Part shown: piece after piece, positions 1 through 64,000 of the stretch | Position numbering within the stretch: the stretch's first letter is position 1 | How the letters are laid out: the number at the start of each line of letters is the position of its first letter | Source of the DNA: Isurus oxyrinchus | Taxonomy: Eukaryota | DNA: 64,000 nt | Assembly (NCBI GenBank): GCA_026770705.1 | Contig: JANJGN010000009.1 | Coordinates: 163,928,001 to 163,992,000 of the forward strand | Direction: 5' to 3' | The notes under the pieces: model-generated | The model's database searches: none | What the model was told of the DNA's origin: nothing | What the model saw: the letters and a program-made list of their open reading frames with translations, nothing else | Program-made: the position numbers and the translations under genes

Positions 1-446
1 ACTATATATTGTCAGTAACCTTTGAGATAAAGAAACACATTCCTTCATCTTGCTTAGCTGCCTAATTGTGAAGAGACTAAAATACTTTTGAAATCCAAAT
101 CTCCCTTCATTTATCTAAAAAGGCAAATTCCCTTTACACTTTACTTGCTAAACCAGTATCCATGTTTACTCATTAGCATGTCAAATACCTAGCTTCTTTT
201 GTTGAGTTATATCATGCCATCTACCTGATCCCAAATGTAATTAAATCTCACACAGACAGACCCAAACACTTACCCCCATAAACCGACTCCACAATAAAGC
301 AGAAAATATTATGAAAATTATTATACTTTCATGACAGTAAATTCTCCATCAATTATTTCAAAAACATTGATCACAGATATTGTCAAGAAAAACTTGCATT
401 GATGTTAAGGTCCACAGATTGAAACAAGGTGTTTTACAGATTCTAT

Positions 447-1375
447 GGGCAGAATCATCTGAGATTTGCACAAAGTGCGGTAGTGAGTGGGAAAAAGGAC
501 ATCCCGGGTGTGAAAAAACAGCACAGACCAAGACCCTGATTTCCCAGTTTTTACTGGTGTTCCATGTTAAAGTATACGAGCCCCACTCAGGCCCGTATTC
601 TTATTTCCCATCTTTTACTGTTTTTCCCTTCTGGGATATTATCCGCCGGCTGCAATGGCAGATTTTCACACCTTATTATCCTATTCCTGGCACGTCCCAC
701 CTCATTAATTATGCGTTCACTGGAAACACACCGGGTCGCTGGTGGGAAGGCCTCTGACGCGCCACCCCACCGTCACCTCAGGCCTTCATTTATCCAGACG
801 CCCTATTTAAAGGCCGTTTCTGCAGAGAGATGGCTCTCTCTCTAGGCATCAGAAACTGCTAGGAATTCATAGCTGCCAAAGGGAGGAAACATGTTGCATC
901 CAAAATTTAGCACTGCCTCCCTCAGCCTACTGGGCACTGTGAGAGCTGCCGTGAAGTCCTCTACCCCAATTCTAGGCGAAGACCAACAAGCATGGCAACA
1001 AATCTAGCATGGGAGGTGGTGGCAGCAGTGGTCAGTGCCAATGCACTGCTAAAGAGGACAGCCACCCAGCGCTGAAAGAGGATGAATGGTCACCTTCTTT
1101 CTGCTAGGTTAAATCACTTTTCTCATCACTCACAACTCAAAAACCCATCACACATTCACTGGGATCTCACTCAATACCAGTTCAAAGGACATCACCATTC
1201 TCCCTCTCACACACACCTTCCTCTGCCCTGCCGTTCCTGTCCTCATCCATGGCACCACTTACCACCCACACGTGCCGGGTGCCCTTCTCATGTGACCTGG
1301 CAGGCACCCTGCTTACGCTCTCTCCATCTGTATTCCTGCAGAACAAGCTGGATGATGTCAGGGATCTGACACTTA
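447..1375 (+). mobile_element. PIF/Harbinger transposon fragment with decayed Myb/SANT-like gene
   Basis: Begins gggcagaatc..tgcacaaagtgcggtag, the reverse complement of the 7290-7337 terminus; AWEVVAAVVSANAL..RT..Q..KRMN remnant at about 1010-1090. Confidence 0.7.
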
Positions 1376-1384
1376 CTGAGAATA

Positions 1385-2610
1385 TAGGAGTCACGGACAC
1401 TCCCTTGGAATCGCACGCAGACCCGTGGAAGCTCTTGCTGTTTGTTTAAATATTTCTTGCCATTCCATCTCATAATCATCTTTCTCCCTCTTTATTCGTT
1501 TTTTGGTCATCTGCTGCTGGTTCCTAAAAAGTTCCTAATCCTCAAGCATACCATTAGTTTTCCCCCCTTTTTATACTTTAGTTGTTGATTGGATACTCTC
1601 TCTGACTGCCGTCGTTAACCATGGGTGGTTCATCCTTCTCATCAAGTCCTTCCTTTTGAGCGGGATAAATTTTTTCTGAGCGTTATGAAATATTTACTTA
1701 AATGTCTGCCACTGCTCACCCACTGACCTTCCTGTTAGTCTATTCTCCCAGCCAACTCTTCCTTCATAACTCTGTAATTGGCCTTATTTAGGTTGAGGAC
1801 ACTGGTTTTAGAGACGAGCTGCTCACCCTCAAACAGAATTTCAAATTCTACAATGTTGTGTGATCGCTATCCCCTAGAGGATCCCTAACTACACGATCTC
1901 TTATGAATCCTACCTCATTACGCATTGCTAGATGCAAAATAGCCTGTTCCCAAGTAGGTTATGCAACATATTGCTGAAAGAAACTATCCTTGGTACACTC
2001 TACAAATTTGTCTTCCAAGTTAGCCCTGCCTATCTGATTTCTCCAGTCAATATGCAGATTAAAATAATCCATGACAATTGTAGAACCCTTCTTACATGCC
2101 TACATTATTTCCCAATTTATGCTTTGTCCTACAGTGAGCAAACTCTTTGGAGGCCCATAGATGAGTCCAACGCATGGCTCGTTCCCCTTACTAATTGTTA
2201 TTTCTACCCAAACTGATTCCACATCACGATCTATGCCAGCTATATCACCACCGCACTGATACCTTCATTTATTAACAAAGCTACCCCACCTCCTTTTCCT
2301 TTTTGCCATTTTTTTCGGATTGTCGAATACCCTTGAATATTGAATTCCCAGTCTTGGTCACCCTGCAACCATGTCTCTGTCATGGCTATCAAGTCATATC
2401 CATATATTTCTATTTGTGCCGTCAACTCATCTGCGTGCATTCAGATAACAAGCCTTAAGCTTGGATTGTTTACCATTATTGCCCATTATGGTTCTCATTT
2501 CTGCTGCACTCTTCTGCTCCTTGTCCTGCCCCTTCTCATCATACTTTGATTACCATTCGGCTCTTCACTACCCAGCACCTCTGCTCTCTCATTTCCTTTA
2601 GATGTTTTAA
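1385..2610 (-). mobile_element. CR1 LINE fragment (APE endonuclease region)
   Basis: ORF 2240..2440 DLIAMTETWLQ..GY..RK...KGGGVALLI. Confidence 0.85.
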
Positions 2611-4307
2611 ACTTCCCTTCAATTGTCCCTGTTACTATGATCCCATGTAATCCATCCATAATAGAAACATTCCATAGTTTAATCTAATCTTACAAAATAA
2701 TCGATACAAGAAAAGGAAGCGAGGAAATGAAGGCAGAATCTAACAGAGCATCAGAGATGATTGTTTGTCAACAAGAACACAAGGAGACGTAAAATTATAC
2801 AGACTGCAACAGGAGACTGAGATACAGACCCAAGAGAATTGTTACTGGAAGCAGCAATTGCACTGTATAAAATATATTTAATAAAGTAGCCACAGCAATC
2901 AATTTCTACCCATAACGCCAGTTGCAGGGGAACATTAGTTACCCATGAGAAAATGGTGTTACATCTCTTCAAGAGGGGCACAACTGATAACTTTTCCCAG
3001 CACATATGCAATGGGTGAGGAGTGTGATGTTGCCACAGCTCCAGTTCATCACATGCTTTGCCTCGATTTGCTGGCATAGCCAGAATTCTGTTCACATGTA
3101 AAATAATGCATCGTTCTCAGTCTCAATTAATCTGGTGATTTTCAGTTCCAGACACTCAACAGATCAGATCCTCAGAGCTTGACCTAAGAGGGAAAATGAA
3201 GATTCCGGGGTTACATCTACATTGATGGAATTTTTCATCCTGACAAAATATTCATTATTCGTCGAGCTTTGAATTTCTTTTAATAATTCTACAGAATAAA
3301 AATCGATTTTCTCATCAAATAATTTTGACCGTTAAATTAGTGGAGCAATCAAAAAGCAAAATGATGGCTGCGAACTTCAATTTGTATATCTACATCCTGA
3401 CAATAATTTCTCTGTTTGCTGCCTTAGTGTCTACACAACTTTATTTCTTGTTTTAAGACTATCAAATTCTTTAAGAAATAAGCAACTTGAAAGGTTCATT
3501 TATTGGAAACCAATCGCTTCATATTATGATGCAGCTGAGCTAAATGCTGAGCGGTTCAAATCCAGGAGGGAAACTTGAACCAACTGTCATAACTAACTGT
3601 TGCAATTTGTATGATTGAAGATGCAGGCTTTAAATTCAGTAGTAATAAGACGACTGAGTCTCAACAGGTTTTTATAAAACTAAATTAAACATTTATTAAT
3701 ACAAGAAAGATTGTGAGCACATGCATATGTTGACAAAATTACTACTATAATGTCTACAAAAATCCCCTAATTAATCTGGCTCCAAGTTATACCTCCGTTA
3801 AGGCATCAGTAAAACACATGGATTTAAACAGACCCTGGGCAAAGCTCACTCTGGACGGTCACATTCAAATTGAGTTTCTTTCAGCTCTGGCTCTTTGCAG
3901 ACAGCGGCTTGAGGCTTACGGACTGGAGGCTTTAGTTCTTAGAATCGCTCTCCTTTTTACCAACAGCCTTCTAATCCTTTTTACATATTTTTCTCTTTGA
4001 ATGCAATTTTCATTCTACCACTATTTCTTTTGAAATTTTAACTCTTCAAATAATAAGACACTTTCATACGACCCACTTTATTAGTAATCCTTGGGAAAAA
4101 TAAACAAACACACAGTTTCTGAGCTTCACCTGGTTAGGTGTAATATTTCACACCATCTCTGAACCCAAGGTAGGGGAGTTAGTTTAAAGAAAAAATGCAA
4201 ATTGCCCCCATATTTACCTAATTAACATTTCAATCCTATCCTTTTCTATACATCAAAGCCTCTAGACAAGCTGGCTTTAATCCAATTAGGACACACACAC
4301 ACACAGA

Positions 4308-7300
4308 GGGCAGGATTTTCCGAGCCCGCTGGCAGCAGGTGTAATAAGTGGCATGTGTGGATAATATGGTGTGAGCTGCTTCACAATGGCAGCATGAAGG
4401 CAGGTTGTGATCGTCCGCTCAGCCCACCTACAGCGGGTCGTGCTTCCCGCTATCGGTCAGCGGGGAGCTAATTGTTATACATCAGCATGTAAATAAATGG
4501 CCATCCTGCCAGGCTCTTGGAACCCGGCCGTATCCTCTGTCCACGTTAGCGGGAAAGCACGCCGACGTGATTCACAACAGCACACAGGCAATTTGTACCT
4601 GGTGGCCTTGACTCTGGGGGAAATGGGGTGAGTGAGCAGCAGCGTTCTCCACAGCTTGCCTGTTGTTTACAGGCTTCAGGGATGCCTGACCCCGGATGTG
4701 ACTGCTGAGAGGGGGGTCTCCGGGGGGGGTAAGAGCTGGCCAGCCTTGAAATGCTGAGGGCAAGGTGTCTAGTGGCAAGTGCTGGCTGCCTTGGAGGTGG
4801 ATACTGAGGGGGAGATGTCCAGGGTCATGTGATGACCAACCTCAGAGGCGAATGGTGTCGGTGGCTCCATGCTCAGGACCATCTCAGATGCAGCCATTAA
4901 ACTTAAGACGCATCTGGTGCTGCGTCCTCCTTCAGTACCTCAGCCCTTTCAGGAGCTGGTGCGCAGTATCACTGGTCACAGATGCTGGTGTGATGGGGGT
5001 CAGCCCCACCTTAAAGATGCTGAGAGCTCACAGTGAGAATGAGAGAACTCTGTGGGGCCTGCCCACTCCATTCTGGCAGCAATGCCCAGCTCCGCCGAGG
5101 TGCGGGCATCAGTAATGTGTCCAGGGAGTGTGAGGCTGGACCATCACTGTTATCTGAAGGTTGCACAGAGCACAGGGAAAAGGCCCTGGACTCATACACC
5201 TGCCCTTTATCTTGCACAGGAAGGTTTCACATCTGAGTGACAAGAACACTGCTCATCAGAACAAGGAGCCACAGGCAGGGTGACATTCTTAGGAGTTTAC
5301 TGACAATAGTGAACAATATGTACATGTGACCAACACCCGTACCCAGGCTGTGCAACTACATTTCCCTAACTTTCCTAACCCTGCCACTACATCTTGCTGC
5401 TCCCCAGACATCCACAGCAGAGGTGGAGCTAACCCGCTGCATGTGACGCCCTGTCTGTGATGACACTGGTGGGCGTCCTCTGGAGGGCTGAGACTTGGTG
5501 GGCCCCGGCCTGCTTTCGGGGTCCTGCTGTGTGGTAGTGGCCCCCTCCTCGGCCTGGGGGGCTGGAGCTGCTGAGATCCTAGGAAGAGGGGAGTCGGGTT
5601 GGCCAGTCACTCCCAGAACCTCCTGAGTCGATGGCCCCGGAGTGTGTACCTGCTGCTCCTCCTCCCTATCGGTGTCTGATGGCCCTTGGCTGACTCTGAG
5701 AGCGGAGGGTGTAGCTGGAGTGAGATTGAGCTAATTGTAACCCCTCTCTCATATACACTGTTGGAGGGTAAATATAGCATCAGCGATGGAGTTCACCATG
5801 CACAGCAGCACAGGAGTGACGTCCTGGGCCAAGGTCTCCATGGCAGCTGCCATCCTGCCAGTGTTGACCTCGGTGTATTGCAGCGCCGGAGTTATCACCT
5901 CAACCTGAAGATAGACGGACCCCTCCATCATGCCTTGCAATCTGAGGAGTGCAGCGGGCATCCCTTCCTGATGTTCCCGAGCTTGCCTTTGCAATTCCAG
6001 TAACTGTGACATGACCGAGCCCAGAGGCTGTCATCTGACTCGGACTCAGCAACATTGTGGCCTCCAGCATCCTCTGAGGGGCAGGGGACCTGGGAAGTCC
6101 CTGCCTCCACCTGCTGTAGATCAAACAGTGCGATGTGCTCCCAGATTGTGATCCTCAGGCTACTCTAAAGCTAGGTCCCACTGAGGTGTGTGTCTCTGCG
6201 CCGGCAGAGGCTGTGGGTGAGCTCTGTGACGGAACTTCAGGGAGAGTGCCTTCCGATTCCTCTTCAGAGGTTTCTTCAGGAGACCCTGGGTCATGGACTC
6301 TGTCGGCTGCTTCCCAGATGTGTCTGTGAAAGCAAGGGGAGATAATGAGTGCATGGCAGTGGCCTGTGATAAAGGACACATCACTCACAGCATGGTTATC
6401 TGATGGGTGTTGCACTGCTGGACCCTCACTTGATAGGGCAGTGCCAACCTTACCATCAGCACAGGACCGGCCCTGATCATTGCCGGTCAGCTGGATGGCT
6501 CTGCTTTCGAATTCTGTCAGAACTTTGATCTCCGGCATCCCTCCACCTGTCTCTGACCTTTCCCCCCTGTTGTGTGCCTGTTTGTCCTGTGTGGATATGG
6601 ATGGGGACAGTGTGTCAGGATGCCTGCAGGGGACAGATGATAAGTATGCCTGGCCTGTGTGGGTGGGGAGTGGTCCCGTGGATAGGGTGAGAACAATGAA
6701 GGTGTATGTGAACAGGTGAATGGTGACGTCCCATGCACTGGCAGTGAGTGAGGGCCCTGTAGATGTGTGATGGGTTTGTGAGTGTGTGAATTGGGTTTGT
6801 GAAAAGAGTGACTTACCCTGGAGGAACGGAGGAGATCATTCATCCTTTTGCGGTACTGGGTGACTGTCCTCCTCTGCAGGACGTTCACACTGACCACCGC
6901 TGCCTCCACCTCCCAAGCCGGGTTGGGTACTTTGCTGCCCACCCTGCGGTCAGAGCGTGGGGTAGAGCACATGCCGGTGCCCCTCCACGGCATCCAGCAG
7001 TCGCTTGAGGGACCCATCAATGAAGCAGGGGTCTGCAGTCTTTTTTCCCTCTGCTGGCCATGTCTCCCAGGCAGGGGTGGTGAGCTGGTGGCGATGAGTG
7101 CTTTGATGGTAGCTGCCTTTTAAAGATGGTGGCCAGCGTGATGTAACAGCGGGGTGATGGTGCGTGGGCGAATGAGAGCCCGCTTGCCATGGAAACGGTG
7201 TGTTTCACGGGGGTGAATAAATAATGAGCCGGGTTCAGGATGATATGGTGTGAAAACCCGTCATCTTCGTCGGCAGGTAGGACTCCATTTTACCCACCCG

Positions 7301-7337
7301 CTACCGCACTTAGTGCAATTCTGGGAAAATTCTGCCC
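4308..7337 (-). mobile_element. PIF/Harbinger transposon (non-autonomous, Myb/SANT-like gene relic)
   Basis: TIRs gggcaggattttc / gaaaattctgccc; inserted in a (CA)n tract; minus-strand PAWEVEAAVVSVNVLQRRTVTQYRKRMNDLLRS (Myb-like DNA-binding domain) followed by a gtaagt donor; no intact transposase seen. Confidence 0.8.
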
Positions 7338-7989
7338 ACAGATACAGACACCACTAAACTCTCATTTAAAATAATTTCCAATAACATTATAAACATTAAT
7401 ATAATGCTTCACACTTCAATAATATGTTTTACATGGGATGGAACCTTTATAACTGTAGAATGGGAGACCCACAGGTATAATAAAGAAGGTGTTTTCCTTT
7501 TAGAAACCTGATATGATCTTAATGTTATTATGTTATGATTTTTATCCATATTTTAGCAAATACAATCTACACTTGTGAGGAATTCCCTGTTTCCTAATGA
7601 CCACAAGCGCAGTTTCAAGCACGAAGCCTGATTCCCTGTTTGACCACCTCCTCTCTTGCCCCCTCCATTGCCTCTGTGCTGTCAGACTGCCTGTCCAGCT
7701 GTTTGTCCAACAGCCAGTCCCAAATTACAACTGAACATTGTGAAGACTGAAGCCACTGTCTTTGTCCCCACTACAAACACTTTTCCTTATAGCCACTGAT
7801 TCTATCCACCTCCCTGTCCAATTGAGTTTTCATCCAATGTTGTTCTTACCTACAAATTCGACTGCTCCAATACCATCCTAGTTGACCTTACATCTTCCAC
7901 CCTGAACCAACTTAAGCTCATCAAAACTTTTGCTGCCAGTTTTACGATGAGTAAGGCTCTATATCAATGCAAGTTATTGTTCTTGTGCT

Positions 7990-8475
7990 CCACACTTCCC
8001 GGTAGGAAATAACATGTTGGACCAGAAAGTGCAGGAGAGGTTTAGAGGAATATTTCCAAGAAGAAGCAACTTCAGTTACGAAGATAAATTGGAGAGATTG
8101 GGACTGTTCTCCTTGGGGAGGAGAAGGCTAAGAGGAGATTTAATCGAGGTGTTCAGAATCATGAGGGGGCTGGATAGAGTAGAGAGGGAGAAACTGTTCC
8201 CACTCGTAAAAGGGTTGAGAACAAGAGGGCACAGATTTAATGAGATTTGCAAGAGAAGCAACTGTGATGTGAGAAATGAACATTTCCACATGAGTAGCTC
8301 GAGTTTGGAAAGCGCTGCCTAGAGTGTGGTGGATGCAAGTTTAATTGAGTCTTTCAACGCAGCATTAGATTATTATTTGAATAGAAACAATGTGCAAGGA
8401 TACAGGGAAAAATCAGGAGAATGGCACGAAGTCATATTGCTCATTTAGAGAGCCAGTGCAGACACGATCGGCCAG
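7990..8475 (+). mobile_element. CR1 LINE 3' fragment
   Basis: SYEDKLERLGLFSLGRRRLRGDLIEVFRIMRG. Confidence 0.85.
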
Positions 8476-8879
8476 GTGATCTCTACTGGATTCTACTGGA
8501 CTCATCAGAAATCCAGTAGGGATTCCAGTTGCTTCAGCTAAATTGAGCTGGAACCACAGCACCTGTTCCCAATTGGACTAGGAGTCAGAGAGGGACAATG
8601 CAAGAACTGGGGCATAAACTCTCATTCAGTGGGTGGTGCAGTCTGAGGAGGACCTGAGAAGGCTTCGAGAGAAAGGTGGGAAAGTGGGAGAAAGGGAGAC
8701 AGAGTCAGAAGCATCCGTTACATTTTCCCCAGAGTTGGTCACTCTGGCAGGATCAGCATCAGCCTCAGGGAAGGAGGCAACAGTGGAGGAGACGACAGTG
8801 GCGGAGGTGGCGGTGGCGATAGCAGCGGAACTGAAGGTTGCAGTGAAGTCGGCAACAACAGTGGAGAAGGATGAGGTGG

Positions 8880-9460
8880 AGCTGGTGACTGAGGAGGCTG
8901 AGGTGGAGGCAGTGACTGAGGAGGTTGAGGTGGAGGCAGTGACTGAGGAGGCTGAGGTGGAGGTGGTGACTGAGGAGGCTGAGGTGGAGGCAGTGACTGA
9001 GGAGGCTGAGGTGTACGTGGTGACTGAGGAGGCTGAGGTGGAGGCAGTGACTGAGGAGGCTGAGGTGGACGTGGTGACTGAGGAGGCTGAGGTGGAGGCA
9101 GTGACTGAGGAGGCTGAGGAAAAGGCAGTGACTGAGGATGCTCAGGTGGAGGTGGTGGCTGAGGAGACTGAGGTGGAGGTGATGACTGAGGAGACTGAGG
9201 TGGAGGCAGTGACTGAGGAGGTTGAGGTAGAGGTGGTGACTGAGGAGGCTGAGGTGGAGGCAGTGACTGAGGAGGCTGAAGTGGAGGCAGTGACTGAGGA
9301 GGCTGAGGTGGAGGCAGTGGCTGAGGAGGCTGAGGTGGAGGCAGTGACTGAGGAGGCTGAGATGGAGGCAGTGACTGAGGAGGCTGAGGTGGAGGTGGTG
9401 CCTGAGGAGGCTGAGGTGGAGGCAGTGACTGAGGAGGCTGAGGTGGAGGTGGTTGCCGAG
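8880..9460 (+). repeat. 27-bp G-rich minisatellite (GTGACTGAGGAGGCTGAGGTGGAGGCA)n, about 21 units
   Basis: Directly visible tandem array; translates as (VTEEAEVEA)n. Confidence 0.97.
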
Positions 9461-10380
9461 GCGATGGAGGTAGTGAATGTGGGGGTGGAGGAGGAGACAT
9501 CAGCAGCGACAGCAGCAGAGACAGTGACTGAGGCTGAGGAGAGGGAGGCAGCGGCTGTGACAGTGACAGAGGGAGAAGCAGCGAAGGCGGCAGCAGCAAA
9601 GGCTGAGGCCACAGTGAGGGAGGCTGTGGAGAGGGAGCTGGAGGTGGGGCAGAGGCAGCGAGGAGACGGTACGAGACCAGGAGCAGCAACAAAACCTGCC
9701 TTGTGGTTTGTGAGGCTCAGGGCAATGGCGTCTGTGAGTTGATATCTTCCATGTGCCATGTGTGTGTCTCCGAGTCAGCGCACCGGACCACACTGCTTCT
9801 GCCCGATTAGGGCGCTTCAGTGGAGTCCGACACCAGTCCAGTGCCACCCAGCTCCCATTCCCGAGGACAGGTGATGGAACCTGCCCAGTGCCAGGATGAG
9901 CTGCTTGGTAAGATCGGGAGGTGGGAAGTAGAGAAGGCAGCCGACCAGGAAAAGCTGGAGGATATCTCCAGGATTACTGACTGTCTCCAAGAAGAAACTC
10001 TTGTAGCCTTCAGGCAGGGTATATATATGTTTATATAGCTGCAATTTACAGTTACCTGCCACATCCCTTTTAACACTTTCTAATGCAGCATCGCTCTGAT
10101 CAGAATCAGATTTATTGGGGTTGTGCAAATGTCTCCCCAGCCTCTGATATAACAATAAAAAGCTGCTTTTTCCTTTCCAGTTGCAGTAAGAGGAATGTCC
10201 CAGCCTCTCAATGTGACAGGGCAGCCCAGGACTATGTCTCTCAGTGCAACACCCAGGAACACGCACAGTGCAGCCCCCACATTGATTGTTCCAGTTGTGG
10301 GGGAAAGCGTGCATGTGGAGTAAGTGTACAATTGGGAAGATATTGATTCTCACAACATTTCCATGGCTTTAAATCAAATT

Positions 10381-10484
10381 GAGTTCTGTTGAAGGGTCAT
10401 GAGGACTCGAAACTTCAACTTTGCTCTTCTCCGCCGATGCTGACAGACCTGCTGAGTTTTTCCACTTATTTCTGTTTTTGTTTT
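10381..10484 (+). mobile_element. Short Penelope pLTR-derived insertion with hammerhead-like motif; absent from copy B
   Basis: Empty site at about 52778; GAGTT CTGTTGA A GGGTC ATGAG GACTC GAAA CTTC AACT. Confidence 0.75.
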
Positions 10485-10665
10485 ATTCTGAATGTTTTGT
10501 CTGGAGTCAATTACAAGCAGCGTAGACAATGTCTGTGTTTTAATTGTGTCTGGCTGTCCTCTTTTTTCACAATAAAATTTGCCAGGCTTTTACTCAACTT
10601 TTATTCTGAGTGTTTTTTCTGAGTTTATGGAGATATAACCTCATATTCTGCTGAAATGCACTTTA

Positions 10666-10928
10666 NNNNNNNNNNNNNNNNNNNNNNNNNNNNNNNNNNN
10701 NNNNNNNNNNNNNNNNNNNNNNNNNNNNNNNNNNNNNNNNNNNNNNNNNNNNNNNNNNNNNNNNNNNNNNNNNNNNNNNNNNNNNNNNNNNNNNNNNNNN
10801 NNNNNNNNNNNNNNNNNNNNNNNNNNNNNNNNNNNNNNNNNNNNNNNNNNNNNNNNNNNNNNNNNNNNNNNNNNNNNNNNNNNNNNNNNNNNNNNNNNNN
10901 NNNNNNNNNNNNNNNNNNNNNNNNNNNN
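10666..10928. other. Assembly gap (263 N)
   Basis: Run of n. Confidence 1.
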
Positions 10929-11149
10929 CCCACACACACACACACAAACGCAAACATATGCACACACACAAATATCCTCAATAACCCCACAAACACAGAA
11001 CGCACAGACAGCAATATCGTCAATCACCCCACACACACACACAGAAACATAAGCACACGCAGTAATATCTTCAATCATCCCCACACACACACACACATAC
11101 ACACACACACACACAAACCTAAGCGCACTCAGTAATATCCTCAATCACC

Positions 11150-11195
<46 letters not shown>

Positions 11196-11233
11196 TAAGC
11201 ACACACAGTAATATCCTCAATTACCACCCACCC

Positions 11234-11264
<31 letters not shown>

Positions 11265-11322
11265 GCACACACAAACATAAGCACACACACTAATATCCTC
11301 AATCACATACACACACACACAA
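10929..11322 (+). repeat. Compound (CA)n / AATATCCTCAATCACCCC minisatellite
   Basis: At least 6 units here versus about 1 in copy B (52960-53042). Confidence 0.9.
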
Positions 11323-12114
11323 ACATGGGAATGCGTGATTCAGTTCATTGTTGACATTCTTGATCCTCATTTGGCCCTGCAATATATCAGTGCACCAGCA
11401 ATAAACATCAACAGATAAACGGGAAAAGTAACCAGTTTGGACCAGTACTACTTACATCACCAGTATTTCTGGCTGTTCCTACTGGGCGACTGGTAATACC
11501 GCTGATATTGACAGTTTTACTGGTCCTACCTAGTTCAGAACTGGTCTTGATTTACCAGTTTGGAATTGGGATCTACTGGTGTCAGTATTGCAGGGACTTC
11601 CTTCTGGGAATGACAATAAATGAATGTGCTTCTCAACTCACTGCATTGTCAACCTGAGGTCCATTGCTTTAGACATGTAAGAGTGAAGACTTTACCCATG
11701 TGGAACAGATTGCCTTTAGAGGCCTGAGTTTCCTTCCGGTTTCAATGGTTAAAAACTTTTTGTTGTGTACAGAATGGTGAGGGTGGATGTTCAATCCTAA
11801 ATGAACGTAGTTCAGTTTCAGCGCAATTCATTAACTCCACAAATAATTTAACGGTTGATGACCAACGTAAATAAAGAGTTGAACTCTGAAAAAAATGTTT
11901 TCAAAGCTGTTGCACCTTGTCATGTAGATGGTGGCTTGAAACCACAAGAAAAATGTGCTGCTATTGTTAGGATTGAGGTGTGACAGAAAGCTGTGAATGT
12001 ACAACAGGTGTTAGTCACAAAATGAAGGGTTGTGTTTGCAAATGCGAGAAGAAGAAGAATTGCATTGTTACAGGGCAAACACGTTGGCAGTAAGTGTTTG
12101 AAGGTTAAGCAGCT

Positions 12115-15100
12115 TCAGCTCAGAACAGACACTGCGACGCATCAGGGTAAAGGAAAGTTACCTGGATTCTTTGTGCCAGGAGGCAATCACAGCTCTTAGG
12201 ACAGGGTGAGTGTGACTGCGAGTGCGGCAGGTAAAGGGACCCAGAGGGCAGGAGCGCAGGAGCCTCAGCCTTTACAATTGTTCTACAGGTCTGAACTTTT
12301 CTCAGCTTGTTTGGACAAGAGCAGCGGGTGAGCAGGGGGGATGAGCGAACTGACCTTGGCACCATGGCACAGGAAGCCATCCAAGTGGGGGGAGCAAACA
12401 GGAATGTAGCGGGAGTGAGGGATAGTATAGTCAGAGGGATTGACACTGTTCTCTGCAGCAAACAGCGTGAGTCCACACGACCATGTTGCCTGCCCGGTGC
12501 CAGGGTGTGGGATGTCGGCTCAGGGCTGGAGAGGAACTTGCATTGGGAGGGGGAGCACCCAGTCATCGTGGTCCATGTAAGCACCAACGACATAGGCAGC
12601 ACAGAGAAGGAGATTCTGCACAATCAGTGTGAGGAACGAGGCACCAGATTAAGAAGGAGAACCTCAAAGGTCATAACCGATGGATTATTACCTGAGCCAT
12701 GTGCAAATTGGCACAGGACAAATCAGACTCAGGAGGTGATTGTGGCTCAAAGGCTGGTGTGGAAGAAGTGGGTTCTGGTTTGTAGGGCACAAGAACCAGT
12801 ACTGGGGAAAGTGGGATCTGTACCATTGGGATGGTCTACACCTGAACCGTGCTGGGACCAGTGTTCTTGCAAGCCACATAACTAGGGAGGTAGAGAGGGT
12901 TTTAAACTAAATAGTGGACAACAGATCATATTTGGGATAATGTTGTAATTCAAGGAGCAGAAACAAGTCAAAAGATAAAGGTATTATTAGGAAAAATGAA
13001 AAACAGACACTGACAAGGGGGGATAGAGAGAACAAATCTAACAGTAAATCAACAGATGAAACTGAAGGGTATAAAAAGCATAAAAGGATAAAACTAAAAG
13101 CTCTGTATCTGAATGCATGTAGCATTCAAAACAAAACAGATGAACTGAGAGCGCACATAGAAATAAATAATTACAATTTGATAGCCATTACGGAGACATG
13201 GCTGCAGGAGGACATGGATTGGGATGTGAATATTGAAGGGTACAGGGTACTTAGGAAAGACAGGAAGCGAGGAAAAGGTGTAGCGGTGGCTCTGTTAGTG
13301 AATGATGGTATTAGTACAAGAGAGGAAGAAATAATTGGAGCTTGTCAGAAAGTCATGGTGATAATCATGGGAGACTTTAATTTACATATAGACTGGAAAA
13401 GTCAGATGGGCAAAGATAGCCTAACAGAGGAGTACATTGAATGTTTTCAAGATAGTTTCTGAGCGCGGGATGTTCTGGATTCAGCCAGACAGCAGGCTAT
13501 ACTAGACCTATTACTGTGCAATGAGATGGGAGGAATTAACGATCTCATCATGAAGATGCCCCTAGGAAACAATGACCATAATAGGATGAATTTTACATTC
13601 AGTTTGTAGGAGAGAGGAGTGGGTCTGAGTCTAAGGCGGGGATTTTTGGGCCCTGCTGCTGGTGGGACTCGCTGTGGGGGAGGCAGTTCCCCAGCCAGAA
13701 GCCCCACTGACTTGCGACAGGACAGGAAGGGCCGGCGAGCGGGTGTGGAAAATCCCACTGTAAGTTTTTAAACTTTAATAAGGGCAATTATAAGGACATG
13801 AAAGCTGGGATGGCTAAAGTGAATTGGCAAAATAGGTTAAGGTACAGGTCAATCGAAATGCAATGGCTCATATTTAAGGGGATATTTCAGAATGCACATT
13901 CCAACGAGTAAGAAAAAGTCTAAGTGACGGACACACCATCCGTGGTTAACTTGAATGTTTAAACATAATATCAAACTCAAAGGAAAAGTATATAATTCTG
14001 CAAAGACAGGTGGCAGGTCAGAAGATTGGACAGAATAAAAGGAACAGCAAAGAATGACTAAAAGACTAATAAGAAGGGAAAATTTAGTTTATGAGAGAAA
14101 GGTAGCCAGGAATCTAACAACAGATAGGAAGAGTTTTTATAAGTACGTAAAAAAGAAAAGAGTGAACAAAGTGTGTGCTGGTCCTATAGAAGGTGAGCCT
14201 GGAGAATTGATAATGGAAAACAAGGAGATGGTAGATGAATTGAACAGGCATTTTGCACCAGTCATATTGAAAATGTTAGAAGCTATTATTAAAGAAATTA
14301 TAGCAGGACACTTGGATAAGCTCATGGTCATCAGGCAGAATCAACATGGTTTTGTGAAAGGGAAATCTGTTCAACCAGTTTTTTGGAGTTCTTTGAGGAA
14401 GTAACATGTGCTGTGGATAAAGGGGATCTGGTGGATGTACTGTACTGAGGTTTCTAGAAGGCATTTCATAAGTTATTGTGGAAAATAAAAGCTCATGGTA
14501 TAGGGGGTCACATACTGGTATGGATAGAAAATTGTCTGGCTAACAAGAAACAGAGAGTAGGCATGAATGAGTCTTTTTTAGTTTGGCAAGATATAAGAGT
14601 GTTGTGGCACAGGGATCATTGCTGGGACCTCAACAGTTTGCACTTAATATCAACGACTTGGATGAAGGGTTTGAAGGGATGGTTTCTGAATTTGCTGATG
14701 ACACAAAAATAGGTAGAAAGTAAGTTGTGAGGGGGACATAAGGAGGCTACAAAAAGATATAGATAGGTTTAGACAGTGGGCACTGATCTGGAAAATGGAG
14801 TATAATGTGGGAAAATGTAAAATTGTCCATTTTGGCAGGAAGAATAAAAGAGAAGCATGTTATCTTAATGGTGAGAGATTGCAGAGCTCTGAGGTGCAGA
14901 GGGATCTGGCTGTCCTAGTGCATGAATCACAAAAGGTTAGTATGGAGATACCGCAAGTAATTAGGAAAGCTGATAGAATGATTTCATTTATTGTGAGGGA
15001 GATTGAATTCAAAAGTAGGGAAGTTATTCTTCATCTGCATAGGGCACTAGTGAGACCACATTTGGAGGACTCTGTACAGTATTGGTCACATTATTAAAGG

Positions 15101-15440
15101 AAGGATGTAAATGCATTGGAAGCAGTTCAGAGAAGGTTTACCAGGCTAATACCAGGAATGGGTGGATTGTCTAATGAGGAAACGTTGGACAGACTAGGCT
15201 TCTATCTGCTGGAGTTTAGAAGAGTAAGAGGCGAATTGATTGAAACATATAAGTTCCTGAGGGGAATTGACAGGGTGAGTGCAGAGAGGATGTTTCCTCT
15301 TGTGGGAAAATGTGGGGTCACCAATTTAGAACAGAGATTAGGTGATTTTTTTTAACTCAGAGGCTCGTGAGTCTTTGGAAATCTCTTCCTGAAAAGGTGG
15401 TGAAGGGGAGTCTTCGAATATTTTTAAGGCAGAGGTGGAG
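12115..15440 (+). mobile_element. Degenerate near-full-length CR1 LINE (SGNH-esterase ORF1, APE, RT)
   Basis: RDSIVRG..CLPGARV.DV..PVIVVHVSTNDI (ORF1); IAITETWL..IIMGDFN (APE); QHGFVKGKS, FADDTK, KCKIVHFG, LVRPHLE, AVQRRFTRLIPG (RT); stops, deletions and a small MITE at about 13635-13760. Confidence 0.93.
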
Positions 15441-15582
15441 TGGCACAAATCAGCAGTAACTTGTGGCATTTCACGATTCATTGGCTTTTCTCTTCATCGC
15501 CAAAAGTTGCTGACTGATTTTCACATTAAAAGAGGTGTTCGTAGTTCATACCCCATTATATTTTCAGTAAGTTCTAGCCCAT

Positions 15583-16185
15583 TGTTATAGAATTGATTTT
15601 CCAGGCAACTTTTCTGGGTGGAAACATTGAACTTTATTTACAAGACAGCAGCAGCAGCTACATGTGTGTATCTAACTCTATAACTAAAGGACAACTCCCC
15701 CATGGAGGTTCCCCATGCTGCAAACTGGTTGGATCACACAGATCATGTTCTCTTCCCAGAAAGGATTATTCTTAATGTTACAGTCCTACATTGATCAAAA
15801 CTATAATTATTACATTCCTCACCCTTTACCTTTTCTGTACATTTGTATTTACAAGGATGTTGATCTCATGACATTAAAATACTTCCACAGGTCATGAAAT
15901 TATAAGCTTGGTCTTTCAAGTGGTTTCCTGATCCATGTGGAACGTTTTAGTTTCACGACCTCAGATTCTCTGACAGGAACCACAGTCTCTGCAATAACAT
16001 CAGGTACCTCATTAGGCACAGGCAGATCAGTGTCGTCCACTCCGACAGAGACATCGGGCATGACTATCCTTGGCTGTACAATTTTAACAGGAACCACAGA
16101 TTCAACAATGGCTACAATTGGAACATCATTTTGTGGGGTATCTCCATTCTTTTTAAATCAATCAGATGCTAATGGGTGATCTACA
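15583..16185 (-). mobile_element. Gypsy-type LTR retrotransposon relic (pol C-terminus, PPT, 3' LTR)
   Basis: Minus ORF ends LKRSTWIRKPLERPSL*; polypurine AAAGGGTGAGGAA abuts an LTR starting TGTAA (15814) and ending TAACA (15583) with internal AATAAA; duplicated at about 57290-57885. Confidence 0.7.
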
Positions 16186-16329
16186 AAGATAAGCAAATAA
16201 AACCAAAATGTTAAGAAATCTCTGTATTCAATTTGACAACTAAATTTCAGAAATGAAAAAAATACTTCTGTTCCTGTGGGGTTTGTGGAAATTGGGAGGG
16301 GGTTCCTGTTCTAACTCACCTCACAATTC

Positions 16330-16540
16330 AGTATAAATACTAGCTCAGCTCATCATTATCCATATGTTCTAACTTTTTAACATTCTGGTTTTCAGGATTT
16401 TATATCCTCAATGAAAATTAGATTTGTTCTTTTGTTAAATATAACTGACAGAAGTTCACGTTCTTAGGGCCAGATTTCATCAGATGCCTTAATATGGCTT
16501 CATGACCTGGCTTCCTGCTATCTTCTTCCTCATTTAAATT
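16330..16540 (+). promoter_or_regulatory. Putative proximal promoter of gene A: TATA-like GTATAAATA and ETS/PU.1-like GGAA motifs
   Basis: gtataaata at about 16331; cttcctg at 16511 and tcttcttcctcattt at 16521-16535 (minus strand AAATGAGGAAG); retained in copy B at about 58030-58240. Motif match only. Confidence 0.3.
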
Positions 16541-16635
16541 CCTTGCATCATTTATATTAGACACTTATTTCAATGTGAGAAACAAGAGCTGAGTGTCTGG
16601 AAACAAGTTCTGTCCTGATCTTTGTGAACAAAACG

Positions 16636-16672
16636 ATGTGGATTTTGATTCTCCTCATTAGTTCTCTGCCCG
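16636..16672 (+). CDS. Gene A exon 1, signal peptide MWILILLISSLP
   Basis: ATG followed by a hydrophobic leader, then G|gtgagt (consensus donor, phase 1); identical in copy B. Confidence 0.9.
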
Positions 16673-19600
16673 GTGAGTGACAGCCAGACCTGGATATTCC
16701 AATAATCTGAGTTGGTTTAACTCTCGTGCGCTGGTTATACAGCAGATGTTTAAATATTTGGAGACATGCAAAGGCACAAAAGAGGTCTTGGGCACAGTGG
16801 GTTGTGTCTCTGTATCTGAGCCAGAAGCTCTGTGTTTGAGTCCCACTTCAGTTCTTGTTGAGAATGGAAGGCGCGTTCTAACCAGGCCCAACAGGTTGAT
16901 TATCAACCTGAAAATCTTCCAACAGACCGAAGGCTGGTGGGAAGAGGGTTTGAGATCCCAGTGCAACATGTTTGATGTGGAGTGGTGCCGCTCATTCTGT
17001 TGCCTCCGGAGGTTGTGACCTGTTTCAGGGAAAACAAGCTTTGGAAAGCAAAAGTAAACATGTGCTTTGTCTGCCGCATCCGTCTCTAGATGTGGGAAGT
17101 CTCCTAAGTCTAAAGGCACAAATTAGTCAGCAAAACCAAATGAATAATAATTGTGAAATATATTATTACCCTGTGAATTTACTATCACACCATGGGAATA
17201 GTTAACAAATAAACTGAACTGCATTATTAATTATGAATGATAAGTAAAGGAGAATTCAATTTTCAGAAATCTATGCAAGCAACATTTTGAAAATGAAAAC
17301 CTGTTTTAATTGGTAATTTTCAATATAATCTGATGTCCAGTATACACTGAAAACTGCAGCGGTAATAATCCCACAAATAAAACATGTCCCAAGTTGGCGA
17401 ATATTTCTGTTTTTTAAAGTACAGTTGATGAAATATTGTGTTATGAGGCTCTCTCAGTGACACTGTTCCTCACTGGTAGATGGTTGGTCTACATCACTCT
17501 TCTCATAAGTAGCCTTTTCTTGTTCATTCTTTAACTTTAAGAAACTTGATTTTCCTCATCACTCAGTATTGCCACCTCTCCATCATTTTCAATGAATCTA
17601 TTTTATAACACACAATGTTAAACTCCCAGCCCCATCTGCTCTAAGCCACTACTTTAACTTCCGCAAAATATTTTGTGCCTCTAGCTTATCAATTTTATGC
17701 AGAATACTTGATGTACTTATGGACAGGAAACTGAATCATGTTTCTGTCGGTTTGGCAATCTTCTTCTTTTCAATCCTTCCTCTTTCTGATCTGATCTCTT
17801 TCCCATTTGCTTTTCAACTGTAACTTTTCCTGTATCTTTTTCCTTTTCTTCACTTCTCTCTAGCCATTTAATTATTTTCAATCTCTCTTTTGTTATTTTA
17901 GTGCAAACTCTTTCTCCACAGCATGAGTTTCTCTCCCAGCAAGGCCATTGGTCTCATGAACGTTCAAGTCAAGGCATCCAAATCCCTACCTCAGGAATCC
18001 ATCCATCCTTCAAGGCCACCTATCACACAACCTCTCAAACCTTCAAGGCCTTCAAATCCTACCTATGGACATCCCTAACTCATTCAAGATCTGAACACCC
18101 CCTCCTGCAAGGACCCAAGCATCCCCCGCACCCCACCCACCTCAGATCAGAGCAGGGAACTGTCGGCTCCTGTGACCCCCTCCACACTGCTCCCCAACCA
18201 ACTGCAAATCAGGCCTGTCAATCAGACTGGTTTCTGGAACCTCTTGATGATGTCATACGCAGTCTGGGGTTAAACCCTACAGTATGGGGCAGAACCTCAA
18301 TTTCCAGGTTCCCCACACTCTACCAACCCCTGCCAATAAGTCAAGAAAATGCCCCAAATATCTCCCAAATAAATCATTGTCTGAGACGCGCTTTGGAACA
18401 CAGTGAGGCTCTGATAAGTGTCTATATGAATGATTACTCTCATCACAAACTTGATGGAATTTAACTCATTAAAATGCATCTGTTTGAATTAAGCAGTTAT
18501 TTCCAGTTCAGTTTCTCAAATGTTGTCTCCTCAGTTTCAGGTGCATTGTGGGCAAAAAAAGAAGTAACAGGAGTTGTGGGAAGAGCGATCACAATAGAAT
18601 GTCACTATGATGCACGTTACAAGTCACATATAAAATATTGGTGTTGCGGCTGGAGTCGCCAGTGTAATATTTTAGTATTGAAAAATCAGCAAAATGGAAG
18701 AATATCGATCACAGATAACAAGGCAACAGGAATATTTATTGTTACTATGGTGGATCTTCACTCAAGAGATACAGGATGGTACAGCTGTGGTATTGACAAA
18801 CCTGGCCTCCTCGATTCAATGTTTGCTGTGTGGCTACAAATATCTTACGGTACATTTCTTACTGATTTTCTTTATTATTCTCAACTGAAATGTCTGCTCA
18901 ATGTTTTATCTGAGAGGAAACATGACAGCTCCGATATCCCGAGGCTCCACAGCAATGCAGAGACTTAAAGGTAAAGGGCAGAGGTCGGGAAATCCAACTC
19001 ATGTTACCCAAACCCAATTCATGGCCTGTCAAACATGTCAGAGTTGAACTTTACAAGTGAACTAAACGGAAATTGAGAAGTTGTTTTGATGGTAAAAGAA
19101 GCCTCTTTATTAATTGTTGAGACATTGGGCTGGATATTCAGCCTCAAAGCGGGTAGGGGCAATTCGGAAAATTCCCCGCTCGGCCTTGGAAGAAAGTGCC
19201 CACAAAGGTGGGATTTCCATTGCTGGGAGCTGTGCCCAGGCTGCAGTCTGGCCAGCCACACCAGGAAGAAATGCAGAGGCAGCCACAGGGACTGCCGGCT
19301 GCGGAGACGGGCTGTTTCAAAGGCCCCTCCTTAATGCCCTTGGACTTTGTAACAGCTAAACTCAAAACACAAAGGCCCTTCACCCCTCACCCCCCACAGC
19401 CCACAAAGAGGGTGGGTATAAGGGGAAAATTTGTCATGAGAGTTCTTGGAGGTGGGTGGAAGTGTACAGCTTGAAGTCAGGAGCATGATGGATTATAAGG
19501 CGTGGGTAAAGGGACATAGGGGGCATTAACGGCCAAACGTGATGGATGAGGATGTGACTTGACATAGGGGGCATGAGATGGACCTTTTGAACTTAGCTCT

Positions 19601-22600
19601 TAAAAGGTCCCCTCATGCAAACCAGTGTTTACAGCTCCTCTGAGGGGCTTTGGACTACGACTCATTCAAAACCTGGCCCGAGTCCATGAAAATTGCAGAG
19701 GAGTAGGACGTGTCTGTCTCCACAATGGAGGCAGCCAGGTTGGAGTGTAAAAAACAAAAATACAAACAAAAAACTGCGGATGCTGGAAATCCAAAACAAA
19801 AAGTAAGAAATACCTGGAAAATCTCAGCAGGTCTGGCAGCATCGGCGGAGAAGAGCACAGTTGATGTTTCGAGTCCTGATGACCCTTCAACAGAACTAAG
19901 TGAAAAGAAGAGAGGGGTGAAATATAAGCTTGTCTAAGGGGTGGGGGTGGGGGTGCGGGTGGATAGAGAAGTGGGGAGGTGGTTGTTGGGACAAGCAAGC
20001 AGTGATAGGAGGAGATAACCAAAAGATGTCACAGACAAAAGAACAAAGAGGTGTTGAAGGTGGTGATATTATCTAAAAGAATGTGCTAATTAAGAACGTA
20101 TAGCAAGACAAGCAAGGTACAGATAGGTCATGTGGGGGTGGGGTGAAATAAGACTAAAAGGGCATAAAATGTATAGATAAATGATCAGTGGAATACATTA
20201 AAAATATTGCAAATAGGTGGGAAAAGAAAAATCTATATAAATTATTGGAAAAAAGAAAAAGGATGGGGAAGAAATGGAAAGGGGGTGGGAATGGAGGAGG
20301 GAGTTCAAGATCTAAAATTGTTGATCTCAATATTCAGTCCAGAAGGCTGTAAAGTGCCTAGTCGGAAGATGAGGTGTTGTTCCTCCAGTTTGCGTTGAGC
20401 TTCACTGGAACATTGCAGCAGGCCAAGGAACAGACATGTGGGCAAGAGAGCAGGGTGGAGTGTTGAAATGGCAAGCGACAGGGAGGTTTGGGTCATTCTT
20501 GCGGACAGACCGCAGGTGTTCTGCAAAACAATCACCCAGTCTGCGTTTGGTCTTTCCAATGTAGAGGAAACTGCATTGGGAGCAACGAATGCAGTAGACT
20601 AAGTTGGGGGAAATGCAAGCGAAATGCTGCTTCACTTGAAAGGAATGTTTGGGCCCTTGGACGGTGAGGAGAGAGGAATTGAAGGGGCAGGTGTTGCATC
20701 TTTTGCGTGGGCATGGGGAGTTGCCATAGGTGGGGGTTGAGGAGTAGAGGGTGATGGAGGAGTGGACCAGAGTGTCCCAGAGGGAACGATCCCTATGGAA
20801 TGCCACCGGGGTGGTGAAGGGAAGATGTGTTTGGTGGTGGCTTCATGCTGGAGTTGGCGGAAATGGTGGAGGATGATCCTTTGAATGCGGAGGCTGGTGG
20901 GGTGATAAGTGAGGACAAGGGGGACCTTATCATGTTTCTGGGAGGGAGGAGAAGGCGTGAGGGTGGATGCGCGGTAGATGGGCCGGACACGGTTGAGAGC
21001 CCTGTCAACGACCGTGGGTGGAAAACCTCAGTTAAGGAAGAAGGAGGACATGTCAGAGGAACTGTTTTTGAAGGTAGCATCATTGGAACAGATGCGACGA
21101 AGGCGAAGGAACTGAGAGAATGGGATGGAGTCCTTACAGGAAGCGGGGTGTGAGGAGCTGTAGTCGAGGTAGCTGTGGGAGTCGGTGGGTTTGTAATGGA
21201 TATTGGTGGACAGTCTATCACCAGAGATTGAGACACAGAGGTCAAGGAAGGGAAGGGAAGTGTCAGAGATGGACCATTTGAAAATGATGGAGGGGTGGAG
21301 ATTGGAAGCAAAATTAATAAATTTTTCCAGGTCCAAACGAGAGCATGAAGCAGCACCGAAGTAATCATCAATGTACCAGAGAAAGAGTTGTGGGAGTGGG
21401 CCGGAATAGGACTGGAACAAGGAATGTTCCACATACCCCATAAAGGGACAGGGGCTCATGTGGGTACCCTTAGTCACACCTTTTATTTGGAGGAAGTGAG
21501 AGGAGTTAAAGGAGAAATTGTTCAGTGTGAGAACAAGTTCAGCCAGACGGAGGAGAGTAGTGGTGGATGGGGATTGTTCGGGCCTCTGTTCGAGGAAAAA
21601 GCTAAGGGCCCTCAGACCATCCTGGTGGGGGATGGAGGTGTAGAGGGATTGGATGTCCATGGTGAAGAGGAAACAGTTGGGGGCAGGGAACTGGAAATTG
21701 TTGATGTGACGTAAGGTGTCAGAGGAATCACGGATGTAGGTGGGAAGGGACTGGACAAGGGCAGAGAAAAAGGATTCAAGATAACGAGAAATGAGTTCCG
21801 TGGGGCAGGAACAGGCTGACACGATCAGTCTGCCGGGACAGTTCTGTTTGTGGATTTTGGGTAGGAGGTAGAAGCGGGCCGTCCGAGGTTGGGCGACTAT
21901 CAGGTTGGAAGCTGTGGGAGGAAGATCCCCAGAGGGGATGAGGTCAGTGACAGTCCTGGAAACAATGGCTTGATGTTCAGTGATGGGGTCATGGTCCATG
22001 GAGAGGTCGGAGGAAGTGTCTGCGAATTGACGCTCAGCCTCTGTGAGGTAGAGGCCAGTGCGCCAGACAACAACAGCACCACCCTTGACAGCGGGTTTGA
22101 TGACAATGTTGGGGTTGGATCTGAGGGAACGGAGTGCAGTAAGTCACAAAACAACTGTTTGCTGAAATGCTAAACAAAGATAAATATTGAGATAAAAGCA
22201 AAGAACTGCGGATGCTGGAAATGCAAACCAAAGACAGAAATAGAAATATCTGGAAAAACTCAGCAGGTCTGGCAGCATCGGTGGAGAAGAGCACAGTTGA
22301 TGTTTCGAGTCCTCATGACCCTTCAACAGAACTAAGTAACAATAGGAAAGGGGTGAAATATAAGCTGGTTTAAGAGGAAGGTGGGTGCGTTGTTGGGACA
22401 AGAAGCCAGTAATAGGTGGAGATAACCAAAAGATGTCACAGACAAAAGAACAAAGAGGTGTTGAAGGTGGTGATATTTTCTAAAGGAATGTGCTAATTAA
22501 GGGTAGAAAGCAGGACAAACAAGGTACAGATAGACCTAGTGGGGGTGGGGTGGGGTGAAGGAATACTAAAAATTCTAAAAATTAGAGATTAACAGTGGAT

Positions 22601-25600
22601 GGAAATACATTTAAAAATAATGGAAATAGGCGGGAAAAGAAAACTCTATATAAACTATTGGAAAAAAACAAAAAGTGGAGGAAGAAACGGAAAGGGGATG
22701 GAGATGGCGGTTGGGGCCAGGGAACTGGAAATTGTTGATGTGACGTAAGGTGTCAGAGGAATCACGGATGTAGGTGGGAAGGGACTGGACAAGGGGAGAG
22801 CGAAGGGAGTCAAGATAATGAGAATTGAGTTCCGTGGGGCAGGAAGAGGCTGACACGATCAGTCTGCCGGGACAGTCCTGTTTGTGGATTTTGGGTAGGA
22901 GGTAGAAGCGGGCCGTCCGAGGTTGGGAGACTATCAGGTTGGAAGCTGTGGGAGGAAGATCTCCAGAGGAGATGAGGTCAGTGACAGATCTGGAAGCAAT
23001 GGCTTGATGTTCAGTGGTGGGGTCATGGTCCAGGGAGAGGTAGGAGGAAGTGTCTGCGAGTTGACGCTCAGCCTCCACAAGGTAGAGGTCAGTGCGCCAG
23101 ACAACAACTGCACCACCCTTGTCAGCGGGTTTGATGGCAATGTTGGGGTTAGGCCTGAGAGAATGGAGTGCAGTATGTTCAGAGAGAGACAGGTTAGAAT
23201 GGGTGAGAGGAGCAGAGAAATTGAGACGACTAATGTCACGCCGACAGTTCTCAATGAAAAGATCAAGAGAAGGTAAGAATCCAGAGGGAGGGGTCCAGGT
23301 GGAGGGAGAATATTGGAGGTGGGTAAAAGGATCCGTTGAATGGGGAGAGGACTCCTGCCCAAAGAAGTGAGCCCGGAGACGAAGACGGTGGAAGAAGAGT
23401 TCAGCATCATGCCGAGCCCGAAATTCATTGAGGTGAGGACGTAAGGGTATGAAACTAAGTCCTTTGCTGAGCACTGAACGTTCAGCATCAGAGAGGGGAA
23501 GGTCAGGGTGTATAGTGAATACCCGACCGGGGCTGGGATTGGAAGATGGGGTGGGGACAGAGGGACAGGCAGGGTTGGAGGGTCCTGGATGTGTGTTGGT
23601 ATCACTGAGTTGTTGCAGCTTGCGTTCCTTAGCACTTGAGAGAAAGAGAAAAGGTTTCTTGTTGAGGCGACGGATGAGACGAAGAATAGAATGAAACTGG
23701 GGGCACGGGCAGCTTTGGAAAGGGGTACGGCGATGCTGCTGGAGGGAGAGGTCGAATGTGTTCATATGGCAGCGCATGGCACTGAGTGTGGATCTCAGAA
23801 TGCAACGGGAACAGTATTCCGAGGAATGTTGTATGTCCCAGAGATACCTGTAATCCTGGGTTGGTTCGAATCCGATGGAATTTCAGTTGAGATCCACATG
23901 GGGTAAGTCGGAGACGGAGACAGTCACTGAGAAAGGAAATATGGCTGTGAAAGCGGGTTTTAGTAAACACCTTGTCAAACACCAGGAGAGAAATGGAAAG
24001 CAATGAAGGTAAATAAGGCAAAAGAGAGATATGAAAATCCTGACGGAGAGTAGTACAAAACTTCTTTAAGGTAGGGATGTCTTGAAGAGAAGTGGCAGTC
24101 AATTAAACACGGATAAAAGCAAAAAACTGCGGATGCTGGAAATTCAAAACAAAAACAGAAACATAAATAGCTGGAAAAACTCAGCAGGTCTGGCAGCATC
24201 AGCGGAAAGAGCACAGTTGATGTTTCGAGTCCTCATGACCCATCAACAGAACTAAGTAAAAATAGGAGAGGGGTGAAATATAAGCTGGTCTAAGGGGTGG
24301 GGGTGGGTGGTGGTGGAGGGAGAAGTTGTTGGGACAAGCAAGCAGTGATAGGAGGAGATAACCAAAAGATGTCACAGACAAATGAACAAAGAGGTGTTGA
24401 AGGTGGTGATATTATCCAAAAGATTGTGCTAATTAAGGATGGGTAGCAGGACAAGCAAGGTATATGGTGGCATCATGCTGCAGTTGGAGGCGGAAATGGC
24501 GGAGAATGATCCTTTAGTGCGGAGGCTGGTGGAGTGATAAGTGAGGACAAGGGAGACCTCTTCATGTTTCTGGGAGACTTGCTGCCTTCTTCCAGTGAAG
24601 CTCAATGCAAACCGGAGGAACAGCACGTCATCTTCCGACTAGGCACTTTAGAGCCATTGGGACTGAATATTAAGTTCAACAATTTTAGATCATAAACTCC
24701 CTCCTCCATCCCCACCCCCTTTCTGTTTCTTCTCCCTCCTTTTTCCTTTTTCCAATACTTTATATAGATTTTTCTTTTCCCACCTATTTCCATTATTTTT
24801 AATGTATTGCACCGATCATTTATCTATACCTTTTAAGCCCTTTAAGTCTTATTTCACCCCACCCCCACTAGAGCTATCTGTACCTTGATTGTCCTGCTAT
24901 CCATTCTTAATTAGCACATTCTTTTAGATGATGTCACCACATTCAACACCTCTTTGTTCTTTTGTCTGTGACATCTTTGGGTTATCGCCTCCTATCACTG
25001 CTTGCTTGTCCCAACAACTACCGCCGACTTCTCTCTCCACCGCCCCCCCCGCCCCCCGACCCATTAGACCAGCTTATATTTCACCCCTTTCCTATTTTTA
25101 CTTCGTTCTGTTGAAGGGTCATAAGGACTCTAAATGTCAACTGTGCTCTTCTCTGCCGATGCTGCCAGACCTGCTGAGTTTTTCCAGGTTGGGGAGTTCT
25201 GGGTGTGGCTTTTGAATGATCCAGCCTGTATCCTTTAAAGCTGCTCCCAAAATCACACAACCCAGGAACGCAGTTGGGAATCCCAGAATTAGGACACACC
25301 CGCCATTTTTAAAGGGCTCCTGAATCAACCCAAGTTGGTGAAATCCAGGCCGTCACTTTGGTCTGAAGGCTGCACAAAGCACAGGGTAGAGGTCCTGGAC
25401 TGAGACACCTGCCTTTATCTTGTACAGAAAGTGTTCACATGTGAGTGACATGAACATTGCTCATCAAAACAAGGAGCGATAGGCAGGGAGACATTCTTTG
25501 GAGTTTATTGACAATAATGAACAGTATGTACAAGTGATTAACACCCGTGCCCAGGACGTGCAACTGGCCTAAATAGCCAAGTGGTTATGGTACTGGGTTT

Positions 25601-28600
25601 GTAACCCCAAGATCAGGAATTCAAATCTCACAATGGCAAAATATGAAACAATGTAACTTGATCTGAATAGGAACAGATGGAAATGTGTTTGTACTCAAAA
25701 GAGTTACATTTCCTCAACTCTCGAGGCCTTCCGTGCTCAGTGGGGACTGGGGTGCTTTATTGACCCCTTTTAGCACTTTTTGGTTTAAAGTTGTAAGTTT
25801 CCTTTAAACTTCGTTCTTGGTTTTACAGCTGACCTAAATTAGGGGCTGTCCCTTATTTATCCTAATTTTGTAAATTTAGTTTAATTGTTTTGACTCTATA
25901 AGAGTTACATCTCCTCAACCCCCGTAATATGAGCCGCCTCGGGGACATGTTCTCTGTGCCATTTGGCACAGCAAAGAGGAGCTTTTTGTACGGACTGCTG
26001 CTGCACATCTTCCATTTTCTCGCCCTTCTCCGCCGCCTGGATATGCCCTGGCATGCCTTGTTGCCTTCCGGCAGCGGAGGCCCCCGATGGGAGGCCCTCT
26101 GAGGAGGTGTCCTCCCCCTTTCTATCGGGGACCTGGGTTCGAGGGTGTTGCATGCAGCAGTCCCCTATAATAGGAGAATTCATAGGTTCACGGACTCCCA
26201 AGACACATGCCCTTTTCGTGGTCTTGTGGAGTCCGTGGACCATGCATACATAGGGTGTGGTAGGTTGCACTCCCTTTTCAGTTACTTGATGAACCTTTTG
26301 TTAATGTTTTGTTTGCACTTCAGCCCCACGCTCCTGATCTATGGACACCCGGTGCGGAAGGGGGTCGGAAAGGAGGAGGACCTCCTCGTGAACCTGCTCC
26401 TGGGCCTGGCCAAGTTGGCCATTAACAGGTCCAGGCAGCAGGCGATCGAAGGGGGAGTCCCGCCCAATTATTTATCCCTCTTCCGCGGCTACGGTCGCAG
26501 CCGGATGTCCCTGGAAAGGGAGCATGCGGTGTCTGCCGGCACTCTCGAACCCTTCCGTGCTCGGTGGGCACCGCGGGGACTGGGGTGTTTTGTTGACCTC
26601 TTTTATCACATTTTGGTTTAAAGTTGTAAGTTTCCTTCAAACTTTGTTCTTGGTTTTACAGCTGACCTGAATTAGGGGCTGTGCCTGATTTATCCCAATT
26701 TTGTTAATTTAGTTTAATTGCTTTGACTCTATAAGAGTTACATCTCCTCAACTCTCGAGACCTTCTGTGCTCGATGGGTGACCACGGGGGTTGGGGTGCT
26801 TTATCCAGCCTCTTAATCACATTTTGGTTTGATGTTGTAAGTTTCCTTTAAATCCTGTCTTTGGTTTTGCAGTGACCCTAACTTAGGGGCTGCGTTTTAT
26901 TTTGTTCCTCATTTTGTTAATTTAGTTTATTTGTTTGGCTTTAAAAGAGCTACATCTTCTCAACTTTCCTAATCCTCCCGCTACATCTTGGTGCTCCGCA
27001 GACATCCAGAGTGGAAGTAAAGACAGTCTGCTGACTGCTATGCTCTGTCTGTGATAACTTTGGCGGGCGTCCTCTGGAGGCCTGAGGCCTGGAGGGCCCC
27101 GGCTTCCTTTCGAGGTCCTGCTGTGTGGCATTACCACCCTCCTTGGCCTGTGGACCTGGAGCTGTCAAGGTCACAGTAAGAGGGGAGTTACCAGGATGAA
27201 TGGCCCCGGAGGGTACACATGTTGATCCTTCTCGCTATTGGCTGAATTAGCGAGCAGCAGGGGTAGCTGAAGTGAGATTGAGCTGCCCGCACCCCTCTCT
27301 CATACACACTGTCAGGGGCCAACTATACATCAGCAATGGAGTTCAGCCCCACAGCAGTGTAGGAACGGTGCCCTGGACCAACATCTCCAAGGCACCTACG
27401 ATCCTACCAGTGTTGACCTTGGTGCATTGACATGCCAGCGCTATCACCTCAGAGTGCAGGTGGATGGATTCCTCCATATTAACTGAAAATTTTATTTAAA
27501 AAGAGAGAAGGTCACCATCTAATCCTTTATTAACTGTGTTTAATTGTATGCAGTGGTAGCATTAAACAGATGTCTTCAGGTCTGGGCCTTGTACACACTG
27601 TCTCCTGGGAGTTCTGACCAGCTACCCTGCTGTCTTCAGGGAGATCTGGCCAACCATCCTGCTGTGTTCTGGGAGATCTAAGCAGCTACCCCCTCACATA
27701 GGCTTCAGTATTCCCTTAAATGTGTTTCTTCTCTTTCATCTCTCTTTGTTGCAACCAGTCTGAAAAGAAATGCTTTTCTTCAAAGGATTGATTAAATCAA
27801 TCTTTACCTCTTAGACTTGTAAAAACAAACTTACTCTATGTTTATGTCACGTCCTTACACCTTTTTACAACCTGCATATATCTCCCTTTGAACTAAAACA
27901 ACACAATTCAAACTATTTCTGTTATTGCTTCATGTACAAGTCTGTTGTAGTTCTTTTTTGTTTATTAACATATCAAAACCACTTCAAATTGTTGACTTTT
28001 GACCCTATCCACTGATGAGGCAGTCCATGTCATGGAACCATAACCTTAAATCTGGAGATAGGCTCGTCAGGGATGTCAGGAATCACTTCTTCACGCAAAG
28101 TATAGCGGAAATCAGGAACACTCTCCTCAAAAAAGCTCTTGAACTTAAATGAAAATTTCAAAACTGATTGACAGATTTTATCTGGTAGCAATATTCGGGT
28201 TATGGGACCCCGGTAGGTAAATGGACAGAAGATACTGGTCAGTTGGGATTTAATTGAATTGTGGAACAGGCTGAAGGGGCTGCATGTCCGAATCCCTTTT
28301 CCATGTTCTGGAGCCCCAGTTAATTTTTCAGTGGTCTGGGCCTTGTGAGTAACAATGTGCTGTGAAACAAGCTCACAAACAGTTAGCATTTCAAAGAGAC
28401 ACTTTCCAATCACCAGGCAAACTGTGACCTGTGTTGTTTCAGAGTACAGTTTGTGACAGTGAAAGCAGTGAAGGCCTGCCAAACCTCATTAAAATCAAGT
28501 TCTGTCGAAGGGTCATGAGGACTCGAAACGTCAACTCTTTTCTTCTCCATCGATGCTGCCAGACCTGCTGAGTTTTTCCAGGTAATTCTGTTTTTGTTTT

Positions 28601-31600
28601 GGATTTCCAGCATCCGCAGTTTTCTTTGTTTTTATCTCATTAAAATGTTGGTGAAATTGTCACTTTTCTCTGGCTAATCCCTTGACCAAAGAGGGAATTT
28701 TAATTCCCCTCCCCCATCCTGCATCGTGTTGAGGCATGATGGGATTTGCTGGATCCAGAACCTTCTCCAGCACGGCTTGTGATCCAGGAGACACACGAAA
28801 GCTTCACCCCCACCCCCAGGCAAATGTTTTATACAATTTCTCCCTCCCCATGATTGGCCAATCCTGCCCCAAGCAGCAAAGTCACCCTGACTCCCTCCTC
28901 GCTGTTGTGCTCCGAGGCAACATTCCCACCAATTTCCAAACTTTTACCATAACGTTCCTACTTGGAAACCAGCCAAACATTCAATCAGTGTGCAAGAATT
29001 CTGGTGAGATTTTGCTGTTAAATTCGGCACAAACTCAACATTCCTGGTATTTCCAGCTTTCTCACCACCCCACGCACAGTCCCCCCTCTCGTCTCCACGT
29101 ACCAGGGTTGAAGTGTTCTATCGCAGCATGCAGAGAACCAGAGCCAATCACATTTACATTCTTATCCAAAGCTACAAAACATGTAACCGATATCTGACAA
29201 CATTTTGCCCTCATTTTACCCTTTGCTTTTCTAAGATTCTCTCCAACCAATTCACATTCAACTCACAAACAATGAAACAGCATTGGAGGCTCACTACCAG
29301 CTACGAAGAGATATTGTTCACCATGATATTCATGTTAACATACTCTCAGTATCATAGCTGCTGTTCTGATCTGGAGACCTGATATGTTCTGATATAATGG
29401 CTGAAAGGGTAACTCAGGCCTCTAAGAGGATGGAGAGATATGGGGATGGATTTTTAAAAAGTATGGTGTCAGGATTAGAGATGGGTGGGTGTGAAATTTG
29501 ACACCGCTGGTCTCCATGCCAATTTACTGTTACAATCCCAAGCCCGAAACATTTAGAAAGCAGGCGGCTTGCAGTCAAGTGGTGGGCAGCTAACTTAGGA
29601 AATAACATTTACCAAAGGGGCCAATTAAAGACCCATTCCTGCGCCCACTGGGATTTCATTCAGCAATGCAAGCAGACCACATTACCCCTTCAGGATCATG
29701 GCCCGGCAGCTGCCGGGTTTTGAAACATAAAATAAACTTACCTGGACTTTCCCCTTGCTGTCTCCATGCTCAGGTCAGCAACTCCCACCTCACCTGGTGA
29801 GGCCCTCTAGCATCAGGAGCCCGCCCACTGTCCCTGATTGGATGGTGAGCCAGTTCCAGTCTTTTGATTGGCAAGAACATTGAAAATTGCAGTGGGCATG
29901 CCTAAAGAATGGTGAATGGTGTCAGGACCTGAAACTATCTCCCATGTCCAGTTCCCAAACCCAAATTTAACATCCACCCCATAGAGTGGTAGATGTGTTG
30001 GTGAGATTCCAACATGGCAGAGCCTGGCTGAGATGAAGTGCAAAGTTTGAAGAGTATTTGATTATTAAATGTTCAGTATCTGAATGTTTCTTTCTTTCCA
30101 ACAGAACCCGTGTCTGTTCCTGTGCTTAGATTTTCATCACCAGCAAATGTCTCATGTTCTGGGGGTTCAGTGTCCGTCTCCTGTGAGTCTGTCCAGGGAT
30201 CCCTTCCCATTCAGTACACATGGTATGAAAAGAACCTGTCTGAAGATTCAAAGATCTCTGACACCAATAAACTGGATCTACATTGTCAATCCTTCAAACA
30301 GCAACATCATCAATATTACTGCACAGCCTCAAATAATCAGGGAGTAAAATCCAGTGACACTGTCACTGTTAACTCAACACTCATGAATGTAACAACGAAA
30401 AGCTACAGTTATGTGATACAAATTGGAAACATTGGTAAGTGTTACTTTCTACAAACAACGTGGCGAATGAATGTTTAAAATTCATGTCTATCCAAACTGG
30501 TCACTGTTTCAGTTCCTTCAGTTTATCTGAGAAATTGCAGCTGGCCAAATTCACTCTCTCTGGTTCCTCAAACATTCTGAACAAGGTCACTAAGTTGCAT
30601 TTTTCATGAAAAATGGACAGGATCAGAAAATATCCCCAAAACATGCAAAAATATTGCAGAATCTCCAATAAACCCATCGAATCAAAATAGCATTTGATTG
30701 ACAGAGCTTTCATAAAGCAATTTGTCTATTTCCAGCAGATGGAATTGTGAAATGCAACCTCCAACTGTTGTGTCCTAGTTTGGGAAGGATATCACTGATA
30801 GAATAGAGAAGAATTGAATTAAAATGAACCCTTGGACGAGAGGTTTTAGTCATGAGGAAAGTATCATCACAACTGAGGTGAATGACCAGCTGGAGGACGT
30901 GGAAATTGTTAGAAATTTGGATAAGATAACTCTAACTATTTCCACTAGTCAGTGAGTCAGCAACAAGAGAGCATTAACTTTAAAATTATCACTAAAAGGA
31001 CAAAGGGAGAAATTTGGAGAATTTTATTGATGCAAACTGTTTTTAGGACATGGAATGCCCAACTGAAAGAAGTTTACAAACAAATTTAATAATAGATTTT
31101 AAAAGGGAAACAAATGTATGAGGGTGTGGGAAAAGGACAATGAAATGGAATTAAATGAGGAGATCATTCAGAGAACCAGCATTGGAGCGATGGGCTGAAT
31201 TCCCTCCCCTGTGTTGTAAAAATTCCATCATTCCAGACAAAATCTCAACTTATCCTGTCTAAAAAATTAACTATTCCCTCCCCATAAAACAATGACCCTG
31301 GTTCTGACATAAGGAGGACTTTAGCCTATTTGAATGTAGCGGTTCAATTTTCTGCAGAGTGGGTGCAGCATGTTCACCGAGAAACACCAACATGGGCACA
31401 AAACAAAGAGAATCACATTTTCACCTGAGCAGCAGGAGACAGGAATTTACATATGCAAATATATTGACTCTGGTCATGTGGTCTCTTGCCTCAGTTGTCA
31501 GGGAAGAAGGGTGGAATTTTACACCCCCATTGCGCCAGGGACTGGGCTGTAAAATGCAGCCAGCCATTCTAAACTCCATGCACTCCAGCAGGACCATAAA

Positions 31601-34600
31601 ATCCCACTGTCACAAGGCTCTGAGCAAAGGCTGTCAGCAGCAGGTAGAAATTACACCTGTAAACTGTGTTTGTACTGGAGTTGTCAGCAGGGACTCAGTT
31701 GCACTCTGACCTTTGATGCCAGTCTTTTGTAGTTACAAGTTCCCCTTAAGAGTTAAAATTCGGGCTGATACCATGATCCAGCACTGAGGTAGTGCTATAC
31801 TGGTGGTGGTGCTGCTGTGTAGATGAGGTGTTAAACTGAGGATCCACATCCCCGTTAGGTAGATGTAAACATTTCCAGGGTATTATTCACAGAATAGGGA
31901 AGTTCTCCTGGTGTCCTTGAAGCCTTTATTCCTCAACCAATACACACAAATAGGGAGCAGGAGCAGGGTATTTGGTCTTTTGAGCCTGTTAATGTCACTA
32001 CAAAACAGATCATCTAGTGAATGTTTTACTGATGTTTGTGGGCCTTTGCTGTGTACGAATTAACTTTCACGTTTCTTGATATTAAAACTGTGGCTTTACT
32101 TCAAAAAAGTACTTCATAGGCTCTGAAGCACTTTGGGATATCCCAAGGTTGTGAAAGGTGATGAATCAACACACATTGTTTCTTACTTTTTGAAACAAAT
32201 GATTTATTAAAATACATCTGAACCAATTATCTGAGTGCAAACGGCAGGGGGGAGGGGGAGGGAGGAGCCAGTCCCAGCAGCAAGGTGGGTCATTATAATT
32301 AAATGGACAGAAAATCACTGGCAGGTTTGAGACATTCATGGTCTGTTGGTGAAGATTCTCATCTTTACTGCAAGCTCAGAAAACTGCCCCCAAAGGGCAG
32401 AAAGTGACCATTGCCAGTATTAGGATGTGACTGTTTAATGTGTTCACATGAAATTCATGTAATGAAAGTGTATCTCTGGATTGTAGTCCACCAACCTGAG
32501 CCCTTAACTGGCCCACTAGTAACTCTGTCCCACCAACTCTCAGATATAGTAAAGAAAGTGGAATTACCAGTAAAGATAGATCACCACCAAGTATCTGCGA
32601 CCTCTCCACTTGTGACCAGAGAGGGGTAAATTACACAGAAATCAATTCTACCAGCCAGGCTTTTCCTCAATTAATGAGGTTCCATTTGACAATGATGCTC
32701 TTTCAGTTGACTACAAGTGAAAATGAGCTGAATCTGAGTGTTATTCTTTTGCTTCCACAGGACCTGAGTATTTTTGTGATGTTTCTACAACAGTATCACC
32801 AACTACACATTTGACAAGTACAGATATAATTTCCACTACCATTCGATCCACACCTTCAGATCCCGAAAATGCTGAAAGGTACAATGTTCTCATGGATTGG
32901 CACTGCTTCCATATGTGAGAGATACGATTGGCCAAAGGAGTGAAAGTTGTTCATTAATTTGGAAAGTAGCTCATCAGAATGGAAATGGTGGCTGGGTTTA
33001 TATCATGCTGTTGTGTTAGCTTCTTAATGAGGGTGCATTTTTCTGTTGGAAAATACAAGCAAGGAGTGAGCTTTTCCATTGTGTTGCTGCTCAGATGGTG
33101 TTTTTTGCCTTATTCACCTTGATTACTTCACCGCTAAGGTAATCTCACAGTGTGTGAGGAGTTGTACTTGTCAAACTTACCTTGCTGCTGTCTACACTGA
33201 CAGAGTAGCTGTATTTGGGCTGATGAAAAGGAAGAATTAGCGTGATATATCTGCACATCCTTTGGTTTCACTAATGAGAGACATCTTGCAGCTCTCGGCC
33301 CGTTTCCATATTATAAACCTAAGCTGTTGACAATAAGTAGCAGAAATTGTAGTCCGATGTAAACACTCAGGAATCGGGTCTTTGAAGTTACAATGGTGAT
33401 AAAGAGAAAACGCCAACTAAATGTCAAACAGAAAGAGGGACAGTTGGAAATGGACAGCAGGTATGTCCGCAGCTGTGGAGAAAATAAACACGTTCATGGT
33501 TTGGGTGCAGACACTTCTTCAGAATTCTAGTCCACACACGAAGTGAAACAGGTCCACTCACCCCACAGATCCCAACTGAGCTGCTGAATGTTTCCAGAAT
33601 ATTCTGTTTTCCATTCATATTTCTAGCACATGCAGTGCACTTACTTTTATCCAGATTATTGTCAATGATTTAAGAAGTATAGAAAGTATCTGATTTTTAT
33701 TTTAAGACAAATCTCTATGTCTGCTCTGTTGTATAAAGTTGACAACAAAGATCATCTGAATATGAAATCCATATATGTATGAAACAGTTATTACTTCCAC
33801 TTTTTTCAGGGAACATCAGGTATTCTTGCATTTGGATTTTAATAATTAAAACTGACTCAGTATTAAACAAGGCTCAGTGGTAACACACTCACCTTACATG
33901 TCAAAGGCTGTGGGTTCACTTCCACTCCAGAGACCTCAGCACATTATCTTGGCTGACACTCCAGTGCACTACTGAGGGAGTGCTGTGCTGTTGGAGGTGC
34001 CACCTCTCAGATGTGATACACCCAAGGCCCATCTGCTCTCTCAGGTGGGTGTAACAGATCCCATAGTGACATTCATAGAAGAGCAGGGCAGTTCTCCCTC
34101 GAGACCTGGGCAACATCACTAAAAAAAACAAATTATTTGTTCATCCAACTAATTGCTATTTGTGGGAGCATGCTGTGTGCAAATTGAGTGCCACATTTGC
34201 CAAATTACCACAGTTACACTGCATTAAAAATATTCATTGCTTGTAAAGTGCTTTGGGATGTCCTGAGGTCATGAAAGCCACTTTATAAATATCTACCTTT
34301 AAATATTTCTTTAAACAAATGGCCAATAATCAATTGTGAACCAACACTGTCCCTTGTCTATTCTCTGTTTCACAGTCTGATTTACATTGTGCTCGGAGTG
34401 CTGGGGGGCATTCTTGTGGTGTTTGCTGTTTCTCTACTTCTGTACCTGAGGCAAATCAACAAGGGTGAGTTTTTATTTCTCTTTAATCATTTTATTATAT
34501 GGCAATAATTTGCTGCAGAAGGAAAGAATATACAGTTTGTTGGATCAATCAACAATCACCCATGACCCTAGTATTCTCATTCTGGTCTACACATATTGAA

Positions 34601-37547
34601 CATGGGGCTGAATTTTTCTCTATTCGAGCGGGCGCACACCAGATCCAAACGAGAGTAAAATAGTGCGCGATGAGGTCAGACGAGCGTCTGGACATTATCG
34701 TACACTCTGGCGATATTTCTCTCTGCAGGCACGTGCGAGAGGCGGCAGCACGCCCGCTGACAATGAAGCAACATATTAAGGCCCTTAATCAATTAATAGA
34801 ATTGAATTTTTTGCTGCCGGTCCAACTGTTCAGTTGGTTTGTGGTCAAATCGGCCAATCAGCCTTTGCACTTTTGGCGAAACCTCATCAATGGGCGGGAT
34901 GGGGTTTTGACCAGTGATTAAAGCAAAAACTTTGAGAACTCGTATTTAAATGGCCATGGTCATTTGCAAAGTCACATGAGGGGACATGTTTTCATTAGTT
35001 TTCAATTCTTTATTTCAATTGTTCAAAATCTTCAGCTCCCTGAGGCAGCTCTGAGACTCAGGGAGCTTTCACTGTCAGCACGCGCACACATGCACAAACT
35101 TGCACGCTTGCCCTCCTCCCACCCTCACGCCAGCAGTGCTGAGCGTTGCAGCGCGTATTATGCACTGACTGTCCATTAATCTTCCAGCCCGTATGAAATC
35201 GATGTTGGGGCCTGATTCGGGGCAGTGGTCGGCTTCACAACCACTCCTGAGCCCACCTGCCATGCCCATCCGACAAGGGCAAAATTCTGCCCATGGAATA
35301 ATTAAGTTGAGTATTGCTGATAAAAAATACATTTGAACAGATGAACAAGGAGCAGGAGTAGGCCATTCAGCCCCTCGAGCCTGCGCCGTTATTCAATAAG
35401 GTCATGACTGATCTGATGGTAACCTGAAATCTGCATCCCAGCTACCCCCCACATAACCTATCACCCCCTTGTTTACCAAGAATCTATTCACCTTCCCCTT
35501 AAAAATATTCAAAGACTCTGCTTCCCCCACCTTTTCAGGAAGAGACTTCCAAAGACTCATGACCCTTGGCGTGAAAAAATTTTGCCTCATCTCCATTTTA
35601 AATGAGGGCGACCCCTTATTTTTAAATAATGACCCCTAGCTCTAGATTCTTCCACAAGAGGAAACATTCTCTCCACATCCAGCCCATCAAGACCCCTCAG
35701 GATTTTATTCTGTTGAAGCAATCAGCACTCTCTTCTCATGCAGTATAAATTGTTGCTCCCTTTATTGTTGGTATTGTTGCAAACTGTCCTGATGAGAACA
35801 AGGCAAAAAGCTTTGACAGTGCGTCTCTTTGAATGAGAAAAATTGGGCCTCTGATTTCTCCCTGTGATGAATTGCTTGACCTTACATCAATGACACAACA
35901 TAACAGGTACTTGTATTCAGGATAGAATTGATCAGTTTTTGAAATGCTCAATCCTAAACACACGGGAGTTAATTTTCTCTTTCACATCACGGGTGTTAAT
36001 CTGTCAGAGTGCTAAATAGAAATTAATGGAATGAAATTTGGGTGCGTTCTCTAATAGACAATCTGTTCTGTCAGACAGAAAACGTCATATGCTGGTAGTG
36101 TAGTTGCTGGTTTCTGGTGTGTGTGGCCTATCTTAACGAGAGAAACTAGTGTTACTCTGTGACTTGCTTTAAACTGCTTTATTAACACTGTATTTAAGAG
36201 AGGTTACAGAGTAGGTATGCCTCCCCTGAGTAGAGTGTTCCATCCTCTCTCCCAGGTAAATAGCACATGACTGCCAATTTCATTGATACATCATGGTGTA
36301 CATCACTCATCAGCATAGCTATTCTATTAACCCATTACACTACAAACCCTTTTGTCATGCTATGTATAATAACCAGGCTGATTGTTCAATCCATGTTGGA
36401 AATCATTGGTGCAATGCAGATGAACACATTTCCATGAATGTGGATCAATGTCAGGTTTAGCACACTTGCAACTCATGTTTAGTTTAGAGATTTTAAACAT
36501 ATTAACCATTCCTTGTTACAGTTCTTTCAACAGTTACATTGTAATTTTTCAGGTACAAACTGCATTCCAAGTCAGCGGAGAGACAAGACTCTCCATTATA
36601 ATCAGGTAAGGATATAAACATTACTTCTCTGAATACTGTTTGGAAATTTGCAAGCTGGTGGATATAGAATTTACTAAGAACTTACAGCCATTCGGCCCAT
36701 CTGCACGAGGCTGGTTTTTATGCTCCACATGAACCTCCTCTCACCCCTCTTCATCCCACCCTATCAGCATATCCTTCTGTCCTTTACTCTCTCATGTGCT
36801 TATCTAGCTTTCCTTTAAATGCAGCAATCCTATTGGACTCAACTCCTCCCCAGGGAAGGAATAAGGAATTCAGAAGAAACTTCTTTACCCAGAGAGTGTC
36901 AGAATCTGAAATTCGTTACTTTAAGTCAAAGTTCAGGCAAAAACCATGAATAAAGCTGGATAAAGCTGGATAAGCAGTTGAGGGAGAAGGTAATAGAAAG
37001 ATATTTTGAAGAGGTTGGATGAAGAGGGGTGGGAGGAGGCTTGTGAGGAGAATGATACTGGTATAGACCCATTGGGCTGAATTGTTTGTTCCTGTGCTGT
37101 AAATAATTTTTAATATCTTGTAATCCTTTATAAACTGATTTATAATAATGGATATATAGCTTTCTCCTCATAACAGCACAAGTCACCATTCAGGCTAATC
37201 AAAAATAAATGCAATCATTTTTTTAATATATTTAGGAATTGGCAGCAGAGGAAGAGGGCACTGTGTATGCAAATGTAAACCACACTCAAAGGAGCTCGGC
37301 AGGAACACACAGAGAGGGAACTGCCGAGTTGAATAATGAGGAAATCACATATGCAGCAGTGCAATTACAAAAGAAATCGTCTACACAGAGAGGTGAAGGG
37401 ACAAGTCACTCAGTTAACAACCCGGACAGTGTCATCTACAGTGGAGTCATGATTCACAACCAGCCCACAAAGAAAAACCCTAAAACTCCATTACATGATA
37501 CTCCCCAGGAATCTGAAATGGCAATTTATGCTACCGTTACTCATTAG
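16636..37547 (+). CDS. Gene A: inhibitory CD300/pIgR-like (MDIR-like) Ig-superfamily receptor, 417 aa; join(16636-16672,18535-18849,30105-30434,32761-32878,34376-34464,36553-36605,37236-37547)
   Basis: All six introns are GT..AG with compatible phases (1,1,1,2,1,0). Exon lengths 37+315+330+118+89+53+312=1254 nt give an open frame ending in TAG. Domain order is SP-V-C2-stalk-TM-ITIM tail. One-to-one orthology is not established, so no symbol is given. Confidence 0.9.
18535..18849 (+). CDS. Gene A exon 2, V-set Ig domain of CD300/pIgR/TREM type
   Basis: tctcctcag acceptor; VSGALWAKKEVTGVVGRAITIECHY..KYWCCGWSRQC..GRISITDNK..DTGWYSCGI; KYWC..C second-disulfide signature; G|gtacat donor. Confidence 0.93.
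19127..19745 (+). mobile_element. Harbinger-type MITE, left part (right part 25190-25350), split by the Penelope element
   Basis: gggctggatattca ... tgaaatccaggcc inverted termini. Confidence 0.55.
19748..25188 (-). mobile_element. Penelope-like retroelement (RT + GIY-YIG) with tandem pLTRs and an inverted terminal segment, in intron 2 of gene A
   Basis: SVLSKGLSF, IKPADKGGAVVVW, LPKIHK, WYIDD, LPFLD (RT; 21028..21999 and 22611..23777); NLVYCIRCSQC...YIGKTKRRL..EH (GIY-YIG, 20402..20806); pLTR copies at about 19750-20300, 22190-22700 and 24108-24460, plus-strand inverted copy at about 24590-25188. Confidence 0.93.
24215..24253 (-). ncRNA. Hammerhead-like motif in the pLTR upstream of the Penelope ORF (further copies about 19859-19897 -, 22295-22333 -, 38898-38936 +)
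   Basis: Minus strand AGTT CTGTTGA T GGGTC ATGAG GACTC GAAA CATC AACT. Confidence 0.5.
25566..25704 (+). mobile_element. tRNA-derived SINE (tRNA-Thr TGT-like head) with a Tx1-like 3' end
   Basis: TAGCCAAGTGG (A box), TTTGTAA anticodon loop, GAATTCAAATC (B-box-like); tail ends aaaagagt at the shared target; absent in copy B. Confidence 0.6.
25719..26950 (+). mobile_element. Three tandem 5'-truncated Tx1-clade non-LTR retrotransposons (25719-25905, 25920-26738, 26753-26950)
   Basis: ORF 26145..26621 (CPF.G..ESV.H....C.RL..LHFSPTLLIYG.PV..EDLLVNLLLGLAKLAINRSR) resembles the Tx1 ORF2 C-terminus; T-rich 3' UTRs end aagag(t/c); units separated by tacatYTYctcaac. Confidence 0.85.
28040..28310 (+). 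mobile_element. CR1 3' fragment
   Basis: CR1 3'-end sequence (aggaatcacttcttcacgcaaag..gctgaaggggctg). Confidence 0.6.
28496..28635 (+). mobile_element. 140-bp solo Penelope terminus with 11-bp TSD
   Basis: ctcattaaaat at 28485-28495 and 28636-28646. Confidence 0.85.
28498..28536 (+). ncRNA. Minimal type-I hammerhead ribozyme-like motif (variant core CUGUCGA)
   Basis: AGTT-CTGTCGA-A-GGGTC(ATGAG)GACTC-GAAAC-GTC-AACT: helix I, helix II, GAAA, palindromic ACGT in place of helix III, GUC triplet. Confidence 0.6.
30105..30434 (+). CDS. Gene A exon 3, C2-type Ig domain (FCRL/PECAM-like motif)
   Basis: tttctttccaacag acceptor; EPVSVPVL..VSVSCESVQGSLPIQYTWY..YYCTASNNQG; G|gtaagt donor. Confidence 0.92.
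31690..32190 (+). mobile_element. DeuSINE/SacSINE1-like SINE (decayed)
   Basis: Deu-domain-like core cagcactgagg..gatgaggtgttaaactgagg..aggtagatgtaaa..acttcaaaaaagtacttcataggct. Confidence 0.65.
32761..32878 (+). CDS. Gene A exon 4, Ser/Thr/Pro-rich stalk
   Basis: ttttgcttccacag acceptor; GPEYFCDVSTTVSPTTHLTSTDIISTTIRSTPSDPENAE; AG|gtacaa phase-2 donor matches exon 5. Confidence 0.85.
33870..34290 (+). mobile_element. DeuSINE/SacSINE1-like SINE
   Basis: tRNA-like head ggctcagtggtaacac..gggttc, core actgagggagtgctg..ctctcaggtgg, L2-like tail. Confidence 0.75.
34376..34464 (+). CDS. Gene A exon 5, transmembrane helix
   Basis: tctgtttcacag acceptor; SLIYIVLGVLGGILVVFAVSLLLYLRQINK with no charged residue in the membrane; G|gtgagt donor. 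Confidence 0.9.
34605..35292. mobile_element. Harbinger-type MITE in intron 5
   Basis: TIRs gggctgaatttt / aaaattctgccc with 3-bp TSD ATG. Confidence 0.8.
35335..35705 (-). mobile_element. CR1 3' fragment
   Basis: RQNFFTPRVMSLWKSLPEKVGEAESLNIFK. Confidence 0.85.
36553..36605 (+). CDS. Gene A exon 6, membrane-proximal cytoplasmic segment
   Basis: aatttttcag acceptor; GTNCIPSQRRDKTLHYNQ; CAG|gtaag donor; supplies the phase 1 to phase 0 bridge needed between exons 5 and 7. Confidence 0.82.
37236..37547 (+). CDS. Gene A exon 7, cytoplasmic tail with four tyrosine motifs and stop
   Basis: tatttag acceptor; motifs TVYANV, ITYAAV, VIYSGV, AIYATV; TAG ends at 37547. Confidence 0.9.
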   Translation, partial: ELAAEEEGTVYANVNHTQRSSAGTHREGTAELNNEEITYAAVQLQKKSSTQRGEGTSHSVNNPDSVIYSGVMIHNQPTKKNPKTPLHDTPQESEMAIYATVTH

Positions 37548-37844
37548 CGAAACCATTCGGGTGGCACATGTACTGCCCAGTGCACTTAACGTTGCATCTC
37601 AGTTGCATTGAATTTCTTCTGCCATGAGCTGTCCACATATTTACTTTAGTCCAATTCTTCCTTTAACTTGGGAATTGTTTCCTCCATTCCCACCGCTCCT
37701 CCCAGTTTGGAATCATCAGCAAATGTAATCAATTCACCTTGAGTTTCAGAGTCCAGGACATTAATGTAAATTAGAGTGGTCCCAATACCAGGTCTTATAG
37801 CACCACACTCACCAGCCAGACCCCCCACCCCCCACACCCCTAGC

Positions 37845-38300
37845 ATTGGTAGCTCTGTTGCTGCTGATTCACAAGTTCCAGGTTTGAGTTCCATGCCGGG
37901 GCTTGAGTGGAAAATTCAAATGTTGACACTCTGTTGTAGTACTGAGGGAGTGCTGAACTGTTGGAGGTGCTGTTTTTTGGGTGAGATGTTAAACCGAGGT
38001 CCCATCTGCCTATTTGAGTGAATGTAATAGATCCCATGGCATTATTTTGAAGAAGAATAAGGGAGTTAACCCCGGTGTCCGGACCATTATTTCTCCCTCA
38101 ATCCACATCACAGAAACAAATAGCCTGATCATTATCACATTGCTGTTAGTGGGGGGTGCTGTGCACAAATCGGCTGCTGCATTTTCTACATCACAACAGT
38201 GACTACACTTCAAAAGTGCTCCATGGGCTGTAAAGCTCTTTGAGACATCCAGTGATTATAAAAAACATGATAAAAATCCACAGCTTTCTTTCTTTTCTTT
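37845..38300 (+). mobile_element. DeuSINE/SacSINE1-like SINE downstream of the stop codon
   Basis: Same core and tail as 33870-34290. Confidence 0.7.
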
Positions 38301-38549
38301 AACACAACCGGCCTAATGGGCCAAATTTGTCTCAGCGTCCAACTCTAGTCTGCAAGTCAGATCGTCATGGGTTACCTCCGGGACTTGATCATACAATCCA
38401 GGCAGATACTTCAGTGCAGTACTGAGAGAGTGCTGCACTGTTGGGACTGCCTTCTTTTAGGTGTGATATTAAACTGAAGCCAAAACAGAAAGATGGGGGT
38501 GTTGAATGGCAAGCAACAGGAAGTTCTGGGTCATGCTTGCGTAGAGACC

Positions 38550-39000
38550 CCCTTTTTTTTTCCCCAATAAATTATACAGATTGTTCTTTTCCCACCCATT
38601 TCCATTATTTTTAAATATTTTAAAATCTTTTATGCTCCCCCCACCCCCACTAGAGCTGTACCTTGAGTGCCCTACCATCCATTCTTAATTAGCACATTCG
38701 TTTAGATAATATCACCAACTTTAACTTTAACACCTATGTGTTCTTTTGTACCATTGTCGCTGACATCTTTTGATGATCTGCTTCTATCACTGCTTGTTTG
38801 TCCACACAACCACCTCTCTCTCTCTCTATCTCTCTGCCCCCCCCCACACACACCTTAAACCAGCTTATATTTCAATTCTTTCTTGGACTCGAAATCAAGT
38901 TCTGTCGAAGGGTCATGAGGACTTGAAACGTCAACTCTTTTCTTCTCCGCCGATGCTGCCAGACCTGCTGAGTTTTTCCAGGTAATTCTGTTTTTGTTTT
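38550..39000 (+). mobile_element. Penelope pLTR fragment with hammerhead-like motif, nested in older repeats
   Basis: Homologous to the pLTRs; caagttctgtcgaagggtcatgaggacttgaaacgtcaactc. Confidence 0.75.
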
Positions 39001-39979
39001 AGAGACCAAAGTGGTCCTGCAAAGCGATCACCCCACCCTCACAAGGACCATCTCTCACTTGTTCATGTTGTTCTTTCCAGAGAGCTTACCCTTGTCCTGT
39101 CATTATCACATTCTGCTTTCTGATCTTAATGTCACCATTAGCACCTCCTTTAGCCAGTATCACTATCAAGAAGACCCCTTTGTCCTTTTGTCTATGACAT
39201 CTCTGGCAATCTCTCCTTTGCCTCCACCTATCACTGATCTTCTATCCACCTTCACCTGCTCCACCTCCACTTAAACAGCATAAATTTCATTACATTTTTA
39301 CTACTCTCTCGGTTCAAGAAGAGTCATTAGGATTCCCTCCACAGATGCTGTTAGACCTGCTGAGTTTTTCCAGCATTTTCTGTTTTTGTTTCAGATTTCC
39401 AGCATCTGCAGTATTTTGCATTTATCTTAGTATTAAACTGAAGACCCTCCTATACCTTAGGTGGATGTAAAAGATCCCATGGCACTATTCAAACAGTTCT
39501 CCCAGTGTCCTGGTCAATATTCTGCACCCAGTATCGAGTAAAGAGATTACCTGCTTATTCATCCAGTTTTGGGCCCTTGCTGTATGATGATTTGTTGCCA
39601 CATCTCTCTGTTTCAAAAATACTTCATTGGCTGTGAAAGGCATTGTATAAATTGTAAGTTCAACTCTTCTTTCTTTTCTAATGAGCATTAGTTTCATTTT
39701 GTCGTTCAAACAATCTTTTTATCTCAGGGATTACCCTAAATACACAGAGTTTTGGGGATGCCCGGGTTGAGGCCTCTGACCCTGTACAAGGAACAGGCTG
39801 AAGGGAACAGTACCATTCCTGTGTAAAGGGCAAGGTTGGTATCCCCCAACAAGCCAGTGAGGGGCTAATAAAATAAATGGTATTAAAATTGTAAGTCCAC
39901 CTCTGTGGAGGGGTACAACTTCAAATGCAATTTGGCAAATACATTTTGAAAATCAGAACACTTTCCAGACTAGCACTTG

Positions 39980-40750
39980 TGCTACACAAGTGTTAGGCAA
40001 TGACCATCTCCAACAAGAGAGAATCTAACCATCGCCCCTTGATGTTCAATGGTATTACCATCACTGGATCCCCCACTATCAGTGTGGAGGCTTACCATTG
40101 ACCAGAAACTGAACTGGACTAGCCATAGAAATACTGTGGCTACAAGGGCAGGTCAAGGTCAGGGAATCCAGCGGCAAGTAACTCACCTCCTGACTCTCCA
40201 AAGCTTGTCCACCGTTTACAAGGCACAAGTCAGCAGTGTGATGGAATACTCTCCACTTACCTGGATGAGTGCAGCTCCCATAACACTGAAGAAGCTGGAC
40301 ACCGTCCAGGACAAAGCAGTCCGCTTGATTGGCAGCACATCCACAAACATTCAATCCCTCCACCACCGACGCACAGTAGCAGCAGTGTGTACCATCTACA
40401 AGATGCACTGCAGGAATTCACCAAGGCTCCTTAGAAAGCACCTTCCAAACCCACAGCCACTACCGTCTAGAAGGACAAGGGCAGCAGATAGATTGCAACA
40501 TCACCACCTGGAAGTTCCCCTCTAAGTAACTCACCGTCCTGACTTGGAAATATTTCACCGTTCCTTAACTGTCACTGGGTCAAAGTCCTGGAAGTCCCTT
40601 CCTAACAGCCCTGTGGGTGTAACCACACCACATGGACAGCAGCAGTTCAAGAAGGCAGCTCAGCACCACCTTCTCAAGGGCAATTATTGATGGGCAATAA
40701 ATGGTGGCCCAGCCAGTGAAGTCCACGTCCCATGAATGAATTTTTAAAAA
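39980..40750 (+). mobile_element. CR1/L2-group LINE 3' end (second family; other pieces 42750-43490, 45490-46290, 49220-49535, 49745-50465)
   Basis: TIDQKLNWTSH..LSTVYKAQV.SVMEYSP.TW...KLDTVQDKAVRLI; AAFDRVWH and QG.VLGPT.F in the other pieces. Confidence 0.8.
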
Positions 40751-41160
40751 AATCCAGTGGGGAGATGTTATTCCTCAAAGAGATCATGAAGGTTTTCGGC
40801 AATATTTTCCCATATCAAACCTATGTTAGTATTTATTTCTCAACTTTACTCCTTTCAATACTTTCTATTACTTGTCATGAATGGAAGTGAAACTAAAGCT
40901 CGTGGGGCACCAATGAAGCAGCTTCTGAAAACATCCCAGGCCTTGTCTGCAGGAGTCACACAGGGGAACTGCTGTAAACCCAATACCAATAAAGAAATGA
41001 CAGAAATATTGGATATCTCTGTCTCAGTTTTTACCAAGTTTTTCACTTGAGGGTGAAGTTAAAAATCATATTAAAGCAGTTGGGATAGAAGGGGAGAAAA
41101 TAATTGACAAAGTAGCAAAACAGAAGGCAGGATGACCCCAGTAGCAGACAGGACGCCCAC

Positions 41161-41513
41161 TAGGTTGCCAACCCTCCAGAATTGGCCTGGAGTCTCTAGG
41201 AATTGAAGATTAATCTCCAGAACATTGCTGTGCGCAACCCTAGAGAAAAATCATTGGGGCTTTAGAAAAGATTGTTTTTTTTTTCATTTTCTTTGAACAT
41301 TTCTCTTTATCAGATATGAAAGTATTGAAAATGGAGGGAAACCATTGTTTGGCTAACAGTCAAGCATGATCCAATTGGGTACTGAGTCATTTTGCTTTCC
41401 TTTTGCCATAGGAAGGCAGTGCATTGTAAAGATAGATGTGTTGGCCAACTAATGGCCTGACCATGAGGGTGCGATGAAACCTCCCAGAATGCATTTAATC
41501 ACTGGCAACCCTA
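41161..41513. mobile_element. hAT-type MITE
   Basis: Termini taggttgcca / tggcaacccta; imperfect 8-bp TSD acgcccac/gcacccac. Confidence 0.6.
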
Positions 41514-42224
41514 GCACCCACTGAGAGCCAAGCCCAGCAGGCGTCTGGAAATGACCTGGGGCATCCGTGTGACCTCCTGTTTTAACTCGCAACTGGAGGT
41601 GCAGTCGGCAACACCTGGGGTCACAAGCTTTTATAACAGTGGATAACTCTCCAGAGTGCGCCTCAAAATGGGGGCACCCTTACGTTCCCCTCTCTGCAGC
41701 AGCAGTGCCCACCTCTGCCAGTGGAATTGCACCCCTGCCAAGGCTGCAGGCCCTTTAGCCTGCCCGCCTTCCTCAATTGGATGATAGGCCCGGGTGTGGA
41801 TTCTTAATTGGCTGCCTCCAGGAAGGTCTCTCAGGCAGACACATGGGTCGAGAGCCAAATATGGTCCCACGTTTTGATTATTTTTAAAGGGCACAAGATT
41901 CTGCCCAAGGTGTGCAGCCCTCTGAGGGCAATTACTTCTGATGTAAAATACTGCCACTCACATCTTGTAAAGGAAATTCTTCATTTATTCTCTTACCTAT
42001 GAGCAGGAAACATGAATTTTAGTCAGGGTTTGTTGTCCTGAATTTTGCAGTTACTTTGGAGTTCTGAGATTGGTACATCTAGAAAAACTTGAAGTGAACT
42101 CATTAGCTTCATGATAAGCTCACCGTATGGACTGGTTCTCTGACTGCTCAGAGGCCTGATTTGATGGTTCTTCAAGGGTTTACCAATGTCTGACTAAAGT
42201 ATATATTATTGATCCAGCTCTACC

Positions 42225-42408
42225 CCCCACCCCCTTAAACCAGCTTATATTTCACCTCTTTTCTATTTTTACTTAATTCTGTTGAAGATACATACGGACT
42301 CAAAACGTTAACTGTGTTCCTCTCTGCAGATGCTGCCAGACCTGCTGAGTTTTTCCAGGTATTTTTATTTTTGTTTTGGATTTCCAGCATCCGCAGTTTT
42401 TTGATTTT
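42225..42408 (+). mobile_element. Short Penelope terminus with degenerate hammerhead motif
   Basis: pLTR homology; tatatattatt on both flanks. Confidence 0.65.
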
Positions 42409-43578
42409 ATATATTATTCCATCCAAAGTAAAAGAAGCTATTTAATAAGAATTTCTGTTCGGTGCTCTTGCATTGATATCAATGTGGTTTACATTTGTAG
42501 AAGGAAAACAGAAATTACAAAATAACTTTGTAGAACAGAAAATTTAAATTTTCTGTCTAATTTCTTGCTTCTTGGAGATTTTCTTTACATCTGTTGAAAT
42601 ACCTACAGTCGTTTCTGTTAAACAGCTGTGAAAATCACCTTAATGTGAACATTAGATTTAGATCTTTCATTCTCTATTTTTGTTTCAGTGAGAATAAGCG
42701 AAAATCTTTGTTCCTCATTAATACTGGGAATACATATTATTCAACATTTTTATTCAATCATGGGATGTGGGCATCACTGGCTGGGCCAGCATTTATTGTC
42801 CATCCGTAATTGCCCTTGAGAAGGTGGTGGTGAGCTGTCTTCTTGAACCACGGCAGTAGTGTGGGTACACCCACAGGAGAGAGGTTCCAGGATTTTGACC
42901 CAGCGACAGTGAAGGAATAGCGATATATTCCAAGTCAGGATGGTGAGTGACTTGGAGGGAAGCTTCCAGGTGTTGCTGTTCCTATGTATCTGCTGCCCTT
43001 GTCATTCAATATGGTGATGGTCGAGGGTTTGGAAGGTGCTGTCTAAGGAACCTTGGGGAGTTCCTGCAGTGCATCTTGTAGATGGTACTCTGCATTGCCG
43101 ATGGAGGAAATGGATGTTTTTGGATGAGGTGCTAATCAAGCGGAGCTGCTTTGTCCTGGATGGTATTGAACTTCTTGAGTGTTGTTGGAGCTGCCCTCAT
43201 CCAGGTAAGTGGAGTGTATTCCATCACACTCCTGACTTGTGCCTTGTAGATGGTGGACAGGCTTTGGGGGAGTCAGGTGAGTTACTCGCTGCAGGATTCC
43301 CTGTCTTTGATCTGCTCTTATAGCCACAGTACTTATATGGTAAGTCCAGATCAGTTTCTAGTAACCCCCCAGACTGGTAGTGGGGGATTCAGCGATGGTA
43401 ATGCAATTAAATGTCAAGGGCTGTTATTAGGGATGGGCAATAAATGATGGCCTAAACAGTGACACCCACATCCCATGAATGAATTAAAGAGAAATAATGT
43501 CCAGTATGACTTTGACTGAAGTGGAATATTTCCTGATGTTGTAGCTGAAGCAGCTTTAGTTATTAAGATAAACTAAAA

Positions 43579-44295
43579 GGGCAGGATTTTCCTGTGGGTT
43601 TCAGCATCCCAATGTCGGGATCAAATGGAGCTCCCAAGCTGGCACTCATCCCGAGTGAGATGGAGGTGCAATCTTCCCAGAGGCAGCCTGCTGATTTGCT
43701 GCCTCTGTGTTTGCTGTTCTATTAAGGGTGGTCGGCGTCTCCTGGTGCTCCAGGCTCAGTCAAAGGGCTGCCAGTTCTAGAGCCTCAGTAACTCTACTGG
43801 GAGAGGGAGGTGCTACTGAGGCATTTCTGGCCCGTGAGGGTATCTCAATGTGGAGGCACCCTCGCAGGTGAAAATTTAAAGGATGATTTCAGAGGGACTA
43901 AGCTGGTGGGCTCCTTGGAGAGGAGGGGAGACCCTTCTGGTGGAAGTGTCTGGGCCGCAGGTGCAGTCTTTCCTTGGGCCTCCAGCTCGGATGAATCCCC
44001 ATCTTGCCAGCCGGGAGGCTGCCTCATCGAGTTGGGGTCACCTGCGCATGGTGAGGGTCCGCTCCGTTACCGACAAAATGCTGGTAGTGCCACAAAATCA
44101 CCCGTAATTGGGGCCTTAACTATGTAATTGCCTCCCTGCCTCGGCTCTGTGGGCAGCTGTCCCTTGTCTCAGTCTGTCCCTGGGGAAACTTCCTGGCAGC
44201 AGGAATGCATCGCGTGTTGCCCTGATGTGCCATTCCCTATTTTCCTGGCTCCTCGGCCTCCAAGACTATCATAACAAGGCTGGAAAATTCAGTCC
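43579..44295. mobile_element. Harbinger-type MITE
   Basis: gggcaggattttcc / ggaaaattcagtcc termini, AAA on both sides. Confidence 0.7.
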
Positions 44296-46289
44296 AAAGG
44301 GTTGGGCCAACTTAGTTCAGGGAAGTGTAGAGTAAGAGGTAATGTGATAGAGCTGTATAGAATAATGAAAGGCTGGATTCTGTGCTTATTGATAGAATTA
44401 TTTCTGTTTGATCGATTGGAGCATCAAACATGTGTTTAAATTATTCTGCAGTAAGGACAGGCAAGATGTTGGACGATAATTCTTTTCCTAGAGAGTAGTG
44501 TGTCTATGGTGTGGTGGATGCTGACTCTCTGAATGCTATTAAGAAGGAGCTGGATTCTTAGCTGGGGTAGATTTTGCATCACAAAGAAACTAAGTAGGGT
44601 TAACAGTTAACACACACAGTCAGTTTGAATACTGAGGTTCTGCAAAGGGGTTTCAACGAGCTGAATTCTAGGTTAAGGAGTAAAAAATCCAACACGATCG
44701 GAATTCGGAATTTCTCCCATTTTCACAAACTGGACCAGTCAGGAATGGAAAGATTAGAATTGTCAATGTCTGTCTGGAAAGATGATGTAGCAAGCAGGGT
44801 TTCAAATTCTTGGGACAGAAGAACCACTTTCAAAGCTAGGGATGGCTGTGAAATGTAATGGCTTTCATGTAAACCAGAGAAACGCCCACATCCTTGTGAA
44901 AAGTGTGAAAGGGCAATGGGGTAAGATTTAAGCTGGTTAGGGTGATGTGTGAAAAGGAAAATTCACAATATTAGTCAAAAACATGAGAGAAAAAGAACAG
45001 CAGTCTAAATGAGCAGATGTGAAAGATAACTCAGATAAAGTGTCAATTGTGGTTTATATATTGTATTCACACTTCTGAGTCTAAAATTCAAACCACATAT
45101 AATCTAGTGAATCACACATTCTTCAGTGAAGTACTGAGGGAGTGCTAAACGATCAGGGGTACAGTCATTCAGATGGGAAGTTGAACCGAGGCCCTGTCTG
45201 CCCTCTCAGGTGGATGTAGAGGATCCCATGACACTATTTGAAGAAGAGGAGGGGAATTCTCTTGGTATCCTGGCCAATATTGCCACCATTATCACTAATG
45301 ACAAATAATCTGCTCATCAACAAATTGTTGAGAGTGTGTGTGCAAATTGGCTGCTGCATTTGTACATTGCAATAGAGACTATGTTGCAAAAGTAAATCAT
45401 CAATTGTTTTGTGCTTTTGGACATCCTTAGGTCATGAAAGGTGCCAAATAAATGCAAGTTCTTTTTCATTCATATTTAATCTTGTAGTTGGTACATGCTG
45501 CTACCACCGTGCAAGGTAGTGGTGGGTGGTGGGGTGGGGGAGAATATTTAAGGTGGTGGATGGGGTGCCTATCAAGGGGATTGCTTTGTCTTGGATGGTG
45601 TTGAGCTTCTTGAGTGTGAGCTGCACTCATTCAGGCAAGCGGAGGGTATTCCACCACACTCCTGACTTGTGCCTTGCAGATGACGGACACATTTTGAGGA
45701 GAAAGGAGGTGAGTTACTCACCGTCGAAATCCCAGCCTTTGATCAGCTCATGTAGCCACAGTTTTTATATGGCTGGTCCAGTCAAGCTTCTGGTCAATAT
45801 TAACCTTCAGATATTGATGGTTGGGGATTCAATGGTGGAATTGATGTTGTTTATCAGGAGGAAATTGCTTGATTCTCTTGTTGGGGATGGACATTGCCTG
45901 GTACTTATGTAGTCGGAATGTTATTTTCCACTATCAGCCAAACCTAAATATTGTCCAGGTCTTGCTGCATGTAGGCAAAGACTGCTTCAGCATCTGTGGA
46001 GTCGCGATTGGTACTGAAAATTGTACAATAGTCAGTGAACATCCCCACTTCTGACCTTATGCTGGAGTGAAAGTCATTGATGAAGCAGCTGAAGATGGTT
46101 GGGCCTAGGACTTTACCCTGAGGATCTCCTGCAGTGATATCCTGGAACTGAGATGATTGGCCTCCAACAACCACAACCATCTTCCTTTGTGCTGGGTATG
46201 AATCCAGCCCGCAGAGAGTTTTCCCCCTGATTCCCATTGACTCCAGTTTTACTCGGGGTCCTTGATGCCACACCCGGTCGAAAGCTGCC

Positions 46290-47205
46290 AGCAACAACTT
46301 GATTTTATGTAGCATCTTTAACGTGGTTAAGAGGGTCCATGGCACATCACAGGAGCATTGTCGAATAACATTTGACACTGGGACACATAAGGAGATATCA
46401 GGACACATGACCAAAGGCTTCGCCAATGAGGTAGGTTTTAAGGAGCATTTTAAAGGAGGAGAGAGAGGTAGACGGGCAGAGAAGTTCAGGGAGGGAATTC
46501 AAGAGCTTAGGGTCTCTGCAGTTAAAAGTTCAGCAACCAATTCTGCAGTGATTACAATTGGAGATGTGCAAGAGGACAGACTTAAAGGAGCTGGAGGGCT
46601 GGAGGAGAATGCAGAGATAGGGGGAGATGGAGTCATGTAGGATTTTAAAGCAAAGATGAGAATGTTAAAATTGATGTGTTGTTTAAATGGGCGCCAATAT
46701 AAATCAGCGAGCACAGGGGTAAATGGGACTTTGTGCACATTACGAAAAGGTCAGCCGCGATTCGGATGACCTCAAGTTTACGGAGATTGAACATGGGAGG
46801 GTGAGCAGGAGGGCATTAGAATAGTCGTGTAGAGATTGAAAAAGGCATAGATGAGGGTTTTAGCAGCAGATGAGCTGAGACAGGGGCAGAGTGGGGTGAT
46901 GTTACGGAGGTGGAAAAAGGTGATCTTAGTGATAGCATGGGTATATAGTCAGAAGCTCATCTTGGGTTGAAGTATGACACTAAGTTTGTGAACTGCCTGG
47001 TTTAGCCTGAGACAGATGCTAGGGAGTGAGATGGAGTCAGTGTCTAGGGAATGGAATATGTGGCAGGGACAAACAGCAATAGCTTTGGCTGTCTCGATAT
47101 TTAGCTGGAGGAAATTTCTGTTCAGGTCGTACTGGGACATGCAGCCTGACAGTTTAGAGACAGTGGAGGGATTGAGAGAGCTGGTGGTGAGGTAGAGATA
47201 TGGGT
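46290..47205 (-). mobile_element. L2 LINE 3' fragment
   Basis: NFLQLNIET.KAI and TPVLADLYWRPFKQHINFNILIFALK, typical of L2 ORF2. Confidence 0.75.
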
Positions 47206-48345
47206 CAGGTAGAACAATACCACTGGCATTTCTCATACAAGATTTGGAAAATAACTAATAGGAGATAAAATATGCATGTCTGTTTGCACTCCTTGTTTTT
47301 AGATAGCCATTTAAAAAAATCCTGGGTTATATTCAGCCTCACATCTGTCTCACTCCTATTAAGCCCCTGATCATAAGCATGCTGATTATTGCACTGCCAC
47401 TGCAAGCTTTTAAGCATAAATGAAGTGGTTGAAGGACTTCCTGGCACCGAGGAGCAGAGAACAGTACATGAGCTTTGACTTCTACAGAGATACACCAGTG
47501 AAACGGTATCAAAACTCCAAGGACCTAACTCTCCCTTTCCAGTATAAATTGCATAGCACAGAGCACGCCTCTGAGACATGTTTAAATATAAACAGACAGC
47601 CATACATTGTGGTGTCGTCATGTGCTCATTAGTCATTCAATACAACCAGAGGAACAGAAAAAAATCTTACAACTGCGATTTTGAAACAGGTTTTCTCTTG
47701 ACTCAACCCTTTCACCTTCTATTTTTAAACCTCTTACCACTTCTGAATGGGAAGTTGGTGGTTCAACCACGTGGTCCAATTTACTACATCACCGTAATGC
47801 TGAACTATTCACGTTCCTTTCCCCAAAGCCACCTGTAATCCTTTTATAGGCATTAAAGTCAGCGCAGTAATTTAATAACAGATATTTTAAAAGACAGTTG
47901 TTCATCAAATATCTCTTTTTTTTTAGCAACATAATGCAAAACTAATCATCGGGCTGGTATTACATTTTAAACAAAACAAATAGCTTTCACCACCCCAGGA
48001 GGTCCCAAAGTGCTTTACAGCCAGTGAAGTAATGGAGGAAACTTAGCAGCCAATTTGCACATAGCAAGCTCCCATCAAAAGCTATGAAATAAATGACCAG
48101 ATCGTCTGCATTTTTAGATATTGGTTTCGGGAGAACTCCTTTGAAAAGTGTGGTGGGATTTCTTTTCCTCTCCACCTTAGAAGGCAGGCAGCAGGGCTTC
48201 ATCTCATCAAAAGATGGCACCTATGGACAGTGCAGCATGCCCTCAATACTGCCAGCCTGGACTGCGCACTCAAGTTACTGGATTGTGACTTGAATTCACA
48301 AACGTTTTGACTCAGAGGTGAGAGTGTTACATACTGAGCCAAGAC

Positions 48346-48597
48346 TGAGATGCGGAGAAACTTCTTTAGCCAGAGAGTGGTGAATCTATGGAATTCATTG
48401 CCACAGAAGGCTGTGGAGGCCAGGTCATTGAGCGTATTTAAGATGGAGGTAGATAGGTTCTTGATTGGTAAGGGGATCAAAGGTTACAGGGAGAAGGCGG
48501 GAGAATGGGGCTGAGAAACTTATCAGCCATGATTGAATGGCGGAGTAGGCTCGATGGGTCGAATGGCCTAATTTCTGCTCCTTTGTCTTATTGTCTT
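48346..48597 (+). mobile_element. CR1 3' end
   Basis: gagatgcggagaaacttctttagccagagagtgg..gaatggcctaatttctgctcc. Confidence 0.85.
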
Positions 48598-50469
48598 CCG
48601 GACCGACATATTGACGAAATCATTCTCAATAACTTGTCCTGTACATGTCATTCCTATGACCTGTCAACGGCCTATTAAGGTCATTAAAAAACTGATTGAG
48701 GTTATTAATGAAACTGCCCGTCCATGAAACCTCGGGCGGGATGATGTTTCATGAGGGATTTAAAAATCTAAGAATATTTCAAAATAAAAGTTATGGACAT
48801 GTCCCAACTCTTGTGTTGGTGTCACATGGGGGGACATTGTAGTGAAATTTATTTCTCAGCTTTATTTAAAGTTTAACATCTGAGCCGATCTCCCTGAGGC
48901 AGCACTTTTCCTCAGGGAGATCTGTGCACTCCTTCGCACACTCCTGGCTGAGGGAATCCCCACCGCACCCCCCCTCACCCCGCCACACAGCGCATAGGGA
49001 GCGCATTGCACTTCCTGGCGGACATCACGCTGGGCGGGCCTTAATTGGCCCATCCACGTAAAATGGCAGTGAGCCCCGACCAGGGGTGCCAATCAGGAAC
49101 CTGCCCACTGTGCCCACTCCCACACATCCACCTGGCGGGAGGAAAATGTTGCCCCTAGGAATTTTTAGTTTGCATCAAACAGAAAGCATGTAAATATTCA
49201 ACCCGACAAAAAACTTATTTTATTCATTCTTGGGTTGTGGGGGCCATTGGCAAGACCCTGTTGTCCATCCCTAACTGTCCTTGAGAAGATGGTGGTGAGC
49301 TGCCTTCTTGAGCCGCTGCTGTCCTTGTTAGGGTGTTAGGTGTTGGGGAGAGAGGTCGGATTACTGACCCAGTGAAAATGAAGGAACAGCATTATGGTTT
49401 CTGGTCAGGATACTGAGTAACTTGGAGAGGAACTTGCACATGGTGGTGTTCCCACACATCTGTTATCTTTATTCTACTAGATGGTAGAATTCAAGTGTTT
49501 GGAAGGTGCTGTCGAAGGAGCCTTGGTGAATTGCTATTACCTCAGACTACTTTTAAAGCATTTAAATTAGACAAAGGCTAGCTCCATTTACAATGTAATA
49601 AACTCGCATTCAGCTAATACTCAGGCCTATAACAAAAACCTATTTTCAGTTTTAATGATTTGGACACTCTCTAAGTTCTCACTTTATTTGTTTGAAGATA
49701 CAACTATCAAGTGGCACTCACTTAGCAATAACCAGGTGATTGACGCTTAGTTTGGGTTCCGCCAGGATCATTCAGCTCTGACCTCAAATATGGACAAAAG
49801 AGCTGAACTCCAGAGGTAAAGCGAGTGTGACTGCCCTTGCCATCAAGGCAGCATTTGACCAATCATGGCATCATGAAGCCCCAGCAAAACTGAAGTCATT
49901 GGGGATCAGGGGGAAAACTCTCCAATGGTTGGAGTCATACCGAGCACAAAGGAAGATGTTTGTGGTTGTTGGAGGTCAATCATCTCAGTTCCAGAGCATC
50001 ACTGCTGGAGTTTCTCAGGATAGTGTCCTAGGCCCAACCACCTTTAGCTGCTTCACAATGACCTACCTTCTGCAATAAGGTCAGATGTGGGGATGTTCGC
50101 TGATGATTGCACATTCAGCACCATTCACGACATCTCAGGTACTGAAGCAGTCCATGTCCAAATGCAGTAGGACCTGGACAATATCCAGGCTTGGGCTGAC
50201 AAGTGAAAAGTAACATTCGCACCACACAAGTGCCAGGCAATGGCCATCCCCAACAAGAGAGAACCTTACCATTGCCCCTTGACATTTAATAGCATTACCA
50301 TCGCTGAATCCCCCACTATCAGCCTGGGGGGGTTACTAGAAACTGAACTGGACTAGCCATATAAATACTGTGGCTGTAAGAGCAGGTCAAAGACAGGGAA
50401 TCCTGCAGCAAGTAACTCACCTGACTCCCCCAAAGCCTGTCCACCATCTACAAGGCACAAGTCAAGGAG

Positions 50470-50880
50470 GCTCAGGTGGACGTGGTGACTGAGAAGGTTG
50501 AGGTGGAGGCAGTGGCTGAGGAGGTTGAGGTGGAGGCAGTGACTGAGGAGGTTGAGGTGGGGGAAGTGACTGAGGAGGCTGAGGTGGAGGCGGTGACTGA
50601 GGAGGCTGAGGTGGAGGCAGTGGCTGAGGAGGTTGAGGTGGAGGCAGTGACTGAGGAGGTTGAGGTGGAGGTGGTGACTGAGGAGGCTGAGGTGGAGGTG
50701 GTGACTGAGGAGGCTGAGGAGGAGGTGGTGACTGAGGAAGCTGAGGTGGAGGCCGTGGCTGAGGAGCTTCAGGTGGAGGCCGTGGCTGAGGAGGCTGAGG
50801 AGGAGGTGGTGACTGAGGAGGCTGAGGTGGAAGCAGTGACTGAGGAGACTGAGGTGGAGGTGGTGACTGAGGAGGCTGAG
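50470..50880 (+). repeat. 27-bp G-rich minisatellite, second array
   Basis: Same unit as 8880-9460. Confidence 0.95.
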
Positions 50881-51489
50881 TTGGAGAGTAAGAGAGAATG
50901 GGAGAGGTGATGAGAGAGAGTGGGAGAGAGAGAGAGAAAGAGAGACCAAGATGGAAAGGTGGGAGAGTGATAGAGGGCAGGAAACTGGAGACAGAGAGAG
51001 AGACAGTGGGAAAGGGGCAGAAAGAGAGTGGGAACACGGTGGGCAGAGAGAGAGAGAAAGTGGGAAAGGGTCAGGGTGGGAAGGCCAGGCAGGGGGATCA
51101 GGTCAGGGACACAGGCCCATGCAAGCACATTCCTGGCAGGCCTGAGGGGGAGGGGATGTATCCAGGCTGGTTTGAGGATTGGGTGGTCCTGACTCCCTCC
51201 AGGGGAAGGGGCTGTAGAAGAGAATTGAAAGTGAGAGGGGGGTGAGCCGCAGACTGCTCCGTTGGTCTCACCAGCACTTTCACCCCACTCCTCCAGTGAG
51301 GGGACTCGCACGTTTTCTGGCAGAGGCAGCAACAGCCTCAGAGAAGGTGGCAACTGAGGAGGACACGGCAATGGCTGAAGTGGAGGCACAGAAATGGAGG
51401 TGGAGGCTGCAGGTCTGGCAATACGGCAGAGGAGGAGTTGGCAAGGGCAGCGGAAGCAGAGGTGGTGGTGGAGTTGGCAATAGCAGTGG

Positions 51490-51870
51490 AGTTGACTGAG
51501 GAAGAGGCAAGAGTGGAGGAGGTTGAGGTGGAGGTGATGACTGAGGAGGCTGAGGTGGAGTCATTGGCTGAGGAGGCTGAGGTGGAGTCAGTGACTGAGG
51601 AGGTTGAGGTGGAGGCAGTGACTGAGAAGGTTGAGGTGGAGTCATTGGCTGAGGAGGCTGAGGTGGAGGTGGTGACTGAGGAGGTTGAGGTGGAGGCAGT
51701 GACTGAGGACGTTGAGGTGGAGGCAGTAACTGAGGAGGTTGAGGTGGAGGCAGTGACTGAGTAGGTTGAGGTGGAGGCAGTGACTGAGGAGGCTGAGGTG
51801 GAGGCAGTGACTGAGGAGGCTGAGGTGGAGGCAGTGACTGAGGAGGCTGAGGTGGAGGTGGTTGCCGAGG
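51490..51870 (+). repeat. 27-bp G-rich minisatellite, third array (counterpart of 8880-9460)
   Basis: Same unit; downstream flank near-identical to that of the first array. Confidence 0.95.
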
Positions 51871-53829
51871 CGATGGAGGTAGTGAATGTGGGGGTGGAGG
51901 AGGAGACATCAGCAGCGGCAGCAGCAGAGACAGTGACTGAGGCTGAGGAGGGGGAGGCAGCGGCTGTGACAGTGACAGAGGGAGAAGCAGCGAAGGCGGC
52001 AGCAGCAAAGGCTGAGGCCACAGTGAGGGAGGCTGTGGAGAGGGAGGTGGAGGTGGGGCAGAGGCAGCGAGGAGACGGTACGAGACCAGGAGCAGCAACA
52101 AAACCTGCCTTGTGGTTTGTGAGGCTCAGGGCAATGGCGACTGAGAGTTGATATCTTCCATGTGCCATGTGTGTGTCTCCGAGTCAGCGCACCGGACCAC
52201 ACTGCTTCTGCCCGATTAGGGCGCTTCAGTGGAGTCCGACACCAGTCCAGTGCCACCCAGCTCCCATTCCCGAGGACAGGTGATGGAACCTGCCCAGTGC
52301 CAGGATGAGCTGCTTGGTAAGATCGGGAGGTGGGAAGTAGAGAAGGCAGCCGACCAGGAAAAGCTGGAGGATATCTCCAGGATTACTGACTGTCTCCAAG
52401 AAGAAACTCTTGTAGCCTTCAGGCAGGGTATATATATGTTTATATAGCTGCAATTTAAAGTTACCTGCCACATCCCTTTTAACACTTTCTAATGCAGCAT
52501 CGCTCTGATCAGAATCAGATTTATTGGGGTTGTGCAAATGTCTCCCCAGCCTCTGATATAACAATAAAAAGCTGCTTTTTCCTTTCCAGTTGCAGTAAGA
52601 GGACTGTCCCAGCCTCTCACTGTGACAGGGCAGCCCAGGACTATGTCTCTCAGTGCAACACCCAGGAACACACACAGTGCAGCCCCCACATTGATTGTTC
52701 CAGTTGGTGGAGGGGCGGAAAGTGTGCATGTGGGAAGATATTGATTCTCACAACATTTCCATGGCTTTAACTCAGATTATTCTGAGTGTTTTGCCTGGAG
52801 TCAATTACAAGCAGCGTAGACAATGTCTGTGTTTTAATTGTGTCTGGCTGTCCTCGTTTTTCACAAGAAAATATGTGCAGATTTTGTTCAACTTTTATTC
52901 TGAGTGTTTTTTCTGAGTTTATGGAGATGTAACCTCATATCAATTTAATTCAGAGCACCTTCATACACTCGCACACACCCACACACACACACAAATATCC
53001 TCAATCACCCACACACCCACACACATACACACACACACAAACATGGGAATGCGTGATTTCAGTTCATTATTGACATTCTTGATCCTCATTTGTCCCTGCA
53101 ATATATAAGTGCACCAGCAATAAACACCAACAGATAAACGGGAAAAGTAACCAGTTTGGACGAGTACTACTTACATCACCAGTATTTCTGGCTGTTCCTA
53201 CTGGGCGACCGGTAATACCGGTGATATTGACAGTTTTACTGGTCCTACCTAGTTCAGAACTGGTCTTCATTTACCAGTTTGGAATTAGGATCTACTGGTG
53301 CCGGTATTACAGGGACTTCTTTCTGGGAATGACAATAAATGAATGTGCTTCTCAACTCACTGCATTGTCAACCTGAGGTCCATTGCTTTAGACATGTAAG
53401 AGTGAAGACTTTACCCATGTGGAACAGATTGCCTTTAGAGGCCTGAGTTTCTTTCCGGTTTCAATGGTTGAAAACTTTTTGTTGTGTACAGAATGGTGAG
53501 GGTGGATGTTCAATCCCAAATGAACATAATTCAGTTTCAGCGCAATTCATTAACTCCACAAATAATTTAACAATTGATGACCAACGTAAATAGAATTAAA
53601 CTGAAAAAAATGTTTTCAAAGCTGTTGCACCTTGTCATGTAGATGGTGGCTTGAAACCACAAGAAAAATGTGCTGCTATTGTTAGGATTGAGGTGTGACA
53701 GAAAGCTGTGAATGTACAACAGGTGTTAGTCACAAAATGAAGGGTTGTGTTTGCAAATGGGAGAAGAAGAAGAATTGCATTGTTACAGGGCAAACACGTT
53801 GGCAGTAAGTGTTTGAAGGTTAAGCAGCT

Positions 53830-56800
53830 TCAGCTCAGAACAGACACTGAGACACATCAGGGAGAAGGAAAGTTACCTGGATTCTTTGTGCCAGGAGGCA
53901 ATCACAGCTCTTAGGACAGGGTGAGTGTGACTGCGAGTGCGGCAGGTAAAGGGACCCAGAGGGCAGGAGCGCAGGAGCCTCAGCCTTTACAATTGTTCTA
54001 CAGGTCTGAACTTTTCTCAGCTTGTTTGGACAAGAGCAGCGGGTGAGCAGGGGGGATGAGCGAACTGACCATGGCACCATGGCACAGGAAGTCATCCAAG
54101 TGGGGGGAGCAAACAGGAATGTAGCGGTAGTGAGGGATAGTATAGTCAGAGGGATTGACTCTGTTCTCTGCAGCAAACAGCGTGAGTCCACACGAGCAAG
54201 TTGCCTGCCCGGTGCCAGGGTGTGGGACGTTGGCTCGGGGCTTGGGAGGAACTTGCATTGGGAGGGGGAGCACCCAGTCATCGTGGTCCATGTAAGCACC
54301 AACGACATAGGCAGCACAGAGAAGGTGGTTCTGCACAATCAGTATGAGGAATGAGGCATCAGATTAAGAAGCAGAACCACAAAGGTCATAACCGATGGAT
54401 TATTACCTGAGCCATGTGCAAATTGCCACAGGACAAATCAGACTCAGGAGGTGAATGTGGCTCAAAGGCTGGTGTGGAAGAAGTGGGTTCTGGTTTGTAG
54501 GGCACAAGAACCAGTACTGGGGAAAGTGGGATCTGTACCATTGGGATGGTCTACACCTGAACCGTGCTGGGACCAGTGTTCTTGCAAGCCACATAACTAG
54601 GGAGGTAGAGAGGGTTTTAAACTAAATAGTGGACAACAGATCATATTCGGGATAATGTTGTAATTCAAGGAGCAGAAACAAGTCAAAAGATAAAGGTATT
54701 ATTAGGAAAAATGAAAAACAGACACTGACAAGGGGGGATAGAGAGAACAAATCTAATAGTAAATCAACAGATGAAACTAAAAGTTTTTAAAAGCATAAAA
54801 GGATAAAACTAAAAGCTCTGTATCTGAATGCACGTAGCATTCAAAACAAAACAGATGAACTGAGAGCGCACATAGAAATAAATAATTACAATTTGATAGC
54901 CATTACGGAGACTTGGCTGCAGGAGGACATGGATTGGGATGTGAATATTGAAGGGTACAGGGTACTTAGGAAAGACAGGAAGCGAGGAAAAGGTGTAGCG
55001 GTGGCTCTGTTAGTGAATGATGGTATTAGTACAAGAGAGGAAGAAATAATTGGAGCTTGTCAGAAAGTCATGGTGATAATCATGGGAGACTTTAATTTAC
55101 ATATAGAATGGAAAAGTCAGATGGGCAAAGATAGCCTAACAGAGGATTACATTGAATGTTTTCAAGATAGTTTCTGAGAACGGCATGTTCTGGATTCAGC
55201 CAGACAGCAGGCTATACTAGACCTGCTATTGTGCAATGAGATGGGAGGAATTAACAATCTCACCATGAAGATGCCCCTAGGAAACAGTGAACATAATAGG
55301 ATGAATTTTACATTCAGTTTGAAGGAGAGAGGAGTGGGTCTGCGTCTAAGGCGGGGATTTTTGGGCCCTGCTGCTGGTGGGACTCGCTGTGGGGGAGGCA
55401 GTTCCCCAGTCAGAAGCCCCACTGACTTGCGACAGGACAGGAAGGGCCGGCGAGCGGGTGTGGAAAATCCCACTGTAAGTTTTTAAACTTTAATAAGGGC
55501 AATTATAAGGACATGAAAGCTGGGATGGCTAAAGTGAATTGGCAAAATAGGTTAAGGGACAGGTCAATCAAGATGCAATGGCTCATATTTAAGGGGATAT
55601 TTCAGAATGCACATTCCAACGAGTAAGAAAAAGTCTAAGTGACGGACACACCATCCGTGGTTAACTTGAATGTTTAAACATAGTATCAACCTCGAAGGAA
55701 AAGTATATAATTCTGCAAAGAGAGGTGGCAGGTCAGAAGATTGGACAGAATAAAAGGAACAGAAAAGAATGACTAACAGACTAATAAGAAGGGAAAATTT
55801 AGTCTATGAGAGAATATAACAGGAATATAACAACAGATAGGAAGAGTCTTTATAAGCACGTAAAAAAGAAAAGAGTGAACAAAGTGTGTGCTGGTCCTAT
55901 AGAAGGTGAGCCTGGAGAATTGATAATGGAAAACAAGGAGATGGCAGATGAATTGAACAGGCATTTTGCACCAGTCATATTGAAAATGTTAGAAGCTATT
56001 ATTAAAGAAATTATAGCAGGACACTTGGATAAGGTCATGGTCACCAGGCAGAATCAACATGGTTTTGTGAAAGGGAAATCTGTTTATCCAGTTTTTTGGA
56101 GTTCTTTGAGGAAGTAACATGTGCTGTGGATAAAGTGGAACTGGTGGATGTACTGTACTGAGGTTTCTAGAAGGCGTTTCATAAGTTATTGTGGAAAATA
56201 AAAGCTCACGGTATAGGGGGTCACATACTGGTATGGATAGAAAACTGTCTGGCTAACAAGAAACAGAGTAGGCATGAATGAGTCTTTTTTAGTTTGGCAA
56301 GATATAAGAGTGTTGTGGCACAGGGATCAGTGCTGGGACCTCAACAGTTTGCACTTAATATCAACGACTTGGATGAAGGGTTTGAAGGGATGGTTTCTGA
56401 ATTTGCTGATGACACAAAGATAGGTAGAAAGTAAGTTGTGAGGGGGACATAAGGAGGCTACAAAAAGATATAGATAGGTTTAGACATTGGACAAAGATCT
56501 GGAAAATGGAGTATAATGTGGGAAAATGTAAAATTGTCCATTTTGGCAGGAAGAATAAAAGAGAAGCATGTTATCTTAATGGTGAGAGATTGCAGAGCTC
56601 TGAGGTGCAGAGGGATCTGGCTGTCCTAGTGCATGAATCACAAAAGGTTAGTATGGAGATACCGCAAGTAATTAGGAAAGCTGATAGAATGATTTCATTT
56701 ATTGTGAAGGAGATTGAATTCAAAAGTAGGGAAGTTATTCTTCATCTGCATAGGGCACGAGTGAGACTACATTTGGAGGACTCTGTACAGTATTGGTCAC

Positions 56801-57150
56801 AATATTTAAGGAAGGATGAAATGCATTGGAAGCAGTTCAGAGAAGGTTTACCAGGCTAATACCAGGAATGGGTGGATTGTCTAATGAGGAAAGGTTGGAC
56901 AGACTAGGCTTCTATCTGCTGGAGTTTAGAAGAGTAAGAAGCGAATTGATTGAAACATATAAGTTCCTGAGGGGTCTTGACAGGGTGAGTGCAGAGAGGA
57001 TGTTTCCTCTTGTGGGAAAATGAGGGGTCACCAATTTAGAACAGAGATTAGGTGATTTTTTTGAACTCAGAGGCTCGTGAGTCTTTGGAAATCTCTTCCT
57101 GAAAAGGTGGTGAAGGGGAGGCTTCGAATATTTTTAAGGTAGAGGTGGAG
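53830..57150 (+). mobile_element. Duplicate of the CR1 LINE at 12115-15440
   Basis: Same internal deletions and same nested MITE. Confidence 0.93.
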
Positions 57151-58338
57151 TGGTACAAATCAGCAGTAACTTGTGGCAACTCACGATTCATTGGCTTTTT
57201 TCTTCATCGTCAAAAGTTGCTGATGATTTTCACATTAAAAGAGGTGTTTGTTGTTCATATCCCATTATATTTTCAGTACGTTCTAGCCCATTGTTATAGA
57301 GTTGATTTTCCAGGCAACTTTTCTGGGTGGAAACATTGAACTTTATTTACAAGACAGCAGCAGCAGCTACATGTGTGTATCTAACTCTATAACTAAAGGA
57401 CAATTCCCGTGGAGGTTCCCCATGCTGCAAATTGGTTGGTTTACACAGATCATGTTCTCTTACAACAAAGGATTATTCTTAATGTTACAGTCCTACATTG
57501 ATCAAAACTATAATTATTACATTCCTCACCCTTTACCTTTTCTGTACATTTGTATTTACAAGGATGTTGATCTCATAACATTAAAATACTTCCACAGGTC
57601 ATGAAATTATAAGCTTGGTCTTTCAAATGGTTCCATGTGGAACGTTTTAGTTTCATGACCTCAGATTCTCTGACAGGAACCACAGTCTCTGCAATAACAT
57701 CAGGTACCTCATTAGACACAGGCAGATCAGTGTCGTCCACTCCGACAGAGACATCGGGCATGACTATCCTTGGCTGTACAATTTTAACAGGAACAACAGG
57801 TTCAACAATGGCTACAGGTGGAAAATTATTTTGTGGGGTATCTCCATTCGTTTTAAATCAATCAGGAGCTTACCGGTGATCTACAAAGATTAGTAAATAA
57901 AACCAAAATATTAAGAAATCTCTGTATTCAATTTGACAACTAAATTTCAGAAATGAAAAAAATACTTCTGTTCCTGTGGGGTTTGTGGAAATTGGGAGGG
58001 GGTTCCTGTTCTAAATCACTTCACAATTCAGTATAAATACTAGCTCAGCTCATCATTATCCATATGTTCTAACTTTTTAACATTCTTGTTTTCAGGATTT
58101 TATATCCTTTCAATGAAAATTAGTTTAGTTCTTTTGTTAAATATAACTGACAGAAGTTCAAGTTCTCAGGGGTCAGATTTCATCAGCTGCCTTAATGTGG
58201 TTTCATGACCTGGCTTCCTGCTATCTTCTTCCTCATTTAAATTCCTTGTATCATTTATATTAGACAATTATTTCAACGTGAGAAACAAGAGCTGAGTGTC
58301 TGGAAACAAGTTCTGTCCTGATCTTTGTGAACAAAACG

Positions 58339-58375
58339 ATGTGGATTTTGATTCTCCTCATTAGTTCTCTGCCCG
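58339..58375 (+). CDS. Gene B exon 1, signal peptide (paralog of gene A)
   Basis: Identical to 16636-16672 including the gtgagt donor. Confidence 0.88.
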
Positions 58376-60234
58376 GTGAGTGACAGCCAGAGCTGGATGT
58401 TCCGATATTCTGAGTTGGTTTAACTCTCGTGCGCTGGTTATACAGGAGATGTTTAAATATTTGGAGACATGCAAAGGCACAAGAGAGGTCTTGGGCACAG
58501 TGGGTAGTGTCTCTGTATCTGAGCCAAAAGCTCTGTGTTTGAGTCCCACTTCTGTTCTTGTTGAGAATGGAAGGCGCGTTCTAACCAGGACCAACAGATT
58601 GATTATCAACCTGAAAATCTTCCAACAGACCGAAGGCTGGTGGTAAGAGGGTTTAAGATCCCAGTCCAACATGTTTGATGTGGAGTGGTGCCGCTCATTC
58701 TGTTGTCTCCGGAGGTTAGTGACCTGTTCCAGGGAAAACAAGCTTTGGAAAGCAAAAGTAAACATGTGCTTTGTCTGCCGCATCCGTCTCTAGATGTGGG
58801 AAGTCTCCTAAGTCTAAAGGCACAGAATAGTCAGCAAAACCAAATGAGTAATAATTGTGAAGTATTTTATTACCCTGTGAATTTACTATCACACCATGGG
58901 AATAGTTAACAAATAAACTGAACTGCATTATTAATTATGAATGATAAGTAAAGGAGAATTAAATTTTCAGAAAGCTATGCAAGCAACATTTTGAAAATGA
59001 AAACCTTTTTTAATTGGTAATTTTCAATATAATCTGATGTCCAGTATACACTGAAGACTGCAGCGGTAATAATCCCACAAATAAAACATGTCCCAAGTTG
59101 GCGAATATTTCTGTTTTTTAAAGTACATTTGATGAAATATTGTGTTATGAGGCTCTCTCAGTGACACTGTTCCTCACTGGTAGATGGTTGGTCTACATCA
59201 CTCTTCTCATAAGTAGCCTTTTCTTGTTCATTCTTTAACTTTAAGAAACTAGATTTTGCTCATCACTCAGTATTGCCACCTCTCCATCATTTTCGATGAA
59301 TCTATTTTATAACACACAATGTTAAACTCCCAGCCCCATCTGCTCTTAACCACCTCCCCAAAATAGTTTGTGCCTCTAGCTGATCAATTTTATGCAGAAT
59401 ACTTGATGTACTTATGGACAGGAAACTGAATCATGTTTCTGTCTGTTTGGCAATCTTCTTCTTTTCAATCCTTCCTCTTTCTGATCTGATCTCTTTCCCA
59501 TTCCCTTTTCATCTGTAACTTTCCCTGTATCTTTTTCCTTTTCTTCATTTCTCTCTAGCCATTTAATTATTTTCAATCTCTCTTTTGTTATTTTAGTGCA
59601 AACTCTTTCTCAACAGCATGAGTTTCTCTCCCAGCAAGGCCATTGGTCTCATGAACGTTCAAGTCAAGGCATCCAAATCCCTACCTCAGGAATCCATCCA
59701 TACTGTAAGGCCACCTATCACACAACCTCGCAAACCTTCAAGACCTTCAAATCCTACCTTTGGACATCCCTAACTCATTCAAGATCTGAACAACCCCTCC
59801 TGCAAGGACACAAACCTACCCCGCACCCCACCCACCTCAGATCAGAGCAGGGAACTGTCGGCTCCTGTGACCCCCTCCACACTGCTCCCCAGCCGACTGC
59901 AAATCAGGCCTGTCAGTCAGACTGGTTTCTGGCTGTGGAACCTCCTGATGATGTCAAACGCAGTCTAGGGTGAAACCCCAAAATATGAGGCAGAACCCCA
60001 ATTTCCAGGTTCCCTCACTCTACCAGCCCCTGCCAATATGTCAAGAAAATGTCCCAATTATCTCACGAGTATATCATTGTCTGAGACGTGCTTTGGAACA
60101 GAGTGAGGCTCTGATAAGTGTCTATATGAATGATTACTCTCATCACAAACTTGATGGAATTTAACTCATTAAAATGCATCTGTTTGAATTAAACAGTTAT
60201 TTCCTGTTCAATTCCTGAAATGTTGTCTCCTCAG

Positions 60235-60549
60235 TTTTAGGTGCATTGTGGGCAAAAGAGAGAGTAACAGGAGTTGTGGGAAGAGCGATCACAATAGAAT
60301 GTCACTATGATGCGTGGAGGTACAAGTCACATATAAAATATTGGTGTCGCGGCTGGACTCGCCAGTGTAATGTTGTAGCATCGACAAATTGGCCAAATGG
60401 AAGAATATCGATCACAGATAACAAGTCACAAGGATTATTTATTGTTACTATGGAGAATCTTCACTCAGGAGATACAGGATGGTACAGCTGTGGTATTGAA
60501 GCAACTGGCCACGATCCAATGTTTAATGTAAAGCTACAAATATCTTACG
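60235..60549 (+). CDS. Gene B exon 2, CD300/pIgR-type V domain; rest of gene lies beyond the window
   Basis: Open frame VLGALWAKERVTGVVGRAITIECHYDAWRYKSHIKYWCRGWTRQC..DTGWYSCGIEATGHDPMFNVKLQISY; same splice sites as gene A, offset 41,700 nt. Confidence 0.9.
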
Positions 60550-61410
60550 GTACATTTCTTACTGTTTTTCTTTATTACTCTCGACTGAAATGTCTGCTCA
60601 ATGTTTTATCTGGGAGGAAACATGACAGCTCCGACATCCCGAGGCTCCACAGCAATGCAGAGTCTTAAAGGTAAAGGGCAGAGGTCGGGAAATCCAACTC
60701 ATGTTACCCAAACCCAATTCATGGCCTGTCCAACATGTCAGAGTTGAACTTTACAAGTGAACTAAACGGAAATTGAGAAGTTGTTTTGATGGTAAAAGAA
60801 GCCTCTTTATTAATTGTTGAGACATTGGGCTGGATATTCAGCCTCAAAGCGGGTAGGGGGAATTCGGAAAATTCCCCGCTCGGCCTTGGAAGAAAGTGCC
60901 CACAAAGGTGGGATTCCCATTGCTGGGAGCTGTGCCCGGGCTGCAGTCTGGCCAGCCACACCAGGAAGAAATGCAGAGGCAGCCACAGGGGCTGCCGGCT
61001 GCGGAGACGGGCTGTTTAAAAGGCCCCTCCTTAATGCCCTTGGACTTTGTAACAGCTAAACTCAAAACACAAAGGCCCTTCACCCCTCACCCCTCACAGC
61101 CCACAAAGGGGGTGGATGTGAGGGGAAAATTTGTCATGAGGGGGCTTGGAGGTGGGTGGAAGTGTACAGCTTGAAGTCAGGAGCATGAGGGGGTATAAGG
61201 CGTGGGTATAGGGATAGAGGGGGAACGAAGGGCCAAGCGGGTTGGATGGGGGTGTGACTTGACATAGCGGGCATGAGATGCACCTTTTGAACTTAGCTGT
61301 TAAAAGATCCCCTCATGCAGACCAGTGTTTACAGCTCCTCTGAGGGGCTTTGGATTACGACTCATTCAAAACCTGGCCCGAGTCCATGAAAATTGCAGAG
61401 GAGTCGGACG

Positions 61411-62980
61411 TCACTTTGGTCTGAAGGCTGCACAAAGCACAGGGTAGAGGCCCTGGACTGAGACACCAGCCTTTATCTTGTACAGAAAGTGTTCACATGT
61501 GAGTGACATGAACATTGCTCATCAAAACAAGGAGCGATAGGCAGGGAGACATTCTTTGGAGTTTATTGACAATAATGAACAGTATGTACAAGTGATTAAC
61601 ACCCGTGCCCAGGACATGAAACTACATCTCCTCAACCAGGCGGTGTCTGGCGGCACCGTCGAGACGTTCCGTGCTCGGTGGGTGACCACGGGTGTTGGGG
61701 TCCTTTATCCAGCCTCTTAATCACATTTTGGTTTGATGTTGTAAGTTTCCTTTAAATCATGTCTTTGGTTTTGCAGTGACCCTAACCTAGGGGCTGCGTT
61801 TTATATTATCCCTCATTTTGTTAATTTAGTTTATTGGGTTGGCTTTAAAAGAGCTACATCTTCTCAACTTTCCTAATCCTCCCGCTACATCTTGGTGCTC
61901 CGCAGACATCCACAGTGGAGGTAAAGACAGTCTGCTGACTGCTATGCTCTGTCTGTGATAACTTTGGCGGGCGTCCTCTGGAGGCCTGAGGCCTGGAGGG
62001 CCCCGGCTTCCTTTCGAGGTCCTACTGTGTGGCATTAGCACCCTCCATGTCCTGTGGACTGGGAGCTGTCAAGGTCACAGTAAGAGGGGAGTTACCAGGA
62101 TGAATGGCCCCGGAGGGTACAAATGTTGATCCTTCTCGCTATGGGTACCCAATGGCCATTGGCTGAATCCTTGAGGAGCAGGGGTAGCTGGAGTGAGATC
62201 AAGCTGCCTGCACCCCTCTCGCATATACACTGTCAGGGGCCAACTATGCATCAGCAATGGAGTTCAGCCCCGCAGCAGTGTAGGAACGATGCCCTGGACC
62301 AACGTCTCCATGGCAGCTGCCATCCTACCAGTGTTGACCTCGGTGCATTGACATGCCGGCGCTATCACCTCAGAGTGCAGGCGGACGGACTCCTCCATTG
62401 TGCCTTGCAATCTGAGGGGTGCAGCAGATATCCCTTCCTGATGTTCCCGCGTTGGCCTTTCCAGCTCCAGCAACTGTGACATGACCAAATCCAGAAACGC
62501 GTCACCTGACTCAACCTCAGCAAATTTATGGCCTCCAGCTGCCCACTGAGTGCCGGACACCTGGGAAGCCCCTGCCGCTGCCAGCTGTGGATCAGGCAGT
62601 GCGATTTGCTCACCAGCTGTGACCCTGAGTCTACTCTAAAGCTAGATCTCACCGAGGGGTGTGCCTCTGCGCTGGTGGAGGGTGAGGGTGAGGGCAGTGA
62701 CGGTACATCAAGGAGGGTCCCTCCAGGTTCCTCTTCAGAGATTTCTTTGGGGATTACTTGGTGTCCCTGGGTCTCCATCGGCTGTTACCCAGATGTGCGT
62801 GTGGAAGCAAGTGGAAATATTTTGTGCATGGCAGTGGCCTGTGAAACAGGACACATCACTCACAGCATGGTTGTCTGATGGATGTTGCACTGCTGGACCC
62901 TCACTTGGCTGAGGACCGCCGACCTCACCATTAGCACAGGATTGGTCCAGGCCGTTGCCGGCCAGCTGGATGGCCCTGTT
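61411..62980 (-). mobile_element. Harbinger fragment (copy B) with one Tx1 3' insertion at 61637-61854
   Basis: Homologous to about 5140-6500; TSD tacatctcctcaac (61623-61636) / tacatcttctcaac (61855-61868). Confidence 0.82.
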
Positions 62981-64000
62981 TACAAAATACTAGTACTGTT
63001 CAGGAACATGATGTTCATATTTTCATACATGTCGCTGAATTTGTCAGTCACATTTACGCCTCTATTATCAACCAAAGAGCGGGATTGTCCCCGATTTGCA
63101 CTAAGTGCGTTAGTGGGCGGGGGAATCGATGTTTTACCCATCGGCCACAATGGGGGGTTTTCAGGCCGCATCGTCCCAAACCCAACGCATTAGTTATGCA
63201 TTCCCGGGAAACACACCATTTCCATGGTGGGTGGGATCTCATTCACCCCAAACACCATCACTTGACTGCTTCATCAGGCCCAGCACCATATGTAAAGTCC
63301 AGCCTCGTGCACACATCTCAGTGTTTCCAACCCAGGACCACTGCAGGGCAGATATCCCCAAGAGGCAAAAAGACTGTAGCTCCCAGGTTTAGTGAGCTGT
63401 CACTGTAACACATTGTGTACACTGTGGGGGCCCTGCTGTGATGTCCTCTACTCCCACTCTGGCTGCAGTATGGACAGCGCTGTGACCAACCAGGCCTGGG
63501 AGGCGGGGGCAGCGGTGGTATACCCACTGAATTTTATTAAGTTAACCCTCACTGTCAGATAATGTAGACAGTATGAAAGTGTGGATGAGAAACACTTAGA
63601 AACTGTCCTTGCTGGATGGAAACAAATGCTGGAGAGAATGGAAATTTCAAAATGAAATGAGTGGATGCCTGATTGTTTTAGAGAATGAAATGCAGGTACA
63701 ACGAATTTTTTAGGGATCTGAGGAGAGGGCTATCTTGCAATATGATGAAGTATAGAATATTGAGATTTTTAATTCAATTTGTTTCACACTTTTTGGTCAC
63801 CATATTAACTGAAAATTTTACTTAAATGAGAGATGGTCATCATCTAATCGTTTACTAATTGTGTTTAATTGTATGCAGTGGTGGCATTAATTGGTGATTC
63901 ACTTGTGCACCTATAAACAGATGCAGACTGAAACTGCGGGTGGTGGATTTGATTAGATTCACACAGTAAACAGCACTTTAAAACAGTTCCACAAGTCTTA

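What the first reader, a model, noticed from the sequence alone, without database searches (positions are those of the whole stretch)
16636..37547. Modular inhibitory receptor: CD300/pIgR-type V domain joined to an FCRL/PECAM-like C2 domain and a four-tyrosine tail
Seen: a complete 7-exon in-frame model. Established: mammalian CD300/TREM proteins have a single V domain and pIgR has tandem V domains. A CD300-type V domain combined with other Ig domain types recalls the modular domain immune-type receptors (MDIRs) described from skate. Both Ig exons are phase 1-1, so they are shuffle-compatible. Inference: a lineage-specific expanded receptor cluster of unknown ligand (immunoglobulin, lipid or pathogen) that may include activating partners with a charged TM outside the window.
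Basis: partly seen in the sequence, partly recalled or inferred. Interest (0 to 1): 0.7.

Follow-up and report, generated by a model that had tools for sequence, protein, structure and literature searches.

The report
Shark brake receptor with accelerator twins
This is an intact shark gene for a likely inhibitory immune-cell receptor of a family already described in skates (MDIR), one of about 30 tandem copies in which the same sensor end is attached to either a predicted "brake" or a predicted "accelerator" tail; it adds detail to a known kind of system rather than a new one.

Summary
The 7-exon, 417-aa model is real. It is a modular domain immune-type receptor (MDIR): the V domain is 62% identical to skate MDIR5, the C2 domain 73-76% to MDIR5/MDIR3, and MDIR3 residues 336-699 align with the whole protein, tail included. 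The V+C2+ITIM design is therefore in GenBank since 2006 and is shared across sharks and rays. The gene lies in a 1.15-Mb array with 15 inhibitory and 17 arginine-type transmembrane exons. The upstream neighbour has an identical V domain on an activating-type tail. Head/tail crossovers map to intron 3, and across elasmobranchs ectodomains group by lineage, not by signalling type. Likely mechanism: a CD300-type pocket binds a lipid head group or a microbial mimic; ITIM/ITSM motifs would recruit SHP-1/2; the twins would signal through FcRgamma. Ligand and adaptors are untested. Probable-RNA contigs confirm V-C2-stalk splicing only for an activating paralog. Flanks are GNAI3 and AHCYL1, not the CD300, PIGR or TREM neighbours. 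The scan noted this family before in other shark genomes. New member of a known kind; interest 0.35.

The parts
16636..16672 (+). Exon 1, signal peptide (phase 1)
   Evidence: ATG and GT donor; homologues start the same way
18535..18849 (+). Exon 2, CD300-type V domain ('type A' head: extra Cys50 in the C-C' loop)
   Evidence: 8 copies identical in protein in the cluster
20405..23882 (-). Decayed retroelement sequence (reverse transcriptase match at 21031-22143) in the 11.25-kb intron 2; the long intron marks type-A heads (others 5-6 kb, one 9.6 kb)
   Evidence: RVT_1 E 3e-5; intron lengths; alignment gap in type-B copies
30105..30434 (+). Exon 3, C2-set Ig domain, FCRL5-like; a near-invariant family Cys is Tyr218 here
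30459..32137 (.). Intron 3 zone where head/tail crossovers map in paralogs (30459-30477 for three activating copies with this head; 31310-31339 and 32067-32137 for inhibitory copies with the other head; positions projected on this gene)
   Evidence: informative-site painting
32761..32878 (+). Exon 4, Ser/Thr-rich stalk (phase 1-2)
   Evidence: GT..AG joint 30434/32761 in contigs of two studies, from an activating paralog
33501..33703 (.). End of DNA homology between inhibitory and activating copies (intron 4)
34376..34464 (+). Exon 5, uncharged transmembrane helix (about residues 268-291)
   Evidence: 15 copies
36553..36605 (+). Exon 6, juxtamembrane tail
37236..37547 (+). Exon 7, tail with ITSM/ITIM motifs at Y325, Y353, Y382, Y412, and stop
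   Evidence: 15 copies
3152..3187 (+). Predicted last coding exon of the upstream activating-type twin (its V domain is identical in protein; its Arg-containing TM exon lies 634-724 bases before the window, L128:7276-7366)
   Evidence: the acceptor is inferred from conservation among copies
58339..58375 (+). Signal-peptide exon of the next copy (inhibitory tail beyond the window)
60235..60549 (+). V exon of the next copy ('type B' head, 76% identical)

Best explanation
The gene is an intact MDIR (signal peptide, CD300-type V, FCRL-like C2, stalk, neutral TM, ITSM/ITIM tail) that likely works as the inhibitory half of a paired-receptor system on shark leukocytes. Its V domain likely binds a lipid head group or a microbial mimic in the CD300-type pocket between the C-C' and F-G loops; phosphorylated tail tyrosines would recruit SHP-1/SHP-2 and dampen activation. 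Neighbouring copies carry the same V (and nearly the same C2) on an arginine-containing TM with a short tail, and would trigger through FcRgamma or CD3zeta. Crossovers in intron 3 have repeatedly re-paired heads and tails, which keeps brake and accelerator matched. Shown: gene model, family, array, identical heads on both tail types, crossover positions, splicing of an activating paralog. Inferred: ligand, phosphatases, adaptor, cell type.
For: Family: V 62% to MDIR5; C2 73% and 76% to MDIR5 and MDIR3; MDIR3 336-699 covers residues 13-415 at 46%, E 1e-100, and the V falls in one clade with all five MDIR3/5 V domains and the chimaera V, 98/91. Pairing: 24 complete single-module ORFs among 30 pieces in the core, 12 ITIM-type and 12 Arg-TM type; this V is identical in 4 other inhibitory and 3 activating copies; the upstream activating gene differs at 78 of 13,799 bases from signal exon to C2. 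The head tree needs 5 type changes (at least 4 forced by strong branches), the stalk tree 2. Across 84 V+C2 modules the type label is no more clustered than shuffled (25 changes vs 27.8; 68 and 93 of 500 shuffles as low), while sharks and batoids split at 100. Pocket: the model of the white-shark homologue fits CD300lf at Z 18.9, rmsd 1.2 A over 103 residues, vs Z 16.1 for pIgR D1; the F-G loop aligns without gaps to the CD300lf Gly96/Asp98/Met100 loop that holds Ca2+ and phosphocholine (PMC6166816, passages); the Asp is kept in 17 of 18 distinct V sequences while surrounding loop residues vary. Arg near the TM N-terminus is the FcRgamma-coupling arrangement of CD89/NKp46 (PMC13107469, passages), and FcRgamma-like and CD3zeta-like TM exons exist in this genome. 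Contigs of probable RNA runs join V-C2 (one study) and C2-stalk-Arg TM (two studies).
Against: No binding or signalling data. The CD300lf pocket-floor Trp89 is never Trp here (Ser 40, Arg 17 of 60 parsed V domains), the C-C' loop is one residue shorter, and this head has a one-residue F-G insertion and an extra Cys50, so the lipid ligand is only about 45% likely. The spliced contigs are from a type-B activating paralog under a different organism label, not from this gene. Excess amino-acid change in V is not significant when each distinct change is counted once (ratio 1.24, p 0.5), although pairwise pN/pS is 1.86. Five collinear pairs of copies are only 0.06-0.22% apart, this gene among them, so part of the array may be two haplotypes assembled in tandem. 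The activating TM lacks the NxxR motif of tested FcRgamma partners (PMC2413239, passages) and also holds an Asp.
Confidence: 0.75

Rival explanations
1. It is an antibody (Fc) receptor for IgM, IgW or IgNAR, an inhibitory FcR/pIgR-like molecule: the V domain would bind as pIgR/FCMR D1 does, or the FCRL5-like C2 would bind Fc.
For: V is in the CD300/pIgR/FCMR superfamily; D2 best matches FCRL5; automatic annotations call many homologues 'pIgR-like' or 'FcR-like 5'.
Against: V is closer to CD300lf than to pIgR D1 or FCMR by profile (106.7 vs 68.1 vs 38.4 bits) and by fold. Dozens of heads varying in the binding loops fit a changing ligand better than a conserved Fc. D2 matches FCRL5's membrane-proximal repeat domains far better than its first two (37 vs 2 bits). 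A separate pIgR-like V exon lies 160 kb from IL10, 14.5 Mb away.
Confidence: 0.15
2. The ligand is a protein or glycan (a self marker copied by a pathogen, or a pathogen surface protein), and the activating twins arose as counter-decoys, as argued for Siglec-5/14 and CEACAM1/3.
For: Variation clusters in the B-C, C-C'/C'' and F-G loops; V has a higher share of amino-acid-changing differences than C2 (56/12 vs 48/25, p 0.035); the Trp89 equivalent is lost. CD300lf's pocket is itself used by a norovirus capsid (PMC6166816).
Against: The metal-binding Asp and most pocket positions are retained; selection on V is not significantly positive. It does not exclude the best explanation.
Confidence: 0.3
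3. This copy, or much of the array, is an assembly duplicate or a silent recent duplicate with no function of its own.
For: One copy about 420 kb away differs by 0.12%, and four more collinear pairs by 0.06-0.22%; several neighbours are broken.
Against: All other type-A copies differ by 0.55-1.1% and are distinct mosaics, too many states for two haplotypes; the frame and splice sites are intact; C2 is under purifying selection (ratio 0.57, p 0.012).
Confidence: 0.1

Closest known systems
Modular domain immune-type receptors of clearnose skate: MDIR3 (ABC86797.1) and MDIR5 (ABC86800.1); Cannon et al. 2006, PMID 16738934 (text not held, not read)
   Same: Same V+C2 module (V 62%, C2 73-76%), stalk, neutral TM and multi-Tyr tail as MDIR3; the activating twins have the same W-x3-R-W-x2-F TM as MDIR5.
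   Different: One V-C2 module instead of V-V-C2-V-C2 (MDIR3) or V-C2-V-C2 (MDIR5); a very recent array of about 30 copies with identical heads on opposite tail types.
Mammalian CD300 paired receptors (CD300LF; CD300A/CD300C)
   Same: V fold with extra C-C' disulfide and the Asp-bearing F-G loop; ITIM/ITSM tail; activating and inhibitory pair kept alike by sequence exchange (PMC12447643, abstract).
   Different: Extra C2 domain; pocket Trp replaced; Arg-type TM in the activating forms; different genomic neighbours.
FCRL / Xenopus XFL paired receptors
   Same: D2 resembles FCRL5 repeat domains; neutral-TM ITIM and Arg-TM forms, domain shuffling, species-specific birth and death (PMC2413239, passages).
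   Different: The N-terminal domain is a CD300-type V; the TM motif is WxxxRW, not NxxR.
pIgR / FCAMR / FCMR, and TREM / NKp44
   Same: Same V-domain superfamily; the same shark chromosome carries IL10, NFYA, a FOXP-MDFI-TFEB group and BYSL.
   Different: Lower similarity; not next to IL10; not between NFYA and FOXP4; ITIM tail and C2 domain.

Membership tests
MDIR | CD300/TREM/pIgR-type V domain closely related to skate MDIR V domains | tested here: met
   62% to MDIR5; one clade with MDIR3/5 V domains, 98/91
MDIR | Modular ectodomain mixing V with a C2-type domain | tested here: met
   C2 73% to MDIR5, 76% to MDIR3; same V-C2 order
MDIR | Inhibitory (Tyr-motif) and activating (charged TM) forms in a multigene family | tested here: met
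   15 inhibitory TM/tail and 17 Arg-TM exons
MDIR | Formal domain classes, expression and genomic organisation as given in Cannon et al. 2006 | not testable with these tools
   paper not held; definition taken from GenBank/UniRef entries and PMC3031540 passages
CD300 | V domain with second C-C' disulfide and Asp-bearing F-G loop | tested here: met
   Cys49/Cys56 (Cx6C in 59 of 60 parsed V domains), Asp106; Z 18.9 to CD300lf
CD300 | Single Ig domain ectodomain | tested here: not met
   V plus C2
CD300 | Locus linked to NHERF1 (human 17q25; gene order recalled) | tested here: not met
   both EBP50_C genes are on C22 and C15, the cluster on C9; only one marker tested
CD300 | Ca2+-dependent lipid binding | not testable with these tools
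   pocket partly conserved, Trp89 equivalent lost
pIgR/FCAMR/FCMR | Ectodomain of V domains only, adjacent to IL10 (recalled) | tested here: not met
   C2 present; IL10 14.4 Mb away, with its own V exon 160 kb off
pIgR/FCAMR/FCMR | Binding of polymeric immunoglobulin | not testable with these tools
   needs a binding assay
TREM/NCR2 | Cluster directly between NFYA and FOXP4 (PMC4855714, passages) | tested here: not met
   NFYA is 1.9 Mb away with two G-alpha genes between; the FOXP gene is 10 Mb away
FCRL | C2 domains of FCRL repeat type | tested here: met
   best PDB sequence match FCRL5 361-452, then FCRL4 among receptors; FCRL2 cluster third in the Atlas
FCRL | All-C2 ectodomain starting with FcR D1/D2-type domains | tested here: not met
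   N-terminal domain is V-set; FCRL5 D1/D2 score 2.2 and 0.5 bits
PECAM-1 | Specific similarity of D2 to PECAM-1 domains | tested here: inconclusive
   the fold searches give generic C2-set matches, best CD22 Z 9.2; only part of PECAM-1 is solved
Paired receptors | Near-identical ectodomains on opposite signalling modules, maintained by sequence exchange | tested here: met
   opposite signalling itself is inferred from motifs

The most novel reading that the evidence does not exclude
Sharks run a KIR-like, copy-number-variable paired-receptor array in which two ancient signalling cassettes (ITIM and Arg-TM, both older than the shark-ray split) are continually re-fitted with the newest sensor heads through an intron-3 crossover zone. 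This array and the older CD300-like genes beside it mark the ancestral chromosome segment from which the TREM, PIGR/FCMR and TMIGD3 loci also derive, making shark MDIRs a direct test of whether lipid sensing or antibody binding came first in this superfamily.
Probability: 0.3. Interest if true: 0.6.

Novelty: new member of a known kind. Interest (0 to 1): 0.35.

Why it matters
What this locus adds is a clean natural experiment: identical V domains on predicted brake and accelerator tails, with crossover points mapped, in the oldest jawed-vertebrate lineage. It shows that the head-swapping mode known from mammalian CD300, Siglec and KIR pairs also operates in cartilaginous fish, and it supplies matched pairs for finding the MDIR ligand, for which my searches found no paper. 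The placement between GNAI3 and AHCYL1, on the chromosome that also carries the TREM-region and PIGR-region neighbours, bears on the unresolved origin of CD300/TREM/pIgR.

Tried and rejected
An alternative 10-nt micro-exon at 33810-33819 breaks the frame: rejected. TREM-locus orthology looked attractive after NFYA and BYSL mapped either side but was rejected as direct adjacency once GNAI3 and AHCYL1 proved to be the flanks. Positive selection on V: pairwise pN/pS 1.86 fell to a non-significant 1.24 when changes were counted once; not claimed. Head type versus tail type association: 7/3 vs 5/12, p 0.057; not significant. Sequencing runs: no RNA holder listed; among the listed pieces of four probable-RNA runs none lay on exons 5-7, but the tables were cut and repeat-dominated, so this is no evidence on expression. 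Complex prediction of the activating TM with the FcRgamma-like TM gave no verdict (score 0.04, mark 0.34). Foldseek on D2 alone gave no match at E 0.001 or better, and PECAM-1 was not in the top 50 of the wide search. A C135-C233 disulfide covariation count was ambiguous. Cannon 2006 and Cannon 2010 were not held. Ten literature searches found no paper on the genomic organisation or ligand of shark MDIRs; subscription papers are not covered. No supplements were read.
Full report
Observation. Seven exons (16636-16672, 18535-18849, 30105-30434, 32761-32878, 34376-34464, 36553-36605, 37236-37547) have canonical AG/GT ends and give a 417-aa frame; both Ig exons are phase 1-1. The protein has a signal peptide, a V-set domain, a C2-type domain, a Ser/Thr-rich stalk, an uncharged TM and a tail with five tyrosines, four in ITSM/ITIM-type motifs. 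The only N stretch of the window (10666-10928) is outside the gene.

Identity. All 81 proteins found with the V exon, and all 120 listed of 144 found with the C2 exon, are from cartilaginous fish (only longer proteins were searched). They include skate MDIR5 (ABC86800.1; V 62%, C2 73%) and MDIR3 (ABC86797.1; C2 76%). MDIR3 is V-V-C2-V-C2-TM-ITIM tail, and its residues 336-699 align with residues 13-415 here (46%, E 1e-100); MDIR5 is V-C2-V-C2 with an Arg-containing TM. In a tree of 30 V domains this V groups with all five MDIR3/5 V domains and a chimaera V (98/91), apart from eight more distant V exons of this genome. Single-module inhibitory homologues exist in horn shark (417 aa, 67.5%), sevengill, catshark, bamboo shark and sawfish; the closest protein is from white shark (86% over 385 residues), which points to a lamniform shark. 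PMC3031540 (passages) describes MDIRs as multigenic activating/inhibitory receptors resembling CD300, TREM and pIgR. The original paper was not held.

Domains. D1's best single-domain match is CD300lf, by sequence, by profile (106.7 bits vs 68.1 for pIgR D1, 54.5 NKp44, 43.3 TREM2, 38.4 FCMR) and by fold: a model of the white-shark homologue (pLDDT 78.5) fits CD300lf at Z 18.9, rmsd 1.2 A, 103 residues. CD300lf binds phosphocholine and Ca2+ between its C-C' and CDR3 loops using Tyr34, Cys36-Cys44, Gln41, Arg42, Trp89, Lys94, Gly96, Asp98 and Met100 (PMC6166816, passages). The F-G loop of the second head type aligns without gaps to that loop; this gene has a one-residue insertion but keeps Lys101, Gly103, Asp106 and Met108. 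Tyr47, Cys49, Arg54 and Cys56 match by spacing only (my inference; the loop is one residue shorter). Of 84 V domains, 60 parsed: Tyr 58, Arg 41, Asp 40, Met 29, and none had the Trp89 equivalent. D2 best matches FCRL5's repeat domains by sequence; its fold matches are generic C2-set (best CD22, Z 9.2), so PECAM-likeness is unsupported.

Array. The window is G000:C9:163,928,001-163,992,000. Searches gave 40 V matches of 55 candidates (32 at 51% or more within 163.13-164.26 Mb, 8 identical), 34 C2 of 118, 15 ITIM tails of 66 and 15 neutral TM exons. I fetched 163.00-164.56 Mb. The copies without an ITIM tail carry a different TM exon with an N-terminal Arg (17 hits) and a short last exon. In the core (163.32-164.28 Mb) 30 pieces resolve into 12 complete inhibitory and 12 complete activating-type single-module ORFs, two activating-type genes with a duplicated C2, and four incomplete or broken pieces. 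The activating TM motif is ancient: 46 of 136 stored homologues, from sharks and rays, carry W-x2-3-R-W-x2-F.

Head and tail exchange. Ten copies share this 'type A' head (7 inhibitory, 3 activating); the other 17 heads also occur on both tails (5 and 12). The gene just upstream is activating-type, with an identical V protein and 78 differences in 13,799 bases from signal exon to C2. Painting informative sites puts the switch at 30459-30477 in all three such hybrids, which suggests one event later amplified, and at about 31.3 and 32.1 kb in the reciprocal hybrids. In 26 genes the head tree needs 5 type changes (at least 4 forced) and the stalk tree 2. For 75 of the 136 database proteins (those with a clear class and an adjacent V+C2) plus 9 local genes, ectodomains split sharks from batoids at 100 and form mixed-type clades within several genera, with no clustering by type (25 changes vs 27.8 shuffled) (quick tree; some automatic gene models may be fused). 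Variation lies in the B-C, C-C'/C'' and F-G loops; V has more amino-acid-changing differences than C2 (p 0.035), but its ratio of 1.24 is not significantly above 1. Caveat: five collinear pairs, including this gene, are 0.06-0.22% apart, so the copy number per haplotype may be lower.

Expression. No holder is on record as RNA. Contigs of runs guessed to be RNA join a type-B V exon to C2 (one study), C2 to stalk across GT..AG, and stalk to the Arg-TM exon (two studies).

Position. The nearest non-Ig genes found are a GNAI3-like gene with a second G-alpha gene at 163.00-163.06 Mb and an AHCYL1-like gene at 164.49-164.51 Mb (144 of 217 candidate ORFs scanned, the 73 from the IL10-linked region were not). 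In humans both lie at 1p13.3 (recalled). NFYA is at 161.2, BYSL at 167.8, a FOXP-MDFI-TFEB group at 152.8-153.4 and IL10 at 148.75 Mb with a lone pIgR-like V exon 160 kb away; NHERF genes are on other contigs. Tetrapod TREM genes lie between NFYA and FOXP4 (PMC4855714, passages); this cluster does not. It is thus no positional orthologue of CD300, PIGR or TREM, but shares a chromosome segment with the neighbours of the last two.

Mechanism. Established: ITIM/ITSM tails recruit SHP-1/2 (recalled); an Arg near the top of a TM couples to the Asp pair of FcRgamma or zeta (PMC13107469, passages); CD300A/C ectodomains are kept alike by gene conversion (PMC12447643, abstract). FcRgamma-like and CD3zeta-like TM exons are present in this genome. 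I therefore read the gene as the brake of a paired system (family 0.95, inhibitory signalling 0.85, lipid-type ligand about 0.45, FcRgamma for the twins about 0.65). Rivals are an Fc receptor (0.15), a protein or glycan ligand driven by pathogen mimicry (0.3, partly compatible) and a redundant or artefactual copy (0.1).

Papers seen: passages of PMC3031540, PMC4855714, PMC6166816, PMC13107469, PMC2413239, PMC4279169 and bioRxiv 10.1101/2022.04.21.489081; abstract and outline of PMC12447643; search listings only for the Siglec-5/14 and CEACAM papers; nothing of Cannon 2006 or 2010. Three earlier notes of this scan on other shark genomes reached the same family; they are not independent evidence.

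Verdict. Real, intact, and a new member of a known family. The mapped head/tail recombination and the locus position are useful additions that I did not find in the searchable literature, but they follow the usual pattern of paired receptors. Interest 0.35.

Noticed in passing
G000:C9:164.32-164.48 Mb (L162-L178): A second, older group of eight diverged CD300/pIgR-type V exons (one with a stop) with three neutral TM exons, one Arg-type TM exon, three ITIM-rich last exons and no C2 exon detected; it forms separate branches from the V-C2 MDIRs.
   Followed up: partly
L197:749-1099 (G000:C9:148.59 Mb): A lone V exon 160 kb from IL10 that lacks the first canonical Cys and scores about equally with pIgR D1 and CD300; a candidate positional counterpart of PIGR/FCAMR/FCMR in sharks.
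   Followed up: partly
window 18535-18849 and 30105-30434: All 10 type-A copies gain Cys50 in the V C-C' loop and 9 of 10 lose a near-invariant C2 cysteine (Tyr218), which may leave free cysteines for dimer formation or alter the pocket.
   Followed up: partly
G000:C9:163.695-163.716 and 164.121-164.143 Mb: Two activating-type genes carry a duplicated C2 exon with a truncated stalk between; skipping it gives an open V-C2-C2 frame of 418 aa, an example of module duplication.
   Followed up: partly
window 3152-3187 and L128:7276-7366: Skipping the 91-nt Arg-TM exon would give a secreted V-C2-stalk form; the white-shark model XP_041050570.1 ends in just this way.
   Followed up: partly
G000:C9:163.398-163.468 Mb: An inverted block of three copies on the minus strand, one lacking its head, next to an orphan activating last exon.
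   Followed up: no
window 8618-9739 and 50425-50907: A low-complexity repeat reading as acidic VTEEAEVEA-type units recurs between genes of the array; no Pfam match for 8618-9739.
   Followed up: no
window 18529-18540: Two AG acceptors six bases apart at the V exon, both in frame; one bamboo-shark model (P0129) appears to use the downstream one.
   Followed up: no

Follow-up and report, generated by a model that had tools for sequence, protein, structure and literature searches.

Does an exon that has diverged far more than the intron downstream of it record selection on the encoded protein, or the exchange history of the gene copies that carry it? The question is raised by a 64,000-nucleotide window of the genome of the shark Isurus oxyrinchus, in which a tandem segmental duplication (copies A and B) holds the beginnings of two receptor genes, here called gene A and gene B. 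An earlier note on this DNA had compared the V-domain exons of the two genes by eye and read their differences as the result of strong diversifying selection, with conversion of the exon by a third paralogue as the alternative. We have re-examined both readings.

Judged from their sequences, genes A and B belong to the elasmobranch modular domain immune-type receptor (MDIR) family of the Ig superfamily, which has already been described; this agrees with the earlier note, which had assigned them to a family of innate receptors encoded in the germline of a cartilaginous fish. The V domain of A is 63% identical to P0170 (Modular domain immune-type receptor 2, MDIR2, of the clearnose skate), and 172 elasmobranch proteins yielded 337 related V domains; relatives are annotated publicly as 'pIgR-like'. 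Pfam recognises a V-set domain in each V exon (E = 1e-8 and 2e-10), and both exons have phase-1 boundaries with an AG acceptor and a GT donor. Among solved structures, pIgR is the best sequence match (E = 5e-40, summed over domains), and phmmer matched the V domain to CLM-1 with E = 1e-16. The AlphaFold model of the A V domain has a pLDDT of 93.3, and its best Foldseek match is mouse CD300lf (TM 0.91-0.94, rmsd 1.2-1.3 Å, 38% identity).

As predicted from its exons, gene A is a complete gene of the inhibitory type, with signal peptide, V domain, C2 domain, stalk, transmembrane segment and ITIM/ITSM tail (Table 1). These modules were read exon by exon, not from a joined spliced model, and at least one small exon that is expected between 34464 and 37236 was not located. 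The tail contains two ITIMs (I-T-Y-A-A-V and V-I-Y-S-G-V), one ITSM-like motif (T-V-Y-A-N-V) and a fourth Y-x-x-V. Relatives with a charged transmembrane segment occur in other elasmobranchs.

Table 1. Duplicated segments, divergence islands and receptor exons in the 64,000-nt window
Feature	Position	Strand	Basis and remarks
Copy A of tandem segmental duplication	9087..27565	+	Self-BLAST pieces collinear with copy B
Copy B of duplication	51496..63890	+	Self-BLAST; extends past window end
Borderline patch, about 430 nt before exon 1	16095..16210	+	15/116 = 12.9%; score 11.6, below the 95% null value
Divergence island 1	18197..18832	+	64 mismatches in 632 aligned nt = 10.1%; score 37.5; B counterpart 59892-60532
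Divergence island 2, non-coding (intron 2)	19394..19620	+	28/227 = 12.3%; score 20.8
Divergence island 3, non-coding, in DNA-transposon remnant of intron 2	27248..27534	+	31/290 = 10.7%; score 19.6
Gene A exon 1	16636..16672	+	Start codon and 12-residue beginning of signal peptide; donor GTGAGT in phase 1
Gene A exon 2, CD300/pIgR-type V domain (A-type)	18535..18849	+	Pfam V-set, AlphaFold, Foldseek, transcript
Gene A exon 3, FcRL/PECAM-like Ig domain of C2 type, phase 1 to 1	30105..30434	+	Pfam Ig_3/Ig_2, tblastn with relatives, AG/GT boundaries
Gene A exon 4, Ser/Thr-rich stalk with conserved Cys	32761..32878	+	tblastn with relatives
Gene A exon 5, transmembrane segment, zero charged residues	34376..34464	+	
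Gene A last exon, cytoplasmic tail and stop codon	37236..37547	+	
Gene B exon 1, identical to gene A exon 1	58339..58375	+	
Gene B exon 2, V domain (B-type)	60235..60549	+	Remaining gene B outside window

The pieces of copy A recovered by self-BLAST (9087-10380, 11242-19711, 25348-25565, 26755-27477 and 27474-27565) lie in the same order in copy B. Later TE insertions occupy copy A at about 19712-25347 and 25566-26754, and copy B has an insertion of its own of about 1.4 kb (62399-63799). The 8.5 kb duplicate (11242-19711 versus 52962-61411) is 95.4% identical, its background divergence is 2.9-3.2%, and about nine-tenths of the alignable 10 kb between the copies is 2.9% diverged. If A and B were haplotypes of a single locus that had been placed in tandem by the assembly, these figures would describe allelic polymorphism. 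Such an artefact would agree with the run of N at 10666-10928, close to the start of copy A, with the equal depth of A-type and B-type contigs within island 1 in DNA run X1 (18208-18402 and 18645-18691), and with a second individual (X22) in which four of four reads over diagnostic sites are B-type. It is nevertheless highly improbable: the copies are spaced by 41.7 kb of gap-free sequence that holds the remainder of gene A, several TE insertions of kilobase size distinguish them, and the family is multi-copy in the reads of both species, with up to eight distinct paralogue contigs over intron 1 in the related species.

Codon alignment of the V exons returned the counts that had been made by eye, namely 36 nucleotide differences over 309 aligned sites, 25 residue replacements, two single-codon indels and three synonymous-only codons. 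Exon 1 had been called identical and the downstream intron 2-3% diverged, and we measured no differences in the former and 12 over 531 nt (2.3%) in the latter (18850-19380). The Cys/Trp framework is fixed, as had been observed: Cys22, Trp35 and Cys84 are conserved in both V domains, together with an extra Cys36-Cys43 pair. By the Nei-Gojobori method, Sd is 4 over S of 65 and Nd is 32 over N of 244, which gives dN 0.144, dS 0.064 and a ratio of 2.25 (NG86); other methods gave 1.84 (LWL85) and 2.38 (ML). Replacements exceed silent changes, as originally claimed, at a dN/dS of 1.8-2.4 that is not significant by itself (Fisher p = 0.13). The ratio drops to roughly 1.5 without four of the 36 differences, in codons 8-9, that are private to the window's copy A, occurring neither in the A-type sequence of X1 nor in an RNA-derived contig (X5 record 8). 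Differences are distributed 17/14/5 over the three codon positions, with third positions under-hit (P(pos3<=5) = 0.0076), and 17 of the 36 adjoin another mismatch, whereas none of the 28 mismatches in the intronic portion of island 1 does.

Divergence had been taken to be confined to the exon, from a comparison with its downstream side only; the diverged block in fact begins 338 nt inside intron 1. It was delimited by a maximal-scoring-segment scan of the A/B alignment, judged against a permutation null, in which the top segment far exceeded both the permutation maximum of 18.3 and the 99% null value of 15.4. This segment, island 1, consists of the 338 nt of intron 1 and almost the entire V exon, and its intron part (18197-18534) differs at 28 of 335 positions (8.4%, p = 1.7e-5 versus background). 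The alternative, conversion of the exon alone by a third paralogue, fails as stated on the same boundary, and a limited search found no near-identical donor paralogue for the V-exon tract. Inside the island X1 has separate A-type and B-type contigs at equal depth, whereas in a part of intron 1 outside it (17410-17649) X1 yields one double-depth contig with B-like letters, so the A/B differences there are not fixed; both observations fit a mosaic history.

The islands bear directly on the reading in which the exon shares the history of young duplicates (about 3%) and essentially all of its extra divergence stems from positive selection after duplication. Much of the exon would suit this reading: third-position divergence of 4.9% and dS of 6.4% are not significantly above the 3% background (p = 0.39), although, lying between background and island levels, they are compatible with either; conserved framework stretches of about 140 nt in total show no A/B difference; all nine changes in codons 46-53 are at first or second positions and none at third; and Nd/N exceeds background with p = 9e-11. 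Likewise, a related species (run X6) shows only B letters at 15 listed A/B sites, so that the A states look recently derived, and no third contig type was seen over 18645-18691 in X1. We consider it quite unlikely all the same, as selection on a protein cannot lift 338 nt of adjoining intron to the measured level, nor can it produce non-coding islands of 11-12% elsewhere in the duplicate. Moreover, the C'-C'' motif of B is common to proteins of Carcharodon, Chiloscyllium and Hemiscyllium, and the FG/G motif of A to a Carcharodon protein; at least some of the A/B difference therefore predates the apparent 3% split or was transferred. Since the intron 1 part and the non-coding islands are raised as well, the amount of exon divergence points to a mosaic history, not to selection alone, and the similar level of divergence across all islands fits one older divergence.

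Would a mosaic history then suffice without positive selection, the V exon lying in a tract, unconverted or imported, of about 10% neutral divergence and copy A being under relaxed constraint or decaying? Whole-exon replacement divergence (pN 13.1%) is only about 1.2-fold the level of the non-coding islands, and the 25 replaced codons are close to the approximately 24 expected under a neutral 10.5% by a rough hand estimate. Copy A is also odd at family-conserved sites, with Cys37 (present in 0 of 90 related V domains), Lys49 (Thr in 92% of the family) and Val72 (Glu in 79%), and its C2 exon is without one conserved Cys. We nonetheless regard this account as unlikely, because of where the replacements fall. 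When codons were partitioned by an entropy computed from family V domains without A or B, high-entropy codons had a pN of 0.219 versus 0.105 in the non-coding islands (p = 0.0006), while low-entropy codons remained constrained (pN 0.042). Changes are about equal per lineage (12 A-derived, 11 B-derived), gene A has all of its splice sites, reading frames and ITIMs intact, and its V exon is expressed in a spliced transcript (the RNA-derived contig, in which 16583-16671 is spliced to 18534-18849).

Further measures also concern the position of the replacements. Against island intron plus synonymous sites, Nd/N gives an odds ratio of 1.74 (p = 0.042), and family entropy is 1.84 bits at A/B-differing sites versus 0.98 elsewhere (p = 4e-6). 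The differing sites sit at family-hypervariable positions (BC, CC', C'-C'', DE and FG/G), of which the earlier note had named BC, C'-C'' and FG/G; on the strand map of the AlphaFold model, 19 of 27 are in BC, C-end/CC', C', C'-C'', F-end/FG and G, five are at the opposite end (A-A', E-F) and three in DE/E. The claim of diversifying selection survives in part: a signal remains in the deficit of third-position changes (P = 0.008), in the hypervariable codons and in the adjacent double substitutions, which are confined to the exon, but selection does not account for the whole excess, given the raised intron and non-coding islands. Diversifying selection on ligand specificity probably acts, explaining the pattern and not the amount of change. 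Support for selection on the V exon is moderate, the tests resting on only two DNA sequences. Multi-nucleotide mutations could imitate both the excess of replacements and the double changes at adjacent sites, as could micro-conversions from distant V exons, with which homology is exon-only, and the chance of a 315-nt exon landing in the unhomogenised share of the sequence (about 12% of it) is not negligible.

The account that we favour, with moderate confidence, is a mosaic history of patchy exchange between the copies combined with selection on replacements at family-variable positions of the V exon. Most probably, an older duplication had reached about 10-12% neutral divergence before gene conversion or unequal exchange homogenised most of the two copies, the V-exon block being left, or kept, unconverted. 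The order of events may instead have been a young duplication into which patches were imported. Replacements at family-variable positions have accumulated about twice as fast as changes in neutral island sequence, at positions (the BC, CC' and DE loops, C'-C'' and the FG loop/G strand) that would surround the CD300lf ligand pocket over a conserved framework. By analogy with the family, the V domains of A and B would differ in the ligands, or variants of a ligand, that they bind, and phosphorylated ITIMs would give at least A an inhibitory signal. A mosaic with moderate selection is nothing unusual in gene families of this kind. It is conceivable, if doubtful, that V types A and B are actively kept apart while their surroundings are repeatedly homogenised, forming a balanced two-specificity system; each type would then possibly be present in several gene copies, and positive selection would have its centre at the CD300lf-like pocket, which lies between loops CC' and CDR3. 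If this were true, an elasmobranch innate receptor would here be engaged in an arms race, with a pathogen or over a ligand, some 450 million years removed from the examples known in mammals.

The two genes form a clean natural pair, with the same regulatory and signalling parts and V domains that differ mainly around the pocket, so differences in specificity are directly testable with two recombinant domains. They also offer a caution: because gene copies exchange sequence patchwise, an exon that exceeds the intron after it in divergence does not in itself demonstrate selection.

MDIRs are cartilaginous-fish relatives of CD300, pIgR and TREM; to our knowledge they have barely been studied, and we know of no ligand or pathogen partner. 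No earlier study found in the literature searched had examined the V exons of MDIRs for divergence islands or for selection. The MDIRs of the clearnose skate are a multigene IgSF family of activating and inhibitory members (cited in PMC3031540). Gene A shares with them a CD300/pIgR-like domain, a C2 domain, a transmembrane segment, an ITIM tail and multigene organisation; the present locus comes from a shark, not a skate. The pocket of mouse CD300lf binds lipids and a virus. CD300lf/CLM-1 has the same V fold as the A domain and signals through ITIMs, and the extra C-C' disulfide and the pocket-floor Tyr, Trp, Asp and Met seem conserved, as judged from sequence motifs and not from residue-level superposition. 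The CD300 ectodomain is a single V domain, whereas gene A adds an FcRL-like C2 domain; pIgR has two to five tandem V domains and no ITIM tail, in contrast to the one V domain, C2 domain and ITIM tail of gene A. KIR, LILR, SIRP and teleost NITR genes form tandem multigene arrays with near-identical non-coding flanks, a variable ligand-binding domain and exchange between paralogues. In general terms A and B would resemble them in all four respects (array, similar flanks, variable binding domain and exchange), although past the Ig fold they have no sequence relation to A and B. In primates, gene conversion between the paralogues CD300A and CD300C has been reported (PMC12447643). There, conversion holds the ectodomains alike, whereas here it is in the V exon that the copies remain distinct.

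A and B, two tandem copies of a modular domain immune-type receptor (MDIR) gene, belong to a receptor family that is already known. An exhaustive profile search returned 2191 relatives, the close ones all from elasmobranchs; the relatives' annotation is pIgR-like, CMRF35-like or FcRL-like. One of them, named Modular domain immune-type receptor 2 (clearnose skate), has a V domain 63% identical to that of A. MDIRs have been described as a multigene family with both activating and inhibitory members, relatives of CD300, TREM and pIgR (PMC3031540). The nearest solved proteins by sequence are pIgR and CLM-1, the latter being mouse CD300lf, which was also the best match of an AlphaFold model of the A V domain (pLDDT 93.3; TM 0.91-0.94, rmsd 1.2-1.3 A, 38% identity). 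Both V exons encode a Pfam V-set domain, are bounded by an AG acceptor and a GT donor, and begin and end in phase 1. Reading the exons one by one, we found gene A to be complete, with at least one small cytoplasmic exon not located, while gene B extends past the window edge beyond its V exon. Copy A has unusual cysteines. Cys37 of its V domain (18645-18647, TGC; CGC in B) directly follows the conserved Cys36 and occurs in none of 90 related V domains, and its C2 exon has Tyr at the relatives' conserved Cys position, leaving the stalk Cys without its likely partner. These features could reflect altered disulfide pairing or early decay.

Exons of gene A and segments of raised A/B divergence (window positions)
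Feature	Coordinates	Aligned length, mismatches	Divergence	Score	Remarks
Gene A, V exon	18535-18849				
Gene A, C2 exon	30105-30434				
Gene A, stalk exon	32761-32878				
Gene A, transmembrane exon	34376-34464				uncharged
Gene A, last exon	37236-37547				two ITIMs, one ITSM-like motif, fourth tyrosine motif
Island 1	18197-18832	632 nt, 64 mismatches	10.1%	37.5	segment scan
Island 2	19394-19620		12.3%	20.8	wholly non-coding
Island 3	27248-27534		10.7%	19.6	wholly non-coding
Borderline patch	16095-16210		12.9%		

Self-comparison of the window revealed the core of a tandem segmental duplication, with 11242-19711 matching 52962-61411 at 95.4% identity over 8488 nt. Collinear pieces extend the duplicated unit to at least 9087-27565 (copy A) and 51496-63890 (copy B), and transposon insertions of later date break it up. 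Copy-specific insertions at 19712-25347, 25566-26754 and 62399-63799 comprise several related elements, some inverted, that arrived after the copies separated. Fragments of LINE endonuclease and reverse-transcriptase ORFs lie 5' of genes A and B (12307-15097 and 54022-56859); being within the duplicated unit, the element is older than the duplication or the homogenisation. Intron 1 holds a tRNA-derived SINE (16791-16916) whose word depth runs to thousands in all DNA runs of both species. Upstream of each copy is a minisatellite of 27 nt (9 codons), at 8633-9742 and 50353-52168, with long ORFs, acidic on one strand and proline-rich on the other, that are probably not genes. A run of N at 10666-10928 is bordered by TG/CA-type simple repeats and corresponds to a stretch of only ~180 nt in copy B.

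The earlier note had taken A and B for young duplicates whose V exons were hyper-diverged through diversifying selection, and its counts were all borne out. Codon alignment of the V exons gave 36 nucleotide differences over 309 aligned sites, with 25 amino-acid replacements, two indels of one codon each and three codons that differ only silently, these counts being inflated by private variants of the window's copy A. Exon 1 is identical between the copies (16636-16672 in A, 58339-58375 in B), and the 531 nt directly 3' of the V exon differ at 12 sites.

The raised divergence extends to non-coding sequence. Along the A/B alignment the background is 2.9-3.2%, and divergence climbs well upstream of the V exon. 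A maximal-scoring-segment scan (rates 11% vs 2.8%) of a stitched 10,278-nt A/B alignment identified three islands above the permutation null (99% value 15.4, maximum 18.3). The intron portion of island 1 is itself diverged at 28/335 sites (8.4%; p=1.7e-5 vs background). Since islands 2 and 3 reach 11-12% and the intron of island 1 is raised, the 11.5% divergence of the V exon matches what unselected sequence shows in the other islands. The A/B pair is thus a mosaic, as gene conversion or partial homogenisation between paralogues usually leaves behind. The earlier note's own alternative, a conversion tract limited to the exon, calls for a donor; protein searches seeded with two relatives turned up nothing nearer than 79-81%, and thus no near-perfect donor among annotated proteins. 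Because the divergence level is similar across islands, one older duplication, largely homogenised afterwards, would be favoured over repeated import from separate donors. We also dropped the explanation that the V exons are an ancient lineage which simply escaped homogenisation, since 4 silent differences are far fewer than a deep split would leave.

The level of V exon divergence does not by itself argue for selection, which found moderate support in the pattern of changes. Pairwise dN/dS was 2.25 (NG86), 1.84 (LWL85) or 2.38 (ML), which alone is not significant (Fisher p=0.13). Differences fall 17/14/5 by codon position (P(third position <=5) = 0.0076), and third-position divergence, 4.9%, is compatible with background or island level alike. 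Relative to the neutral sites of island 1, its intron together with silent positions, replacement divergence is 1.7-fold higher (p=0.042). In a test free of circularity, codons were split by their entropy in 90 related V domains from other species. High-entropy codons (n=51) had a pN of 0.219 vs 0.105 in the non-coding islands (p=0.0006), and low-entropy codons (n=52) a pN of 0.042; family entropy was 1.84 bits at sites differing between A and B vs 0.98 elsewhere (p=4e-6). Of the changes polarised by the 12 nearest V domains, 12 were assigned to A and 11 to B, with 4 ambiguous. In the exon, 17 of the 36 mismatches belong to adjacent double substitutions, vs 0 of 28 in the intron of island 1; multi-nucleotide mutation could mimic the selection signal in the V exon, as could micro-conversion from distant V exons. 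Relaxed constraint alone was set aside as an explanation of why the exon exceeds its flanks, since it could not push divergence past neutrality and the framework has stayed conserved. Overall, the comparison of just two DNA sequences lends moderate support to diversifying selection acting on loop codons, on top of the mosaic, and the earlier note's interpretation is borne out in part.

Sequencing runs were used to examine splicing and the two V types. In an RNA-derived contig (run X5, record 8), 16583-16671 is followed without a break by 18534-18849 and then by another 226 nt, demonstrating that the splice between exons 1 and 2 is real and that an A-type V exon is expressed. DNA run X1, from the same species, yielded two contig types of near-equal depth within island 1, at 70.4 vs 71.6 over 18208-18402 and 70.9 vs 69.6 over 18645-18691. 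In part of intron 1 outside the island (17410-17649) it yielded a single contig of double depth with B-like letters, indicating that A/B differences are fixed inside island 1 and not fixed outside it. A related species (X6) displayed B-like letters only, at the 15 A/B sites among the matches listed. In the V exon of copy A, the window's letters at codons 8-9 (18557-18562) are private: the A-type sequence in X1 and X5 lacks them, which makes 4 of the 36 differences non-type-specific. Letters of the window's copy A at intron-1 sites 16743, 16780, 17123, 17554 and 17591 are likewise unseen in X1 DNA and the X5 RNA contig, and at all these positions the X1 and X5 depth is entirely B-like. The private letters could be polymorphic, could reflect conversion still under way between A and B, or could come from an assembly slip within a run of A. 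Over 16550-19050, A-type and B-type contigs (~70 each) are five to six times as deep as long contigs of diverged paralogues from the same run (10-15), and a second individual's raw reads are deeper than expected from two loci; on these depths, each V type may stand for several near-identical genes.

Parts of the A/B difference recur in other species. The C'-C'' motif of B is found in Carcharodon, Chiloscyllium and Hemiscyllium proteins, and its FG motif is of the family consensus type. The FG/G motif of A recurs in one Carcharodon protein, whose identity is 79% with A and 81% with B, against only 75% between A and B themselves; the C'-C'' motif of A had no close match among the relatives searched. 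This sharing implies that part of the difference predates the apparent age of the flanks or was exchanged, and another part looks newly derived in A. That the Carcharodon protein is an A/B recombinant was considered and dropped, as only three sequences are compared and the same pattern would arise if the protein were simply nearer the ancestor.

In CD300lf, an extra disulfide and Tyr, Trp and Met side chains form the floor of the ligand cleft, and a calcium ion is held by CDR3 (PMC6166816). Judged by sequence motif, A, B and the family at large all conserve the matching residues, and the A/B differences ring the cleft. They affect residues 37 and 40 in C-end/CC' and the stretch 87-94, spanning CDR3 and the beginning of G, where seven residues differ and one indel occurs; further differences lie in C'-C'', BC, DE and G. 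The G-x-D-x-M spacing of CD300lf is kept by B, whereas A has one residue more, as compared by alignment rather than superposition. These differences around the cleft suggest that genes A and B may present different ligand specificities on a common signalling chassis, which in gene A would be inhibitory through its ITIMs.

In our literature search, no study dealt with divergence islands in MDIR V exons or with selection on them. KIR, LILR, NITR and MHC genes are well-known cases in which tandem copies are nearly identical yet vary in their ligand-binding domains, and in which paralogues exchange sequence. Within the related CD300 family, conversion between paralogues has been reported in primates (PMC12447643).

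Follow-up and report, generated by a model that had tools for sequence, protein, structure and literature searches.

A tRNA-headed SINE of Isurus oxyrinchus, its likely Tx1-type partner LINE and a Harbinger-derived insertion hotspot

In a window of Isurus oxyrinchus DNA (the whole stretch analysed, 64,000 nucleotides), a short tRNA-headed element adjoins a stack of LINE fragments inside a DNA transposon. Which enzyme placed it there, and does it need the LINE and the transposon around it? A sequence-only reading had proposed a three-tier dependency, in which a target-specific SINE parasitises a Tx1 LINE that itself parasitises a DNA transposon. Our analysis indicates, with high probability, that the enzyme of a Tx1-type LINE inserted this abundant SINE by recognising a shared 12-nt hairpin, and that the Harbinger site is a hotspot while most copies lie elsewhere. 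The features of the window are:

4331..7337, no strand assigned: unoccupied Harbinger-derived host copy, empty target at 5357-5370
25348..25565, no strand assigned: Harbinger-derived host, left of target (repeat family D7)
25566..25704, + strand: SINE copy spanning family nt 5-143, without the first 4 nt or a left target-site duplication (TSD); 95% identity to the copy at locus L041
25567..25638, + strand: tRNA-like head with A-box-like and B-box-like motifs and TGT at the anticodon position (Thr-like), Rfam RF00005
25693..25704, + strand: terminal 12-nt predicted hairpin (4-bp stem, 4-nt loop), common to Tx1 subfamily A ends
25705..25718, + strand: spacer 1, a 14-nt copy of the target word
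25719..25905, + strand: Tx1 subfamily A 3′ fragment, 187 nt, 91% identical to the 3′ portion of the fragment that follows, with an identical end
25920..26738, + strand: Tx1 subfamily A 3′ fragment (ORF2 C-terminus and 3′ UTR), flanked by spacers 25906-25919 and 26739-26752
26753..26950, + strand: 3′ fragment of a more distant Tx1-like family, 81% to subfamily A and 94% to the copy B fragment
26951..27490, no strand assigned: target word (26951-26964) and Harbinger-derived host right of target (repeat family D6)
61637..61854, + strand: copy B, a single Tx1-like fragment without SINE, TSD 61623-61636 / 61855-61868

The structure described earlier at 25566-25704, a 139-bp element with a tRNA-like head, an A box, a TTTGTAA loop and a B-box-like motif, is confirmed. 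Because family copies begin 4 nt further 5′, the window copy is slightly 5′-truncated; the family length is 142-143 nt, with a common variant 5 nt shorter (range 137-143 nt). As to the proposed check of the head, Rfam gives 19.4 bits (E 0.28) for the tRNA model, short of the gathering score of 29. Other SINE copies score 23.9-25.7 bits against RF00005, and the whole model was aligned in 4 of 6 scanned copies at 19-26 bits, none reaching 29. ARAGORN called no tRNA in the 64-kb window, and on the SINE units of eight loci its sole call was a separate tRNA-Lys-like sequence. Of the former designation, tRNA-Thr-like, the tRNA likeness is retained at this sub-threshold level, and Thr has no basis other than the TGT in the loop.

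The element is short, non-coding, dispersed and present in high copy number. Its 3′ motif has 20,156 exact matches genome-wide (a count that includes the tails of Tx1 subfamily B) against 0 for the reversed control; it is therefore not a chance sequence, and the single-copy outcome that would have spoken against the earlier reading is disposed of. The SINE contains no run of four T, which would be compatible with Pol III transcription. Ten near-identical copies on contig C9 (163.49-164.23 Mb) have both flanks in common and hence represent one insertion multiplied by segmental duplication; they were rejected as evidence of targeting. The SINE also occurs in 24 sequencing runs of 12 studies, under four organism labels and one metagenome, yet these give neither RNA ends nor expression since all are assembled contigs whose RNA status is mostly guessed. 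A full-text literature search found no description of the family; Repbase, Dfam and subscription journals lay outside its scope, and the family may be catalogued there.

The window SINE ends AAAAGAGT and is followed by the target word, which recurs behind each Tx1 fragment (25906-25919, 26739-26752 and 26951-26964). Among SINE ends, the commonest terminal 12-mer (132/343) is identical to a Tx1 subfamily A end; subfamily A ends keep the stem with loops of 3 to 6 nt. Only these 12 nt are shared by the SINE and Tx1, and both the SINE and subfamily A are joined to the same target nucleotide, bearing out the earlier remark that the SINE ends like Tx1 at the same target position. Neither poly(A), microsatellite nor CR1/L2-type tails were found at SINE ends, where the first and last had been named beforehand as counter-evidence. 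A common flanking word of at least 10 nt was detected in 27 of 47 clusters and in 7 of 230 mismatched controls; the other 20 clusters show no TSD of at least 10 nt. The TSDs are mostly 14-15 nt long, beginning TAC or TAT; those of Tx1 subfamily A are likewise mostly 14-15 bp, with TAC at the start. With TSDs, a fixed 3′ end and 5′ truncation, the SINE bears the signature of retrotransposition.

The partner LINE is best seen at locus L262, where a full-length copy with its own TSD at a non-host site has both frames open (ORF1, 714 aa; ORF2 frame, 1,303 aa). ORF2 contains Exo_endo_phos (endonuclease), RVT_1 (RT) and a weak zf-RVT match, and ORF1 a weak zinc knuckle. ORF2 shares 41% identity, across 1,112 columns, with an alligator protein called 'transposon TX1', the name borne by the named proteins among the 120 matches listed; the match to human L1 ORF2p is confined to residues 8-869 (273 bits). 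Database names and domain content thus point to a Tx1-type LINE, in keeping with the partner proposed before, and the SINE was likely moved by Tx1-type machinery. In the window, Pfam gave no match to the Tx1 C-terminal frame; the fragment at 25920..26738 is 92-93% identical to dispersed Tx1 copies, and its ORF2 portion was recognised from longer copies.

Within the stack, which holds three different element types, the SINE is leftmost and lacks a left TSD, as had been observed. Set against the empty site at 5357, the insertion neither duplicated nor deleted any target sequence. Copy B (61406-) likewise agrees with the earlier account in having no SINE, containing only the counterpart of the third Tx1-like fragment.

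The host was correctly taken for a Harbinger element. Transposase frames of the host family match DDE_Tnp_4 (PF13359) in 2 of 2 cases (E 1e-8 and 1.5e-9), and one of two Myb-like frames matches Myb/SANT (PF13873, E 7e-4, below the curated cut-off). By this transposase and Myb/SANT gene the host is PIF/Harbinger. The unoccupied copy has an inverted end pair at 4331 / 7337 and a Myb-like exon remnant near 6820-7062 on the minus strand; Pfam gave no match to this decayed exon in the window. The transposase and Myb-like genes are convergent, and the target site falls between them.

How strictly is this site used? Of 48 SINE clusters taken in genome order along 13 Mb of a single contig, with some Tx1-B tails among their ends, 7 (15%) are at the Harbinger target nucleotide. 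The other 41, not shown at the host, are dispersed, mostly at TACA-type sites, and many have their own TSDs. Harbinger matches near L050 and L013 lay off the target site and were left uncounted (nine raw, seven counted). A further 27 loci, picked for likeness to the window copy, gave five host matches; this biased set was kept separate. Exact junctions of SINE end and target number 394. Viewed from the host side, 6 of 30 chosen host sites are occupied, three SINE-first and three LINE-first. For Tx1 3′ ends, 8 of 20 clusters are at the host, a lower bound, as the other 12 were scored by having no host sequence within 1.5 kb and are not shown at the host. The spacers reproduce each host's own target variant, and pairwise identity is 80% for the host, 95.5% for the SINE and 98% for Tx1-B; both observations favour independent insertion. 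Judged by sequence, the SINE is far younger than its host, whose copies are older and decayed. The Harbinger site is a strong hotspot and not a requirement. In this small sample, 'target-specific' is not supported for the SINE, since 15% falls short of the rule that more than 20% of the flanks be the target repeat, as given in the accessible text of PMC4494074. Of the three-tier dependency, the SINE, Tx1 and Harbinger layers are present; dependence on the host is not supported, as most SINEs sit elsewhere. The proposed check of copies at the Harbinger target gave the same divided outcome: the shared end joins the same nucleotide in the seven clusters, and the 41 are elsewhere.

The SINE also forms arrays of about 50-70 units, with spacers that include target duplications traced to other chromosomes. 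For instance, the target word of an array on contig C7 reappears on C1 and C33, where it serves as an internal spacer, which suggests transduction. Junction bases vary among array units. Two arrays, L144 and L146, show higher-order periodic spacer patterns, evidence that units are gained by duplication at the DNA level or by multi-unit copying as well, and nine near-identical tandem LINE junctions occur on C2.

These data bear on three alternatives. A strictly target-specific SINE needing Tx1, with Tx1 in turn needing Harbinger, would account for the identical host nucleotide in all seven host-associated clusters, the 394 exact junctions, the share of Tx1 clusters at the host and the host target word borne by the Tx1-B 5′ end; yet the 41 clusters elsewhere, many with TSDs of their own, the shortfall from the 20% rule and the age and decay of the host leave such obligate tiers extremely improbable, and obligate host use is already refuted. 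Most described SINEs partner with CR1/L2, RTE or L1. One of these could have moved the SINE and met Tx1 at the hotspot through a similar DNA preference, a view favoured by the mere 12 nt shared with Tx1 and by further LINE fragments in the window (RVT_1 match at 21028-22143). However, microsatellite tails without TSDs are what CR1/L2 leave, L1 relies on poly(A), and the SINE has neither tail. The SINE and Tx1 further occupy the site to the exact nucleotide, have TSDs of matching length, interleave in stacks and form junctions with each other at both ends of the LINE, which makes another LINE a very improbable agent. Arrays and host association might instead arise mainly at the DNA level, by unequal exchange, segmental duplication or hitchhiking in the transposon. 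The C9 duplicates, the periodic spacers and the C2 junctions are in line with this, but three distinct element types in the window stack, differing junction bases, foreign spacers from other chromosomes and the youth of the SINE relative to its host render it improbable as the main cause.

The youngest Tx1 subfamily, B, is nested inside the SINE, a relationship that is new here. SINE nt 51-62, with an 11-nt host target word, precede the Tx1-B 5′ end in 30/30 sampled rows, and a second set has the same join in 20/20 (7 overlapping the first 30); because the host word was copied there, an ancestor of Tx1-B was once at the host target. The tail is SINE nt 51-142, with 1,820 exact junctions. One contig from organism B spans the head-LINE join, and the LINE-tail join is spanned by none of the contig pieces listed, an absence that carries no weight. 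A full-text literature search, with Repbase, Dfam and subscription journals outside its scope, found no report of such a composite. The SINE head was considered as a Pol III promoter of the full-length LINE, which is unlikely because the head breaks inside the B-box region and the LINE has 30 runs of at least four T, the first at about nt 530.

Rather than one inherited composite, the SINE ends of Tx1-B could reflect recurrent template jumping or repeated targeting of nt 51. Position 51 is the commonest internal start of SINE units, and 65 of 183 nt-51 motifs are preceded by the end of a SINE or of Tx1-B in place of their own head; the sequence before nt 51 varies on full-length LINEs, the whole head being present in 4 of 17 clusters; jumps to other RNAs occur (U6 at L187); and Tx1-B has inserted with its own end at non-SINE ATC sites (L129, L225). 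Against this, the 5′ join is invariant in both sets, only 1 of 38 copies with a visible 5′ junction (L114) resembles a fresh nt-51 insertion with its own TSD, and in several copies, including L262, one TSD encloses the LINE and its SINE tail. Recurrent joining is accordingly rather unlikely. A reversal of roles can be put forward tentatively: the youngest Tx1 would be a LINE inside its own SINE, travelling wrapped and priming with the SINE hairpin tail, while read-through bases behind the hairpin steer the target, so that copies return to their own site, to the Harbinger hotspot or to SINE nt 51, with earlier sites recorded in the array spacers.

For insertion of the SINE by Tx1-type machinery, the following course may be envisaged. 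Pol III would make a SINE RNA running beyond the element, which has no T4 run. Tx1 ORF2 would nick TACA- or ATCA-type sites and prime behind the hairpin, aided by a few read-through bases pairing with the target. Each insertion would regenerate the site, allowing stacks to grow. One Tx1 may have inserted once at SINE nt 51, duplicating nt 51-62, and this composite may have become the master of subfamily B.

A tRNA-SINE driven by Tx1 through a recognition end of 12 nt would be a very small substrate for studies of RNA and DNA choice by a target-preferring RT. In this genome there are junctions by the thousand, Tx1 copies with open frames, and spacers that can be traced from source to offspring. 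Were the wrapped-LINE reading true, a LINE would here have adopted the ends of its parasite.

Among shark SINEs, HE1, SacSINE1 and SINE2-1_CM also have tRNA-derived heads; they are set apart from the present family by their descriptions, the partners listed for them in the accessible part of PMC3747384 being CR1-group LINEs. A term search of the main text of PMC13343379 found no mention of Tx1, tRNA or Harbinger. Tx1-9_AMi, which targets Harbinger, and Xenopus Tx1L and Tx1D are, like the present LINE, of the Tx1 clade with a preferred site in a DNA transposon; in the accessible text of PMC4494074 no partner SINE is described for them, and the site here falls between convergent genes instead of some 300 bp from the 5′ end.

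The three-tier picture is not new, as the same text reports a SINEU / Tx1-Mar / Mariner arrangement in crocodilians, with SINEU-1/2/3 and Tx1-Mar in Mariner-N4_AMi (Kojima 2015, PMC4494074). There too the SINEs are inferred to use Tx1 machinery, tandem copies occur with TSDs sandwiched between them, and the small-RNA head of the SINE is found on some Tx1 families as well. The preferred site is again in an old DNA transposon, with shares of 13%, 23% and 90% for SINEU-1, -2 and -3, against about 15% here (PMC4494074). Membership of SINEU was considered and rejected: SINEU has a U1/U2 snRNA head, whereas Rfam scans of the present head give tRNA and neither of these snRNAs. The host there is Mariner, here Harbinger, and no shared 3′ end was found for SINEU-1 in that account, while a terminal hairpin is common to SINE and LINE here (PMC4494074). 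Compared with SINEU as described there, the present LINE carries the 3′ half of the SINE besides head sequence, and the arrays reach about 50-70 units (PMC4494074).

The 139-base element at 25566–25704 agrees with its description in the sequence-only reading. Its head, 25567–25638, spans the tRNA model in full at 19.4 bits, below threshold (Rfam), and the same model scores 23.9–25.7 bits in three of five other copies of the SINE (Rfam). The TGT at the anticodon position alone suggests a Thr assignment. To the right of the SINE lie three fragments of LINEs:

25719–25905, 5′-truncated LINE fragment 1
25920–26738, 5′-truncated LINE fragment 2
26753–26950, 5′-truncated LINE fragment 3

One 14-nt target word recurs directly behind every element of this stack. 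At 5357, in a different host copy within the window, the site is empty, and relative to this empty site the SINE is an insertion without duplication and without loss. The SINE was said to be absent from copy B, the second copy of the locus; this is borne out, copy B consisting of the third LINE fragment only. That the SINE and both fragments of Tx1-A, one of two partner LINE subfamilies, are missing from copy B is the only clue to the order of events in the stack.

The window also holds a direct duplication (about 8700–19100 and 50350–60800; 41.7-kb offset, 95–98% identity), which belongs to a segment with at least 10 copies in C9 163.49–164.23 Mb. A 27-bp tandem repeat with open frames lies at 8702–9649 and again from 50356; its plus frame translates to a 9-residue repeat rich in Glu, Val and Ala, with no gene evidence. 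Between 19800 and 25190 are nested, inverted fragments of another LINE, unrelated to Tx1, with an RVT_1 match at 21028–22143; the short repeats there have this LINE's tail in common.

A DNA search of the shark's own genome with the SINE gave 603 candidates. Among the 40 scored, ten matches on C9 have both flanks in common and represent a single insertion; the others are 94–97% identical and start 4 nt earlier at the 5′ end than the window copy. A 28-place 3′ motif of the SINE has 20,156 genome matches, against 0 for the control. Twelve dispersed units share a pairwise identity of 95.5%, and the SINE is present in sequencing runs under four organism labels.

In related copies of the host the two strands hold different frames, DDE_Tnp_4 on one and Myb/SANT-like on the other, which is the Harbinger layout. 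Pairwise identity is 80% among 14 host copies, 95.5% for the SINE and 98% for Tx1-B, the other partner subfamily; the host is much older than either. Spacers reproduce their own host's variant of the target, and the insertions are therefore later than host divergence rather than the product of hitchhiking.

Insertion sites were sampled from the first 100 listed motif matches in genome order (C1, 0–13 Mb), which form 48 clusters. The Harbinger site is occupied in 7 of these, every time at the identical nucleotide; two further clusters have host sequence near, yet off the site. A flanking word of at least 10 nt is shared in 27 of the 47 clusters with both flanks, as against 7 of 230 mismatched pairs, and is mostly 14–15 nt long, beginning TAC or TAT. 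The four bases past the terminal AAAGAG in 166 units (TTAC 97, TATC 41, ATCA 10) define two junction classes, TAC and ATC, the majority of the latter running into SINE nt 51. Seen from the host, the target motif has at least 785 exact genome matches, 394 exact junctions join it to the SINE end, and 6 of 30 sampled sites are occupied (three SINE-first, three LINE-first). If as many as 20,000 host sites and about 4×10^7 TACA words are assumed, a host-site share of 15% amounts, in rough arithmetic, to a few-hundred-fold enrichment. The Harbinger site is a hotspot for the SINE, not an obligate target. The proposal of a target-specific SINE, mobilised by Tx1 in a three-tier dependency, thus stands in part; obligate targeting does not, with 7 of 48 clusters at the host site.

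The 815-nt LINE fragment of the window has dispersed relatives at 92–93% identity. In full-length copies ORF1 is about 714 aa long, and the ORF2 frame, at 1,303 aa, contains endonuclease, RT and zf-RVT domains; among the protein matches listed, those bearing names are 'transposon TX1' proteins (41% identity). The 3′ UTR motif has 3,571 genome matches and the 5′ UTR motif 252. Thirty LINE 3′ ends taken in genome order comprise 10 of type A and 20 of type B, and host sequence lies within 1.5 kb of 8 of 20 LINE 3′-end clusters. In type A ends the loop on the 4-bp stem is variable, and the GAAA form of this end is identical to the commonest SINE end (132/343). The third window fragment has a different end stem, still predicted to pair; no fold is predicted for the type B end seen most often (47 rows). 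Both long frames (714 and 1,303 aa) are open in two Tx1-B copies, L262 and L272, and the family may therefore be recently active.

The LINE itself is wrapped in SINE sequence. SINE nt 51–62 and an 11-nt match to the host target word precede all 30 sampled LINE 5′ ends (17 clusters). The head, nt 1–62, stands complete or nearly so ahead of the LINE in 12 rows (4 clusters); at the other 5′ ends a SINE or LINE piece abuts at nt 51. One contig of another sequencing run, from organism B, bridges the head–LINE join. At the other side, the type B 3′ end meets SINE nt 51 in 1,820 exact junctions; among the 38 copies whose 5′ junction is visible, 35 have this join, and another matches over 11 nt only. 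Of 20 loci found via the 5′ motif, 16 are full length to the nt-51 join, 2 are shortened internally and the last 2 show no 3′ end; the motif probably picks out subfamily B, so that the full-length sample would consist of B copies. L262, which is not at a host site, has a single target site duplication enclosing SINE, LINE and SINE tail.

Flanks of nt 51–62 on both sides would be expected if a Tx1 had inserted at SINE nt 51 and duplicated 12 bp, and the resulting composite may have become the master of subfamily B. Alternatively, Tx1-B could have gained its SINE-derived ends with no single master copy: joins at nt 51 are general, and Tx1-B has at times inserted at its own end (L129, L225), both of which count against a single master. 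That the SINE head serves as Pol III promoter of the LINE is unlikely, as the LINE contains 30 runs of four or more T. At about 164.22 Mb on C1, a full-length Tx1 has the greater part of a U6 snRNA (L187:1348–1428; 82.7 bits) fused directly to the front of its SINE head, likely by a template jump to U6. A tRNA-Lys(CTT)-like sequence (ARAGORN-called, 36.8 bits) lies 13 nt ahead of the SINE at L041:1300–1373, with a similar one beside L029; it represents either a different SINE family or a jump onto a tRNA.

Units often stand in arrays, 31 of 48 clusters having at least two unit ends and 10 at least five; within 10 kb, L143 has 48 and L144 has 68. Spacers are mostly the local target site duplication, the remainder being foreign. 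The C7 array's target word, array-specific last base included, reappears between two units on C1 and on C33 (nine matches: seven on C7, one on each of the others), and the C27 word also turns up on C24, at a host site. Foreign spacers are most simply explained by multi-unit read-through RNA; periodic spacer patterns show that block duplication also occurs. Nine head-to-tail Tx1 5′ ends lie about 7.4 kb apart at C2 61.83–61.89 Mb, and 28 closely spaced Tx1 3′ fragments at C1 28.19–28.21 Mb.

Beyond the observed anatomy and counts, we infer a pathway in which Pol III would transcribe the SINE and read through past its end; the SINE has no T4, and the first lies 63 nt downstream of the window copy. 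Tx1 ORF2 would recognise the terminal hairpin and prime reverse transcription at nicked TACA or ATCA sites in the target, helped by short RNA–DNA pairing, and each insertion event would regenerate the target site.

Full-text searches of the openly accessible literature turned up no report of this SINE family, nor of any LINE that has amplified within its own SINE. PMC3747384 lists shark tRNA-SINEs with CR1-group partners. In PMC4494074 (Kojima 2015), Tx1-Mar is described as mobilising SINEU families into Mariner-N4_AMi (13–90%); the paper also covers tandem copies around a target site duplication, U1/U2-headed Tx1 families, and the presence of Tx1-9_AMi inside Harbingers. Given the SINEU/Tx1-Mar/Mariner-N4_AMi system, the three-tier arrangement is already known in kind; a wrapped master and RNA-guided homing, if true, would make the present case of greater interest.

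What the first reader, a model, noticed from the sequence alone, without database searches (positions are those of the whole stretch)
25561..26964. Sequence-specific Tx1 retrotransposon stacking at one 14-nt target inside a Harbinger DNA transposon
Seen: the motif tacatYTYctcaac recurs at 25705, 25906, 26739 and 26951, each time directly after an element 3' end (aagagt/aagagc), giving four head-to-tail inserts. Copy B has a single insert with a clean 14-bp TSD (61623-61636 and 61855-61868). The related Harbinger at 4308-7337 shows the empty site (caac|tacatttccctaac, 5357-5370). The site overlaps the stop codon of the Harbinger Myb-like gene (..KVREM*), and the TSD regenerates the target so that it can be hit again. 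Established: Tx1-clade elements are target-specific, and Xenopus Tx1L/Tx2L insert into DNA transposons. Inference: a Tx1 family that uses Harbinger as a multicopy landing pad, with empty, single and fourfold-filled states all visible in one window.
Basis: partly seen in the sequence, partly recalled or inferred. Interest (0 to 1): 0.8.

Follow-up and report, generated by a model that had tools for sequence, protein, structure and literature searches.

The report
Stacked LINE/SINE inserts at one site
Three truncated copies of a Tx1-like jumping gene and one small partner element sit head to tail at exactly the same base of an old DNA transposon in a shark genome; Tx1 elements in frogs and crocodilians are already known to do this, so it is a clear but ordinary example.

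Summary
The 14-mer TACATYTYCTCAAC occurs exactly where stated (25705, 25906, 26739, 26951, 61623, 61855). A related copy of the host transposon has the empty site at 5357-5370.

Locus A reads, left to right:
- host flank
- a tRNA-like SINE (25565-25704), with no duplication upstream of it
- three 5'-truncated LINE 3' ends (25719-25905, 25920-26738, 26753-26950), each followed by a copy of the 14-mer

The LINE pieces belong to two lineages that differ by 18-19%, so the array is not a local tandem duplication. The ORF2 C-terminus in the longest insert matches APE+RT+zf-RVT proteins that databases name "Transposon TX1".

Four qualifications apply:
- Insert 4 and the single insert at locus B may be one ancestral event. 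Host flanks differ by 5.2% and the two inserts by 6.1%.
- Earlier scan notes list stacks of the same size 157 kb before this window and 68, 174 and 240 kb beyond it. These look like segmental copies, so the scan found this before on other DNA.
- Reads from a sister species show that most host copies are empty, that most SINE copies lie in unrelated AT-rich DNA, and that many related LINE copies have another 3' end.
- The label "Harbinger" could not be verified.

Kojima 2015 already describes Tx1 families that target Harbinger and Mariner transposons, with tandem copies sandwiching a duplication. I rate this a new member of a known kind, of modest interest.

The parts
25348..25564 (-). Left flank of host DNA-transposon fragment, copy A. 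It is the 3' UTR side of the host gene, which runs on the minus strand.
   Evidence: 97.7% identical to 61406-61622 and 85% to 5141-5356. Reads show thousands of genomic copies.
25565..25704 (+). Insert 1: a tRNA-Thr-like SINE lacking about 4 nt (GGCT) at its 5' end. It ends in the hairpin ACTC-AAAA-GAGT and has no target-site duplication.
   Evidence: Rfam tRNA 19.4 bits, below threshold. ARAGORN finds nothing. Read depth is about 11,400 in 1.9 Gb of reads, with AT-rich unrelated flanks and many SINE-SINE junctions. The tail aligns with the LINE tails.
25705..25718 (+). 14-mer copy 1, TACATTTCCTCAAC
25719..25905 (+). Insert 2: 187-bp 3' end of the LINE, lineage 1, with 5' start TCTCGAG
   Evidence: 91.4% substitution identity to 26543-26738 with one 9-nt indel. 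About 75-fold read depth with consistent differences shows that other genomic copies of this sub-lineage exist.
25906..25919 (+). 14-mer copy 2, TACATCTCCTCAAC
25920..26738 (+). Insert 3: 819-bp 5'-truncated LINE, lineage 1. The decayed ORF2 C-terminus has an in-frame stop at 26100-26102, an open piece at 26103-26618 and its stop at 26619-26621. The 3' UTR is 26622-26738.
   Evidence: Translation. Protein hits. Perfect 14/14 flanking duplication. 934 reads continue 5' of 25920 with one consensus at 0.98 agreement, so genomic copies are longer.
26739..26752 (+). 14-mer copy 3, TACATCTCCTCAAC
26753..26950 (+). Insert 4: 198-bp 3' end of the LINE, lineage 2, with 5' start TCTCGAG
   Evidence: 93.9% identical to 61659-61854 and only 81-82% to inserts 2 and 3.
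26951..26964 (+). 14-mer copy 4, TACATCTTCTCAAC. This copy is closest to the genomic consensus of the empty site.
   Evidence: The empty-site consensus (T)ACATCTTCTTAAC comes from contigs.
26965..27477 (-). Right flank of host copy A, holding the last coding exon of the host gene on the minus strand (...RKVEKM*).
   Evidence: 93.6% substitution identity to 61869-62398. Reverse complement read.
61623..61868 (+). Locus B: 14-mer, then a single 218-bp lineage-2 LINE 3' end (61637-61854), then a second 14-mer.
5357..5370 (+). Empty target site in the related host copy C (4308-7337). The stop codon of the minus-strand ORF lies at 5356-5358.

Best explanation
An APE-type LINE of the L1/Tx1 group, most probably Tx1 clade, has entered one position of an abundant old DNA transposon several times by target-primed reverse transcription.

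Proposed steps:
1. The bottom strand is nicked at 5'-...GAGRAGATGTA^GTTGC-3', which is between gcaac and TACAT on the top strand and inside the TAG stop of the host gene.
2. The LINE or SINE RNA is copied from that nick. Its very 3' end is a short hairpin (ACUCU-AUA-AGAGU, or GCUUU-AAA-AGAGC).
3. The top strand is cut 14 nt downstream, so the 14-mer is duplicated on both sides of the insert.
4. Because the duplication recreates the site, later insertions land in one of the copies. This builds a head-to-tail stack in which each element is followed by a 14-mer.
5. A tRNA-like SINE carrying the same terminal hairpin used the same nick once, without a duplication.

What is shown:
- the same junction nucleotide at every insert
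- the 14-bp duplications
- two LINE lineages
- different 5' ends
- the empty site
- the shared tail

What is inferred:
- the nick positions
- endonuclease specificity as the cause
- the order of events. I infer that the lineage-2 insert came first and is perhaps shared with locus B, and that insert 3 came last among the LINE pieces, because its duplication is still perfect.
- microhomology (target ...CAAC against LINE ...GCAC|TCTCGAG) as the reason why two inserts start at the same base
For: - Motif positions and chance control.
- Junction sequences.
- Lineage structure: inserts 2 and 3 differ by 8.6%, insert 4 and insert B by 6.1%, and the two lineages by 18-19%.
- Inserts 2 and 4 each attract tens to hundreds of reads carrying their own consistent differences. 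They therefore represent genomic sub-lineages, not local copies of insert 3.
- The order short-long-short cannot come from one unequal crossover between inserts 3 and 4.
- Host copies with the empty site are the commonest continuation after 25564 in contigs of three runs: 137-159 contigs with consensus ACATCTTCTTAACTTTCCTAACCCTGCCGC.
- The ORF2 C-terminus hits proteins of about 1,290-1,300 aa with Exo_endo_phos, RVT_1 and zf-RVT domains.
- Named relatives are 'Transposon TX1 uncharacterized 149 kDa protein' or 'YTX2'. The fragment aligns to residues 1140-1291 of a 1,303-aa YTX2 protein at E 7e-17.
- Human L1 ORF2p aligns only to the APE+RT part of such a relative, not to its C-terminus.
- The terminal hairpin has a compensatory A-U to G-C change between the two lineages and is shared with the SINE.
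- Precedent: Tx1-9_AMi inserts into Harbinger, Tx1-Mar and SINEU insert into Mariner-N4_AMi with a 16-bp duplication, and tandem copies sandwich a duplication (PMC4494074).
Against: - Genome-wide specificity was not measured.
- In reads of a sister species, the LINE family to which insert 3 belongs has depth of about 2,400, but depth falls to about 465 in the last bin. 486 reads continue from 26715 into the SINE tail at 25612, so most relatives carry another 3' end whose flanks are unknown.
- Thousands of SINE copies end AAGAGT+TACA and are followed by unrelated AT-rich DNA or by another SINE. The machinery that moves the SINE is therefore not restricted to this host site, and TACA may belong to the element or to a much shorter target.
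- Insert 1 has no duplication.
- Insert 4 and insert B may be one event.
- No RT or endonuclease domain of this LINE is present in the window, so clade placement rests on the C-terminus and on automatic names.
Confidence: 0.72

Rival explanations
1. Short motif plus self-stacking. The LINE/SINE system is not specific for 14 nt of the host transposon. It nicks at a short motif (N|TACA) and tends to land next to existing copies, because each insertion leaves that motif beside its own tail. The stack would then reflect a general habit of array-building that happened to start at this host site.
For: One search shows four things:
- SINE copies genome-wide match on through TACA (25707-25711) before their flanks become unrelated.
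- Reads that join a SINE 3' end to the next SINE 5' end number about 960, roughly as many as the 1,090 reads that run into unrelated DNA.
- 887 reads join AAGAGT directly to position 25612.
- Most host copies are empty.

In addition, the variant in the 5' half of each 14-mer goes with the element on its left: T6 after the SINE, C8 after lineage 1, T8 after lineage 2.
Against: - TACA occurs about every 250 nt, yet every event here and at locus B used the same nucleotide, including those with no element tail on the left (the SINE in locus A and the insert in locus B).
- The second cut is always 14 nt away.
- Depth over the lineage-2 tail (about 360) is close to depth over the adjacent host flank (about 390-440). 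That fits a tight association between the two.
Confidence: 0.17
2. Carried along rather than hit again. One lineage-2 LINE fragment entered a host copy once and was then multiplied with it, by transposition of the host element or by DNA-level duplication. Locus B, insert 4 and the other stacks in the genome would then be copies of one event. This reading reduces the number of independent hits but does not explain inserts 1-3.
For: - Loci A and B share the same left truncation point of the host (25348 and 61406) and non-host DNA on the right (27474-27565 matches 63800-63890).
- Host flanks differ by 5.2% and the inserts by 6.1%.
- Both loci have the T8 variant only in the rightmost 14-mer.
- Earlier scan notes list stacks of 1,410-1,420 nt at -157, +68, +174 and +240 kb.
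Against: - The 5' junctions differ. Insert B starts 22 nt further 5' than insert 4.
- Insert 4 has exactly the junction of insert 2, which belongs to another lineage. That fits a junction formed at insertion by microhomology.
- Inserts 1-3 are absent from locus B and belong to other lineages.
Confidence: 0.08
3. The array arose by local tandem duplication or unequal crossing-over of a single insert.
For: - Inserts 2 and 4 share a 5' start.
- The units are separated by an identical short repeat that could mediate slippage.
- The 8.6% difference between inserts 2 and 3 is not significantly above the 5.2% difference between the A and B flanks.
Against: - Insert 4 is 94% identical to the insert at locus B but only 81-82% to its neighbours, with lineage-specific indels.
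- Insert 2 lacks 9-10 nt that are present in insert 3.
- Each insert recruits reads with its own consistent differences.
- The order short-long-short does not follow from a crossover between inserts 3 and 4.
- Insert 1 is a different element.
Confidence: 0.03

Closest known systems
Tx1-9_AMi (alligator), a Tx1-clade LINE preferentially inserted into Harbinger DNA transposons (Kojima 2015, PMC4494074)
   Same: A Tx1-type LINE that uses one position of a multicopy DNA transposon called Harbinger as its target.
   Different: Tx1-9_AMi inserts about 300 bp from the 5' end of the transposon. Here the site is at the stop codon of the host's internal gene. The host is a shark, not a crocodilian. The host element's Harbinger status is unverified here, and no sequence comparison with Tx1-9_AMi was possible.
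Tx1-Mar LINEs and SINEU SINEs in Mariner-N4_AMi (crocodilians; Kojima 2015, PMC4494074)
   Same: A LINE and partner SINE share one target in a DNA transposon. The duplication is long and defined (16 bp there, 14 bp here). Tandem copies sandwich the duplication and are explained there by sequential insertion.
   Different: SINEU heads derive from U1 or U2 snRNA, whereas the SINE here has a tRNA-like head. SINEU-3 is 90% in the target, whereas the SINE here is mostly elsewhere in the genome.
Xenopus Tx1L in Tx1D (as cited in PMC4494074: Christensen et al. 2000)
   Same: The founding case of a Tx1 LINE that inserts into a specific site of a non-autonomous DNA transposon, giving composite elements.
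   Different: Tx1D is piggyBac-type. No stacking of several truncated copies is known to me for it; that statement rests on my own knowledge and was not checked.
Stringent LINE/SINE pairs with a shared 3' stem-loop (UnaL2/UnaSINE1; Kajikawa and Okada 2002, cited in PMC4494074)
   Same: The SINE and LINE share only the terminal tail, which folds into a short hairpin.
   Different: Those LINEs belong to the L2 clade and are not site-specific.

Membership tests
Tx1 clade of non-LTR retrotransposons | ORF2 with an N-terminal APE endonuclease, an RT domain and a C-terminal Cys-rich (zf-RVT) region | tested here: inconclusive
   Only the last 172 aa of ORF2 are present, and the C..C..H..C motif is decayed (CPFRG...DHAYIGC). 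Pfam finds nothing in the fragment. Its full-length relatives P0082 and P0114 carry Exo_endo_phos, RVT_1 and zf-RVT.
Tx1 clade of non-LTR retrotransposons | RT phylogeny places the element with Tx1 and not with L1 or other clades | not testable with these tools
Three proxies support Tx1:
- Relatives are named 'Transposon TX1 149 kDa protein' or 'YTX2'.
- The fragment aligns to the C-terminus of a YTX2 protein at E 7e-17.
- Human L1 ORF2p does not align to that C-terminal region.
Tx1 clade of non-LTR retrotransposons | Insertion at one defined sequence of a repeated target, with a duplication of fixed length | tested here: met
   Locally, five inserts share the same 3' junction nucleotide. The duplication is 14 bp, perfect for insert 3 and 13/14 for inserts 2, 4 and B. 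Genome-wide specificity is not established.
PIF/Harbinger DNA transposons (host element) | DDE transposase of the Harbinger type (DDE_Tnp_4) | tested here: inconclusive
   Copy C (3,030 bp) has no long ORF apart from the exons of the minus-strand gene. The five pieces scanned gave no Pfam hit. The plus-strand ORFs were not scanned.
PIF/Harbinger DNA transposons (host element) | Second gene encoding a Myb/SANT-like DNA-binding protein | tested here: inconclusive
   The first exon is split by a frameshift. It reads F.DGSLKRLLDAVEGHRHVLYP ... KVPNPAWEVEAAVVSVNVLQRRTVTQYRKRMNDLLRS and is followed by a GTAAGT donor. To my eye this resembles Myb_DNA-bind_5. Pfam is negative at E up to 10 and the word search found nothing.
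PIF/Harbinger DNA transposons (host element) | Terminal inverted repeats flanked by a 3-bp TWA duplication | tested here: not met
   Terminal inverted repeats are present: GGGCAGGATTTTCCGAG against GGGCAGAATTTTCCCAG, 15 of 17. The flanks are ACAGA and ACAGA, 5 bp and not TWA. The left flank is a (CA)n run, so the 5-bp match may be chance.
tRNA-derived SINE with a LINE-derived tail | tRNA-related head with A and B boxes | tested here: inconclusive
   Rfam tRNA 19.4 bits against a gathering score of 29, E 0.61, over 25567-25638. ARAGORN finds nothing.
tRNA-derived SINE with a LINE-derived tail | 3' tail shared with the partner LINE, and high copy number | tested here: met
   The terminal TTTG.ACTC.A.AAGAGT hairpin is shared. 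486 reads join the LINE 3' UTR (26715) to SINE position 25612. SINE depth is about 11,400 in 1.9 Gb of reads.

The most novel reading that the evidence does not exclude
The LINE/SINE system may home to its own tail. On this reading the element RNA carries TACA(T..) beyond the terminal hairpin, anneals to the nicked target, and templates the 5' half of each downstream 14-mer. That would explain why the 14-mer variant goes with the element on its left. Each insertion would then create the preferred site for the next one. The system would build head-to-tail arrays throughout the genome, which fits the finding that about half of SINE 3' ends abut another SINE. The host-transposon stack would be one visible case of this.
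Probability: 0.15. Interest if true: 0.55.

Novelty: new member of a known kind. Interest (0 to 1): 0.3.

Why it matters
The stack adds a cartilaginous-fish example to the short list of Tx1-type LINEs that use another transposon as a safe, multicopy landing site. It also shows clearly how a duplication that recreates the target leads to stacks.

It is useful for repeat annotation of shark genomes. The composite [host + LINE tail] units and the SINE arrays will otherwise be called as new repeat families.

It offers a natural sequence-specific APE-type endonuclease and target pair that could be tested. It does not change what is known about the mechanism.

Tried and rejected
- Independent copies in public metagenome contigs. 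A 30-nt degenerate pattern from the 3' UTR found nothing. A 19-mer found 18 loci, but all match only the seed of 19-37 nt and are chance hits.
- ESM Atlas for the host gene. It was closed to new sequences.
- Pfam on the LINE fragment and on ten translations of host gene ORFs and exon pieces. There were no hits.
- Word search with the host exon-1 piece. There were no hits.
- ARAGORN on the SINE. It found nothing.
- Local tandem duplication as the origin of the array. I considered it and rejected it on lineage identities and read support.
- A discrete non-autonomous element of about 190 nt as the reason for the shared TCTCGAG start. This is not supported for the abundant family, because read depth does not rise after 26543 and no pile-up of molecule ends was reported. 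I prefer microhomology with the target end (CAAC against GCAC), but it is not proven.
- The single read-laying run lists only the best-supported loose ends. The composition of flanks after 26738/26752 and after 26950/26964 could therefore not be read out.

Full report
**1. The observation**

The degenerate 14-mer TACATYTYCTCAAC occurs without mismatch at 25705, 25906, 26739, 26951, 61623 and 61855. A 12/14 version lies at 5357. In total there are 8 matches at up to 2 mismatches, against 2.4 expected, and no shuffle out of 100 reaches 8.

The sequence gives this anatomy for locus A:

| Coordinates | Feature |
|---|---|
| 25348-25564 | host flank |
| 25565-25704 | insert 1 |
| 25705-25718 | 14-mer |
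| 25719-25905 | insert 2 |
| 25906-25919 | 14-mer |
| 25920-26738 | insert 3 |
| 26739-26752 | 14-mer |
| 26753-26950 | insert 4 |
| 26951-26964 | 14-mer |
| 26965-27477 | host flank |

Locus B has a 14-mer at 61623-61636, a single insert at 61637-61854, and a second 14-mer at 61855-61868.

A more distant copy of the host element, copy C (4308-7337), is 85% identical on the left and 77% on the right. It reads gtgcaac|TACATTTCCCTAAC|tttcctaac with nothing inserted. A minus-strand ORF ends ...RVRKVREM* at 5356-5358. In loci A and B it ends ...RKVEKM*. The inferred junction therefore lies inside the TAG stop codon.

**2. What the inserts are**

Insert 3 carries a decayed reading frame. The frame has an in-frame stop at 26100-26102 and an open piece at 26103-26618. 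Its own stop is at 26619-26621, followed by a 117-nt 3' UTR. Inserts 2, 4 and B are the last 187-218 nt of the same kind of element.

The inserts fall into two lineages:

| Comparison | Substitution difference |
|---|---|
| insert 2 vs insert 3 | 8.6%, plus one 9-nt indel |
| insert 4 vs insert B | 6.1% |
| lineage 1 vs lineage 2 | 18-19% |

Pfam sees nothing in the 161- to 172-aa fragment. A full HMMER search finds 168 relatives. Among them are proteins of 1,291 and 1,295 aa with Exo_endo_phos, RVT_1 and zf-RVT domains, to whose last 160 residues the fragment aligns. The relatives that carry names are called 'Transposon TX1 uncharacterized 149 kDa protein' (Oryzias, Takifugu, Betta) or 'YTX2' (Polyodon). 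The fragment aligns to residues 1140-1291 of a 1,303-aa YTX2 protein at E 7e-17. Human L1 ORF2p aligns only to residues 7-844 of such a relative, not to its C-terminus.

The element is therefore an APE-type LINE of the L1/Tx1 group and very probably Tx1 clade. A proper RT phylogeny could not be made, because the window holds no RT domain.

Insert 1 is different. It is a 140-nt element with a weak tRNA-like head (Rfam 19.4 bits, below the gathering score; ARAGORN negative). Its tail ends like the LINE tails.

**3. The shared tail**

The last 13 nt of all elements can form a hairpin at the very 3' end:

| Element | Terminal hairpin |
|---|---|
| LINE lineage 1 | ACUCU-AUA-AGAGU |
| LINE lineage 2 | GCUUU-AAA-AGAGC |
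| SINE | ACUC-AAAA-GAGU |

The closing pair changes from A-U to G-C between the two lineages. This explains why the elements end in AAGAGT or in AAGAGC. A second hairpin in the 3' UTR also has one compensatory pair. With only two lineages this is thin evidence. It does fit the usual picture of a 'stringent' LINE whose RT recognises a 3' stem-loop that its SINE has borrowed.

**4. Tandem duplication or repeated insertion?**

Several facts speak for repeated insertion.
- Insert 4 is 94% identical to the insert at another locus but only 81-82% to its neighbours. It shares lineage-specific indels with that distant insert.
- Insert 2 lacks 9-10 nt that insert 3 has.
- The order short-long-short cannot arise from one unequal crossover between inserts 3 and 4.
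- In raw reads of a sister species, inserts 2 and 4 each recruit tens to hundreds of reads that differ from the window consistently at the same positions. Examples are 25773 and 25777 for insert 2, and 26854, 26855 and 26906 for insert 4. Sub-lineages resembling each insert therefore exist elsewhere in the genome.
- Insert 3 has a perfect 14/14 duplication. The others have 13/14.

I conclude that the stack was built by successive insertions into a site that each insertion recreates.

The shared 5' start of inserts 2 and 4 (TCTCGAG) occurs in two different lineages. The LINE reads ...GGCAC|TCTCGAG and the target ends ...CTCAAC. Joining at the same microhomology is the simplest explanation, but it remains an inference.

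**5. How many independent events?**

There are fewer than first appears.

Loci A and B begin at the same left truncation point of the host element. They also share non-host DNA to the right: 27474-27565 matches 63800-63890, and locus A lacks 1.4 kb that locus B has. Their flanks differ by 5.2% (38 of 730 positions) and their lineage-2 inserts by 6.1%. In both loci only the rightmost 14-mer has T at position 8. That fits one ancestral insert, followed in locus A by three more hits in the upstream copy of the 14-mer.

Against this, insert B starts 22 nt further 5' than insert 4. I leave the question open at about even odds.

Earlier notes of this scan list stacks of 1,410, 1,420, 1,416 and 1,410 nt at -157, +68, +174 and +240 kb from this window. 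Their equal sizes suggest segmental copies of this same stack, so they are not independent evidence. I could not read those loci.

**6. Genome-wide picture from reads**

About 1.9 Gb of raw reads of a sister species, plus Logan contigs of three runs, were laid on 25300-27500 at 85% likeness or more.

- The host flank has a depth of about 3,500-4,000, so the host element has thousands of copies.
- The commonest continuation after 25564 in contigs is the empty site ACATCTTCTTAACTTTCCTAACCCTGCCGC (137-159 contigs per run). About 40 reads also join 25553-25563 directly to 26950-26955. Most host copies are therefore empty.
- The SINE has a depth of about 11,400. Its copies are preceded and followed by unrelated AT-rich DNA (agreement 0.3-0.4).
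- SINE copies match the window through TACA (25707-25711) before diverging. About 960 reads join a SINE 3' end to the next SINE 5' end, and 887 reads join AAGAGT directly to 25612.
- The LINE family to which insert 3 belongs has a depth of about 1,800-2,600 over 25966-26705. Depth drops to 465 in the bin containing its last 33 nt.
- 486 reads continue from 26715 into SINE position 25612. A large part of that family therefore has a longer tail, the one the SINE carries.
- By rough arithmetic, only about 7-16% of copies have the short tail seen here.
- Depth over the lineage-2 tail (about 360 at 26906) is close to depth over the adjacent host flank (390-440). This fits a tight association between the two but does not prove it.
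- The tool lists only the best-supported loose ends. What follows the short tails elsewhere in the genome could therefore not be read out.

For the SINE that test comes out against restriction to this site.

**7. Mechanism**

The best-supported reading is target-primed reverse transcription from a bottom-strand nick between gcaac and TACAT, with a second cut 14 nt downstream.

Whether the endonuclease reads all 14 nt, or only a short motif such as TACA aided by annealing of the RNA 3' end, is open. The variant in the 5' half of each 14-mer goes with the element on its left: T6 after the SINE, C8 after lineage 1, T8 after lineage 2. This can be explained by descent, with the upstream copy mutating once and then being duplicated by later hits. 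It can also be explained by templating from the element RNA. The data cannot tell these two apart.

**8. The host element**

Copy C has terminal inverted repeats agreeing at 15 of 17 positions. It also has a multi-exon minus-strand gene. The first exon of that gene resembles a Myb/SANT-like domain to my eye and is followed by a GTAAGT donor.

Pfam found nothing in any piece and the word search found no relatives. No transposase was seen. The element is flanked by ACAGA on both sides rather than by a TWA triplet. 'Harbinger' is therefore an unverified label.

**9. Comparison with the literature**

Kojima 2015 (PMC4494074) describes the following in crocodilians:
- Tx1-9_AMi is preferentially inserted into three Harbinger families.
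- Tx1-Mar families and SINEU SINEs are inserted into Mariner-N4_AMi with a 16-bp duplication.
- Tandem SINEU-3 copies sandwich a duplication and are explained by sequential insertion.

The same paper recalls that Xenopus Tx1 inserts into the DNA transposon Tx1D. The present case has the same logic in a shark. A paper search for Tx1 in sharks found no description of it.

**10. Verdict**

The count of independent events, the breadth of specificity and the host's family name were overstated or remain unproven. This is a new member of a known kind, already met by this scan at paralogous loci, and of modest interest.

- The metagenome DNA scans gave chance hits only.

Noticed in passing
window 25565-25711 (reads): The tRNA-like SINE family builds arrays genome-wide. 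About 960 reads join a SINE 3' end (AAGAGT+TACA) to the next SINE 5' end, against 1,090 that run into unrelated DNA. About 700 reads each show the internal restarts 25667>25612 and 25667>25565. The SINE consensus starts about 4 nt (GGCT) before 25565.
   Followed up: partly
window 26715 joined to 25612 (reads): 486 reads continue from the LINE 3' UTR (...TTTAGTTT) straight into the SINE's last 93 nt. An abundant form of this LINE therefore carries the SINE's whole tail, while the copies in the stack have a version about 70 nt shorter. An earlier scan note (s1-871382) reports the same LINE sitting behind the tRNA-Thr-like head.
   Followed up: partly
window 26867-26927: The lineage-2 LINE 3' UTR gives a weak Rfam match to DLEU2_4, a conserved region of a mammalian lncRNA (22.8 bits against a gathering score of 40, E 0.067). 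This is probably chance, or possibly an old repeat-derived segment.
   Followed up: no
window 4303-4307 and 7338-7342: Host copy C is flanked by ACAGA on both sides of its 15/17 terminal inverted repeats. That is 5 bp rather than the 3-bp TWA expected for PIF/Harbinger. The left flank is a (CA)n run, so this may be chance.
   Followed up: partly
window 25348/61406, 27474-27565/63800-63890, 63084-63519: Host copies A and B share the same left truncation point and a stretch of AT-rich non-host DNA on the right. Copy A lacks 1.4 kb that copy B has. In copy B the segment matching C 6893-7330 is inverted. A and B therefore look like DNA-level duplicates of one rearranged fragment, not two transpositions.
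   Followed up: partly
window 19750-25190, also 10380-10490, 28490-28640, 38550-39430, 42220-42410: An unrelated repeat family occurs in many direct and inverted copies at 67-96% identity, just upstream of locus A. It was not identified.
   Followed up: no
window 26543-26550 (reads): The recurrent 5' start of the short inserts lies at a CTCGAG palindrome. The genomic consensus reads CTCTCGAGG, whereas insert 3 has CTCTCGAAC. Whether this stalls reverse transcription or merely offers microhomology with the target end is unknown.
   Followed up: no
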